NCBI GenBank assembly: GCA_964035545.1
Contig: OZ037768.1
Span: 17,033,875 to 17,097,874 of the forward strand
DNA from: Bugula neritina
Taxonomy: Eukaryota; Animalia; Bryozoa
Reading direction: 5' to 3'
Length of the DNA: 64,000 nt
Shown: positions 1-64,000 of the stretch, piece by piece
Layout of the letters: every line of letters begins with the position of its first letter
Position numbering within the stretch: position 1 is the stretch's first letter
The notes under the pieces: generated by a model
Database searches by the model: none
Told to the model about the DNA's origin: nothing
Seen by the model: only the letters and a program-made list of their open reading frames with translations
Translations under genes and position numbers: made by a program

Positions 1-799
1 AGTGTTATATCACAGTTAATAGAAGACAAGGGCTAGACTGAATAGAGGGGGTTAATAGGGGAAGTATTTGGGTTTGGATCACCATACAGACTGCATAAAT
101 TATGACTATTGAATGTCACCTATCTGTCAGTTCTCTCTGACAGCCTGCCGATTAATTATTTAAATTTCAAAATCAATGAATACTGACAAGTTGGGCGTTA
201 ACTGCTTTCATATTCTAAATACTTTTATATTCAGTGATTGTGTTTCTGAACATTAATTTTAAATGTCAGCTGTATTGTTTTAATGGCATCTATGCATTCT
301 TTGCTGCCATCAAAATGAAAAAGCACAGTATTCATAAAGTTTCTAAGCACCACAAAATCTTTCATTCTTGGTCATCTATAAACCTATTAATTGATTTAAA
401 CTTGAACATACTTAAATAAAATGAAAATTAATTGTATTAATACAATAATATTTCCAAATGCTAAGCAGTTCTATGCATTCCAATTACTAAAAAATAGCCA
501 TGTCCAACCATTCATTTCTCACTCGTTTTCTTAGGAAAATCTCTGGAATATTGTAAATATTTTCGAATTCCGCTTCTAACATTCAAAACCATTTGTCATG
601 TGACTAATGGTTTCCTTAAATATTTACTTGGCATTTTTTTAGAAGTTCAGCTGGAAATTGTTTTTTGAATTTCCTTTGAGGTTTTTGTTATATATTATTA
701 CTTCAAGATTGATAACTTAGGATTATCTGTCAACTGATAAAAATCTTTATTATTTAAGAAAGATCATTGTTTATTTGTAAGATGATCTTCTTTTTGAAG

Positions 800-3700
800 C
801 TTGGTGGCCTGAGCACAAATATGTGGACAAGTTGGCTGAGTTGAAGCAGCTGTACATCCGGCAGCTCGGGATGTCTAGAGAGTCTGCTGCACTTACCCAA
901 GGTCACATGACCAAGCAGTTGTAAGTAATCCAGGAGGGTATAGCAGCTATGTTTATTTACTTGGTGGAAGTTTTGAAACAACATATCAACACATGTGCCA
1001 TAACACAATAAGCTACATGAAAGTTGCTTTCTGGGAATGTGCGTTGACATGAAAACGTAAGCAGACATAAAACAAGCATTGCTGAGAAAACTACTGGCAA
1101 ATCATCAAAACTGAATAAAATAAAATTGAATAAAATAATATATTATGTTAAACTATTTTGCAGTAAAGTTTTGAATGGTCATGTTGAAGAGAACAGTGTA
1201 AATTACAACAATGCATCAAAAACTAGCAAGAAATTATTGGGTAAAACCACCAACACTGGCAAGAAGACTAGCTTTGGTATGCCTAAACTAGTAAACTAAA
1301 AGTACTGTAGTACCTGAATTTATTGACGACATAATAGCTCCATTATATTTTTTTACTGTAACCTAAACTGTGCAGGGTGTGCGTTTATAAATACACTTCA
1401 CTTTAACAATTTCACATTAGTAATAACTAAATTACTTGATCTTATCAATAAGCACTTTAATGATTTGTTGTGTTTTGGATGGTAATTCTTGGAAAGCTCT
1501 CAAATTGCAACACAACTAACGCGAAAGATCTTTTGCTATAAATAGTATTTTATCAGAAAATATATTTTTTATAGCAGATGAATTAACAGTTTCTAATGAA
1601 AAAGGATGGGAGGATGTAGAAAAGCTACATGGTGTGTTCATGAATGTTGGCGAGCTGTCTAAAGGGCAGTGGTTTGTAAGTTATTAACCAACACAGCAAC
1701 ATCTCCCCCCCTCCCCTTTTAAACATTTTTCACTGACAAAATACGCTAAAAATCAACATCTCATTTTTTCTCAATACTCACTTACAGTGAAGTTAATATG
1801 ATATCACATAGCAATCAGTCAAACTAATAAAAGCATTAAAGGTTGAGCTCTTTTATCTCAGTGAAAAAGTGAGATTTAGCATTAACTAAAAAGAACACTG
1901 CAACACACCAGCTCTGTGCATTTGTGATATTTGGCTTAAATTGAGTAAATGTAAGATAAAAATGTATATCTTAGTTTACAAATGCAGCTTGGAAATATAT
2001 TTTTTGCTACTGTTGGCAAAGTTTTTTTCATATTTAGTTGGTTTATGCAAATTTTATGTATGCGACAACACACCGGTAAACATTCTACAGCGTATAGCTG
2101 TAGAGAAGCTCTCTTAGGGTACTGAGTTTTGTCACAGGTATGCTTTGCAGGCTACTGATAATAGATGTCTAAAGTTGTAAAAGAGTTTCAGATCTCTGAG
2201 TTTTTGTTTCCAAACAACCAATGTTTTGGTTCTATTTTTGTAGTATAGATTTATGCACACAGGGCAAATGTACAATTGTGTAAGGGTATGTGGTTACTGT
2301 GTATAATTTTAGTTGCATGTGAATATAGTTATGGTTAGGCTGTGAAAAACAAATGTAGTTATACTTGGTTGTTGTAAATTATGGTTAGTTATGGATAAAC
2401 CAACAACATGATGGAAGAATTGTATAGTAGAATAATTAGCATTTTTTGTAGGGAGTAAAAGAAATGTGGGGACCTGTTAACAAAACCAGCCTGGTTAGCA
2501 GAGGGTGCAGTCTAATACGAGTCCCCAAATGCAAAATCTATGAGAACTTGAATATCACAACCACTAAGAAGCTGAGGTTTTGTGCCATGACAGAGGCAAT
2601 ACCGGATGACCCTGAGTTAGGTGAGACTGCTAATATATTGTGGTGCTGCAAGAGCCGCTTGCTTTACTATATCTCAGAAACTGAGGGTGTAGCATATTAT
2701 ATATTATATATTACAAAATATATATTATTTATTATTTTTATGCAAAGCTAATTTTGACAGGCCGAGAAACTATTTCAAGGATGCTTTGGTCCGATGCTGT
2801 TGGAGAAATTGGAAAACAAGTATTTGAAAATCAGCAGCACAGAAAAACTGCTCAATATTTTGTACAAGCAGCAACCTGCGGGTGGAGTCTGAAAAACAAA
2901 GGTTAAAGTCAATGAGTGTCAAATAATTTCAGTTTAGCTGAAAAAAGGTCTAGCTTGCAACATTGCTACCTTGCATTTACTTTTGGACAAGGCAGCTGTT
3001 TGCATTTAATCAGGTTTTAAAGGGAGCCAATGTTAATATTGTTGACAACAGTTTGGTTTTGAAAGGCATTTCATTAACGGCGAAAACAACATCTACTTTG
3101 TGAGATAATAATTTGCATAGCTAATGTTGGTAAATGTATTAGCAACCGTCACCACAGCAATTTCTCTCTTCACTGAACTTCTGTCATCTAATTATGGGTG
3201 TCTAGTTTGTGAGAAACAAAAACACATTTAGCCAAGAAAAACTTCAAATACTAGGATACAATGTAATGCATATAGTTTGCATGTAATTATATTGTTTAAA
3301 AAGTATGTTTACTCAAAAAATACTAGCATATGGTGTGTTAACTGCTGGCATTTGCAAATAAATAAAGATTTTATTCATGATGATCAATTTTTTCTACAAT
3401 AAATGCAATGCTGATAGTGTTTCACTACCCATTAGAAGTCAAACACTGCATTGGTATAAAGCATATACATTATTATAAGGAATAGTCAAATTGATTTGAT
3501 GAATCGTCATTTCCAAATAAGTGCGCAACATGGAACAAAGATTTGACTGCACACTTTGATGAACAGCTATAACTTATCAATATTGGCAATTAAAAGAATA
3601 TTTTGACAAATTTCTGTGAAACCAAGGGTTATAGTCATTATGACTTTTTATAGAAACAAGCGAATCTGGACAAGTTTTAGTTTCTAAAGTTTGTCAATGT

Positions 3701-6700
3701 TGAATATTATTATGTAGCCTACCAACCAACCCACCAACCAACCCACCTACCTACCCACCCACCTAACCAAGTTTTAATATTAAAATAATTTCAATGTATA
3801 AACACATTTTTAAAATACTGAATTATCATAAATGCATATAGTTATATTATATTATGCAAGTTTGTCCTGATAGACTAGAGACACTACTATTTATGTGTAT
3901 TATGCGGGGATCTATAATTAGACCATAACCTACTGTAAAGCCCTCCAGCAATCTTAAATAGGCTTTGCTAATTCTCGCAAGACAAATAAATGTAAAAACT
4001 GCAACCTTAAAATCTAGAGCTCAGATTAATACTTCCGATTCTGTAGCCATAAACCACTTGAAACTTTAAACTATTTATAATGCCCCAAACTATTTATAAT
4101 ATCTTAACCTGAGCTTATTCTGTTTGCTAAATATCAAGTCTGTCTGATAACAACAAAGGCTAATTCTATAATTAGTAAAACTCTGTAGAGGTCTGTTTGG
4201 CTAGACAGAAACTTCTGATACAGGTTGGTTATTAAAAAGGCTGCTGTTTGAGTAAAAATGTTTTTTTAGTGAAATAATTATTTTAATATATTTTAGATCA
4301 TATTCTGCCCACATATTTCAAAGATGAAACAAATGGAAGTAGTAACAAGTTCAATCAATTAGTGAAAAATGGCAGAAACATCAATTGCTCTAAAACTGAT
4401 GAAAAGGTTTAGTTTATATTTCTAAGCTTATAGAGAAGAGCAGACTAAATGGTGACACTAAAATGCCATGTGCCAGCCTTCACCTATTTCTAGCAAACGC
4501 TTGATTAATTCCTTTAAGATGAAATGTTACATAAATCAATGATACTTCAATCATTGTAATGCAAGTTTGCCACCCTTCTATTATATTTGTTATGAATATT
4601 TAATTTTTTGCAATATAATTAATTACCACAGATGAATTAGCATTTTGTTGTTAAAAAGTAATGGCTTATTATGAATTCTGCAAAATTATTCTCTTGAAGC
4701 TCACACCCAGTTTTAATTTTCACTTTTATTATCAGTACAAAGAAAATTTCTCAAATGTGAAGACTGCAAGCCTAATATATACAACTGAGGAAAATTATAG
4801 ACAGCCACAGACAGCCCAGCAACTACTAAACACCAAAAGCAAGATTTACCAACTCAGGTGAAAAGTTATTTTTAGGTGACTTGGTCTCTAAGTGAGGTAT
4901 TCATGTCCCTGTCAATACTATAAAAACAGAATGCCATTGCTGAGGACACCAACTATATAACAATATGCAAGAAACTTTTAGCTAACATAAAAATGAGCAT
5001 TCTTGAACATTCTTGTATTATATATGCAAAGTGACATTCATTTTTCAATTCCAAAAATAAGTTAGACTTTTTATAAAATTGTAACAAAAACACTTGACGG
5101 TATATAAGCTGATAATATACTAGTGGGTCGCTCCTAAATTTGTTTTTTAATGTTTTCAAATCGAAATTTTAAAAGCTGTTCAGATACGTAATTATATGCA
5201 TATCTACAATCATGCTTGTTGAAGCAACATCTACTTTAAAAGGGTGAAATGGGTGGCATATTTTACACTGGGGAATTCTAACACCCACATATTATAATAT
5301 TGAGAGCAATGGTACCAGTAATTAAATTTTTAAATGTTTATGAAAATATGTTCTTGTTGAACAGTATTACAACTGTGCCGGCTGTTGTCACACTTATCCA
5401 CACGAAATGAATTGAATTAATTTATTGCATAAATTTACCTATATGGCATATGTGACTGAATAATCTAATTGTCATGGAAACACCCTGCCTGCTTCATGTA
5501 ATATTCATTGTTCTATATTTGGCTAAACACCTAACCCACGCCTGTTCAAGGCATTCCTTGGTATCAATATATTATCAATCATGAACAGAAATTACTTTTT
5601 TTGTGATTTTTGCCTTAATTTCTGTATGTATCCTGTTATACTGTTTCACAGGTAAACTCGAAACTTCTATTTTTCGATATTTTGCCAAAGACATCATGTA
5701 GAATGCACATGTACATCTCAATTCGTGATTGGCTACTAGGATTCATTCTCTACAAGCATCTCTACATTTCTATTTGATAGGGACTTAGTTGCAGTAAGAG
5801 ATGAGACTTCATTGCCCCACATACAAGTTTCAGACAACAAGCAAAGGCATGTTACTAAGCAGGTAAATGTTTTCTGCTAACGAGTAAATAAGTGTTTGAG
5901 ATATGCAGGAGCAAAGTGTGGAAATGTACAGGGGTACTCTACATATGTAAATGCACGTCATAGTATTTTGTTGTTAGATGGTAAAGATCAAATAGTTCAT
6001 TAGTAAAATAATTTAGACCATCACCCTGAGAACCTAGGCTACCAGCTAAGGAATTTAGGCTGTCACACAAGTTAGGATCTTAGCTGCTAATATTTAGACG
6101 ATTGATTTCCATTGGTTACTAAAAATAATGATAATGACTATTCAGTTTCCATAATGACCGGCATTCTCTTTTATTGATTTTTTAAAAAGATGCCATTGAA
6201 CAAATAAATCACATAACTAAAAATCATTGTACAACTGCACAAAGAGATCTCTAGCTATTAAGATCAATGGTAGTCCGTGTTAGCAGCCTCAGCCACCAGC
6301 TTCTCCAACCATGGGAAAAGTGGCTGTGACAAGTAACAAGCTAAGCTAATTTCAACAGCAGCTGCAAAAATTTCTTTATAAGTATGTTTGACAAAGAATT
6401 CGATAACTTTGTAATACTCTCTATAAGTATGAATAAGTAATTGTGTTTGTATCGTATTTACTGCTGCTACTTCACAGAACATTTGGTGACTTATGTAAAA
6501 GTTATGTACTTGCCTTTTAAAGCGCTAACAGTTCATGACAATAATTTTTTTCACTGAACAGCAAAATTAGTAAAATCTCACGTAGGACGAAACATAAATT
6601 TTCCAAAAAATTTTAATCAAATATCTAAGGATACATGCCCCAGGAGCTATTGTTTAACAAAAAGCCAAGCGTTGGGCAGTTCAACAATTAGAATTTTAGT

Positions 6701-9700
6701 TCTCAAGTATCCATAATTAGGATTAAAATAACTCCATTACTTGTACATCATAAAAGCTTAGGCTTTTTGAGGTCCCGCCCTGGAGAGAGCCTCTGGTGTC
6801 AAGGGTTTAGGCTTAGGACTGTGTTTGATGTGGCACAGGAGCAATTATATTTGGGTGCTCTTCCTAACATCACCAATGGCCCTGCCCAAATTCTAACCCA
6901 TGATCTAGTACACCTTCATAAACTATGCAACTACTCAAAAATAAAAGAAATTGTAATTAAATAAGTTTTATCTGTTTCAGGCAAATAATCTCTTAAAATC
7001 CAGTTTGAAAAGTTCTGTACAAATTCAGAATGCTGTGGAACTGAATTCCCAAGTGACTTCTTCTCATCTCAGTGGTTAGTAAGAACAACTCTCACCTAGT
7101 ATATTATGTACATTACGTCATGCATTATTTTATATATAATGAAGGCTCAACTTAAATTCTATGTATTATAATACCAATCTGGCTCTTAATATAATGACAT
7201 GTTGCAATTTTTCCTTACATGTACAGTATATACATATTATGCTATGACATGCATAGCATGTACAGCTATACAAGGCGTATTGTTTAATATATTATGTTGT
7301 GCTTTGATTACATGATACATTAATGATATTGCAACATTTCTTCAGTAAGTAAAATAATAATGACCATATTGCATGCAACAAAACACTCAAACACATAATA
7401 ACAATATGTGCTAGAATGCTCATGGAACACTATCTTTCAATTCTTGTTTACTAACTGATTAACTTTCTTTGCTAATTTTTGTCAAAGGATTGAACTTTTC
7501 AACAAAATTTTTTGAATTTATATATGTCTATAATACATAATTATGTTATGTAATACACATTCATATTTTACAACGTAAATGTTGTATATCTGTTTTAATT
7601 ATACGAGGGGTTAATTAAAGGATTGTATAAAAAAGCAAACTCTTTCTGTTGAGAAGGATAAATTTTGGAGGCTAGGAGTTTAGAATAAAACTGCTAACTT
7701 CTAAATTTCATTTTAAGCTCAAGTTTTTCCAAATTTTACACACAAATTGGTCGTAGTTTTAGCATTATTTTGTGAATGTATATGAGAACGGAATATTTAT
7801 ATGAACGCAACTATTCAGGCAGAATTACAGTTCATAATAATGAAATTTAATAAGTATTTTAGAGGAAGCAACAATAATGATATATTTTAGGGAAATGTTT
7901 GACTGAAAAAAGAAATAGTGTCTAAACAGATTTTACTGGCTTATAATGGGAATTGAATAGTCACTCGTTAAAATGTTAGAATACAAAAAATAGATCAGCC
8001 ACAAAAATGCTCGGTTAATAATTTATTACAGATATATTTTATAAAAAATTGCTATTAATATGATATCTTCATTCCTAAATGGCTATTAGAATACCATTGT
8101 TAAAAATGTTGGTCTTGAAAATGCTGTTTAAGACTTCACCCTGTTTTAAAAGAAATGGGAATAAAAAGGGGGGTTTAAGCCCTACTGCTCACAATCACTT
8201 TGCGTTATACTTTGATTTCTACTGCAACTGTTACTAAGAGGTGTGCCCTGTATGGTGAATTATCATTTAGTTAGATACATGGCGGGTTGTCGGAGCAATA
8301 GATGAGCAGTTGTATTACCATGCTGACTGTAGTTAGGACTCTAAATAAAAAAAGAAACAAACGTTGTGAGGGGCTACGTACAATCATTTATTTATTAATA
8401 GTAGTAGCTCACTTGATAATGTATTCTAGAGTTGGTGGAATCATGTGTCATACTACTTAAAGTAATGCTGCTTTTATCACTGAGTGCAGCACTGAGTGCA
8501 AATACATGCAGAGCAGCATAATGCTAAATCAGAACGGTGTATGAACTTACATTATTTTTTTGTATAGCGAATAGATGTTGTCAGTTGTCTAACCCTGACA
8601 TAGTTTATCAAAGGAATATTTTTTTACTTTAAATTATAAGAATCCAGTGTTTCAGTTGACGATTAACACTTTGTTCGCATAACATATGATATCAAAATGT
8701 TATATCATATTACACTCCTATATAAGTGTATATAAAAAGGTAATAAAACCTTTAAAAAAACTGTGTGTAGGCTGTGGAAGTACCTATGTTATTATTTTAT
8801 GTAAATTTATACAAGTATGAGGAGTGCTGGGAAGATGCAAATGAAAAAGGGTGGAGTTGTTGCCACTTTCAGTAAACTCGTGAGGAAACGTGCTGCATGC
8901 TACAGTCCTTTCCTCTTTTTAATATTTTACTTGCATGCTAAAACAACCCAACCCTTTGCAAATTGATAAATCATTACAAAATTTGTAAATAATTGCAGTG
9001 CCTTCAACACACTCCTTTTTTGACACAAACAATACCTCAGTAGATGGGCGTAGCACTAGCTTCCAGGTTTTAGGCAAATTTATGTATTACATGAATTTGC
9101 TTTGTGGCTTCAACAGAATTTGGCCCTACCCCTAAACAAAGATACTTTTTGGTAACTGATACTACCACTATGTTTGCATTCGTAGAGTTAGATTAACAAC
9201 TGAGATTCTAAACAGACACTTTGTAGATAGCTTATCTTATAGAGGCAAAATACTCAATAAATAGCTCCTTACAGTTAGCTGAAGTCAAAAATGCTATAGC
9301 CTGAAAATAATTTGTGATGTTGATTGAGCCCAGCAAAACTCTACTCCCAGAAACTTGTGAGACACACAAATCAAGATTAAAGTGTGCCGCAGACTCAGGC
9401 TAAAGTCACTTTGATAAGGCTTCAAACGCTACACTAAAAATAAGGCCATACAAGTAGCAAGTTTTATCTTTTGGTTAACCAGCAACATAACATTTAATTT
9501 AGCTGAATATTTTTTAAACAAGTTTTTTTGTGGTACACAGACTACATTTCGACAGTATATGATTTTCTTTCAAAATTCTTGAATGAATATAACAAAAAAA
9601 GTTTAAGAAAAATGTAAATCGTTTAAAGCTAGTTGCAGAACTAAAACCAAAAAGCATTATACAAAAGCACACGTTGTTTTTTAACTAAAGGAGCTGTGAT

Positions 9701-9916
9701 TGTATCTTTGAAGGAGCGAGCCTGCTCGATTTTCCTCCTTTTTCTCAGAATAGAAGAAAAAGAGACAAGTTAGTCCGAGAGCTGAAGTGTAAATGTATGC
9801 CTAAGCTTACGAATTGCTCAACTAATAATGGAGACCAAGATGTTTCTCTAGTCCACTCCATTCACTCCCCTCTGACACAGCCAGCTGTTACACATATCAT
9901 GACTGATGTTAAGTAA
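800..9916 (+). CDS. Unidentified multi-exon protein-coding gene, 3' part (about 416 aa in window; start lies upstream)
   Basis: Ten GT-AG exons join with consistent phases and no stops: 800-920, 1164-1276, 1578-1675 (NAGNAG alternative at 1575), 2452-2620, 2761-2901, 4297-4406, 4736-4857, 5781-5862, 6981-7074, 9714-9916 (TAA). Translation: ..WWPEHKYVDKLAELKQLYIRQLG..FKVLNGHV..DELTVSNEKGWEDVEKLHG..GVKEMWGPV..GRETISRMLWSDAVG..DHILPTYF..YKENFS..RDLVAVR..ANNLLKS..GASLLDFPPFSQNRRKRDKLVRELKC..TDVK*. No domain recognised. Confidence 0.8.
3719..3769. repeat. Imperfect (CCAA/CCCA/CCTA)n tetranucleotide microsatellite
   Basis: ctaccaaccaacccaccaaccaacccacctacctacccacccacctaaccaa. Confidence 0.75.
6790..6915 (-). 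mobile_element. Degenerate copy of the tRNA-derived SINE family
   Basis: Shares 'tgctcttcctaacatcaccaatg' and 'aacccatga' with the full copy at 46717-46935. Confidence 0.65.
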
Positions 9917-11126
9917 AGAATAATTTGTGGCAAAACTTAGCTTGCGAACAACATAAATCTTTTTAGCTCCATATAGAACACATTTACTTTAATTTTCTTT
10001 ATTTATAATTATAAACACTGTTTTGAATTTAGCTGCTAAGGAGATATATATAAAAGGTATATGTTATATTATATATACAACGCGTTTTAGTTTTATTATT
10101 ATTTTTAGAGTTCTATCCAAGTTTACTCCATGATTGTTTGCAAATTATAAGATATTTCTTGAGTAGTTATTATAAAAAACAGATTATATATTCCATATGC
10201 TACTATATTATTTGAAGATTTTTTTTACTGTAAAATGGGAAGATCCCAATTTTATCTTGAGACTTTTGCTAAAAATACAAACACTGATAGTAAGGTGTTC
10301 ACTGATTCATATTTTAACCGATATGTACACTATAATGTTAACTCACATGAATAAATGTGTAAAAGATAATTATTACTTTCAATTATAAGTCACTTGTATA
10401 AAGATGCATTTGATTTTGCGAACCTCAAAGTAGATAATGCTACATGTATGTACAAAAATCTCTATTATTATTTAAGCAATGCAAAAACATGGGTGGTCTT
10501 AAGTGTTCTGGTTCACCCACAGAACCAAGTTAAAAAGTGAAAATGTTAGCAATAATTTGAGCTGTGCTTGGAAGAAGGATTTGGGGCTTGGGTTAAAATT
10601 CTTTCGAGAACATAACTTCTTTTGCTACGTTTCTAATCTAGAACACAGGCTTTTCTCAATTTCCCCATTCCTGCGCCTACCTCTGAAAACCATCAAAACT
10701 ATATAATTATAGCAATAATCTTGTAACAACACAACTTTTTGATTTATAACAAGGATGAGAGTTGTTTGATTTCTTATCTGTGTGAAATAACTGCATGCAG
10801 TGGTGCCTTCAAAAAATGAGCTCTAAATAATGGGCTCTTATTATCATAATACTTGTTTGTAATTGCCTTTTAAAGACATAAACACAAAAGACAAACTAAA
10901 GGTATGCAATACAATGTAAGAAATTCTAGAAGCCAACAAATGAGACAAGGGCAGGGATAATGAGATGAGAACAATGTTTATAGGTTTTGGTCCAACTTTT
11001 ACATGAAATAAATTGACGTTGAGTTTGCTAATCAACACCAAAGGCTACTAACATGCTTTGGTTATTATCATTTGTCAAAATATCATCACTCATAGCTGGG
11101 AGTCATGACAACCAGGTGAAATTGTG

Positions 11127-11206
11127 GCCAATAGCAACATAGATAATGAATAAATTATGAGCAGCCTTCTTATAAATTGCAGGGTTGGGAATGAAGCAGC
11201 AGATTC
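11127..11206 (+). promoter_or_regulatory. Putative core promoter of collagen A (CCAAT, TATA, Inr-like)
   Basis: CCAAT near 11128; TATAAA at 11171; CAGATTC with its A at 11201, 30 nt after the TATA start. The same motif and spacing occur upstream of collagen B. Confidence 0.6.
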
Positions 11207-11280
11207 GCTGGTATCTCCTTCTAACAAAGCATATACTTCAGAATTTATCGCCTGTGTTTATGCTACAGGTGTAAGTCGGG
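11201..11280 (+). other. Putative non-coding first exon of collagen A
   Basis: Begins at the Inr-like site; candidate GTAAGT donors at 11271 and 11281; would splice to the acceptor TTTGTAG ending at 11650, 7 nt upstream of the ATG. Confidence 0.55.
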
Positions 11281-11657
11281 GTAAGTATTCATCTAATTAA
11301 TTCACCCATATTGCTTTTATCTCTATAAGAATATCTTGCATTAATTTTTTTGAAGCAAGTGTTTCGCAATATTATACAAAAAATATTATATAGAAACATG
11401 AGTTTAAAATATTATGGATTTTGATATTAATTGAATTAATATATGCTTTTTAAAAAACCAACCTCCAGTTACTTACAGTCATCATTTCTTTTTAATGCAA
11501 TTTTTCTAAGATTTTCTTATTGAAACAACATTAACTATTTATTTTGAAAAAATTCATCAGATTAATTATTTACAAGCTTTTTTTTGTTAAATGATGAGAT
11601 TATATCATTTAGTTTTAAATTTATAAGCATATGTAATATATCATTTGTAGAGTAAAG

Positions 11658-14600
11658 ATGAAGGGGGACTTAGAGTATGCAGGACATGCTCATTCTAGCA
11701 AAGAATCAGACCGAAGGTCACCTGTGATATCAGGACTTGGAGTTATTGCTATCACAGGTTTACTCATTACAGTAACCACAGCTGGTACTATATTCGGAGT
11801 TCATCTACTCAACAGAATTGATAATCTACAGGTAAGTTTTTCCTTTTGATAATAAAAAAATTGAAGTAATAAAGACTTTTATTCAAGATATTACCTAAAT
11901 AAAACATTTTTACAGCTGACATTAAAAATAACTTTACAACCAATTAAAGCATCACTTAACTGACAACATGCCCAAATATGCTCATAATTAATGCAGGTAT
12001 TGGAATCTCAAGTTTCCCAATTGCAGAGCGAGAATCTTGAACTGAAAGCCAAAGTTGCAGAACATGACTTGAAAATATCCAAAATTGAGGACAATCCCAG
12101 AGCAATCTATGCTACTGACAGCAAACTAACCAGAAGGAAGAGATCAGCCAGTGGTACAATTGACTACGGCTACACTGATGACAGACACAAGTATGCCTAT
12201 GGAACAGGTGGCGGAGGTATGTTTGCTGCCCTAAACATTTTCTAATATGGCACATCATCCAACAGCAATTTCGGTAATCCGACAAAACTTCTTGTGGTAT
12301 TTAAATGAATAGTGTTATTGAGAGTGTGCAAATTTTTACCATATACTCAACTAATTTTATGATTTTAAATTTTATTAGCATGCGCCTGCCCAGCTGGTCC
12401 ACAAGGTCCCCCAGGTCCTCCAGGTCCCAAAGGAGACAGAGGAGATGCTGGTAGACCAGGTTACAATGGTCAACCAGGTCCAGTTGGAGCCACTGGTACA
12501 GCTGGAGTTGGTCTCAAAGGACAAAGAGGTGCCACTGGTTCCACTGGTGTTCGAGGACAAGGATCTGTTGGTGCACCAGGATATGATGGTAAAGATGGTC
12601 TGCCTGGAGTACCTGGTAGAGATGGAGATACCGGCCCAATGGGAGCACCTGGTGTTCCAGGATATGATGGTAAAGATGGAGCTCCAGGACTACCTGGTCA
12701 AGATGGTAACAATGGTTTGCCTGGACGAGATGGTGTTGATGGTCAAGATGGAGAGCCAGGAGCTCGAGGATTACCTGGATATGATGGTAAAGATGGAGCT
12801 CCAGGCCCACAAGGCTTGCCAGGACGACAAGGTGAACGAGGATTTGATGGTCAACCAGGAGCAGCCGGAAAAGATGGTGCTCCAGGACCAGCTGGACCTC
12901 AAGGTGCTCCCGGAAAAGATGGTACCGATGGTCGACATGGTACAGATGGAAACCATGGTAATGATGGGCAAGATGGACAACCAGGCCAACCAGGAGAACC
13001 CGGACCACAAGGTCAACCAGGACCACAAGGAGGCCGAGGTCATCCAGGAAGAGATGGATCTGATGGTCAACCAGGAGAGCCTGGCAGAGATGGAGTTGAT
13101 GGAGCTCCAGGAGCACCAGGATATGATGGACAAGATGGACAACCAGGACCTTCAGGTCAACCAGGACCACAAGGAGCACCCGGTGAGCGTGGACAAGCAG
13201 GAGCACCAGGAAGAGATGGTGTGGATGGCGCACCAGGTCAGCCAGGAGAAAGAGGATCACAAGGTTCAGCCGGAAGAGATGGAGTTGATGGCCAACCAGG
13301 CCCAGCAGGTAGAGATGGTGTTGATGGCAAACCAGGTGCACCTGGATTTGATGGACAAGATGGTCAGCCAGGACCAGCTGGTCAACCAGGCCAGCCTGGC
13401 TCTCGTGGTGATCAAGGCCCTGCTGGTGCTCCAGGTAGAGATGGAGTTGATGGTCAGCCAGGACAAATAGGCCAAACTGGTGCTCCAGGACAACGTGGTG
13501 AACCAGGAGCACAAGGAGCATCAGGAAGAGATGGCAGTGATGGTCAACCAGGACAACGCGGACCAGCAGGCGCACCAGGTTTAGATGGACAAGATGGTCA
13601 ACCAGGAACACCAGGACAAGCAGGACAACAAGGAGCTGTGGGACCACAAGGAGCTCCAGGACCTCAAGGTGCACCTGGTGCACCTGGAGTAGCAGGAGCT
13701 GATGGATTTGATGGACAAGATGGTCAACCAGGACAAACTGGTGCACCTGGGCAAAGAGGAGAAGCTGGACAACCAGGGGCTGCAGGTAGAGATGGTATTG
13801 ATGGAGCACCAGGACAGCCAGGAAGAGATGGAGTTAATGGTCAGCCAGGACAGCAAGGAGCACCTGGACAAAGAGGACAAGATGGAGCACCTGGACAAAT
13901 TGGTGCACCAGGACAGCAAGGAGCACCAGGAGCACAAGGAGCACCAGGTCAACGAGGACAACAAGGAGCATCTGGAAGCCCTGGAAGAGATGGCAGTGAT
14001 GGTCAAAATGGTCAACCAGGACAACAAGGAGCACCAGGTCAACCTGGTCAAGCAGGTGCTCCAGGACAAGTTGGAGCTCCTGGTCAACAGGGAGCACCAG
14101 GACAACAAGGACAGCCAGGATCACAAGGTGCACCAGGCCAAAGAGGTCAAGCTGGAGCACCAGGACAAGCTGGAGCAGCTGGACAGCCAGGAGCTGCTGG
14201 TCAACCAGGTAGAGATGGTGCTGCTGGACAACCAGGACAACAAGGTGCACAAGGTCAACCAGGTACTCCAGGACAAGCTGGTGCACCAGGTCAATCTGGA
14301 GCACCAGGTCAACAAGGTGCTGCAGGCGCTCCAGGAGCACCCGGACAGAGAGGTCAAGCTGGGCAACCAGGCACAGCTGGACAAGCCGGAGCACCAGGAC
14401 AAGTCGGAGCACCAGGACAAGCTGGAGCACCAGGACGAGATGGACAGGCAGGCGCTCGAGGACAAGCAGGAGCAGCTGGTAGAGATGGAAACAATGGAGC
14501 ACCTGGAGCACCAGGTAGAGATGGCAGCGATGGACAGCCAGGTCAGCCAGGAACATCAGGAGCACCTGGAACCCCAGGCCAACAAGGAGCACCTGGTCAA

Positions 14601-17600
14601 CAAGGAGCACCAGGCACACCAGGCCGAGATGGAGCTGCTGGTCAACCCGGTCAACAAGGAGCACCAGGACAAAGAGGTCAAGCTGGAGCACCAGGACAAG
14701 CTGGAGCAGCTGGACAGCCAGGAGCTGCTGGTCAACCAGGTAGAGATGGTGCTGCTGGACAACCAGGACAACAAGGAACACCAGGACAGGCTGGAGCACC
14801 AGGGCAAGCTGGAGCACCAGGACAACAAGGAGCACCTGGCCAACGTGGTCAAGCTGGATCTCCAGGACAGGCAGGAGCAGCTGGTCAACCAGGCGCTGCT
14901 GGACAACCAGGAAGAGATGGTGCCGCTGGTCAACCAGGTCAACAAGGTGCAGCAGGACAACCAGGTCAAGCTGGTGCCCCAGGACAACGAGGCCAAGCAG
15001 GAGCACCCGGTCAACAAGGAGCACCAGGTACACCAGGAAGAGATGGGGTTGCTGGCCAACCTGGCCAACAAGGAGCACCAGGACAAAGAGGACAAGCTGG
15101 AGCACCAGGTCAAGCTGGAGCACCAGGACAAGCTGGAGCACCTGGTCAAGCCGGACAAGCAGGTCAACAAGGGGCACCTGGTCAACAAGGAGCACCAGGC
15201 ACACCAGGCCGAGATGGCGCTGCTGGTCAACCAGGACAACAAGGAGCACCTGGACAAAGAGGTCAAGCCGGATCACCAGGACAAGCTGGAGCAGCTGGAC
15301 AACCAGGAGCAGCTGGTCAACCAGGTAGAGATGGTGCAGCTGGACAACCAGGACAGCAAGGAGCTCCAGGACAGGCTGGAGCACCAGGACAAGCTGGAGC
15401 ACCAGGACAACAAGGAGCACCTGGACAAAGAGGCCAAGCTGGAGCCCCAGGTCAAACTGGAGCAGCTGGACAACCAGGTGCTGCTGGACAACCAGGAAGA
15501 GATGGTGCTGCTGGTCAACCGGGTCAACAAGGTGCAGCAGGACAAGCTGGAGCACCAGGACAAGCTGGAGCTCCTGGTCAAGCTGGAGCACCAGGTCAAC
15601 GAGGACAAGCTGGAGCACCAGGTAGAGATGGTAGCAATGGTCAACCAGGTGCTGCCGGAAGAGATGGAGCACCTGGTCAACAGGGAGCACAAGGTCAACC
15701 TGGTACACCAGGTCAAGCTGGAGCACCAGGTCAACGTGGCGCTGCAGGCACACCAGGACAAGCAGGAGCACCTGGACAGGCTGGAGCACAAGGAGCACCC
15801 GGTCAAAGAGGTCAAGCTGGAGCACCAGGTCAACAAGGAGCAGCTGGACAACCAGGTGCTGCTGGACAACCAGGAAGAGATGGTGCTGCTGGTCAACCAG
15901 GTCAGCAAGGCGCAGCAGGACAGCCAGGTACTCCAGGCCAAGCTGGAGCTCCTGGTCAAGCTGGAGCACCAGGACAACAAGGACAAGCAGGTGCACCAGG
16001 ACAAGCTGGAGCCCCTGGTCAATCTGGAGCACCAGGTCAAAGAGGAGCAGCTGGACAACCAGGTGCTGCTGGTCAACCAGGAAGAGACGGTGCAGCTGGT
16101 CAACCAGGTCAACAAGGAGCACCAGGACAGAGAGGTCAAGCTGGAGCACCAGGACAAGCTGGAGCAGCTGGACAGCAAGGAGCACCCGGAGCACCAGGTA
16201 GAGATGGTGCAGCTGGTCAACCTGGTCAACAAGGAGCAGCTGGTCAACCAGGAACTCCAGGACAAGCAGGAGCACCAGGTCAACGTGGCGCTGCAGGTAC
16301 ACCAGGACAAGCAGGAGCACCAGGACAACAGGGAGCACAAGGTGCACCTGGAAGAGACGGAAACAACGGGCAACCTGGTCAACAAGGAGCTCAAGGACAA
16401 GCTGGAGCACCTGGTCAACAAGGAGCACCAGGCACACCAGGCCGAGATGGAGCTGCTGGTCAACCCGGTCAACAAGGAGCACCAGGACAAAGAGGTCAAG
16501 CTGGAGCACCAGGACAAACTGGAGCAGCTGGACAACCAGGTGCTGCTGGTCAACCAGGTAGAGATGGTGCAGCTGGACAACCAGGACAGCAAGGAGCTGC
16601 AGGTCAAGCTGGAGCACCAGGACAAGCTGGAGCACCAGGACAACAAGGAGCACCAGGCCAAAGAGGTCAAGCAGGAGCACCAGGTGCAGCAGGACAAGCC
16701 GGAGCTCCAGGAAGAGATGGTGCCGCAGGACAACCAGGTTCTGCCGGTCAGCCAGGTAGAGATGGTGCTGCTGGTCAACCAGGACAACAAGGCGCAGCTG
16801 GTCAACCAGGAACACCTGGTCAACAAGGTGCACCTGGTCAACAAGGAGCACCTGGTCAAAGAGGTCAAGCTGGTGCACCAGGACAAGCTGGAGCAGCTGG
16901 ACAACCAGGAGCTGCAGGTCAACCAGGAAGAGATGGATCTGCTGGACAACCAGGACAAGCTGGAGCACCAGGACAAAGAGGACAAGCTGGAGCACCAGGA
17001 CAAGCTGGAGCAGCTGGACAACCAGGAGCTGCAGGTCAACCAGGAAGAGATGGATCTGCTGGACAACCAGGACAACAAGGTGCACCAGGTCAAGCTGGCG
17101 CACCAGGACAACAAGGTCAAGCAGGTGCTCCAGGAAGAGATGGTGCTGCTGGACAGCCAGGAGCCCAAGGACAACCAGGAACACCAGGACAGCAAGGTGC
17201 CCCAGGTCAACGTGGACAAGCAGGTGCCCAAGGACAGTCAGGAGCACCAGGAGTTCCAGGTAGAGATGGTGCTGTTGGACAACCAGGACAACAAGGAGCC
17301 CCAGGAGCTCCAGGAAGAGATGGAGCTAACGGACAGAATGGACAACCTGGAGCCCAAGGCCAACCAGGAACACCTGGACAACAAGGTGCACCAGGATCAC
17401 CTGGCCGAGATGGCAACAATGGCCAACCTGGAACACCAGGTCAACAAGGAGCAGCTGGGCAAGCAGGAGCCCCAGGACAAGCAGGAGCACCAGGTCAACG
17501 TGGTGCTGCAGGCACACCAGGACAAGCAGGTGCACCAGGACAACAGGGAGCACAAGGCGCACCTGGAAGAGACGGAAACAACGGGCAACCTGGTCAACAA

Positions 17601-20600
17601 GGAGCTCAAGGACAAGCTGGAGCACCTGGTCAACAAGGAGCACCAGGCACACCAGGCCGAGATGGAGCTGCTGGTCAACCCGGTCAACAAGGAGCACCAG
17701 GACAAAGAGGTCAAGCTGGAGCACCAGGACAAACTGGAGCAGCTGGACAACCAGGTGCTGCTGGTCAACCAGGTAGAGATGGTGCAGCTGGACAACCAGG
17801 ACAGCAAGGAGCTGCAGGTCAAGCTGGAGCACCAGGACAAGCTGGAGCTCCAGGACAACAAGGAGCACCAGGCCAAAGAGGTCAAGCAGGAGCACCAGGT
17901 GCAGCAGGACAAGCCGGAGCTCCAGGAAGAGATGGTGCCGCAGGACAACCAGGTTCTGCCGGTCAGCCAGGTAGAGATGGTGCTGCTGGTCAACCAGGAC
18001 AACAAGGCGCAGCTGGTCAACCAGGAACACCTGGTCAACAAGGTGCACCTGGTCAACAAGGAGCACCTGGTCAAAGAGGTCAAGCTGGTGCACCAGGACA
18101 AGCTGGAGCAGCTGGACAACCAGGAGCAGCAGGTCAACCAGGTAGAGATGGCGCTGCTGGTCAACCTGGACAACGAGGAGCTGCTGGTCAACCAGGAACA
18201 CCTGGTCAAGCAGGCGCACCAGGTCAAGCAGGTGCACCTGGTCAACAAGGTCAAGCTGGATCACCAGGACAAGCTGGAGCACCTGGACAACAGGGAGCAC
18301 CAGGCACACCAGGACGAGATGGAGCTGCTGGTCAACCTGGTCAACAAGGAGCACCAGGACAGAGAGGTCAAGCTGGTTCACCAGGTCAAGCTGGAGCACC
18401 AGGACAGGCTGGAGCACCTGGTCAAGCAGGAGCACCAGGACAACAAGGCCAAGCTGGAGCACCAGGACAGGCTGGAGCACCAGGACAAGCAGGAGCACCA
18501 GGTCAAAGAGGTCAAGCTGGTACCCCAGGAGCAGCAGGTAACCCAGGAAGAGATGGTGCCGCCGGTCAACCTGGCCAACAAGGTGCCCCAGGACAACAAG
18601 GACAAGCAGGAGCACCAGGACAAGCAGGAGCACCAGGACAAGCAGGAGCTGCTGGCCGAGATGGCTCAAACGGTAGAGATGGTGCAGTTGGCCAACCTGG
18701 CCAACAAGGTGCACCAGGTCAACAAGGACAAGCAGGAGCACCCGGAGCACCTGGCCGAGATGGCAACACAGGAGCACCAGGAACACCTGGTAGAGATGGA
18801 GCAAACGGTCAAGCTGGAGCACCTGGACAACGAGGAGCCGCAGGACAGCCAGGTACCCCAGGACAAGCTGGAGCACCAGGACAAGCTGGCCAACAAGGCG
18901 CTCCAGGTCAAGCTGGAACACCCGGACAACAAGGTGCTGCTGGTCAACCAGGTAGAGATGGTGCTGCTGGACAACCAGGGCAACAAGGCGCAGCAGGTCA
19001 GACTGGAGCTCCAGGACAACCAGGTGCTGCTGGTAGAGATGGTGTTGCTGGTCAACCAGGACAAGCTGGAGCACCTGGACAAAGAGGTCAAGCTGGAGCA
19101 CCAGGACAAGCAGGAGCAGCTGGACAGCCAGGTGCTGCTGGTCAACCAGGTAGAGATGGTGCTGCTGGACAATCAGGTCAAGCCGGACCACAAGGAGCTC
19201 CTGGAACCCCAGGAAGAGATGGTGCAGCTGGTCAGCCAGGACAAGCTGGAGCACCAGGACAAAGAGGTCAAGCTGGAGCACCAGGACAAGCTGGAGCAGC
19301 TGGACAGCCCGGTGCTGCTGGTCAACCAGGTAGAGATGGTGCTGCTGGACAATCAGGTCAAGCCGGACCACAAGGAGCTCCTGGAACCCCAGGAAGAGAT
19401 GGTGCAGCTGGTCAGCCAGGACAAGCTGGAGCACCAGGACAAAGAGGACAAGCTGGAGCACCAGGACAAACAGGAGCAGCTGGACAACCAGGTGCTGCTG
19501 GTCAACCAGGTAGAGATGGCGCTGCTGGACAATCAGGTGCTGCTGGACGTGATGGCAACACAGGTGCTCCAGGTGCACCAGGCAGAGATGGTGCTCCTGG
19601 TCAACCAGGACAGCAAGGAGCTCCAGGACAAGCTGGAGCACCAGGACAAGCTGGAGCTCAAGGACAACAAGGTGCAGCTGGTCAAAGAGGACAAGCTGGT
19701 GCACCAGGACAAGCCGGTAGAGATGGAGCACCTGGTCAACCTGGTGCTGCAGGCAGAGATGGTGTGAATGGAAGAGATGGACAATCTGGACAGCCCGGTC
19801 AAGCTGGAGCACCAGGCCAAGCTGGTGCCCCAGGACAAGCAGGCTCAAGAGGACAAGCAGGTGCACCAGGTCAAGCTGGAGCACCAGGACAGGCTGGAGC
19901 ACCTGGACAACAGGGAGCACCAGGCACACCAGGACGAGATGGAGCTGCTGGTCAACCTGGTCAACAAGGAGCACCAGGACAGAGAGGTCAAGCTGGAGCA
20001 CCAGGACAAGCTGGAGCACCAGGACAAGCTGGAGCACCTGGTCAAGCAGGAGCACCAGGACAACAAGGTCAAGCTGGAGCACCAGGACAGGCTGGAGCAC
20101 CAGGACAAGCAGGAGCTGCAGGCAGAGATGGTGCTAATGGACAAGATGGAAGACAAGGAGCTCCAGGAAGAGATGGTGCTAATGGTCAACCAGGACAACA
20201 AGGTGCCCCAGGACAACAAGGACAAGCAGGAGCACCAGGACAAGCAGGAGCACCAGGACAACCAGGAGCTGCTGGCCGTGATGGCTCAAACGGAAGAGAT
20301 GGTGCCAATGGTCAACCTGGCCAACAAGGAGCCCCAGGACAACAAGGACAAGCAGGAGCACCAGGACAAGCAGGAGCACCAGGTCAAGCTGGAGCTGCAG
20401 GCAGAGATGGTGCTAATGGACAAGACGGAAGACAAGGAGCTCCAGGAAGAGATGGTGCCAATGGTCAACCAGGACAGCAAGGAGCTCAAGGAGCACCAGG
20501 ACAAGCAGGAGCCCCAGGACAAGCAGGAGCACCTGGTCAAGCTGGAGCTCAAGGAGCACCAGGACAAGCAGGATCACCAGGACAGGCTGGTGCACCTGGA

Positions 20601-22769
20601 CAAGCCGGAGCACCAGGACAAGCAGGCGCTCCAGGACAACAAGGCCAAGCTGGAGCACCAGGACAAGCTGGAGCACCAGGACAAGCAGGAGCTGCAGGCA
20701 GAGATGGTGCTAATGGACAAGATGGAAGACAAGGAGCTCCAGGAAGAGATGGTGCTAATGGTCAACCAGGACAACAAGGTGCCCCAGGACAACAAGGACA
20801 AGCAGGTGCACCAGGACAAGCAGGAGCACCAGGACAACCAGGAGCTGCTGGCCGTGATGGCTCAAACGGAAGAGATGGTGCCAATGGTCAACCTGGCCAA
20901 CAAGGTGCCCCAGGACAACAAGGACAAGCTGGAGCACCAGGACAAGCAGGAGCACCAGGTCAACCTGGAGCCGCAGGCAGAGATGGTGCTAATGGACAAG
21001 ATGGAAGACAAGGAGCTCCAGGAAGAGATGGTGCCAATGGTCAACCAGGACAGCAAGGAGCTCAAGGAGCACCAGGACAAGCAGGAGCTCCAGGACAAGC
21101 AGGAGCACCAGGACAACATGGCCAAGCTGGAGCACCAGGACAAGCTGGAGCACCAGGACAAGCAGGTGCAGCTGGACCAGCAGGTTCACCAGGACAACAA
21201 GGAGCACCTGGTGCCCCTGGTAGAGATGGAGTCAATGGCCAAAATGGTCAACAGGGCGCACAGGGAGTTGCTGGACAACCTGGTGCACCAGGTCAAGCAG
21301 GTGCAGCAGGACAACCTGGTACTCCAGGACAAGCAGGAGCACCTGGTCAAGCAGGACCAGCTGGAGCACCAGGACAAGCAGGAGCACCTGGCCAAGCAGG
21401 ACCAGCTGGAGCACCAGGACAACACGGAGTTGCTGGTGCCCCAGGAAACGCTGGAAGAGATGGCGTTAATGGACAAAATGGTCAAGCTGGTGCACAAGGT
21501 CAACCTGGACCAGCTGGACCAGCTGGAGCTCCTGGTAGAGATGGAGTCAATGGTGCCCCTGGACATCCAGGAAGTAATGGCGCACCAGGTGTTCCAGGAA
21601 GAGATGGTGTAAATGGACAAGCAGGAGTTAACGGACAACCAGGAGCACAAGGACCAGCTGGAGCACCAGGAAGCAATGGTGTTAATGGCCAGCAAGGAGC
21701 TCCAGGACCTGCTGGAAGAGATGGCAATCCTGGTGCACCAGGACGAGATGGCGCTAACGGACAAGCTGGACCTGCTGGACCCGCAGGTGCTAATGGACAA
21801 AATGGTGCCGCAGGCCGTGATGGAAATCCAGGTCCAGCAGGACCTGCAGGACAGCCTGGAGCACCAGGAGTTAATGGACAGAATGGACAAGATGGTCTTC
21901 CAGGAGTACCTGGTAGAGATGGAGTCAATGGTCAATCAGGTCAAAGAGGAGCCCAAGGACAACGAGGAGATACTGGAGCACCAGGACCTCAAGGTGCTGC
22001 AGGTGCACCAGGCCAGCATGGTGCCCCAGGTAGAGATGGAAATACTGGAGCACCAGGAAATGATGGAGCTCAAGGAGCACCAGGAGTACCAGGATATGAT
22101 GGTCAAGATGGACAACCAGGACAGCAAGGAGCACCTGGACCACAAGGTCCTCAAGGTAACTCTGGTCCAGCAGGACCTGCAGGACGAGATGGTCAAAATG
22201 GAGCACCAGGAGTACCAGGATATGATGGTCAAGATGGTAGACCCGGCCCACAAGGAGCACCTGGACCACAAGGAGCACGAGGAAACACAGGGCAAGCAGG
22301 GGCACGTGGTAGCGATGGCAAAGATGGCGCACCTGGTGTACCAGGATATGATGGCCAGCCAGGAGCCAACGGTGAACGTGGACCCGCAGGACCTGCAGGA
22401 CGAGATGGTAATCCAGGAGCACCAGGACACGATGGTGCACCAGGCGATGCTGGAGCACCCGGAGTAGATGGTGCACCTGGAGTGCCCGGAAGAGATGGCT
22501 ATGATGGACTACCAGGAAAAGATGGTGAACGAGGACCAGCAGGACCAGCAGGAGCAGCTGGCCATGATGGCAGACCAGGACCCCAAGGAGCACCAGGTGT
22601 TGATGGAGTAGATGGCAAAGATGGTTTACCAGGATTTGATGGACTACCAGGAGCACCTGGTCTAGATGGTGTGGATGGTGCACCAGGCCAAACTGGCGCC
22701 ACCGGACCAATCAGAATTATCGGCAAACCAGATCCAAATGCAGTAGGCGGTTATGCCAAAAGAAGATAA
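11658..22769 (+). CDS. Giant type II membrane-anchored, furin-released collagen A (cuticle-collagen-like, about 3594 aa, Ala/Gln-rich helix)
   Basis: Coding exons 11658-11831 ([38 protein letters not shown]..), 11997-12216 (coiled coil [31 protein letters not shown], furin site RRKR, DYGY..KYAYG) and 12379-22769 (ACACPA, Gly-X-Y, tail [21 protein letters not shown]). Intron phases 0 and 1 join in frame; total 10785 nt. The ORF-track start at 12639 is an internal Met. Confidence 0.92.
16260..18165 (+). repeat. Internal near-identical duplication within collagen A (about 16260-16950 repeated at about 17475-18165; offset 1215 nt)
   Basis: Marker gaagagacggaaacaacggg at 16351 and 17566; the flanking ~0.7 kb matches with few substitutions. 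Confidence 0.85.
19050..19535 (+). repeat. 180-nt (60-aa) tandem repeat within collagen A
   Basis: Blocks starting at 19141 and 19321 are nearly identical (gtcaaccaggtagagatggtgctgctggacaatcaggtcaagccggaccacaagg...). Confidence 0.85.
20050..21110 (+). repeat. Higher-order tandem repeat within collagen A (279+297 = 576 nt period)
   Basis: The [12 protein letters not shown]-coding marker ggcagagatggtgctaatggacaaga recurs at about 20121, 20400, 20697 and 20976. Confidence 0.8.
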
Positions 22770-23039
22770 ATGACATAATATTTCTTATTACCTTATAATT
22801 TCATTACTATGTATACAATCAAGCACAGAGTGGAGGCTTGAACTGAAAGGACATCACAGCATTATTTTTATATTGTCCCATTTCTGTAAATATTTATGGT
22901 AATCAGACTTTAGGATAGTTATGGTTATAACTACATCAGTTGAGACATTATAATAATGTTCTACACTATTCATATTTTTGTTGCGTTATTGTTATGTTAT
23001 TATTTTAGTCCAGAACTGCTCAAAACCTAATACAGGTTC

Positions 23040-23045
23040 AATAAA
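23040..23045 (+). terminator. Putative polyadenylation signal of collagen A
   Basis: First AATAAA downstream of the stop at 22769. Confidence 0.55.
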
Positions 23046-25879
23046 TGTAAGAGATGATTATATGCACACTTTTCTATTATTAGAATTTCTCAGAATACAA
23101 ATGGCTAAGACCTACTGTACACATAGCTCAGGAGTGCAAATTAAATCACTTGACAAATAATTTGCAGAAAACAAATTCAAAAGGAACATTTTTAGACACA
23201 CACCTTTAAACCAACAACACTCAACTCCCTAAATTTACAGTATATTTTTAATAACATGCATAGTCTAAACACAGTATTAAAAAACAAACAAGTATGGCTG
23301 CAGTTTATAATTTAATTAGCTAAAATTGCATAATTTAAAAGTAGCAGTCTTCATTATTACCAAAAATATCATAAACTTTGAGGTATTATAATATTAAATA
23401 TAGAATTTTCACCTAGAAAAGTAGGCCGTAATGGCAGCACTCCAGGCTAAACTTTGCCTAAACTGATTACAATTATGAAAAGTATTCAGGCCCAAGTATT
23501 ACACTGCAGTTAGTGCATAGTTCTGAATGATCTAGAATTCCAATATGTGATATCTAATGGGCACAACTATTTAAATTTTCTGCTCAACTATTCCTATAGC
23601 AGTTCAAAAATAGATGCTCAGCTAAAATGTAAATGTACATACAAATTAGTAGCAAATTTAGTAACTAAAGTAATTTGGTTTATCACTACCATATCAAGCC
23701 CTGCAATACTGTAAGTCAAAGTTTCCAGCAAATTGTGTATAAATTATGTCATTTGCTCTTCCATAGTGCACCACACAAAAATATGAAGATCCATAGTCTG
23801 GCAGAAAAACACCAATTTTTGACTTAGGTTCGCAACCCCGGATAAAGTTTTTTTCTCTTCTGATTATTCAAATATAGGGTCTAGGTAAATGTTTCCAGGT
23901 GGGTGTGGACTTCTTACCCTTGAGCATTTTGAGAAATTCAAGATGGCCGCCAGGCACTAGACGATTCTTTATAATTCAAATGTATCTACCCACCGAGGCT
24001 AAATTTAAGGTTCCAATGCTTTGAAATCTTTAGAAATTAATATAATAAAGATGCATGTGTCCTTATCATGTGTATTATTGAGTAATAGGCAAATGATCCC
24101 CAAGGGTAACTAAGCTAAGCCTTTATCATTCATTTTTTTAAGTTTAACCTAGCCTTGCCGTGTTTATAATTTCCTTGCATCTCTGCATCAGTTTGTTCTA
24201 AATTCTATGGGGTGATGTTATATGCTGATTACAAATATGTCCAACAAATAAAGCTGAAAGGGGTTCTGCAAAATTGAAATGCAACGCCATTGTCATTTGA
24301 GCTAAATAGCAATTTATTTCAAACTAGCATGCCTATCAAAAAGGTTTGTTGAGCTGCCAATTTAATAGTTATTTTCAGTTTTAAGACTTTAGCCATGTTT
24401 TTTAAAGTTAGAAAAAGGGGTCAACAACCTTAATAACACAACACCATGACTTCTTAACATAATTTAATTGCTTTATTATTGACACATCGTTTATCTAAAT
24501 ATTGACATTTTTGCTTTCGAAAACTACTTCTACTATCAGCACATTTGACTTTTTCTCTAAAAACATTTGTAAACAGTTTTTTTTATGAATAAGAATCTAT
24601 TTTATGCTGGGGGAAGTAATACATCCATTAAAACAGTGGTTCCCTACCTTTTTCATACCAATCTCCTTTCATAAAATTTTACTATTAATTTCTCCACTTT
24701 AATGACTTATGTCCAGTGCAATGGAACACTAATGGTTGAAACGGATTTGGTGAAAGTAGTTAATTCTACTTTTGGTGGTTTTCCCAAAATGCTAAATAGA
24801 AAAAGTCTCCCCAGAATGTACTGGGCCTGAGAATATTGGTGGGAGAGCTGTTGAAGCCAGTCTTTGATGAAAATGTAATCACTAGCATGGAGGACCTTGA
24901 AAAGATGTTGACTAAGATTTCAGAGAGCTCAAGAACAGCAAAACTGTGGGTCATGTGCTTTATTAGACCAATTTTTACCATCAACACCCACATCAAAGCT
25001 GATAGAGAAGGAGACTGGGCCTTACACCTAGCAATGGAAGAGGAAATGCATTTATATCTGTATAGCATGTAGGTCATGCCACAAGATGTAAGGATTGAAT
25101 TCGTGACTGGTAACCACACAATGCATCATAAACTCGGCCAGCTCAACAGCATCTGGTCAAACATGACCATTGAGGTGACCTTTGTGAGATGTGGTCACAG
25201 CAAGGGGGAATCATTGGCATCACCAATAAAACTGAAATTGTCAAGGTGTGGGTGTATAGTACTTCTGCATGCAACAAGATACAGTAAGGCCTCAGTGACA
25301 TCAGAGATGAGTCTGAAATAAATGCTTCCACTACTCATAAGGAAGAGATGCAATCAAGAATCCAATCTGATTCAAGGGACAGAAAGTTTGTCAAAGGGAA
25401 GATTGAACTCTGCAATGTCCTACTCGAAGAAGGATGCCACCCAGTTGCTCTTGTCAATATTGAAACAGAGAAAGTCATCAGTTATTCAGCAATTATTATT
25501 AACAATATTTTTGTCATAGGTAAAGCATATATACAAGAATTTAAAGTGAACTAGTCGGAGGGGTTAACTAAATCCTTGTCATCTAAAGTGAAGACAATGG
25601 TATCATCTCAAAGGCATATTAAGGTTTCTAATACCACTGTATGTGATACTGAAGTCATATATGCCCGAACCATTGTACTCAAGCAGACCAAGAATTTGAA
25701 TGTGGGCTCTTTAATAGCTCATAAACTTGCAGCATTGTCACCTTCTACATTCAAGGAAACAGGGAAAATAAGAAAAACTAAGACCAAGTTAATTTTAAAA
25801 AAATCTGTGAAAATTAAGTTTTCAGAACAGTCTGCGACAAGAAGATAAGAAAATTCCCACCAAGTTGGAGGTTCTGTTA

Positions 25880-26340
25880 TCCATGATGGCAATAAAAACT
25901 ACACTGATGTATGGATATCAGACATGGCCACTGACTCAAAGACAAGAAGGCAAGATAAGTGTAACTGAGATGAGGATGCTTCGACACATTTACAATATAG
26001 AGTGGGAAGACCATGCAACATATGATAATATAAGAGAGGAGGCCAAAATAAAAACTATCGCAATAGGCATGAGGAGGAAACCTCTTCAATGGTATGGACA
26101 TATGCGCAGAAGAGATAGGGAGGAAGATATTATAATGGTGGCTGAGATGAAGATACAGAGAAAGAGAGGGAGGCCAAAGAAAAGGTTAATGGATCCAATG
26201 AAGGATGACATACTGAAATGTGGCCTTTCAGATGAAGATGTTGACGACAGAATCAGATGACACTCTCTGATAGCACTTGGTGCCCTGCAAAATCGACACT
26301 TCCTAGACCACAGCACACTAGGTGAGAAAGTTCGAGACAA
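25880..26340 (+). mobile_element. 5'-truncated RTE-clade non-LTR retrotransposon fragment nested in the Academ-like element
   Basis: ORF 25865-26260 has RTE C-terminal motifs: LMYGYQTWPL, EMRMLRHI, LQWYGHMRR, KRGRPKKRLMD. Confidence 0.85.
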
Positions 26341-26806
26341 ATCCCTATAATGGACAATTTTCTGCCGTCCCATGACCTCTCAGAGTGTGATACAGTGGCA
26401 ACAATGTAAAATATTGGAAAGGGAGTCATACTAAATGTCTTGGATGGAAGAAAAGTGTGATTTGGTGACACTAGGGCTTCTTTTCAGGATGACTATTCAT
26501 ACAAGCTACCAGGTTTATGCTATGTTGCTACGCTTATGCAAAGTGCTCTTCCATGACATCTACAAGACAAAAGGCTTAGAAAACCAAGGTCAGCAATGCT
26601 ATTTGTGATGTGCCTTTAACTTATGTACTTTGCCTCCTACAGATAAAGCTATTGGACAATGTCACCAGAGCACACCTCCAGGAGCCATATGAAACTGCGG
26701 CATTAAACCTACTAGAACATTGGTAGGTGAAAGGGGATCTAATAGAATCTCTTTTCCCAAAAAGAGTAGGAAATGATGTTGCACTTACACCAGACAGTAT
26801 TATGAA

Positions 26807-28936
26807 GGGGATCATTTTACTTAATTTGGTGTACACTCAATGATTCTAGTTTTTGGCGATTTTTTACAATTTAGCTGCTATCGTATATAGATTTTTGCCT
26901 CAAACTATTAAAATTTTAACAAATAAATTGAATAATTAAGGCTTTTCCAATTATGCATGATTTTCTATGTTTTTTCCTAATTTATTAGTACATTGAAATA
27001 TTATATAGACCGTGATGGTTCACAAATTATATATATTTAGCTCGTATGACATGACGCCGCGCTTAAATGTTGCAGGACCTCTTCCCAGTTTTTTTGCTAT
27101 GCATAGTTAGAATTAACAAATTCTATTACCGTAAAATGGGGTAACTTTAGCCACTTGGGGTAACTTTGGCCACTTTGGAAAAAATGTTTAAAATGTAGCT
27201 GGTGCTATATCTATAAAGTCTAAAGATATTTTAATTGTATATATGCACTGACTGCAGATTGGTGCATCCTATTTCTGAAAAATAATTGATATACTTATTT
27301 GCTGCTTCTTGCTGTCAGCCATTTTCAATTTCCTGTTTGACAACAAGATTTTCAGCGCTGTCCAACTTTAATCTATTTGAAGGCATTAGAAAAGCTGGAC
27401 TCATTTTCTTTTTTGAATTAAAGAACTTTGGTGAGTATTTAACCAGGATATTTGTAATTTAGGTAAATAAATTGAAATCCAAAATTAAAATATGTGTCTT
27501 AAATTCACTGTGTACAATTTTTGACAAATTTGGGGTAACTTTGGCCATGACTAAATGGTACTCCAAAGTAGGTTTCTGGCAGCGCTGCGAATTTTCTGTT
27601 ACTTCAGACACATAGTATATTACTCTCTAAAGGCACAATCATTTGATTCACCTATACCCAATGCTTTAGTTATATATTTGAAACAACTTAGAGTCCGAAA
27701 TATGAAATAATTACATGGGGAATTATGCATTTTTGTTCCCAGACAGCAATTTTGTGTTTGAATGTTTTTTTTTATATAAGAATTTGACCATGCATTGTAA
27801 AATGTCTTTTTCAGGACAATTATACTCAGAAAATATTAAAGAAAAGTAACATCTCCAAGATATGGTATATCTGAGGAGATCATTGGTTTTGCTTTATTCA
27901 CAAGAATTGGCAGCTGGAAAGTCTTGACAAGAAGTGGCTAGAAATATGATATTACCAAAGGAACACTACAAAACAGAGCCGCATGAAGACACAAGCTGAA
28001 GCCTGGACGCCAAACTGTGTTAACACAAGTAGAGGAGGTAGCCATTGTTGACCATACTACAAAGCTGGCTCAATGGGGCTTTCCATTAGATAAAACAGAC
28101 TTTCGAATAATAGTCAAGACCTATTTTGACAAATGTGAGAGAAGAGTGCAACATTTCAAAAGCAACTACTCTCAAGATCACTGGAGTCTCAGTTTTATGT
28201 CACGACATAAAGATAGCTTGTCTCACAGGTTGTGCCAAAACATAGCACCGGAATGGGCAACAGTTGATTCTGAAGACATTACGCATTATTTAAAAAATCT
28301 ACAGACAACTGCCACAGCCTATAGTTTGAAAGGTCATACTTGAATTTTAGATTAAATTCAATGGAATTTGAACTTGTACAGTGATTTATTCAATGTTGAC
28401 AGCAAAATACATGATTTTTTATACATATACAAAAATTTTTACACTTAATAACAATGTTCCTCAAATAGCTGTGGTTTCAATGCAATAATTACACTATTAT
28501 AGCTTGCATTTTGTCTAAAATAATTTTTGTTGGTAGTAATGAAGTTGAATAATGTTGTTCTTTAATTTCTAACTGGCTAAAAAAGCTCCAAGTGCTGCTA
28601 ACTTTAGCTACATGGAGAATAACGACACCGGCCAAAGTTACCCCGAAAATAGGGTAACTTTGGCCACCTACTTTTTTTAATACCACAGGAGATCTAGCAG
28701 TCCCAAACTGCAAATGGTTCTTTCATTTAGTGCATATGTTGATAAGCTTCATTTAGCATCCAAAAATTTTAAAGAATATTGTAATCCTTTCATATGACAC
28801 CCAAAATATGTCTCAAAACGGCCAATGTTACCCCATTTTACGGTACTCTATGTAGTAAGTTTTCATGAATTTTGAGCAAACTTTAAAATTTTTGATCATA
28901 ATCTGCTGATGTGTGCTAAATAAAGTAAAATGGCCC
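26807..28936. mobile_element. MITE (same family as 56369-56731) inserted in the transposase ORF and itself interrupted by a pogo-like element
   Basis: Termini GGGATCATTTTACTTAATTT.. / ..AAATAAAGTAAAATGGCCC; the left arm aligns to the 56374 arm. Removing the insert restores the host frame PDSIMK|FITCSC. Confidence 0.65.
27129..28843 (+). mobile_element. Internally deleted pogo/Tigger/Fot1-like (Tc1-mariner superfamily) element
   Basis: TA|CCGTAAAATGGGGTAAC ... GTTACCCCATTTTACGG|TA (TIRs with TA TSD); subterminal repeats GGGTAACTTTGGCCA; ORF 28017-28343 resembles a CENP-B-type HTH (LTQVEEVAIVDH..WGFPLDKTDFRIIV..WSLSFMSRH). No DDE domain remains. Confidence 0.85.
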
Positions 28937-29153
28937 AAATTCATTACATGTTCCTGTGGAAGCCAACAATCATGCAAAACAACGAGATATGGCTATTCTA
29001 GTACATATATCCCATGCACAGAGTTCTGCCCTTGTGAAGCAGTAACAGGAGTGTGCTGCAATGAACTAACATTTCTAACAAATGCTAATGATAGAAAAAA
29101 ATGAGAAAGATGTTTAATATGAACATGAGCAAAAGTTTGTGCATCTGTATGAT

Positions 29154-29186
<33 letters not shown>

Positions 29187-29187
29187 G
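29154..29187. repeat. (TA)n microsatellite
   Basis: tatatatatatatatatatatgtatatatatatg. Confidence 0.85.
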
Positions 29188-29719
29188 TTCAAATTTAACT
29201 TTAGCTGAGCAATATGCCTCTGTATCTTTTTCACTTTCTATTCACTGGCAAAAAGCAATGTTTTTTTTATACATCTGTCCAAACAATTATTCAAAAACCT
29301 TGTATTTTTTCTCTGCACCGTATATGATGTTTTATTGAAGCAATTCCGATTTTTGAGCTGAACAACATGTCTCTTGGCTCTTTACTTTGATTAATTTTGC
29401 ACTGGCATGGCACATATTCATTCCAAAAATGCACATCTATTTAAATCATCAAAAAACTTCTGTTTTTGCATCATAATATAGACTTTATGCCTATTAGATG
29501 ACGATTTTTTCATAATTGGTGGCCATCTTGGATTTCTCGAAATGCTCAAGGGTGGCGGGTCCACACCCACCTGGAAACATTTACCTGGACCCTCAAGATA
29601 AATAATCAAGAGAGAAAAAAACTTTATCCGAGATTGAGAACCTAACCCCCAGTTCTGCCAGACTACCAGTATTTTTCCTTTGTATTACTTGTAGTCATCT
29701 AACAAAGTAAGGGTAACCA

Positions 29720-30600
29720 ACACAAACCTCATAAACATTAGATGCGTTTAACGCTATTATGTGGTTCAACTATAATTAACAAATTATTCACAACTAAGAA
29801 AATTATGAGAGATTTTGTTAGTATTTATGCTTACATTTATGTTTTGCTGCATAATATTATAATCTTCAACAAATCAAAGACACTATTATATTTTTAGCAG
29901 TTGTTTACTCTTGACTTTATTTGGTAAGACAACTCCAAATGAGACTGCAGTACAAGAATTCAAAACTGGTTAAAAAGATAGCATACCCAAGCGAATAAAT
30001 GCTATTTTAACCACAACTGCACAGTAATGCAGAAAGAAAACATGTTCCATTATTTTAAATGATTTATACACTTTGACATCACAGTTTTATAGAAAGCATA
30101 CAAAAATAATATCTCTGCATAATTAAGCCTTAGTATTGTTACCTAAAATTTCAAGCAAGTTGTGTTTACATTATGTTACTTGCTAGAAATCTATATTCTA
30201 CAGTATTTTCCTCAAAAGCCCTGTACTGCTTGCAGTCATAAAATAAAACAAAGTAGAGAAGACAGAAACACAAATCTCACAAACATTAGAGGTGTTTGAA
30301 GCTATTACGTCATTCAACTATACTCAACAAACCATTCACAACTTAGAAAGTTATGGGTTAGTTTGTTAGTGTTTATGCTTACATAACTCATATTCTACAG
30401 TATATTTTTTAACAAAACTCAAATATAATTTCTGGTAGTTGTTTACTCTTGACTATATTTGGCAAGACAACTCCAAATGAGATTGCATACGTGCCTAAAT
30501 GATTAAATACTTGTTTCTATTACAACTGAATAATTATGCAAAAAACAAAGATGCTCTATTATCATGAATGATTTATACACTTTGGTATCATAGTTTTACA
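29720..30600. repeat. Old direct duplication of a non-coding segment (about 29720-30090 vs about 30267-30600)
   Basis: Shared blocks acacaaa.ctca.aaacattaga, agttgtttactcttgact.tatttgg.aagacaactccaaatgaga and atgatttatacactttg occur in the same order. Confidence 0.75.
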
Positions 30601-33600
30601 TAAGATATACATAAGCAAAATTGATTCTAATGAAACATTAAACCTATATTGCAATCCATGCTATCATTGGTCAAATTTTATTGAACCAATCAACTACTTA
30701 CATGCTGTAGCATATTTGAACCTTTAACTGACTGACAGCACTTCCAATGATAAATCACATTTGCTGCTTTTTTTCTGGCTACAAAAATATAATATCTTTA
30801 AAAACATTTCACACAAGTGCGTGAATAAGACATACAGCTCCTACTAAATCACGGAAGTACTTTTTCATACAGCCAAAGATTTTGTCCTTAATTGCAAAGC
30901 ACAAAGTTCTTTGAAGGTACAAACACATTTGTATGGAAATAATTTGAAAGTTGAGTAAAATTTTGAAGCCAACCTAAATCGTCAGCTTTGCTGAAAATGT
31001 CTGGGGCAGTATTTTGATTGAATAGGGAGCCTCTTAACTTGGCTTTTTTTTTAATTTAAGTTCTTTTTTCATAATACAGAATTATTTCTAACTAAGGCCA
31101 GCTTAGTTGAAATATGCATTATTAAAGTAATACTGCACCAAGTTTCTTTTTTGTTTAATGGCAGTTGTCAAAATTATGGCAATAATAAAAATTGCTAAGT
31201 ACTTTCACGTTGTTATATACATACATTAATTAAATTCATACTTGTATCTTTAATTTTATGGCCAATATGCACTCTAATTTTCATTTATCCTCCCTTAGGA
31301 TTCATCTATCATGAGAAAACAACTTCAAAAGAATTTAACTTGATCTAGTACAGTCTTTATAATACATAGCGATTACTTTGCATATTATGTAATCTGTATT
31401 TTTCACAACCTATTGTCAAAACAGTTATGCAAGCACTCCACCGGCCCCTGGTTACGAAGTGTTCCATTTAATGAATAAACTCTTCATTTTTAAACACCTA
31501 GGCTTTCAACAAAACTTCTCAAGAAAATCTTAGAATTTAAATTTCAAAGAGTATTTATTACATGTAATTTTCTGCTAAAATAATATAACTTGGCAAAACT
31601 TGGGTGGATTTTTATAAATTTTCTATAATTATTTCTAGTCAAGGCACCATGTACACTTGCACAAAGTGCAATGCTAAAGCAGCTTTATAGTTGAATACAT
31701 CTGCGGGTGCTTTGAATGTGTTTCTCTGTGTAAAATTGAGAACCTTGAGAGTAAAACAGCTGAAACATTTTCAAGGTAATTTCATACAAGATGAGCTAAA
31801 ATCAATCATTAGCAGAGTACTCTAAACCACAAGTTTATACCACCAAAGTTGCTTATATACAGCCAAATCAACAGAAAAGTGGGTCCCACATTCATGTATT
31901 GTAACAGCTAAAACTGCTTCAATAAAGTTTCATTTCTTAAAAGTATCAGTTACAACAAAGGTTTAAAAATTATTTTGAGTACATTAGAAAATTCAAAAAT
32001 ATCACAGTCATTTTCACTCAGTGGAGAAATGAAGTACAAAACATACACAGGTATTAATGATTGGCTAAAACAGATAAAGCAAAAATTTGTATTACTATTA
32101 TACAATGATAAGTGGGATGTTATAGAATGATGAGTATGGTATTATATAATAATGAGTATAGTTTTCAGTTCAATAGTTGCATGGAGAGCTCCTTCCTAAG
32201 CGAGCTCAACAAAATTCCCTATATAGACAAGAAGATAATAGAATTGGTTTAGCAGGAAGAGAGTTAAACTTTATGGGAAATAAAGAATTGAAGGTACACC
32301 ATTACCTCTCAATAGGTTGCATGTAATCAAAATAAATGAGATATTATGTATTGTAGTGGTTTACTTCCTTATTGATCATGTAGCTATTACTATTATAATT
32401 ATTGGCAACATGACTGTTTTATCATAATTACAATTCAATAAGAACCAATAGAAATTAGAAAAGAGGAATTTTTACTGCACTCCATTATGACAGATCAATT
32501 ATGTTGACCATTATATTGAATAAATTACAGCATAAGCATAATAAATATAATAATAGTAAATGTATAAGACCAACATCGGCATACGACCAATTTGGTTATC
32601 ATACACTTTTTAAAAGATGAAGTAAAACACCTACTCCATGAACATATTTCATTTGTCAGACTAATAGCTGACGTGAGGTGGGAACACTCATTGTTTGCCA
32701 TGAAGAATGTAGTTGATAATAAAATCACATTTTCATATTACGCTGATGCCTAACAGTAAGCACGTTTTAGTACTAGTGATTAACAAACTGCGTCAATGTC
32801 GCCTACAGATTACTTATAATCACTAATTAATACTTAATTTACCTTCCCACACAAATATCCAGCCGTGATGATAAATAAAAAAAATCTACCCTCATCAGAT
32901 AATAATTGTTATTAATGCTTGTTTTATTAGCAAAGATTTGCTGTATTATTGGTTTGCAGAGGAAGATTTCAAACTCGCATGTTAATATGTTTCTATTACT
33001 TTAAACTGGAATAAGTGGGTTAAACATGCAGAGATTACGATAAGCAGCAGTAATAATAGGGATGATCCAGTTGAGCTCACCTCTTGACTCAACACACAGT
33101 TATTCTATTCTCTTCTTCAAATAGGCTATAGTCTGCCAGAGCCTGCCAGCTGCAATATTATGATGCAGAGCAGCACTGATGAATAGAAAGAATACCACTT
33201 GACAAAGGTTAACTCCAGTTATAAATACCAAGCATATTGTATTTATGAATGACATGACCCAGACCCTATTTTTACAAGTAGAAAATAGCAGAGCATATCG
33301 TGAAGGAAAGATACAGTGTGAGCAAGATTATTAGTAACATTAAAACAATATATATCACATTAGCGCCAAGCAGTTCCAAATGATGCAATAGTAAAAGTAT
33401 AAGCATAATATAATATAAAATATGACAATAGCATATGTTTGTGTTAAAACAAGTTTTAAAAACTTTTGTTCTGAGACAGCTTAAATTGACCTAAAATTAG
33501 TATGCACATAATATATAACTAATATACAGCTAATCTACAGTTAAGATAAGCTTAGCATATGCAACTGTAAATATAGTGCATTTGAACATAAAATGAAAGT

Positions 33601-34631
33601 TACCTTCTCAACTTTTCAGGAGACGCCGAAAAAAGTAGTATTGAACACTAAAAAGATAAAAGTAGCATTTGAGCAACTAACTATACCTTAAAGATGTTAC
33701 TTTAAGTTGAGACAAACATACTTTTTCATTAAGAATTATTGCATTTAGTTGATTAGCATTTTTCCATAGCTGGTAGTCATCAAATACATAATCATTTTTT
33801 CATAAGCTTTCAATCAGTTTAGCATCAATATTCACCATGCAATAATATCTATTAAAGAAAGAGGTTATCAAAGTTGAGTACTATTTGAGAAACTATGGTA
33901 TAAACCTAAGAAAACCAATGAGAAACTTGTTTTCTATACTCACAATGATGAAAATAGGGAGTTATTTCCTCTCTTTTGACTTTGAGAAGACAACTATTTA
34001 TAAAAAAGTAATGCATTAATACATAGTGAATCTGCTCTTTAACATTACGATGATTAGCGTAGCCAACAAATGGAAATTTTACAGCAGAAAATGGGATCAA
34101 GAAAATATCACCGACATATATGGAGTATAGATACAGCATGTTTTTTTGACAAACTACTAAATTTGAAACCAACTATGAATCTTGGCTAAATAACCAAAAT
34201 TTAACTTGACGCTTTTAATAGCAGCCAAACAGAATTGCCCATTAAAACCGTTTTTGACAGCAACAACAAAACAAAAACTAAAATACACTTTAATGTGTAT
34301 GTAATGCTTACTTGCAAAACAAAAATGTGCAAATAATGCAATTGCATTGAATTTCCAATTTGAATAATTCAAATTTTCACCAACTAGCTGTAGGAAAAAG
34401 GACAATACCAACAGCAATGTAGGCATAACTTAACAAAAATTAAGAGCCGTTATGTATTAGAATATAGGAGCAAATCACCTTCTATGACCAGTTTCAATAA
34501 TTATTTCTAAGGTGAAAACTAATGAAGAGCCCCAACAAACATGATTGATTACAATAATCCTTATTAATACTGTCATTAATCTACTAAGGACTTCCATAAC
34601 AAGATTCTCTCAGGCATGACTACAAGATACA

Positions 34632-34729
34632 CCAATCAGCTAAAACCACCAATCAGCAGCCAACAAATCGAATTCGAGGTTTGGTCAAGAGAGTATAAAA
34701 CAGCTGTGTAATCAAGATACTTCAGATTC
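34632..34729 (+). promoter_or_regulatory. Putative core promoter of collagen B (two CCAAT boxes, TATA, Inr-like)
   Basis: CCAATCAGC at 34632 and 34649; TATAAAA at 34694; TCAGATTC with its A at 34724, 30 nt after the TATA start. Confidence 0.65.
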
Positions 34730-34797
34730 TCTCCTCTGAATTTCAAAGAAGAGAGTTCCAGAATATCATCTTCTCCATCTGTAACACTACACAGAGG
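34724..34797 (+). other. Putative non-coding first exon of collagen B
   Basis: Runs from the Inr-like site to the donor GG|GTAAGC at 34798; acceptor TTTGTAG ends at 35340. Confidence 0.55.
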
Positions 34798-35347
34798 GTA
34801 AGCATGGACTTTTTTCACTATCTGGGAGAGTTAATATAAACCTGGTTGTAGATAATATAATATTAGCTATCTTTAGGTTTATTAATCAAGAAAAGTCAAA
34901 TAAAATTTAGTCAATTTATTTTCATGAGTTGAAACAAATATTTGAAATTTAACTTGATGGTTAAAAAAGAATAATTTTTTAAAGGGTAATATGAAAATAT
35001 TATTAGTAAAATCATACACTTGCTTATTTATTCTACACTCAAAAACTTGTTTTTGACTTTATAGGAAACGTTTTGCTGAATTTTTTAAGCACTAGACTAC
35101 ATGGCTGAGTGTAGGAATTACCAAAATTAGCCAAAATTTTCAAATAGAACATTACTTTAGGAAAGACTAAAAATTTCTATAACCTTTTATTCCTTAAAAT
35201 TTCTAAGCTATTAAAAAACTATATGGCAGATTATTTAATGAATTTTATTATATACAAACAGTATTCTAAAATTCCACGTGAAATAAAATTATTAACTGCC
35301 ATTAGACAATTGTAATACTGATTGTATACTTGATTTGTAGAGTAAAG

Positions 35348-38300
35348 ATGAAGGGGGACTTAGAGTATGCAGGACATGCTCATTCTAGCAAAGAATCAGA
35401 CCGAAGGTCACCTGTGATATCAGGACTTGGAGTTATTGCTATCACAGGTTTACTCATTACAGTAACCACAGCTGGTACTATATTCGGAGTTCATCTACTC
35501 AACAGAATTGATGACCTGCAGGTATTTATTTCATATAGAATTATTTGCAATAGTTAATACATACATTTCAACTTGACATTCCTAAAACAAAAAAGAGAAA
35601 ATTCTGTAAATAATATGCTTATTGATAATTTCAATTTCTGTACATCTTTTAAACATTAATTTTAAATTAAATCTTGCGGGTAAGCAAACACAAAAATAAA
35701 GAGCGGACCTATAATGTTTTAGACAAGGAATATGGAATTAGAACTGAAGGTAGCATACAAAACGGATATTGAGCAGCAAAATGAGCGAATTAATAATTTG
35801 GAAAAGAAAACAACCGAACACCTGAGGAAAAGGAGAGCAAATTACGGCGATGAATATGGATATGCGGCTGGAAATGGCCCTGAATATGGAGGTAAGTAGT
35901 TGACTAGCAGAAACTAATAATCCTGAGTATATGTGCAATTTTCTATTTGATTAGCTATCTAAACTAACTTTTATATAAAACCAGAACTTTGGCTTAAGTC
36001 ACAGAATGTACTTATCATGGTGTTATTCAATTATTTTAGCTACAGGTTGCAGCTGCCCAGCTGGACCACCAGGTAGAGATGGCCCCAGAGGACCACCTGG
36101 ACCCAAGGGTGACCGTGGAGATGCAGGACGCCCAGGAAGCAATGGGGTACCAGGCAGAATTGGTGCTACTGGTGCATATGGTGCAAGAGGAGCTACTGGA
36201 GCAACTGGTGTTCGAGGTGTTGGTGTACCTGGAGAAGATGGTAGAGATGGAGTGCCTGGAAGAGTTGGATCAACCGGAGCTCCTGGAGTACCAGGTAGAG
36301 ATGGATATGATGGCACACCAGGACCAGTTGGCCAGCCAGGAGAACCAGGAAGAGATGGTGTTGATGGCAACCATGGCCGTGATGGAAACCACGGTAATGA
36401 TGGTGAAGATGGACGTCCAGGAGAACCAGGCAGACCAGGAGAGCCAGGAGAGCGAGGAGAACAAGGAAGCCCAGGCAGTCCTGGCAGAGATGGTTCCCCA
36501 GGATCACCTGGTTACGATGGTCAAGATGGAACTCCAGGTAGAGATGGATCACCAGGAGAAAGAGGACAAGATGGTCAACCTGGTCAAACAGGCGCACCTG
36601 GATCACCTGGATATGATGGACAAGATGGACAACCTGGTGAACCAGGAAGAGACGGTGAACCTGGAAGAGATGGGCAACCAGGTGAACGAGGACAAGATGG
36701 ACAGACAGGTGCTCCCGGTCAACGAGGAGAACCAGGAGTTTCAGGTTCACCAGGTCGAGATGGAGCACCAGGTGAGCGTGGACAAGATGGTGCACCTGGA
36801 TCACCAGGTGTACCAGGCTACGACGGACAAGATGGACAGCCAGGCGAACCAGGCAGAGATGGAGCACCAGGTGAACGTGGACAAGATGGAGCAGCAGGTG
36901 TGCCAGGCAGAGATGGATTCGATGGACAAGATGGACAACCAGGTGCACCAGGCAGAGATGGATCACCTGGAGAGAGAGGTCAAGATGGATCACCAGGTAG
37001 AGATGGAAATCCTGGTGAAAGAGGACAAGATGGAGCTCCAGGAGCACCAGGAGTACCAGGATTTGATGGGCAAGATGGACAGCCAGGAAGCTCTGGTAGA
37101 GATGGAGCACCAGGACAAAGAGGGGAGCCAGGAATTGATGGACAACCTGGCTCACAAGGAGCACCAGGAAGAGATGGATCTCAAGGAGCAAGAGGAGAAC
37201 CAGGACAGAGAGGTGAGCCAGGACAACGTGGAGAACCAGGAGCTTCAGGTAGAGATGGTTCACCAGGAGCACCAGGTAGAGATGGAACACCTGGAGATCG
37301 AGGTCAAGATGGCGCTCCAGGATCACCAGGAAGAGATGGTTTCGATGGACAAGATGGGGCTCAAGGAGCACCAGGCCAAAGAGGAGAGAGTGGACAGCCC
37401 GGCAATGATGGGAGACCCGGATCACCTGGAGAACGTGGACAAGATGGCGCTCCTGGTTCACCAGGAAGAGATGGATTTGATGGACAAGATGGGGCCCCAG
37501 GTGCTCCAGGAAGAGATGGATCTCAAGGACAAAGAGGAGAACCAGGACAGAGAGGTGAGCCAGGACAACGTGGAGAAGCTGGTACACCAGGAAGAGATGG
37601 GTCACCAGGATCCCCAGGTCAAGATGGTCAACCAGGTGCTCGAGGAAATGATGGCCAAGATGGCCAACCAGGATCACCAGGAAGAGATGGAGCTCCAGGA
37701 TTACGAGGAGAAGCTGGCCAACGAGGTGAGCCAGGGCAGCGTGGAGAATCAGGTAACCCAGGAAGAGATGGCTCACCAGGATCTCCAGGTCAAGATGGTC
37801 AACCAGGTGCACGAGGAAATGATGGGGCTCCAGGATCACCAGGAAGAGATGGGTCACAAGGAGCAAGAGGAGAACCCGGACAAAGAGGAGAACCAGGACA
37901 ACGTGGAGAGTCAGGTAACCCAGGAAGAGATGGCTCAACAGGATCTCCAGGCAGAGATGGAGCACCAGGTGAACGTGGGCAAGATGGTGCACCAGGTTCT
38001 CCCGGCCAAGATGGACAACCAGGTGCTCGTGGATTTGATGGACAAGATGGCCAAACAGGATCACCAGGTAGAGATGGAGCGCCAGGCTCAAGAGGTGAGC
38101 AAGGCCAACGTGGTGAACCTGGTACACCAGGAAGAGATGGGTCACCAGGATCTCCAGGTCAAGATGGTCAACCAGGTGCTCGAGGAAATGATGGCCAAGA
38201 TGGCCAACCAGGATCACCAGGAAGAGATGGAGCTCCAGGATTACGAGGAGAAGCAGGCCAACGAGGTGAACCAGGGCAGCGTGGAGAATCAGGTAATCCC

Positions 38301-41300
38301 GGAAGAGATGGCTCACCTGGATCTCCAGGTCAAGATGGTCAACCAGGTGCACGAGGAAATGATGGGGCTCCAGGTTCACCAGGAAGAGCTGGTTTTGATG
38401 GACAAGATGGGGCTCCAGGAGCACCAGGTAGAGATGGAGCACCAGGACAAAGAGGCGAACCAGGCCAACGTGGAGAGGCTGGCCAGCAAGGTCAATCTGG
38501 GCAACCAGGCCAAAGGGGAGAACGTGGAGAGCCTGGAACTGCCGGAAGAGATGGGTCACCAGGAGCACCAGGACAAACTGGAGCACCTGGAGACAGAGGA
38601 CAAGATGGAAACCCCGGAAGAGACGGTGCTCCAGGACAACGAGGACTGGATGGTAGTCCAGGTGCACCAGGTGCATCAGGATTTGATGGACAAGATGGTG
38701 CACCTGGAGCTCCAGGCAGAGATGGGTCACCTGGTGCAAGAGGAGAGCCTGGTCAAAGAGGTGAGCCAGGCCAAAGAGGTGAGCAAGGACAACGTGGAGA
38801 ACCAGGAACTCAAGGTAGAGATGGTGCATCTGGATCACCAGGTAGAGATGGTGCACCAGGAGAACGTGGACAAGACGGTGCTTCAGGAAGAGATGGCTCA
38901 CCAGGCGCCCCAGGACAAGATGGTCAACCAGGTGCACGAGGATTTGATGGTCAAGATGGACAACCTGGAGCACCAGGAAGAGATGGAGCTCCAGGATCAC
39001 CAGGACAAGATGGTCAGGCTGGTAACCCAGGTAGAGACGGATCACCAGGCGAGCGTGGACAAGATGGCGCTCCTGGATCACCAGGAAGAGCTGGTTTTGA
39101 TGGACAAGATGGGGCTCCAGGATCACCTGGAAGAGATGGATCTCCAGGCCAAAGAGGAGAAGCAGGACAAAGAGGTGAACCAGGACAACGTGGAGAAGCA
39201 GGAACACCAGGAAGAGATGGTTCACCTGGATCTCCAGGTAGAGATGGTGCAGCTGGTGAGAGAGGACAAGATGGTTCTCCAGGAGCACCAGGTTCATCAG
39301 GATTCGATGGTCAAGATGGTGCACCAGGAGCTCCAGGCAGAGATGGGTCACCTGGTGCTAGAGGAGAGCCAGGTCAAAGAGGAGAACCAGGTCAAAGAGG
39401 AGAACCTGGACAGCGTGGTGAGGCTGGCAATGCAGGTAGAGATGGTGCTCCAGGCAGAGATGGAGCAGCTGGAGAACGTGGACAAGATGGAAATCCTGGA
39501 AGAGATGGTGCTCCAGGACAACGAGGACTGGATGGTAGTCCAGGTGCACCAGGTGCATCAGGATTTGATGGACAAGATGGTGCACCAGGAGCTCCAGGCA
39601 GAGATGGGTCGCCTGGTGCTCGAGGAGAACCAGGTCAACGAGGTGAGCCAGGTCAAAGAGGCGAGCCAGGACAACGCGGAGAACCAGGAACTCAAGGTAG
39701 AGATGGTTCACCAGGAGCAGCAGGTAGAGATGGCGAACGAGGTGAGCGTGGACAAGACGGTGCTTCAGGATCACCAGGAAGAGATGGTGCACCAGGATCA
39801 CCAGGTCAAGATGGTCAACCAGGTGCTCGTGGATTTGATGGTCAAGATGGAGCTCCAGGATCACCAGGAAGAGATGGATCTCCTGGATCACCAGGACAAG
39901 ATGGTCAACCAGGCGCACGAGGAAATGATGGCCAAGATGGCCAACCAGGATCACCAGGAAGAGATGGAGCTCCAGGATCTCCAGGACAAGATGGTCAACC
40001 AGGAGCCCGTGGATTTGACGGACAAGACGGTGCACCTGGAGCACAAGGTAGAGATGGATCACCTGGTGCAAGAGGTGAACCAGGCCAGCGTGGAGAACCC
40101 GGACAACGCGGAGAATCAGGAACACCAGGTAGAGATGGTGCACCTGGATCACCAGGAAGAGATGGAGCCCAAGGAGAACGTGGACAAGATGGTCAACAGG
40201 GTAACCCTGGAAGAGACGGAGCAACAGGCGACCGTGGACAAGATGGCGCTCCTGGATCACCAGGAAGAGCTGGTTTTGATGGACAAGATGGGGCTCCAGG
40301 ATCACCAGGAAGAGATGGAGCACCAGGACAAAGAGGAGAACCAGGCCAACGTGGAGAGCCTGGCCAACAAGGTCAATCTGGGCAACCAGGCCAGAGGGGA
40401 GAACGTGGAGAGCCAGGAGCTTCTGGAAGAGATGGATCACCAGGAGCACCAGGACAAACTGGAGCACCTGGAGATCGAGGACAGGATGGAGCACCTGGTA
40501 GAGATGGTGAACGTGGAGAACGAGGTCAAGATGGTGCTCCTGGATCACCAGGAAGAGCTGGTTTTGATGGACAAGATGGGGCACCAGGATCACCAGGAAG
40601 AGATGGAGCTCCAGGATCTCCAGGACAAGATGGTCAACCAGGTGCACGAGGATTTGATGGCCAAGATGGAGCACCAGGATCACCAGGAAGAGATGGAGCT
40701 TCAGGATCTCCAGGACAAGATGGTCAACCTGGTAACCCAGGTAGAGATGGAGCACCAGGTGAGCGTGGACAAGATGGCGCTCCTGGATCACCAGGAAGAG
40801 CTGGTTTTGATGGACAAGATGGGGCTCCAGGATCTCCAGGTAGAGATGGATCACCTGGTGTAAGAGGTGAACCAGGCCAAAGGGGAGAACCTGGCCAACA
40901 AGGCCAATCTGGGCAACCAGGTCAAAGAGGAGAACGCGGAGAAGCAGGAGCTCCAGGTAGAGATGGTTCACAAGGATCACCAGGCCAAACTGGATCACCC
41001 GGAGAACGTGGACAAGATGGCGCTCCTGGTTCACCAGGAAGAGATGGTTTTGATGGACAAGATGGAGCTCCAGGCTCCCCAGGAAGAGATGGATCTCCAG
41101 GAGCAAGAGGAGAACCAGGTCAACGTGGTGAGGCAGGACAATCCGGTAGAGATGGCTCACCAGGTCAGAGAGGTGAACCAGGACAAAGAGGTGAGCCTGG
41201 TCAAAGAGGTGAGCCAGGTCAGCGTGGTGAGGCTGGTGCACCAGGAAACCCAGGCCGTGACGGTTCACAAGGAGCACCTGGTAATGACGGATCACCAGGT

Positions 41301-44300
41301 GAACGTGGGCAAAGCGGATCTCCAGGTAGAGATGGATCTCCAGGATCACCAGGACAAGATGGTCAACCAGGAGCTTCTGGAAACCCAGGAAGAGATGGTG
41401 AAAATGGAAGAGATGGAGCACCTGGAAACCCAGGAAGAGATGGCTTTGATGGACAAGATGGAGCTCCAGGAGCACCAGGAAGAGATGGTTCCCAAGGAGC
41501 AAGAGGAGAACCAGGTCAACGCGGAGAGTCTGGAGCACCAGGCAGAGATGGTTCACAAGGATCACCAGGCCAAACTGGATCACCTGGAGAACGTGGACAA
41601 GATGGCGCTCCTGGTTCACCAGGAAGAGATGGTTTTGATGGACAAGATGGAGCTCCAGGCTCCCCAGGAAGAGATGGATCTCCAGGAGCAAGAGGAGAAC
41701 CAGGACAGAGAGGTGAGCCAGGACAACGTGGAGAACCAGGTAACTCCGGAAGAGACGGTGCACCTGGATCACCAGGTAGAGATGGAGCACCTGGTGATAG
41801 AGGACAAGATGGAGCACCAGGTTCACCTGGAAGAGATGGATCATCAGGATCTCCAGGCAGAGATGGCTCACCCGGAGCACCAGGACAAGACGGCCAACCA
41901 GGCGCAAGAGGAAATGATGGACAAGATGGACAGCCCGGTTCACCAGGAAGAGATGGTGCACCAGGATCTCCAGGTCAAGATGGTCAACCAGGTGCTCGTG
42001 GATTCGATGGTCAAGATGGAGCTCCAGGATCTCCAGGAAGAGATGGAGCACCAGGAGCAAGAGGAGAGGCTGGTCAGCGAGGAGAAGCAGGACAACGTGG
42101 AGAACCAGGTAACTCCGGAAGAGATGGTGCACCAGGATCACCAGGTAGAGATGGTACACCAGGTGATAGAGGACAAGACGGAGCACCAGGATCTCCCGGA
42201 AGAGATGGTTCACCAGGATCTCCAGGTCAAGATGGTCAACCAGGTGCTCGTGGATTCGATGGTCAAGATGGAGCTCCAGGATCTCCAGGAAGAGATGGAG
42301 CACCAGGAGCAAGAGGAGAGGCTGGTCAGCGAGGAGAAGCAGGACAGCGTGGAGAACCAGGTAACCCTGGAAGAGATGGTGCACCAGGATCACCAGGTAG
42401 AGCTGGAGAACGAGGTGAGCGAGGACAAGATGGAGCACCAGGCTCTCGTGGTCAAGATGGACAACCAGGTGCAAGAGGAAATGATGGACAAGATGGACAG
42501 CCCGGTTCACCAGGAAGAGATGGTGCACCAGGATCTCCAGGTCAAGATGGTCAACCGGGCGCTCGTGGCTTTGATGGTCAAGATGGAGCTCCAGGATCTC
42601 CAGGAAGAGATGGAGCACCAGGAGCAAGAGGAGAGGCTGGTCAGCGAGGAGAAGCAGGACAGCGTGGAGAACCAGGTAACTCCGGAAGAGATGGTGCACC
42701 AGGATCACCAGGTAGAGATGGTACACCAGGTGATAGAGGACAAGACGGAGCACCAGGATCTCCCGGAAGAGATGGTTCACCAGGATCTCCAGGTCAAGAT
42801 GGTCAACCAGGCGCTCGTGGCTTTGATGGTCAAGATGGAGCTCCAGGATCTCCAGGAAGAGATGGAGCACCAGGAGCAAGAGGAGAGGCTGGCCAGCGAG
42901 GAGAAGCAGGACAGCGTGGAGAACCAGGTAACTCTGGAAGAGATGGTTCACCAGGATCACCTGGTAGAGATGGAGCACCAGGTTCTCCTGGACAAGATGG
43001 ACAACCAGGTTCTCCTGGACAAGATGGACAACCAGGTGCCCGTGGATTTGATGGTCAGGATGGGGCTCCTGGATCACCAGGAAGAGATGGAGCACCAGGA
43101 GCAAGAGGAGAGGCTGGTCAGCGAGGAGAAGCAGGACAGCGTGGAGAACCAGGTAACCCCGGAAGAGATGGTGCACCAGGATCACCAGGTAGAGCTGGAG
43201 AACGAGGTGAGCGTGGACAAGATGGATCCCCAGGATCTTCAGGTAGAGATGGTTCTCCAGGAATCAGAGGCGAGCCAGGACAACGCGGAGAACCAGGTAC
43301 CCCAGGAAGAGATGGAGCCAATGGTGAACGTGGTCAAGATGGCGCACCAGGATCTCCAGGAGCTAGAGGATTTGATGGACAAGATGGTGCACCTGGATCA
43401 CCAGGTAGAGATGGTGCTCGAGGAAATGATGGACAAGATGGCGCTTCAGGATCACCAGGAAGAGATGGTGCACCAGGATCACCAGGTCAAGATGGTCAAC
43501 CAGGTGCACGAGGCTTTGATGGTCAAGATGGAGCTCCAGGATCACCAGGAAGAGATGGATCTCCCGGATCACCAGGACAAGATGGTCAACCAGGAGCACG
43601 AGGAAATGATGGCCAAGATGGCCAAACAGGATCACCAGGAAGAGATGGTGCACCAGGATCTCCAGGACAAGATGGACAACCAGGAGCACGAGGCTTTGAT
43701 GGACAAGATGGTGCACCAGGATCACCAGGTAGAGATGGATCACCTGGTGCAAGAGGTGAGCCAGGACAACGTGGTGAGCCAGGACAAAGAGGTGAGACTG
43801 GACAACAAGGTCAATCAGGATCACCAGGTAGAGATGGGGCTCGAGGAAATGATGGACAAGATGGCGCCCCAGGATCACCTGGAAGAGATGGTGCACCAGG
43901 ATCTCCAGGACAAGATGGACAACCAGGTGCACGAGGCTTTGATGGTCAAGATGGAGCACCAGGATCACCAGGAAGAGATGGATCTCCAGGATCACCAGGA
44001 CAAAGAGGTGAGACTGGACAACAAGGTCAATCAGGATCACCAGGTAGAGATGGGGCTCGAGGAAATGATGGACAAGATGGCACCCCAGGATCACCAGGAA
44101 GAGATGGTGCACCAGGATCTCCAGGACAAGATGGACAACCAGGTGCACGAGGCTTTGATGGACAAGATGGTGCACCAGGATCACCAGGTAGAGATGGAGC
44201 AAACGGAGAACGTGGTCAGGATGGAGCACCAGGTTCACCAGGCAGGGATGGAGCACCAGGACCAAGTGGATTTGATGGACAAGATGGTGCACCAGGAGCA

Positions 44301-44963
44301 CCAGGAAGAGATGGAGCACCAGGATCATCTGGTAGAGATGGCTCACCAGGAGAACGAGGTCAAGATGGTAACCCCGGATCACCTGGACGAGATGGAGCAC
44401 CAGGAGCACCAGGGGAACGAGGAGCTGATGGTTCACCTGGTAGAGATGGAACACCAGGATATGATGGACAAGACGGTCTTCCAGGAGCTCCTGGACAAGA
44501 TGGAGCACCTGGTTCACCTGGTAGAGACGGAGAACCAGGACAACGAGGATATGATGGAGCACCTGGAGCACCTGGAGCACCTGGAGAAAGAGGACAAGAT
44601 GGTCAATCAGGTAGAGATGGAGCAGCTGGCAACCCAGGACAAGATGGACAACCAGGCAGAGATGGTGCACCTGGACCATCAGGTTACGATGGCCAAGATG
44701 GTCAACCTGGTGAACCAGGTAGAGATGGAGCACCTGGGCCACGCGGTGAAACTGGAGCTCCAGGAAGGGACGGAGCACCTGGTCAACGTGGCGAAACAGG
44801 TCAACAGGGTACACGTGGACAAGATGGCATACCAGGAAGAGATGGAGCACCCGGCAAAGATGGCTATGATGGGCTACCAGGTCAGACTGGTGCTACAGGA
44901 CCTATTCGTATAGTGCAAGGGAATGGTAGTGGAGTTGCTGCACGTGGTGGCTACGGTCACTAG
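35348..44963 (+). CDS. Giant type II membrane-anchored, furin-released collagen B (about 3088 aa, Asp/Glu/Arg/Ser-rich helix)
   Basis: Coding exons 35348-35521 (same TM exon as A), 35723-35891 ([56 protein letters not shown]) and 36040-44963 (alternative in-frame acceptor giving 36046; ATGCSCPA, Gly-X-Y, tail [21 protein letters not shown]). Intron phases match gene A; total 9267 nt. The ORF-track start at 36006 is intronic. Confidence 0.92.
37581..38390 (+). repeat. 540-nt-offset internal duplication within collagen B
   Basis: Blocks starting at 37581 and 38121 (ggtacaccaggaagagatgggtcaccaggatc..) match over about 260 nt. Confidence 0.8.
41900..43220 (+). repeat. Higher-order tandem repeat within collagen B (units of 252, 315, 252, 225 nt)
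   Basis: Marker ccaggagcaagaggagaggctgg at 42051, 42303, 42618, 42870 and 43095. Confidence 0.8.
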
Positions 44964-45391
44964 AAACACACCAACAATTTTATCACAATAACAATTATTT
45001 ATCCAGGATAAGCAGTTTCAACTTGGTACAAAAATTAATGTTTTAATCAATGTTATGTTATGCTAGTAATTATATTTAATCGGAGTTTTATGGTGGCTGT
45101 TGATACTCAACTTGCAGCAACTCAATATTGTCATTCAGCATATTTTATTAGACTTAAAATGTGAAATGATGAAGTTTATTTTAAGCAGCCCAAACAAAGC
45201 TTTTGACATATTTTTATATTATCGAGATTCTTGTTGCTCAATCATCAATTTTTTAGTATGTGTACAGGAGAATTCACAAAATACAATATGAAATATACAC
45301 ACTCCAACTCATATCATCGATAAGACAAACTTTTCTAGTCATAATTATAATGCACAACACAACTTAAAAAATAATGTCAACTATGAGCGCT

Positions 45392-48300
45392 TCAGTCTAT
45401 CCAGCATCTCTGATACTCGGAGTCAAATTCTGGGTGAATATTGTAAGTGTGCAGATGTTTCGGTACAGTAACCTGGAAGTATGTCTGAGTTGAATTCTTT
45501 ATGAAAAACCTACCCACTATTTCTCGTTTAATCTTCTTTCTATCTGTTATGACATTAACAGGTTCGGTATAAGCAATCCGATCCACAGGTTTCCTGTAAC
45601 AAAATAATCATACTATCTCATAATACTCAACATTTACAGCAACCCCTTTCCTTGATAATGGATACAATAACAAAGATGTAGAAAACTTTTGGAAGGTGAT
45701 GTGTTACAGCATACAATTCTATTTTATTGATTTCACAGCTCCGTGAAAGCAGCAATATTTTAAAACTTACTTTTGTATCTCATTCCACCAATCAGCACTG
45801 AGCGTTTGTATTGGCACTTTTGGAAGGCTAACTAGACCTATTTTCTGTATGTAATCGTCACGGTAACTTGATACAAACTTCCTATCTGAGTGGGTGGCAT
45901 CTTTGTAGTACTTTGGTAACTGCTTGCAACTCTGAGCTATATTGTAGGAGAGCAAAAATTAAAGCAGGTTTCAAACAACAAAGATCCGTTTATAAAATGC
46001 ATTATTAGCAATGTGGAAGAATGTTATTTTAAAACGCTGCACGAAAAAAAAAACAAAATTGACATATGTTTAAAGACACTGCTGTAACGGCAACCAACAC
46101 CTGCAACTTCATATACCAAGGCCAGATTAAACTGTATACCTGATAGTGGTGACTTATCACAGTTGCCTTTCAACGTGGAAACTTTTTTAGCCAATGTTGG
46201 CATGTCCGAACATCCACCATGGTCTTTTTTCTAAATGGAATAGAGTTATTACATTGCGTACACAACAAACTATACAGCATATTTTGAATTGTCCTTTCTG
46301 AACTACATGTACTGTAGCCTTAGAATTGTTAGAGATTATTGTTATAGATGACACATACTATTTCATTGTTAGCCTCCTCTTTCTTGGATAAAACCTGTGA
46401 ATGAGGTTGTTTCACTTTTTCTCTGGCTAGTAGCATGTGCTTATACTGTCCCAGTACACTAGAGCAAGACACAGCTGTCTTATTCCTCTTGGCTCTCCAC
46501 ACTTGCCTCATCGCTGCTGTTTCTGAAATGAAATGTCAGCATGACTTTGAGTATACTGAGTATACTGATAGATGATGCTACAAATGCTATCAGGATACAG
46601 ACATTTTTTGTATTTTTCACAGTCTTATGATTAGAAAGTGACTTATAGGATAAAACTACAACTGAAACCGACTAGTTGACTATGTGACTTACATGCATTG
46701 AGTGTTTAGTCAGTATAAAAAAAACTCACGCAAGTTTATAGTCACTATCCCTGTGAGAACCCCTGATGGAAAGGGCTTTCATTGGATCAGGCTATAGATT
46801 TATTCAGATGTGCTACAGGAGCAGTTATGACTGGATGCTCTTCCTAACATCACCAATGACCTTTGTAGGGGTTCGAACCCATGACTTGGTGTTTACTAGG
46901 CAAATTCTCTAGCCCCTAGACCACTGTGGCTCCCTGTGCTTAGTCATTATGTTGTATTGCATTCAAGAAAAAAGGCAAGATAACACTGATCTAAATTTTA
47001 TTAATTGTTTTTACATATTCACAAGTTTCAATTACACACAATAATTTTCCAAATTTAGCTTCCGAGTTGACATTTTCATTTAAACAGTACTAGCTAAGTG
47101 ATATGATGTGCCGCATGCATGCAGAGAAAACAGGGGAATAAAGTTCCCAGTAAAACAGCATGAATATGCATTGACTCTAGCTCGCACGAGTATCTTGTCT
47201 AAAGGAAATTACAAGATAATTTGTTCATTAACCAAAATTAAAAGGCAATTTATAAACTTCTGTTGGATTCCATGTTACTAAAGTGATTCAACATTCATTG
47301 CACAAATAATTGGCAGAATCAGCACAAGTCTATAGCACAGAAATATCTTCGTCAAATTTCCATTAAGAACATATGAATAAATAATCTATCAAGATAAAAG
47401 TTAATAGCAGATTTCTATAAACATAATTTAGGCAACTTGAAGCCATGAATTTAATCATGTAAAAAAAATATGCACCTTCCAGCAAACAATGATATACTAT
47501 ATACATGACCCTCCGTGTTAGAGGAATATATACTATATACATGACCCTCTGTGTTAGAGGAATATATACTATATACATGACCCTCTGTGTTAGAGGAATA
47601 TATACTATATAGATGACCCTCTGTGTTAGAGGGATATACTATATACCCGACCCTCTGTGTTAGAGGGATATATTATATACATGACCCTCCGTGTTAGAGG
47701 GATATACTATATACATGACCCTCTGTGTTAGAGGAATATATACTATATACATGACCCTCTGTGTTAGAGGGATATATTATATACATGACCCTCTGGGCTA
47801 GAGGGATATATTATATACATGACCCTCTGTGTTAGAGGAATATATACTATATACCCGACCCTCTGTGTTAGAGGGATATATTATATAGATGACCCTCTGT
47901 GTTAGAGGGATATATTATATACATGACCCTCTGTGTTAGAGGAATATATACTATATACATGACCCTCTGTGTTAGAGGGATATATACTATATACATGACC
48001 CTCTGTGTTAGAGGAATATATATTATATACATGACCCTCTGTGTTAGAGGGATATATTATATACATGACCCTCTGTGTTAGAGGGATATACTATATACAT
48101 GACCCTCTGTGTTAGAGGGATATATTATATAGATGACCCTCTGTGTTAGAGGAATATATTATATACATGATCTCCAGCAGTGTGGGTATATATTATATAC
48201 ATGATAATATATATTATATGAATGTAATTTCAAATACCTACAGTTCATTATCCAAAACAGTTTAAGTAGTAAGCAACATTCATTTCAGCAATTTTGCAGT

Positions 48301-51300
48301 TAATTACACCTGGCAGATGTGAGTATGGTTATTAGTAAAATCTTTTAGATGGGCGTGGCTCATATAACCTACCAGGAAAGTCTGCCAAAAAATAACTCTA
48401 GATGTAGACACACAAGAAAATCTTACTTAAACTCACAAAAACCTTGACTGGATTGAATTTCAATTTTATAAAAGTGAAATTGCTCACACTTTATCCAATC
48501 AAATACTGACATGCAACTTGAATTACAATAGATAAGATTTTGAGAAAGGCTACTGTAGCAGTATGAAAAATATAGTTTGGATATATGCCAATATTGTACT
48601 ATGAAGCGTACAACACAGTTGATGCATTAACATCCAGATGCAAGTATATTACTCAGTTACTGTGGGAGTAGATCAAACAGGAAATATGCCAAAACATAGT
48701 ATGTAGATTACTGCACATGTATGTGTATTCAAGGAGTTTTCTCCTCTTTGAACAGATATAACAATTATTAAGACTTTTGTAACATGGCCACCTACATAGT
48801 TGGCTAGCTTGGCTGCACAAAGCAATTACACAACATGGCTGAATTAAAGGTATTCAACATGCTATTTGAGTATTTTTATCTATTTTCTTTCCACTTCTGT
48901 TTCATTAACTTCCAGGATGCAAGCTATAAATAAGCTATTGATATAGAGTTCTAATCTCCAAGACATGATAGCTAGCACTTCATATTTTCAAGTATGAAGA
49001 TTTGTGTGTAGTACAGCCCTATATAGAACTTTTGTAACTGTGATAAGACAATACAACTCAACTAATACTAGTAGAGCTGAAACTGTCTTATCCTGCACTC
49101 GTTCTACAGCTTATCTATTATATATAGGAAAAACCGTTATACCAATTTCAATATGAGAAGATCCACTTTGTGCACTGCACCACATATGGAACTTTCAGAT
49201 AGAACACTTTATAATTTACCAGCTCTATTGATAACCAAAAGAATTTTTTAAATAGAATGACCTATATAACTAGGCAACAGAAAAATTACAACTAAAACTT
49301 TAATAGTTTTATTGCAAAATTTAAACTTCTACAACCATTAAAAGTAACTATTATTAACAGCATCACCAAATCATCGTAAAAAATTAAAAGTAAAAACAAC
49401 TTTTTTTCAAATCACCATGGAAATATTTTACAACACAATTTGTGATGAAAATGCAACTAGAAATTAATAATTTTTAAATATTTAAAGTTTTACTGAAACG
49501 AGTTCCTTGTACGGCTGCTTTACAACATATGGCCTTTAAAAATAATATAAGGCAGTTCCTCAGCTAAGATAGCTAGGGTTTTACTACTTAGTACTTATAG
49601 TCAACTTAACTGCTATGGCAGTCAATCAGTAATGTTAAGGAATATTGTTTCGCCTCATTACACCTTACTAGCTCTTTTACTAACTTTACATTACTCTGGT
49701 TACCCGGCAGCAAAATACTTCAGTTTAAAGATATTATACTATTATCATATATATAATAAGTAAATCTTTAGCCTGATTCAACAAAAACCGCTTTCCATCA
49801 GGGTTTCCGACAGGGATGGCGACTATAAACTTGCTTGAGTTTTCACTATATTATATAGACAGTAGACTAGCTTTATATACAGCACCGCTTAAAGGCAAGG
49901 GAGCAGCGTGGTGTAGGGGTTAGAGCAATGGCTTAGTAAACACAAAGTCATGGGTTAGATTCCCATTAAAAGCCATTGCTGATGCTAGGAAGAGCATCCA
50001 TGCTTCATAATTGCCTCATATGAACAAGTCCTCAGCCTACTTAAAAAATCTTTCCCATCTATAAACTTGCATGAGTTTTTTAAAAGGCAAACGTACAGAA
50101 ATTTCAAAAATAATTCTTTAAAGCTATTATGTTGCTTAAGTAACTAATCAGTCTGGACAACAAACATAATTTTTGCATTTAATCTAAATTGAAACATTAA
50201 CTTGGCGTGTCATCACAGAACTTTTAAATTATGTTTGATGCTAAAATATGTTTGCCAAGTCTTTAACTTTGCTGTAATATTAATTGTAGTTCTACAGCAA
50301 CGGCTTATTTATTTTCTGCCGTCTCCATTTGTAGCTTAATAGGAGGCCTGCAGCTCACTCTAAATCCAGACAGAATAGACAGAAGTCAACTGCGCTACAG
50401 CAGCGTCAATCTTAAAGAGGAAGATTCAGTGAGGAGCCAATTGTTACAAAAAAGTGTTAATTATCAGGCTATCAAGTCTTGACCCGTTATTTATGTTTCA
50501 CTGCTAAATGATGCAGTTGGCAGAGTGTTAATTAAAGTATGTAGAATCAGTCTACATCACTACCTCATAAAACTATCTAAGAGCCATGTAGAGAATAACA
50601 CACAAACATCACTAAACTGGAGAAAACTGCAAGTTGTTTCAACTAACCAACTTTACAGATGATGCCAAGATTCCGAATGAAATAGATGGGTTAAAAATGA
50701 CATTCTTTAAAATTATTTTATTAAATCAATTGTACTAACAACCGTTATTCATAATAAAGTGTGTAAAAAACAGATGAAGTATATTTTCTAAGATTATTAA
50801 ACATTTTTTTATTGCTAACATCTGTTGAATTATAAGATTGCCATCATCTAAGCTGCACCCCTCCTTAGCAAAGATTTAAATTAAGTCTAATTAAGCCATT
50901 TTTATTGCAGCTAGCAGCTACATTACTAAACAGCTTCTCCCACACAAAAATCTACAGCCTAGATAAAAGCTATTTACTGCGCAGATTAAAATTACAGCAA
51001 CACGAAAGATAAATTACTACAGCTAAAAGATACTAAGTATATGAATGTAGTTTTAATGAATAATTGCTGAGTTTGCTACAGATCTGTAGGAAGATTTGGT
51101 GAGATTAGTAGACTGTATGGCAAGAAGATTATATAGTATTATTAGATAAACTGGTTGAAAGTGGAGGTAGAAGAGCAAACTTAGTAGCAGAGGCTTGGTT
51201 GAGGCACAAACAGCACTATAAGCTTTTAGATAAAGCTGCCGGCGTGTCCAGAGAAATTTGAATTTACACCTTCACTAAACCTTGTCATTATAAGCTGCTG

Positions 51301-54300
51301 CAAGTCAGTTGCAATATCTAAAGAACTATGAGACATCAAGCTTTCATTAGGAAAAATAGATTTCTTGCAGCATATCTGCATTCCAATCCACTCAACAGCA
51401 TTTTAATTTATAGGTACAATTAGTAGGTATTTGCATAAGCCCAGTTCCAGTTCCACCATGAAGTAGCTTAAGGAATTGTTCACCAATACTGTTTAATATG
51501 CTAGTATATTCATATCATTACTCACTTAATCATAATTATACTACAGGTAAAACATATATACATACAATCATACATGCGGTGTCACCACCATGTTTCAGAA
51601 TATATTATATTTAATTAGTTTCAAAGTGTGCTGCTCACTCATTTAGGAGAAGATACAGAGAACATTCACCTAACCAACTCTTCTTTCAGTGTACGGATAT
51701 ATAACATATATTAACCAAAAGAGATGAAGTAAATTGATAGGTGAGCTGAAAAACGTGAAATAAAATTGATGCAAGTTTTCAGGAATATGATAATGAATGT
51801 TTCACACAGCACACTCTGTGAACACCACTAAGGACATATTAGCCAGAAATGACTGCAGAAGTTATATCTACATATAGCTTACGTGTAATGAAAGTGCTCA
51901 TAAGAATTAACTGCAGAAACAAGTGCTATAGGAAATAATCAGAGGGATTAAAAAAGAAAACTGAGCTAATTATGGTAGGCGAACATCAGTAAATGGGACA
52001 GAGTATGATTTATGGAAGACCAGGACTTAACACACTCTTCTTTAATACAACCATCTTATAAGGACAATATTTCATATTTTCCATCACTTAAAGTATTAAA
52101 GTGCCACAAAGTAAACTTGACACATCATTATCCGTAAGCAGATTGAAGCTGTACAGCCACCGCCTGCATCCTGACTCCAACTTTATTGGAGAATAAAAAA
52201 TAGAAAGGCTGAATGTCATAAAACAAGGCAAACAGAATAACTTAGATTTTAGCCATGATACTTCTTTCTATATAATGGCAGTTTTATTACAAATTTAAAG
52301 TTTGAAAATGATAAAAATTCACTGATAACAGAAAAATACTTTTCATATTATTAAAAAGGATAATCTTTCTATCAGAAGACTTAATAAATACATAAAATAG
52401 GATAATGATAGTGATTTGCAGTAGTTTAAGTTTACCAGACAGGATTTTGATGACCCGGTTACCAAGGTGTTTAATCTTAAAAGAAATTTTAACGTCTCCC
52501 GGGATTATTAAGTTAGAAGTATTTCTATTTGAAGTTGCTTAAAACTAATTTGCAGCTGTTATCACATTATTTGCTTTGAAAAAATTAAGCTTTAGCTGCA
52601 GATTTTCACAACATAATATTTTAATGGTCAGTAAATTCTAGTACTTCGCAAGTTGTTGGGGAGAATGAGTGGCCTGTCCCCCCCCCATCTCAATATATCT
52701 ATAGCCTTATATTTTTATATGCTGTACAAATCGTGAAATAAAATTGCAATTATAAGGGTTCAAAACAGATTTCAACTGCCAAGTGTGCAACTAAAGGCAA
52801 ACTTTTGCAGCAATCAATGCTCTTCTGATGTAGAAAAGGGAAATTAAGAAAATAAACTGAAGCCCATTTTGTTGTTAAGCAGTTAGCAATCTGGTGAAGA
52901 CAGAGTAGATGTTAGCTTAGACTGGCGGTATTAAAATTATTCCACAGTTGAAAGTTAGGTACAGAGCTGGGAATGTTTCTGAGGAATACTACTTTTAGTA
53001 TATGCTTGTAACATATAAGATATGCAGCACTGGAACAACTAAAATGGCTCAAAATCTCGACATCGTACTAAAAGTTATAAGCTCAGTCATACTCAATTCT
53101 CTTCAGTTGTTTTGTAGATTTGTTTAGAAAAGTATCAATTGAATCAGAGAAATAATCTGCATTCAACAAGTATATGATTTTCACTGAATCCATTTATCTT
53201 AATAACAGTAAATGAGACAAAACCATTATTAGATGAATTATTCTTTTGATTAAATAAAATAGCTGAAGAAAATGGAATGTACTAAAAAGTAAAAACAAAA
53301 TTATTATTTACAATAATAATGTTAGCAGTTGAGCTTTGAAAGTTTATTAACAGTAAACCAATCATATTAGAGATGTGATTGAGACCAGTATTTCACCATT
53401 AGCTATAACCCCTAAGCTTGTATAACTACTAGAGTAGTCTGAGTAACAGTCAGCAACTACAGGTTGATGAAAGGCATTGTGGGTAAATGCAGCTGCCGGT
53501 TTAATTTTTAGAGTAGTAGTTGATATGGATTAATTACTGGCTGGCTGGTTCCCATGACTCGAATGAGTCAGTAAAGGATGTCCATATTTGCAGAAGCTCC
53601 GAAGTAGGAACAACATTAACTCTCAAAATATTACTTGCAACTTAGTGGCCAAAATAGGCTGATTTTATATTCATGTTGGGCTCAAAACATACTTTACAGA
53701 CTTCCCAGTCAAGAATAGCACGAGGACAGTGCAGGGGTTGATGGTGTTGATGAAGACAGCAATGCATCCTCAAGACAGAGTGGATTAGCCTAACCAACTG
53801 ATTCTACCCATCAACTGTGATAAGAAATGGCTTAAGGCAACCTCAAGATCTAAAACCTTCTAGTTTAAACAACCCAAACACTTTAACCTTAGACAGGTGA
53901 AATGGGTTCCAAACCATAATCCTGATGAATAACTAGCTATAACTATGATTACTGCTGCTTAAGCCTCACTGACATTTTTTAATAAACATGTGAGAATTAA
54001 TCCGAATGAACGCTAGGCAAAGCTGATACTGCATGGTATCCACCCTCATTATGGTAATCTCTAAAGTTTAACCAGTTTACCAGATTATAATAACCATTTC
54101 AGCATTCGCAGACAAACTCTTATTTCTTTTATCCCACAACATTTAAATACAATGCATTCAAACAGTCTTTATGAATAATAGCACCGGTGCAGGAAAAAAC
54201 ATATTTTTTCATACTCCGTCTGCGAACATGGTGCCACACAGGGCTGGTGCTGCGCAGGTGCCTGCAATCTGTGCTGAAGTGTGATAAAAACATGCATTTT

Positions 54301-55203
54301 ATTGCTTTTTCATGCCCAAATGACTCTAACTATTTATAAACTAGGTTTGACCATTACATAACCTTTACTAGCCAAAATAAGCTGGCGAGATTTCTGTATC
54401 AGAGACCTGTAGCAAGGTATCTTATGAGCAAAATATTATTAAAACCAAATGCCTCAATCAAACCATGATTTCGGCATTAAAACGAGCCCGTTTTAAAAGC
54501 ACCAATACTGAAAGCATGTAACAAAAATAGCTATAACTTTATGAAGTATTCACCACTCTGCTTGTGCTTGTAGCATCAAATCAAGAACTCATGTAGCTGT
54601 TCAACCTTCTCAATTTTAACAACACAACTGCCAAGTTATGGTACAATTTAATATAAACAGATTATATGTTAATCTGTAGATACCTCACTTCCAGGTTATT
54701 GAGTGACTTTCTCACATTTGACAATTTATTGGATAAATTCAATTTAACAACAAATAATGTTTTCAAGGGGCACACCATGTTATAGAGCTATAATTATTTT
54801 GCCCCTAAAATTTTCATGACTACATTAGCATTTGTTTTAGAACAACAAATGTTTTGTAGAGATTTGCACTAAGCAGTAAAGAGCTAAGCTTTTTAGGAAT
54901 AAAAACGATTAAGCAAAAAGTTTACTTTTACCACTATGGTAACTAGCATCTTAGTTAGCTGCTATGGTAACAAAAAGGCATTGCTAAAAAACCAATACAG
55001 CCAAAACTAACTCCAGTAATCACGATGATTAAACTCTCCCCCCCCCCCTTGAGTATAACAACCAGGTTAATAATTTTATTGATTATAGAAGAACTTCTAC
55101 CTCTTCTTCTTTGACCAGTTAAAAGCAGTTTTCTTAGACTTCCAGGATCAGTGGCTGGTAAAGTTAAAGTGTCATGAATCATTGGTCTAGTAGGGGTCCA
55201 AAC
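45392..55203 (-). CDS. Unidentified basic protein gene convergent with collagen B (5' end uncertain)
   Basis: Phase-consistent exons 55203-55101 (VWTPTRPMIHDTLTLPATDPGSLRKLLLTGQRRR), 46522-46359 (ETAAMRQVWRAKR..NEI), 46230-46140 (KKDHGGCSD..PLS), 45936-45771 (AQSCKQLPKYY..WWNEIQ) and 45593-45392 (KKPVDRIAY..YQRCWID*). The four 3' exons are well supported; the 55.1 kb exon less so. A possible further exon lies at 61455-61405. Confidence 0.68.
46717..46935 (-). mobile_element. Full-length tRNA-derived SINE
   Basis: On the minus strand: A box TGGTCTAGGGG, B box GGTTCGAACCC, core GGTGATGTTAGGAAGAGCATCCAG and a T-run at the 3' end. Imperfect 15-bp TSD gtgtttagtcagtat (46702) / gtgcttagtcattat (46936). 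Related copies occur elsewhere in the window. Confidence 0.8.
47491..48170. repeat. Minisatellite with a 31-33 nt unit, about 21 copies
   Basis: Unit TATACATGACCCTCTGTGTTAGAGG(G/AAT)ATATA(C/T)TA. Confidence 0.95.
49766..49843 (+). mobile_element. 3' fragment of the same SINE
   Basis: tagcctgat..ctttccatcagggtttcc.acagggat.g.gactataaacttgc.tgagtttt matches the 3' end of the 46717-46935 copy. Confidence 0.7.
49899..50081 (+). mobile_element. SINE copy with internal deletion
   Basis: gggagcagcgtggtgtaggggttagag..agtaaacacaaagtcatgggtt..gatgctaggaagagcatcca..ctataaacttgcatgagttttt. Confidence 0.75.
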
Positions 55204-56368
55204 CTAAATATAGAAAGATTTACATATGGTTTCACAAGTTGACAATGGTAAGCTGTTTTAAATTATATTATCACAAACTCCTCATGTCTACCAGAAAACA
55301 TAAATACAATTTCATTTCCTAGGCATAGCTTAGGGAAATGAAGTATCATTATTGATAGTTGTTCACCGCAAATTAAATTAGAAAAATATAATAATACCAA
55401 TAATTTATAGCAGTATCTGTAAAGAAAAACTGACATGAGCAATCCCTCTTTCTCTTAATCATGTTACTTAATTGAATGGAGAAAATATTTTCAAGATTAA
55501 ATTTGCATAAATGAGATTGGCACACTCTAACGACACAATTGAAGTGGTTTTGAGGAGAATTCCTAATTAAACTAAACATGTTACTCAGCATGAATAATTG
55601 ATCAAAGAAACCAGGACGAAAGTGTGCTTAAACAACCTACATAACGTAGGTGTACAAGTAACAAAGTAGGTCTAATGGGGCATGGTAAATTTATTATTTT
55701 TTACTATACAACATATTGCAAAAAAATGTCTAGTTTTTGAAACAAATAATTGGTAATTGTTAATACTGGAAATACATTGCAGTTTTCAGGTAGAGAATGC
55801 AAGAAGAATCATAGCTGTATAAAGGATCCATTACCTCTGCATGTGGGATTGCTGCTGTAGACACCCTGTGATTCAGGGGGGCTACATTCATTACACTCAT
55901 CGCATTAATTTAATGTCTTCTACAAAAGTAAAAAAAGAGGGCAATGATTGTGCAAGTATAATTTGCATAGATTTCGAAAGAGATGACATGGGTCAACCTT
56001 TACAGGGTATGTTTACGGACTATGGCCTGCAGAACTCAATTTTCTCAAGAACTTAAATTAACATAAAATTTAAATAGTTAAGGAGGTAGGCAAATTCAGT
56101 AACGGTACAATTTGGCAGCTTCAATCGGCAGAATTGAGTGCATCCAACTTTTGATAATCACGGTGCTTCATAAGTTACCCCTACAACTATCTTAACATAA
56201 TAATCTAGTGATTTCTTTAGCGCCGTTTTCTAATGAAGTTGATTTTCTTAATAAACATTTTGACAGAGTGGATTGTTACCATATGACTAAGTTGGAAGAA
56301 AGTGGCTAGGAATTCTTAGTTCTTCTTACAAGAAAGTTTACATTATCTGCATAGACTACAGCATCCAG

Positions 56369-56731
56369 TATATGGGTGATTTTACTTAATTTAGTGCACA
56401 CTATTATCTCTAGCTTTTAGCTATTTTTCAAAGTTTAGCAGCTAATGTATATATAGTTTGTTGCATTAAACCCATAGAATATCGACAAATACAACTGAAT
56501 AAAAAGGCTTTTTCTAATTTTGCTTGGTTTTCTAGGTTTTGTACAAACTTTTTAGTAAGTTTAGGTGTGCGGACCTGACGGCGATTGAAAAACCATCACA
56601 GTGGCACACAAATATATTAAACATCAGTTTAATACAAGAAACTACATACATTAGCTGCTAAACTGCTAAAAATAGCTAAAAACTAGAGACATATTATAGT
56701 GTGTACTAAATTAAGTAAAATCACCCATATA
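56369..56731. mobile_element. MITE with inverted repeats of about 90 nt
   Basis: TATATGGGTGATTTTACTTAATTTAGTGCACACTA..TTTAGCAGCTAATGTAT versus ATACATTAGCTGCTAAA..TAGTGTGTACTAAATTAAGTAAAATCACCCATATA; no coding capacity. Confidence 0.85.
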
Positions 56732-59700
56732 TGAAATACCAACTTATTCTAAACTAGGTTGCATAAATAGTGGTTCAACCAAGCCCACAAATGTATTTGA
56801 TATTTTCATTTTTGGCAGAGTAAGTTGCGGTTTTAGGACATGTATATTTATATTCTTTCACATTAAGTTCTGGCTTTTCCTGCTACAACTATGCTACAAA
56901 TTTACACAAACCAAACCTTAGCCAGCTCACATCCTACTTATGTAAACCCATTTATCAATTGCAAGACTTATATTCAATTATCAAACTCCACAAGAAGGAT
57001 CTCAGCCAAACTTTTCTACTATCTTCCAACAAAACTTAATTGGGCGTAAAATATTAAAAGCATATTTTGGAAGATTAAAAAGACGCTTAATAATAGACGT
57101 TTGAGCTTCAAATCAAGATTTATTTACCTGTATTCTCCAATATTACAGCCATTAGACTATTTCCAATTAAATAGAAACTTGAGTTAACATAGCTCGATAT
57201 GAAATGGGTAGCTAATGGTTACATCACAAGAAACTAACTGTGCGGGTTATTGAAATGCTGAAGAAGTTGAAAGTGGTTTAGAGATGCATTGTAACCAAGC
57301 AGTATGTAACATTGATTCATTTCTATACAACCCCATTCAGCTAGTCTAAAAAATATTGATTAGTGAATTGAAGAGCAATTTCAAGAAAGCATTGTTTAAG
57401 TGTAACCTATTCACTCGTATTTACATTAACATTGCATTTCAATTGTAGGTGGGTAAGCATAGTATTATAATGTATCTGCACCAGTTAATGTGTAGTACTT
57501 TACTTTGTTTATTTCATACTGTTTTAAGCTGAGGTTCACACGAAATAATAAAATATTATATAAAATTGAATATAATATTATACTGATATAATATTAGTTT
57601 ATTCATTAAATGCATTAAATGTAGGGGAAATCATCTATGGTTAGTTAATAGCCATGGTATTATTCTTTATATTGTTTAATAGATGTCATTTCAATTTTAA
57701 TTTGCAAATGCATTCCAGCTTCTTCATATGTAGCTAGAATCTGCACACAATCCCATGAATATAAGCAAAAAATCTTATGAGAACTTGAGTGTTTTCATCA
57801 ATACAATAAAATGGGCAACTTGCACAAGAGCTGCTTATCCTAAGGACAATATGTTGTAACAATTGAAAAGTTAGTGACAATAATTTAAAGTGCTTCCAGT
57901 TTCGATTGACATCTCAAATGACGAATGCTAAACAACATAGCAGTTAGTATATATAAACCCGTATTAACTACAAAATTCCAGCAAAAAATTAACCCTTCAA
58001 TTAATTTATCTTAAAGCCCACACAGTTTAATGTCACGGATACGTAAATGCCACTTATACTGGCAAGCACATGCATTACGTATTCGCAAAGAATTGTAAGA
58101 TGGCTAACTTCAGTTGCGTAGTTGGCCTGGCCAAGAAGAAGTATTTAATTCAACACATTAAACTAAATTAGGGTGCCAGCAACCTTCATCTCAACATGAA
58201 TAAATCACTTGAAACCCAAAGGTGATTGTAATATCAAAAAGAGTTAAATAGCCCTTAGTAGTATATTGGTCTTGCAGCTAATTACAGATAAAAGTGTATG
58301 ATTAACAGGGTGTAACAACATAAAGAAGTTATCAAACAAGAAGACCTGATTTCATACCAATTAGTTCTAAAAAAACATTAAGTAAATTATAATAAGTGTC
58401 ATATATAGACACATTAGGAGATAAAACATGGTACTTCAAATAAACATTGCTGGGTGAAAAATTCAATAAAACCAATAATCATGTTATAATGTGAGATAAG
58501 CAGCAGCAAAGAGCGGCCATATGGTAAACCACAGAAGTGAAAACAACCCTCTGTAAACTTAAACTTATAAAAAACATCTTTACTTATAAAAAGTATGTTT
58601 AGCTTTTCGATGCAACAACCGATACTATTATAACATATTGTGAGAAAGCATAAGGGCAGAACGGCAGTAGGGAGTGGTCTAAGTAGCTACTCCAACTTAA
58701 ACAGGTGTGTAGTTTCTCGAAATGTTGCCTAATCACTTCAGGTTCCAACTAGAAACCTTCAGTTCAGCTCTTTTAGCAAAGAAAAATAGACATTATTTCT
58801 TATTAGTTAAAAATAGCTTGCTGGAACAGTATAACCCATAAATGAGGGCTATGAACTTATTACCATCAAAATAATGTGCCATTTCAGCACCTTATTTTCT
58901 AAAAACATTGAGGTGAGGACATGAAAACAACTTGAGGCTCTTACGAATCATCAACCAAGTATGTGGGTGGGCCTAGATGACACCAATCCTCTTCCAGGCT
59001 GTTTAGAAATGCATTGTGGGTTGTAAACAGTGCATGCAGACAGGAGACCAAATCATATTTTCTAGTATTAATAGTGTTGATTAGTCATCATTCGGCATAA
59101 ACCTGGTATCCTATGAAATTATAAATGGGCATTTTTGCCAAATAACAGACCTTGGAGGAAAAAAGATTAGCCGCAATAATTGCATTCCTTTAATTTAAGA
59201 ACAAAACATGACCGTGGAAGTGTTTTGCAACTAATAAATAAAACGTTTGGAGCTGGCTAACGTAAGCAGTATTCTGGATCGACTGATAAAAACATTTTCT
59301 CTCTTTAAAAAATATCCCATCAGGTTAAAATTAGATTGTTACATTAAGCATCGGAAGCCTTGCATCATCTAAGTTATGTAGACTTGAGAGTCTTGGGCTC
59401 AAGTCAGGACAATTTTAACGGCATGTAAATCTTCTAAGTAACCATAAAAATACAAGATTAATTTTGATTGTGGTTACATAAAGCAATCAGTAGTTTAGGT
59501 GGCAAGCATTGCTCCTACTTTGGTGCTGCAAAGCCTATTAAATGTAAAAAATAAATATTTAAAAGCAAGACACGCCCTTAAGCCACCAACTCTTAAAGAC
59601 AATCACCCCTTGCTGGGGTAAAATTTTAGATACAAACTATGAAAATACAAGTTAACATAGCAAAAAATAAGGACTATTATTACATATTTGACTTTTAATA

Positions 59701-62086
59701 TTATTAATTACAATTTCATTAGCTCAAAATTCCAAAAAAATATTAATTGACTCTACTTTATGATTAAATGAGTTCAGAGAAAGTTCCAGTAAAATCCGAT
59801 GCCAACATAAGATTAGATGACACTGCATCATAATATATGTCAGGGGAACATTGTAGAGTATGATTTTTATTTTAAATTAATAACTTTATTTTCTGTCAGC
59901 ATAATTATAAATCTTTCTATTGAATGCTCTGTAAATCACTAAACGCCGTATTTTTATCTATAGGAGTTGTACACAGTTTTATCTGATGAGGTCGAATCAT
60001 ATTGTGGCTCCAGTAGAGTCATAACTTGGCTATTAACATCATATGAAATACTCAAAAATAGTAAAAATTTATGATAACATGCCTGTTAGACTCCCTGCTA
60101 TGAAAATGTAACAATGCATGGCATCTTTTATTTTGATGAAAGACTTTACCAAAGGCAATGATGCAAGCAATGAGATTCAGACAACTCGATATTTAACATA
60201 GCAATTCACTAAACCTTAAACATGTCATCTACTTTTTAAAAAGTTAATCAAGAATAGTATGCAATATCTTCATCAATAATCTCCACGATGAAGGGCTATA
60301 TTATATGCTTTCTTAATATCTACTCCAGTTGCTATGCAAGTGGCAAATATCAATGTGGATCATCGTATCACTAATGGAACTTTCACAAAATATGTTAACT
60401 ACTTTGAAAACATCATGACCCATAAAACTGGGCTAGGTGTAACATGAAAGAAGAAATCATTATAAAAAATTACATTTTTACAGTAAAAGGTGCCAGCCTA
60501 GGCAACAAATAAGTATTTTGATGAGAAAAGTTTTTAATATAAATTAAATTATGATTTTGCTTGTAGATAGGAGACTTTTTATGAAACAAATATTGGGGTA
60601 GTTTGAATCCATTACCAGATGCATTTTCAAATGTATTCATTCTATACAACTGCTTTAAGAAGATGTGGGAAAATAACTCCAAAGCTTCTACATAATCAGG
60701 GTTGCCAAGCATTTCATGTTATAGACTCAATTGAATATTTTGGAATGATAACTTCAACTTAATGCATAATAAATGTATGGCAGTCGTAATTCTACAAATT
60801 AGGTAGCTTAAATTTATATGAAATCTATCAAGAGGCAAAGAAATTCGTAACTAGCAAAAGCAAAATTAATCGAAAATTACCTACAAACTAAATGATATGA
60901 CGCCAAAAGATAATTTCCCAACCTAATAGGTATCAAAGTTCTTGAATTTCTCATAGACTGTGGTGGGGAAATAGCATGTTGCATAATTGAAGCAGCTTAG
61001 TTGTTGAAAAAGACCAGTAATCATTGATGTCAAAGAAAGGAGAAATCAGTTAGCCTTGACTCTGAATCTATTTCTAAACACCTTTACATTGGAACATGAG
61101 GCAAGACTCAAGCATTAGAAATATTCGAAAGCAGATTTGTGGAAGCGTGACAGATGATCATTATGTTCATATAACAGAAAACATAAAAGTTTAAGACTTG
61201 TGTACCCTTTGAACCATATTTGAATAATTACACAACTCCAAAGTGTTTGAAACTTCAAGCAAGTCAAATAGGTGATGCAGCAGCCATAAAACATAAAAAA
61301 TCTTTTTAATATTCAAACAGCATGTTTTTCCAAATTAATTAGAAGAAATCATATAAGTATGCATTTATTTATTCAAAATAACAAAAAATAAGATGTTTAC
61401 TTACTCGTAGCATTGTGAAAGGGCAGGACAATAAAACCTTCAACTTCCGTTGACACTAAAATTCATAACAATTAGCTATAGTTTACGTTTTAGCTCACAC
61501 CAAATTCATGAGAATGTTATTAGGGCATTTATCTACAGATATGCTGAAGCCTAAATAATTTAGAGCTCAATTAAAGGCATTGCAAAATTAGCATCTAACA
61601 AAAGCACACCATGGGACCTGAACAGGACCAGACAAATTTAATGGTATGCTAGATGGATACTATCGGTCATAGTCATATTTTATTGTGTTGCTAATCAATT
61701 TACATTGCCTCATAGGCTTGGAAATCCTGATATAAAATAATTTACAGGAAAAAAAGAAATCACAATGTGGCACCAATTCTATGGTTTAATGACATATATA
61801 TAGTTTCAACCTACACATCTTACAAGGAAGCATTAGACAAGACAATTCTTATAGTGAAACGTGACTAGTCATAAGTTTATTGAATGAAAGGTAATCCGAC
61901 TACAGTCATAGAAATGTTAAAAATAAGCCCATAAAATGGATATTACAAAATTACAAAAAATGATTAAATGACACTACAGGACACGGGAAAGCAGAAAAAA
62001 TGAAGGAATTAAGACTTTAGGTTCCTGACTAAGATAATGTCAAGTTTATATATCATGTTGGCCACTTGAACTACAATAATATACTC

Positions 62087-63865
62087 TTACTCTTTTTTCA
62101 AGTATTTTAGAATTGGATCTTTATCATCATCTGGTTTTAATTTTCGTTTGGTTGGCTCACAGGCTAGTTCTGTCAACTCTGACTTTGGTTTTGAAGCATC
62201 CGGCTTTGCAAACCAGTTTCTGAGGTCACCTTTGGACAAGTTTTTCTCCCTAAATAAACATAGCAAAGTCAACTGAAATAAAAACTTGCCAGCTGCCAAT
62301 GAGTCAACAATCAGCTACCTCAAACCTGAGTGAGAGTCATGCCAATATAAATGTAAAAAGATGCGATAAAATCAAATGCAATAACCAAAACCCGATATAC
62401 ACGGAAATCTTTAAAATTTGTAAAACAAACTATAAAAAACCAAAGTAAAGTACAAGTGGAAAAGAAGAAGGAGAAGACAATACCTAAAGAAGAGAAAATG
62501 AACTTTGAATTTTATTTTTGAGTTTTAGCTATCAAAAATAATGCAATCAATATACTACATATAATAATAAATCCATAAGAAAACTAAAAATCTTGTGACT
62601 ACCTCAAAACAATTAATAATCAAGAAAATAATGGCAGAAAATGAAATTTTCAAGTTGAAGTTGTCTTTTCTGAGTGGAAAAAAAGGTTAGACAACTTTAG
62701 GATGTTAAACTTTCTCAAATAAAATTTACGCAATTAGGTTTAAGAAATGGTTAATTCAGTTTGCAATACCTCATGTATTATTATAAACAGCTGTTCTCTC
62801 AAGCAAAAGAAACTTATTTGTACATTATTAAACAACCAAACACATTGTAGAAGGAGCATGAGAGAAGACAACTAATGACATTATAAAGCCCAGTATTTAT
62901 AAAACAGTAAACATGTTTAGTTACATACAGCATAGACTTGGCTGGCAAAGGTAGAGGACAGTCTGGCTCCTGATATCTCACATTGTTCACTTTATCAGTA
63001 ACTTGGTGACTCTCCAAACAATCCCGGCCAGTTATTAAATCCTTGACCTGGCAGCAGCAGAATGAGTCAGCAGTTAATACTCGAACACTCAACACAGAGA
63101 AGTATAGAAACATAAATTCTTAAAATATAATAGCAATTAATTACTGTTTTCAAACTTTCTAAAATCTTAGTGCAACATTTTGCTAATAAGTTTTCATCTT
63201 TACCTTCGAGGAAGGAAAATCTTTGAAACTAAGCCACCTCGCAACGTCTTCATCTGTTTCTAAGATCACCTATAAAGTTTAACATCATGCGGCTATCAAT
63301 TATAAACTATAGCAGTATACTAAACAGTATGTTTTGAAGAAAATGTCAAGAATTGTTACCTACCGGCATGCGGTGGTGTATTTTCCCAACAGCACCCACT
63401 GCTTCAGTAGTTATTATACTATAGGAATAGAGTGGACCATCCTAGAGGAATATAAAAATAACAATGATAACCTGTAACACTAATTACTCTGATGGATGTT
63501 TTTAAATGCACAATTACTGCATTTGTGGCTCAAATGATTCAATTCTTAAGAAATCAAATATAGTCTGTTTATTCAGTAGAAAAGTGTCTTTTTGCTTAAA
63601 GGACTGTTCTCTTCAACTCTTTTTTTTTAAGTTATGGATGTTTTACTAAAATGCTACTAACAGTTCATTATTGGATAAGCCCAAGTAAAATCTACCTGGC
63701 ATTTGCAAACATCAAATATTCCAGCCATAAACAACAGAGGCTTGGTGGCTGCAACAGGTTGATTATTCTCTCCAATGTTTTCACTATCTGCTAATAATCT
63801 GTTAAGAGATGAATCAGTTTTAACTTCTCTTGGTGCTTCGTCTTTCTCTTCTTTCACACGTGATT
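62087..63865 (-). CDS. HMCES: HMCES (SRAP-domain abasic-site protection protein), 3' exons; 5' part lies beyond the window
   Basis: Phase-consistent exons 63865-63696 (..LLFMAGIFDVC..), 63441-63364 (DGPLYSYSIITTEAVGAVGKIHHRMP), 63269-63204 (VILETDEDVARWL..), 63047-62938 (..SHQVTDKVNNVRYQEPDC..) and 62249-62087 (..DLRNWFAK..ILKYLKKE*). MAGIFD, YSxxIIT, IHHRMPVIL and VNN are SRAP-family signatures. Confidence 0.93.
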
Positions 63866-63927
63866 CTTGAATTGAAAGGAAAAAACACTTCACATTGAAA
63901 TTCATTTCTTATAAATTAAGTCTTTTT

Positions 63928-64000
63928 AGTCAATGGTTAGAGAAAAGTGGTCATGGGTTTGATCCTCAGTAAAGGTGATGTTAAGAAGAGCATCGAGTCA
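63928..64000 (+). mobile_element. Partial SINE copy in an HMCES intron
   Basis: ggttagag..gtcatgggtttgatcc..ggtgatgttaagaagagcatc.agtca matches the SINE head and core. Confidence 0.6.

What the first reader, a model, noticed from the sequence alone, without database searches (positions are those of the whole stretch)
11643..11831. Transmembrane exon is nucleotide-identical between two otherwise diverged paralogs
Seen: 11651-11822 and 35341-35512 match at all 172 nt (7 nt of 5'UTR plus 55 codons, including every synonymous site), plus 8 nt of acceptor. Three differences appear only in the last 9 nt of the exon. The flanking introns, non-coding exons and next coding exon (73 vs 56 codons) are barely alignable. 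Inference: recent or recurrent gene conversion confined to one exon, perhaps favoured because both chains need the same membrane anchor for co-sorting or chain recognition. An RNA-level element in this exon is an alternative explanation.
Basis: partly seen in the sequence, partly recalled or inferred. Interest (0 to 1): 0.8.

Follow-up and report, generated by a model that had tools for sequence, protein, structure and literature searches.

The report
Gene conversion homogenised one collagen exon
Two neighbouring genes for micrometre-long, membrane-anchored collagens of a bryozoan share a letter-perfect 180-base stretch over their membrane-anchor exon because one copy was recently pasted over the other (gene conversion); this is a clean but ordinary example of a well-known process.

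Summary
Window 11643-11822 and 35333-35512 are identical over 180 nt; three differences follow at 11823, 11825 and 11828. The next-longest exact match between the two loci is 26 nt. It is not an assembly artefact: contigs built from raw reads of the same lineage break exactly at the block and carry it at about twice the flanking depth, and a sibling lineage shows a 176-nt shared block.

The two genes are tandem, same-strand and expressed. Each encodes a type II membrane anchor, a coiled coil with a furin-type site, and one giant exon of about 1,147 or 983 Gly-X-Y triplets.

Elsewhere the paralogs are old: a 16-residue block identical in both has 13 synonymous differences in 48 nt. In eight bryozoan sequences the same exon has dS 0.8-2.0 and dN/dS about 0.1, with no covarying RNA structure. 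So the protein is constrained but the nucleotides are not.

The best explanation is short-tract interlocus gene conversion, confined to the only stretch of usable homology and probably repeated since the two lineages split.

The scan noted similar exon-limited conversion elsewhere in this genome (s1-472672, s1-472151). Interest is low to moderate.

The parts
11643..11822 (+). Identical 180-nt block, copy in gene A (8 nt of acceptor, 7 nt of 5'UTR, 55 codons)
   Evidence: The raw-read contig of X1 spans exactly 11643-11822 at about twice the flank depth.
35333..35512 (+). Identical 180-nt block, copy in gene B
   Evidence: The sibling-lineage contig L026 matches 129 of 130 aligned bases of this exon.
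11651..11831 (+). Gene A exon 1: ATG at 11658, 58 codons, phase 0. It encodes the cytoplasmic tail [12 protein letters not shown], a transmembrane helix and the start of the coiled coil.
   Evidence: An RNA contig of X14 joins 11831 to 11997 across a GT..AG intron. Kyte-Doolittle hydropathy peaks at 2.0 over residues 22-40.
35341..35521 (+). Gene B exon 1 (ATG at 35348)
   Evidence: A 974-nt RNA contig of X7 (depth 1508) joins gene B's 5' non-coding exon to this exon. A loose end GACCTGCAG+ACTAGAAATAT shows the exon 1 to exon 2 junction of gene B.
11997..12216 (+). Gene A exon 2: coiled coil, RRKR furin-type site, Tyr/Gly-rich linker (73 codons plus 1 base)
   Evidence: Spliced in the X14 RNA contig, which continues into the start of exon 3. 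Weak match to the TolA_bind_tri trimerisation family.
35723..35891 (+). Gene B exon 2: coiled coil, RKRR site (56 codons plus 1 base); 42% identical to exon 2 of A
12379..22769 (+). Gene A exon 3: CxC knot, then 13+6+1128 Gly-X-Y triplets, short C-terminal tail and stop
36040..44963 (+). Gene B exon 3: CxC knot, then 18+965 Gly-X-Y triplets, short tail and stop
34694..34797 (+). Gene B promoter-proximal region: TATAAAA at 34694-34700 and a 5' non-coding exon ending at 34797 (donor GT at 34798). Its start was not mapped.
   Evidence: The loose end of the X7 RNA contig matches 34767-34796 with 2 mismatches, and matches L026 exactly.

Best explanation
Two tandem, same-strand paralogs lie about 23.7 kb apart. 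They encode giant type II membrane-anchored collagens that are probably shed by a furin-type protease, and they duplicated long ago. Their first coding exon was later homogenised by interlocus (non-allelic) gene conversion. The tract covers at least 180 nt and at most about 190 nt.

The tract is confined to this exon for a mechanical reason. Strong purifying selection on the anchor peptide has kept this exon the only stretch with enough nucleotide similarity for strand invasion and re-annealing. The flanking introns share nothing. Once identical, the block is an even better substrate, so conversion can recur.

The identical pair is present in two sibling lineages that differ by 5-10% at neutral sites. 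This favours conversion since their split over one old event.

Shown: the identity, its reality in raw reads, old divergence elsewhere in the genes, free synonymous change of this exon in other species, and expression and splicing of both genes. Inferred: the recombination mechanism, the homology-limited boundaries, recurrence, and direction (possibly A to B).
For: Synonymous contrast within the genes:
- Exon 1 has no difference in 55 codons.
- Exon 2 is 42% identical at the amino-acid level.
- The first 99 aligned codons of the helix are 71% identical at the nucleotide level, and only 40 of 72 conserved residues use the same codon.
- The invariant peptide [16 protein letters not shown] differs at 13 of 48 nt, all synonymous.
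- The next-longest exact match is 26 nt.

Not an artefact:
- X1 read-derived contigs break exactly at the block, which has depth 199.6 against 94.3 and 75.3 in the flanks.
- The independent 2016 run X2, whose upstream intron differs at 50 bases plus 21 gap positions in 1,029 nt, has a shared 176-nt piece at depth 47.5 against 28.5.

No nucleotide-level constraint:
- In contigs of other bryozoan-type animals, exon 1 has dS 0.78-2.0 against gene A and dN/dS about 0.1.
- Paralogs found in one sample or run differ at dS 0.75-2.4 (L010/L005, L007/L027, L024/L009).

Recurrence:
- Between the reference and the sibling lineage (L026), non-coding identity is 88-95% and dS is 0.05-0.10.
- With about 42 synonymous sites, 2-4 A-B differences per lineage would be expected without conversion since the split.
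- Observed: none in the reference, and one in the sibling lineage (T>C at 35509, which explains why its shared piece stops at 11818).

Setting and precedent:
- Tandem, same orientation, 23.7 kb apart, and only two copies in the genome.
- Precedent for short tracts and exon bias: mean human tract of 250 bp (10.1101/135152); introns impede conversion, and the tandem collagens col-12/col-13 evolve in concert (PMC3966223).
Against: The direction and number of events are not shown.

The argument for recurrence is only moderately strong. The Poisson probability of no difference is about 0.015-0.12 per lineage. Logan contigs can pop bubbles, so a private variant in one copy of the sibling lineage cannot be excluded.

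I could not see the position of the one lineage-specific letter in the shared piece, because the table was cut. Whether both copies carry it rests on depth alone.

The co-occurring paralogs of other species come from metagenome-type samples and could belong to two species.

Orthology of those sequences to A and B is unresolved.

The 8 intronic bases inside the block are a conserved acceptor context (L025 also has ATTTGTAG). They therefore do not prove that the tract was copied from DNA rather than from a cDNA.
Confidence: 0.85

Rival explanations
1. Selection at the nucleotide or RNA level (a structured or regulatory element inside the exon) keeps both copies identical without any copying.
For: The exon RNA folds somewhat better than shuffles (z = -2.4). 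A 7-bp hairpin, GAGUAUG..CAUGCUC, starting 16 nt after the A of the AUG, is invariant in 8 sequences, including four third-codon positions.
Against: Across species the exon has dS 0.8-2.0. The 10-bp hairpin of the B. neritina fold is not conserved. RNAalifold gives a covariation term of +0.3 and Rfam has no match. The small conserved hairpin covers 19 of 180 nt and cannot explain identity over the rest.
Confidence: 0.03
2. Assembly or polishing artefact: one copy was overwritten with the other during consensus building.
For: Short two-copy repeats do confuse assemblers. Two JGI metagenome contigs of the sibling lineage carry different deletions of about 50 nt inside this exon (L026; P0008).
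Against: Read-derived contigs of X1 give one 180-nt node at double depth, flanked by gene A's unique sequence. An independent lineage (X2) shows the same. RNA contigs of A type (X14) and B type (X7) both contain the block without differences or gaps; X7 has one lineage-specific letter.
Confidence: 0.02
3. One single old conversion (or an exon replacement templated by a cDNA) before the two B. neritina lineages split, after which the block stayed identical by chance and by slow synonymous change. There would be no ongoing process.
For: The left boundary (11643) and the three terminal differences are the same in both lineages. Between lineages the exon shows about 2 changes where about 3 are expected, so expectations are small numbers. 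The block nearly coincides with the exon, as a cDNA template would give.
Against: With neutral divergence of 0.05-0.10 between lineages, 2-4 A-B differences per lineage are expected; 0 and 1 are seen. The shared piece of the sibling lineage carries a lineage-specific letter at about 1.7 times the flank depth, which suggests that both copies have it. Identical boundaries are also expected if tracts are limited by homology. The tract stops 9 nt before the exon end, which a cDNA template does not predict.
Confidence: 0.1

Closest known systems
Concerted evolution of the tandem cuticle collagen genes col-12/col-13 of Caenorhabditis (reviewed in PMC3966223)
   Same: Tandem collagen paralogs from an old duplication, with coding sequence homogenised by interlocus gene conversion while the flanks are diverged.
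   Different: There the whole ORF, including an intron, is 99.5% identical. Here only 180 nt of one exon is identical, and the collagen part is 55-78% identical.
Exon-restricted concerted evolution in the CEACAM family (PMC7042247, PMC2832619)
   Same: A single exon is homogenised between otherwise diverged paralogs, which gives exon-specific tree conflicts.
   Different: In CEACAMs it is the ligand-binding N-domain exon, linked to host-pathogen selection. Here it is a membrane-anchor exon, and no selective reason is evident.
Non-allelic gene conversion as measured in human duplicates (10.1101/135152)
   Same: The tract size here (180-190 nt) fits a mean of 250 bp. Conversion slows as copies diverge, so conserved islands remain the substrate.
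   Different: That is a genome-wide statistical estimate in a vertebrate; this is one locus in a bryozoan.
MACIT collagens XIII/XXIII/XXV and COL-99 (PMC4678570) and nematode cuticle collagens cleaved by BLI-4 (PMC10538796)
   Same: The protein layout of the two genes: short N-terminal cytoplasmic tail, transmembrane helix, juxtamembrane coiled coil, dibasic furin-type site, collagenous ectodomain.
   Different: MACITs have a few hundred residues in interrupted helices and a conserved 34-residue C-terminus. Nematode cuticle collagens are about 300 residues long. These genes encode 965 and 1,128 uninterrupted triplets in single exons of 8.9 and 10.4 kb.

Membership tests
Interlocus (non-allelic) gene conversion / concerted evolution | A tract far more similar than the rest of the paralogs, with sharp boundaries | tested here: met
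   180 of 180 nt identical, against flanks that cannot be aligned and 53-71% nucleotide identity in the other aligned coding parts.
Interlocus (non-allelic) gene conversion / concerted evolution | Synonymous sites are homogenised in the tract but saturated elsewhere | tested here: met
   No synonymous difference in 55 codons. By contrast there are 13 in 16 codons of an invariant peptide, and only 40 of 72 conserved residues share a codon.
Interlocus (non-allelic) gene conversion / concerted evolution | The tract is not conserved at the nucleotide level in other species (identity is lineage-specific) | tested here: met
   dS 0.78-2.0 between gene A and seven other bryozoan-type exon 1 sequences. 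Paralogs sharing a sample differ at dS 0.75-2.4.
Interlocus (non-allelic) gene conversion / concerted evolution | Tree conflict: paralogs group by species for the tract and by gene for the rest | tested here: inconclusive
   Both B. neritina lineages have identical pairs, but per-copy sequence of the sibling lineage is incomplete. Orthology of the other species' genes to A and B could not be resolved.
Interlocus (non-allelic) gene conversion / concerted evolution | Donor and acceptor are physically close, and tract length is in the usual range | tested here: met
   Same strand, 23,690 nt apart, only two copies in 216 Mb. The tract is 180-190 nt, against a mean of 250 bp in humans (10.1101/135152).
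Conserved structured RNA element in the exon | A consensus structure supported by covariation across relatives, or a match to a known family | tested here: not met
   The covariation term is +0.3 kcal/mol, and most pairs are either invariant or broken. No Rfam match at E <= 1.
MACIT-type membrane collagens (for the genes that carry the exon) | Type II orientation with an N-terminal transmembrane helix, a juxtamembrane coiled coil and a furin-type site | tested here: met
   Hydropathy peak at residues 22-40 with RR on the N-terminal side. Heptad-rich exon 2 with RRKR or RKRR. Cleavage itself was not tested.
MACIT-type membrane collagens (for the genes that carry the exon) | Several interrupted collagenous domains and the conserved C-terminal 34 residues | tested here: not met
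   After two (A) or one (B) early G-X-G breaks, the helices run for 1,128 and 965 triplets without interruption. The C-terminal tails are short and were not compared with MACITs. These genes work like MACITs at the N-terminus but should not be filed as members.

The most novel reading that the evidence does not exclude
The anchor exon is kept identical by recurrent conversion because selection favours it. On this reading both micrometre-long procollagens must present the same cytoplasmic tail and transmembrane helix. The tail is invariant as [10 protein letters not shown] and contains a DxE-type motif. The shared partner would be one export, sorting or shedding machinery, or the chains would form mixed trimers through the membrane helix. 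Conversion would then act as a maintenance mechanism for a shared module.
Probability: 0.1. Interest if true: 0.55.

Novelty: new member of a known kind. Interest (0 to 1): 0.3.

Why it matters
The finding itself is a textbook-quality case of homology-limited, exon-sized gene conversion between old tandem paralogs. It is useful as a marker of ongoing conversion in the Bugula neritina species complex. It is also a warning for gene trees, read mapping and assembly at this locus.

The larger value lies in the genes that carry the exon. They are expressed collagens of about 0.83 and 0.97 micrometres, each with a strongly conserved type II anchor, a coiled coil and a furin-type site. Relatives of this anchor peptide were found only in bryozoan-type contigs. 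That makes the anchor exon a specific probe for this family.

Tried and rejected
- **Own-genome search for more copies.** DNA and protein searches for further copies, or diverged copies, of the exon found only the two.
- **Word search with the helix start.** Searching with the first 130 residues of the helix returned only generic long collagens, mostly vertebrate type VII. This reflects composition, not orthology.
- **Assigning other species' genes to A or B.** I tried the first 120 helix residues, an early helix break and the DGNHGNDG motif. The signals conflict, so I make no orthology claim and give direction only as a weak guess.
- **dS from protein-guided alignment.** Aligning the repetitive helix this way misaligned it. 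I replaced it with a nucleotide-guided alignment.
- **Pfam on exon 1.** No family matched.
- **Gene A's non-coding first exon.** No RNA contig in 6400-11650 revealed it.
- I kept the read-laying stretch (5,971 letters) out of the collagen exon as a precaution.

Full report
**Observation**

The two stretches were read and compared base by base. Window 11643-11822 equals 35333-35512 at all 180 positions. The block is made of 8 nt of splice acceptor (ATTTGTAG), 7 nt of 5'UTR and 55 codons. The copies then differ at 11823, 11825 and 11828, and both end in CAG|GT.

A blastn run with 7-nt words between 12.7 kb and 13.4 kb of upstream and intron sequence finds nothing but the exon and its immediate surroundings. 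The next-longest exact match between the two loci is 26 nt. DNA and protein searches of the whole 216-Mb assembly find only these two copies.

**What carries the exon**

Each copy is the first coding exon of a three-coding-exon gene on the + strand.

- Exon 1 has 58 codons. It encodes a short tail ([10 protein letters not shown]...RR), a hydrophobic helix with a hydropathy peak of 2.0 at residues 22-40, and the first turns of a coiled coil.
- Exon 2 (A 11997-12216, B 35723-35891) is heptad-rich. It holds RRKR or RKRR followed by a Tyr/Gly-rich linker.
- Exon 3 (A 12379-22769, B 36040-44963) opens with a CxC motif. It then runs as Gly-X-Y for 13+6+1128 triplets in A and 18+965 in B, up to a short tail and a stop.

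RNA-derived contigs confirm the models.

- Run X14 joins exon 1 of A to exon 2 of A across a GT..AG intron and continues into exon 3.
- Run X7 has a deep contig (depth 1508) that joins a non-coding exon to exon 1. Its loose end matches 34767-34796 upstream of gene B, downstream of a TATAAAA at 34694-34700.
- Another X7 contig shows the B-type exon 1 to exon 2 junction.

Both genes are therefore intact and expressed. The layout (type II anchor, coiled coil, furin-type site, collagen) is that of MACIT collagens (PMC4678570) and of nematode cuticle collagens cleaved by BLI-4 (PMC10538796). The helices here are roughly ten times longer and uninterrupted.

Earlier notes of this scan name the genome Bugula neritina. 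The assembly size (216,009,554 bases) matches the published 216.00-Mb assembly (PMC11480708). I did not verify the species otherwise.

**Is the block real?**

Logan contigs are built from raw reads without the assembly. In run X1 (same lineage, 99% of sampled words) the graph breaks exactly at the block.

| X1 contig | Window span | Depth | Differences |
|---|---|---|---|
| A-flank contig | ends at 11672 | 94.3 | 0 |
| 180-nt contig | 11643-11822 | 199.6 | 0 |
| Next A-flank contig | starts at 11793 | 75.3 | 0 |

That is the signature of two identical copies in the reads, so a polishing artefact is excluded.

Run X2, from a 2016 study, belongs to a diverged lineage: its upstream intron differs at 50 bases plus 21 gap positions in 1,029 nt. 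It shows the same left break at 11643 and a shared piece 11643-11818 at depth 47.5, against 28.5 in the flank.

**How old are the paralogs elsewhere?**

- Exon 2 is 42% identical in protein.
- The first 99 aligned codons of the helix are 73% identical in protein and 71% in DNA. Only 40 of the 72 conserved residues use the same codon.
- The peptide [16 protein letters not shown] is identical in A and B, yet differs at 13 of 48 nt, all synonymous.
- The helices are built from different internal tandem repeats.

With this background, 55 identical codons in a row has a probability of about 1e-14 even if every residue were constrained.

**Constraint or copying?**

A profile-free search of 1.84 billion representatives with the 58-residue peptide, and a word search, found relatives only as short ORFs on contigs of bryozoan-type animals. 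I fetched their DNA.

Across eight sequences the peptide is strongly conserved (dN/dS about 0.1). Synonymous sites are close to saturation, with dS 0.78-2.0 against gene A.

Pairs of paralogs found in one BioSample or one run differ in exon 1 as follows:

| Pair | Shared source | dS in exon 1 |
|---|---|---|
| L010 / L005 | same sample via L018 | 0.75 |
| L007 / L027 | SAMN08714533 | 1.4 |
| L024 / L009 | SRR25569781 | 2.4 |

These samples could hold more than one species, which is a caveat.

RNAalifold on the eight exons gives no covariation support (+0.3) and Rfam has no match. The single-sequence fold is only mildly better than shuffles (z = -2.4).

The nucleotides of this exon are therefore free to change. 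The identity in B. neritina is lineage-specific, which is what copying predicts and what constraint does not.

**Once or repeatedly?**

Contig L026 (JGI 3300002729) is collinear with window 20163-23793 and 29666-37788. It carries exactly the 5'UTR sequence seen in X7, so it represents the X2/X7 lineage.

Against the reference, its non-coding parts are 88-95% identical and dS in the collagen exons is 0.05-0.10. In the 130 nt of exon 1 it retains, it differs only by T>C at 35509. This explains why the shared piece of that lineage stops at 11818.

With about 42 synonymous sites, two copies evolving independently since the lineage split should differ at 2-4 sites in each lineage. The reference has none and the sibling lineage has one.

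The shared piece of the sibling lineage also carries one letter that differs from the reference, at about 1.7 times the flank depth. This suggests that both copies have it. I could not see its position because the table was cut, and contig building can hide a bubble. I therefore rate recurrence as likely, not shown.

**Why only this exon?**

The introns share no usable homology, and the rest of the coding sequence has no exact match longer than 26 nt. Strand invasion and re-annealing need homology. Tracts therefore cannot extend beyond the block that protein-level selection has kept similar.

The review PMC3966223 makes the same point for introns. A tract of 180-190 nt fits the 250-bp mean estimated in humans (10.1101/135152). 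Identical boundaries in both lineages are expected under this view. No special selective reason is needed.

- The helices differ by 163 triplets, about 140 nm.
- A has an early break that B lacks.
- The coiled coil that would select chains has diverged.

The 3' end of gene A's exon (GATAATCTACAG) equals that of another species' exon (L007), while B's GATGACCTGCAG is unique. This hints weakly at A as the donor.

**Comparison and verdict**

Exon-limited conversion is well known. Examples are the CEACAM N-domain exons (PMC7042247) and the tandem collagens col-12/col-13 (PMC3966223). Other readers of this scan noted it elsewhere in this genome (s1-472672, s1-472151).

This is a new, very clean member of a known kind. 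The genes themselves, giant anchor-bearing collagens with relatives found only in bryozoan-type contigs, are the more unusual item, but they lie outside the finding as given.

Exons were searched one by one by reference. 

Noticed in passing
window 11651-22769 and 34694-44963: Two expressed tandem genes encode type II membrane-anchored collagens with a furin-type site, carrying 1,128 and 965 uninterrupted Gly-X-Y triplets (about 0.97 and 0.83 micrometres) in single exons of 10.4 and 8.9 kb. The N-terminus is built like MACITs or nematode cuticle collagens, but the helix is roughly ten times longer. Relatives of the anchor peptide were found only in bryozoan-type contigs.
   Followed up: partly
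window 11658-11693 (and 35348-35383): The first 36 nt of the coding sequence are unusually conserved at synonymous sites in 8 bryozoan sequences. This includes an invariant 7-bp hairpin, GAGUAUG..CAUGCUC, starting 16 nt after the A of the AUG, whose loop third positions vary freely. It may be a translation-start or splicing signal.
   Followed up: no
window 11658-11687: The cytoplasmic motif [10 protein letters not shown] is invariant in all paralogs and species seen, apart from minor variants in P0009, P0010 and P0033. It contains D-x-E next to a tyrosine, reminiscent of di-acidic ER-export signals. This comparison is from memory and was not tested.
   Followed up: no
window 11997-12216 vs 35723-35891, with L007, L024, L027, L010: Exon 2 looks mosaic. 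The start of A's exon 2 ([18 protein letters not shown]) resembles L027 and L010, while its end (EDNP..Y..KLTRRKR) resembles L007 and L024. The start of B's exon 2 (TRNMELE) resembles L007. This may reflect older exchanges between paralogs.
   Followed up: partly
L026:9240-9260 and protein P0008: Two JGI metagenome contigs of the sibling lineage carry different deletions inside gene B's copy of the exon: 53 nt in L026, and about 50 nt with a frameshift inferred from P0008. RNA of that lineage (X7) has the exon intact, so these are probably misassemblies at the two-copy repeat.
   Followed up: partly
window 23793-29666: A 5.9-kb stretch between the two genes is absent from the sibling-lineage contig L026, which is otherwise collinear. 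It is an insertion or deletion whose content I did not examine.
   Followed up: no
window 10580-10685 and about 6875: A short dispersed repeat reaches very high summed depth in all DNA runs (tens of thousands to about 220,000), with many loose ends. It is probably a high-copy mobile element fragment.
   Followed up: no
window 12950-12970 (A) and 36360-36400 (B): The motif DGNHGNDG is conserved in several family members but lies at different distances from the helix start: residue 190 in A, 107-113 in B, 138 in L010 and 92 in L005.
   Followed up: no
window 22026-22125 vs 36993-37091: This is the best alignment between the two collagen exons: 88% over 100 nt, against the usual 72-78%. It could be an older small conversion, or chance among 737 repeat alignments.
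   Followed up: no
window 19035-19538, 43779-44198: Internal tandem repeats in both giant exons have periods that are multiples of 9 nt and are up to 96-97% identical. The two genes use different repeat units, which indicates recent independent expansion within each gene.
   Followed up: no

What the first reader, a model, noticed from the sequence alone, without database searches (positions are those of the whole stretch)
11658..44963. Tandem pair of micron-long, membrane-tethered, furin-released collagens with no C-propeptide: candidate genes for giant cuticle collagens
Seen: both spliced proteins read cytoplasmic tail - TM helix - coiled coil - RXKR/RXRR - Tyr/Gly telopeptide - CxC - Gly-X-Y - 18-aa tail. 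After one or two early Gly-X-Gly imperfections the register appears unbroken for about 1128 (A) and 965 (B) triplets. Established: fibrillar collagen I has about 338 triplets (300 nm) and a COLFI C-propeptide. An N-terminal TM, coiled coil, furin site and Cys cluster is the layout of nematode cuticle collagens (about 300 aa) and broadly of the membrane collagens XIII/XXIII/XXV, all far shorter. Inference: at about 0.29 nm per residue these give rods of roughly 0.97 and 0.83 micrometres that fold N-to-C from a membrane anchor. That is the size class recalled for annelid cuticle collagens (roughly 1-2.4 micrometres), which are known mainly from biochemistry. This could be a poorly described giant-collagen family.
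Basis: partly seen in the sequence, partly recalled or inferred. Interest (0 to 1): 0.92.

Follow-up and report, generated by a model that had tools for sequence, protein, structure and literature searches.

The report
Giant membrane-anchored bryozoan collagens
Two neighbouring genes of the moss animal Bugula neritina encode collagen chains with about 1,000 unbroken Gly-X-Y repeats, three times our tendon collagen, that appear to fold from a membrane anchor and be cut free as rods almost a micrometre long; related genes occur in other bryozoan-rich samples, but I found no description of the family.

Summary
Gene A (3,594 aa; 13+5+1,127 triplets) and gene B (3,088 aa; 18+964) read cytoplasmic tail, TM helix, coiled coil, RxKR/RxRR, Tyr/Gly telopeptide, CxC, helix, 18-aa tail; no COLFI. 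Both coding introns of A are spliced in contigs of three RNA(-like) runs from three studies; B's splicing is inferred. The genome is the bryozoan Bugula neritina (exact size match to the HiFi assembly), not an annelid. An independent contig repeats the ends of both genes with glycine codons spared, so this is not an assembly artefact. Metagenome contigs show a conserved family (same intron phases, furin site, CxCP, a His motif in the helix; one helix of at least 347 unbroken triplets). No annotated full-length relative was found. It works like a MACIT or nematode cuticle collagen but fails both membership tests. Giant collagens (to 8,859 aa) are already predicted in annelids, with very different proline placement; kinship with them and a cuticle role are untested. 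The scan noted a different ~990-triplet collagen elsewhere in this genome. Verdict: a real, undescribed collagen family; new variant of a known kind.

The parts
11658..11831 (+). Gene A first coding exon: 22-aa cytoplasmic tail (conserved MKGDxEYAGH start), TM signal anchor (residues about 23-49), start of coiled coil; phase-0 donor
11997..12216 (+). Gene A second coding exon: coiled coil, furin-type site RRKR (12132-12143), Tyr/Gly telopeptide; phase-1 donor
12379..22769 (+). Gene A last exon (10.4 kb, one exon): CxC at 12381-12389, Gly-X-Y 13+5+1,127 triplets (unbroken run 12570-22712), 18-aa tail 22713-22766, stop
34694..34798 (+). Likely TATA box and non-coding first exon of gene B (donor after 34798)
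   Evidence: sequence; a contig of run X11 joins a near-identical exon end to the shared TM exon (loose end); inference
35348..35521 (+). Gene B first coding exon (tail + TM); 35333-35512 is identical over 180 bp to 11643-11822 of gene A
35723..35891 (+). Gene B second coding exon: coiled coil, RKRR (35825-35836), Tyr/Gly telopeptide
36040..44963 (+). Gene B last exon (8.9 kb): CxC at 36048-36056, Gly-X-Y 18+964 triplets (unbroken run 36231-44906), 18-aa tail, stop

Best explanation
These are two expressed paralogues of a bryozoan family of type II membrane collagens whose purpose is to make very long, headless, structural collagen rods. Shown: the gene models, splicing of A, the unbroken register, conservation of the N-terminal module. 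Inferred from MACIT and nematode collagens: the signal anchor inserts three chains in the ER membrane with the N-terminus in the cytosol; the juxtamembrane coiled coil and CxC set the register, so the helix zips N-to-C and needs no C-propeptide; prolyl 4-hydroxylase acts on the Y-position Pro (38% of triplets in A, 42% in B; almost none in X); a furin-type convertase cuts at RxKR/RxRR and frees homotrimers of about 308 and 281 kDa chains, about 0.98 and 0.84 um long. With only 14 and 2 Lys, lysyl-oxidase cross-linking is unlikely; Tyr sits in the telopeptide and in GYD triplets near both helix ends, so oxidative Tyr cross-links plus the CxC disulfides are the likely bonds. The rods form a non-banded fibrous layer laid down by epithelium. 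The most likely site is the organic cuticle/cystid wall (about 45%), next the basal matrix of tentacles, sheath and ligaments (about 35%); the site is not shown.
For: Models and register; spliced contigs in three studies; HiFi assembly at 132x, longest exact repeat in the helices 290 bp; independent contig L072 repeats the last 288 triplets of A and the start of B, with only 3 of 138 differences in Gly codon positions 1-2 against about 31 expected (p about 1e-11); homologues at 45-88% identity keep the tail motif, phase-0 and phase-1 introns, RxKR, Tyr/Gly peptide, CxCP and a G-x-H-G motif 80-190 residues into the helix; L047 runs 347 unbroken triplets to its contig end, already past the 344 ceiling reported for fibrillar collagens (PMC2443231); heptad pattern and weak match to a trimeric coiled-coil model (E 0.004, below cut-off); N-terminal folding and furin release of MACITs, RxxR and Tyr cross-links of nematode collagens (PMC4678570, PMC10538796).
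Against: No protein, localisation or cleavage data. No read spans the whole mRNA; only the first 1.2 kb of A's last exon was laid. B's coiled coil scores weakly (40% hydrophobic a/d). Bryozoan cuticle is usually described as chitin-protein, not collagen (own knowledge). Full length of homologous helices is unknown because all contigs end inside them.
Confidence: 0.68

Rival explanations
1. They are true homologues of the annelid giant cuticle collagens: one lophotrochozoan family of membrane-nucleated cuticle collagens.
For: Both are far longer than fibrillar collagens; annelid cuticle collagens are made by epidermis and have very long helices (PMC11766948); giant predicted proteins exist in alvinellids and Eisenia; an N-terminal nucleation module would solve their folding too.
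Against: No annelid protein was hit by the TM exon among 1.84 billion representatives (a 58-aa query is weak) or by three helix searches (the 7,700-8,900-aa proteins lie outside the length windows). Pro placement is opposite (X-Pro 33-40% there, 0.5-3.5% here). Annelid molecules are described with globular domains, absent from the mature chains here.
Confidence: 0.2
2. They stay largely membrane-bound and act as micron-long cell-to-skeleton or cell-to-matrix tethers, with shedding only as regulation (as for collagen XIII or XVII).
For: The cytoplasmic tail and TM are the most conserved part (invariant MKGDxExAGH) and are homogenised between A and B, which suggests a cytosolic or membrane partner; bryozoans anchor tissue to the skeleton through tendon cells (PMC9303787).
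Against: A four-residue multibasic site is kept in every homologue read far enough; there is no C-terminal binding domain; the conserved tail could equally be an export or sorting signal.
Confidence: 0.15
3. The length is partly an assembly or recent repeat-expansion artefact without function.
For: Internal near-duplications exist (1,215-bp period with 3 differences in 540 bp; 576-bp period), mean HiFi read length about 9.7 kb is similar to the exon.
Against: Exact repeats are at most 290 bp; two paralogues of different composition are both giant; all periods are multiples of 9; an independent contig agrees; a homologue has at least 347 unbroken triplets.
Confidence: 0.04

Closest known systems
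MACITs (collagens XIII, XXIII, XXV; C. elegans COL-99)
   Same: Type II TM, juxtamembrane coiled coil, furin site, collagenous ectodomain, folding from the N-terminus (PMC4678570, PMC10538796).
   Different: MACITs are about 640-820 aa with interruptions and a conserved two-Cys C-terminal motif, and were not found in Lophotrochozoa; here the helix is unbroken for 964-1,127 triplets, lies in one exon, and the tail has no Cys.
Nematode cuticle collagens (PF01484 Col_cuticle_N)
   Same: About two thirds are type II TM; 109 of 173 have an RxxR site; tyrosine-based cross-links (PMC10538796).
   Different: Short interrupted helices flanked by Cys clusters on both sides; no PF01484 match here; helix about twenty times longer; no C-terminal Cys.
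Annelid giant cuticle collagens (Alvinella, Paralvinella, Eisenia, Riftia)
   Same: Very long helix, up to 2.4 um by rotary shadowing (Gaill 1991 as cited in PMC2443231); predicted proteins of 7,700-8,859 aa (PMC12403961).
   Different: Two to three times longer; X-position Pro 33-40%; described with globular domains; domain layout not reported in the papers I could read; different phylum.
Fibrillar collagens (COLFI)
   Same: One long uninterrupted helix, Pro in Y, short telopeptides after processing.
   Different: Ceiling near 344 triplets, C-propeptide, many short exons, Lys cross-links. Bugula has its own COLFI loci elsewhere.

Membership tests
MACIT | Type II transmembrane topology | tested here: met
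   No signal peptide; hydrophobic peak at residues 23-41 (mean 2.05); prediction only
MACIT | Juxtamembrane coiled coil and furin site | tested here: met
   Heptads in A, RxKR/RxRR in all homologues read
MACIT | Interrupted triple-helical regions | tested here: not met
   Only one or two 2-residue imperfections near the start, then 964-1,127 unbroken triplets
MACIT | Conserved C-terminal motif with two cysteines | tested here: not met
   The only Cys are the N-terminal CxC; criterion from PMC4678570
Nematode cuticle collagen | Col_cuticle_N domain PF01484 | tested here: not met
   No match on either N-terminal exon (exon by exon) or anywhere in the genome
Nematode cuticle collagen | Short interrupted Gly-X-Y blocks flanked by conserved Cys | tested here: not met
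   definition in PMC11766948
Nematode cuticle collagen | N-terminal TM and RxxR site | tested here: met
Fibrillar collagen | COLFI C-propeptide | tested here: not met
   Stop 18 residues after the helix, confirmed for A in contig L072; no COLFI match on this chromosome
Annelid cuticle collagen | Very long triple helix | tested here: met
   About 0.98 and 0.84 um predicted, shorter than the 2.4 um annelid molecules
Annelid cuticle collagen | Terminal globular domain | tested here: not met
   Mature ends are 21-25 and 18 residues; feature from PMC11766948
Annelid cuticle collagen | Sequence homology of the non-helical ends to the annelid giant proteins | not testable with these tools
   No annelid giant protein was returned by any search; length windows exclude 7,700-8,900 aa
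Annelid cuticle collagen | Location in the epidermal cuticle | not testable with these tools
   No tissue or proteomic data

The most novel reading that the evidence does not exclude
The pair shows the general design of lophotrochozoan giant cuticle collagens: annelid micron-long collagens share this TM - coiled coil - furin - CxC head, all fold from a membrane anchor, and the bryozoan cuticle is partly collagenous and homologous to the annelid one.
Probability: 0.2. Interest if true: 0.85.

Novelty: new variant of a known kind. Interest (0 to 1): 0.62.

Why it matters
It gives concrete, expressed genes for headless collagen rods three times the fibrillar ceiling, encoded in a single 9-10 kb exon. 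That makes it testable how a cell folds and exports a 1-um triple helix without a C-propeptide, and whether membrane nucleation lifts the length limit of about 340 triplets. It supplies a sequence signature to check against the annelid giant collagens, whose biosynthesis is open, and the first molecular handle on bryozoan structural matrix. It also shows the TM/furin collagen design in Lophotrochozoa, where MACITs were reported absent.

Tried and rejected
Three homologue searches with helix regions returned only generic Gly-X-Y matches (collagen VII, XXI, fibrillar; longest unbroken run among fetched hits 342): uninformative for orthology and not evidence of kinship. ESM Atlas search of the TM exon gave nothing above 0.87. 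Pfam gave only Collagen and weak coiled-coil matches. The short-exon collagen gene upstream of the window (C4:17.003-17.011 Mb) has no MACIT C-terminal motif in the stretch scanned. A's non-coding first exon was not found. No periodicity like a D-period emerged (best self-identity lags 0.35 against a median 0.27). The rRNA search failed; species was fixed by assembly size instead. Gaill 1995 and Snellman 2000 are not held. A/B heterotrimer judged unlikely: lengths differ by 163 triplets and the imperfections are out of register.

Full report
Observation. Six-frame scanning found two stop-free frames of 3,466 and 2,994 codons on the + strand, each holding one huge Gly-X-Y run. Joining the two short upstream exons at GT..AG sites gives A = 11658-11831, 11997-12216, 12379-22769 (3,594 aa) and B = 35348-35521, 35723-35891, 36040-44963 (3,088 aa). 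Runs are 13+5+1,127 triplets in A and 18+964 in B. Each protein has a 22-residue N-terminal tail, one hydrophobic segment, a coiled-coil-like stretch, RRKR or RKRR, a 21-25-residue Tyr/Gly peptide, CxC (the only cysteines), the helix and an 18-residue tail. Shuffling A's helix gives at most 11 triplets in a row.

Expression. Contigs of runs X1, X3 and X11 (three studies; X3 is oligo-dT RNA on record, the other two are guessed RNA) skip exactly the 165- and 162-bp introns of A, and single contigs run from the TM exon through the furin exon 1.2 kb into the collagen exon; intron bins are empty in these runs, whereas X20 behaves as DNA. Depth figures were very high in X11 and X1 but the tool does not allow ranking by them.

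Organism and assembly. The genome has 216,009,554 bases, longest scaffold 35,640,107, and this chromosome 24,795,343, which are the figures of Bugula neritina tzBugNeri2.1, a 132x HiFi assembly (PMC11480708). The helices grew by in-register duplications (periods 1,215, 576, 567, 180 bp, all multiples of 9), but the longest exact repeat is 290 bp. A separate public contig (L072) holds the last 288 triplets of A, its stop, the intergenic stretch and the start of B; differences avoid the first two positions of Gly codons (3 of 138, p about 1e-11). It has a 20-base gap in B near its end, which may be a short-read error. Artefact is therefore unlikely, though no single read across a whole exon was seen.

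Family. The 58-aa TM exon finds nine unnamed open frames among 1.84 billion representatives (two near-identical, the others 45-88%), all exon translations from metagenome contigs; a pattern scan adds 17 loci. Where the contigs reach far enough they show the same three exons, a phase-0 intron after the TM exon, a phase-1 intron before CxCP, RxKR, a Tyr/Gly peptide, and mostly a G-x-H-G motif (DGNHG, DGRHG) 80-190 residues into the helix. Many come from samples labelled BRYA16, which I take to be the bryozoan-dominated plastic-debris metagenomes of PMC5069773 (label match is my inference); these hold at least three paralogue types. The taxa of the others are unknown. L047 has 13+5 triplets like A and then 347 unbroken triplets to its contig end. 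In Bugula only A and B carry this TM exon, but shorter collagens with the same general layout lie at C2:33.08 Mb and C5:7.03 Mb. No annotated full-length relative appeared in three searches.

Composition. Pro is 14% of each helix and almost all in Y (A 428 Y, 40 X; B 405 Y, 5 X). A's core is neutral, Gln/Ala-rich with charged ends; B is evenly charged, Asp/Arg/Ser-rich. Lys is 14 and 2 in the mature chains; Tyr is confined to the telopeptide, the first 300 and the last 230 residues. The TM exon is identical over 180 bp between A and B, synonymous sites included, while flanking introns and the next exon have diverged: gene conversion or exon replacement, pointing to selection for the same membrane/tail module.

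Mechanism (inferred). By analogy with MACITs, whose coiled coil aids trimerisation, whose helix starts from the N-terminus and whose ectodomain is shed by furin (PMC4678570, PMC10538796), three membrane-anchored chains register through the coiled coil and CxC, zip N-to-C, are hydroxylated at Y-Pro and are released as headless rods of about 0.98 and 0.84 um (0.286 nm per residue). Cross-linking through Tyr and the CxC disulfides is more likely than through Lys. Homotrimers are more likely than A/B mixtures. The tissue is unknown: cuticle or cystid wall about 45%, basal matrix about 35%, retained tether about 15%.

Comparison. The proteins work like MACITs and nematode cuticle collagens but are members of neither: no interruptions, no C-terminal Cys motif, no PF01484. 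They are not fibrillar: no COLFI, and Bugula has ordinary COLFI loci on other chromosomes. Fibrillar helices stop near 344 triplets (PMC2443231). Giant collagens are not unique: alvinellid and earthworm proteins of 7,700-8,859 aa are predicted (PMC12403961), with X-Pro 33-40%; that paper does not give their domain layout, and I could not fetch them, so homology is open. In ten paper searches I found no description of bryozoan collagen genes; most subscription papers are not covered.

Verdict. Real, expressed (A), conserved and apparently undescribed: a new variant of the type II membrane, furin-released collagen design with a record-class unbroken helix in one exon.

Noticed in passing
window 11643-11822 and 35333-35512: 180 bp identical between the two paralogues (TM exon and its acceptor) while introns and all other exons have diverged; looks like gene conversion.
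   Followed up: partly
G000 C1:30,181,944-30,192,062 (+) and 30,232,210-30,243,392 (-) (L007, L008, L010, L011): Two further multi-exon collagens of about 991 and 985 triplets (summed runs) followed by EGF-like sequence; different design, but nearly the same length as gene B (982). Four collagens near 1,000 triplets in one genome is unexplained.
   Followed up: partly
G000 C8:0.13-4.3 Mb: Dozens of matches to the C-terminal part of the COLFI model spread over 4 Mb, besides four ordinary COLFI loci: a large unexplained array.
   Followed up: no
G000 C2:33,081-33,085 kb and C5:7,023-7,030 kb: Shorter type II collagens with TM, coiled coil, RxKR, CxC and short tails (about 250+ and 430+ triplets; C5 is Lys-rich); distant relatives or parallel designs.
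   Followed up: partly
window 23794-29665: About 5.9 kb absent from the independent contig L072; holds broken reverse-transcriptase-like and transposase-like scraps (24800-28340): a polymorphic mobile-element insertion between the genes.
   Followed up: partly
window 47491-48204: Minisatellite of about 33-35 bp units.
   Followed up: no
   Followed up: no
G000 C4:17.003-17.011 Mb (-), L016-L017: A short-exon collagen gene about 25 kb before the window start; no MACIT C-terminal motif seen.
   Followed up: partly
G000 C6:11,174,072-11,175,412 and C17:12,213-13,505: A full-length COI copy on a chromosome (likely nuclear mitochondrial insert) and a COI-family gene without TGA on a small contig (possibly bacterial).
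   Followed up: no
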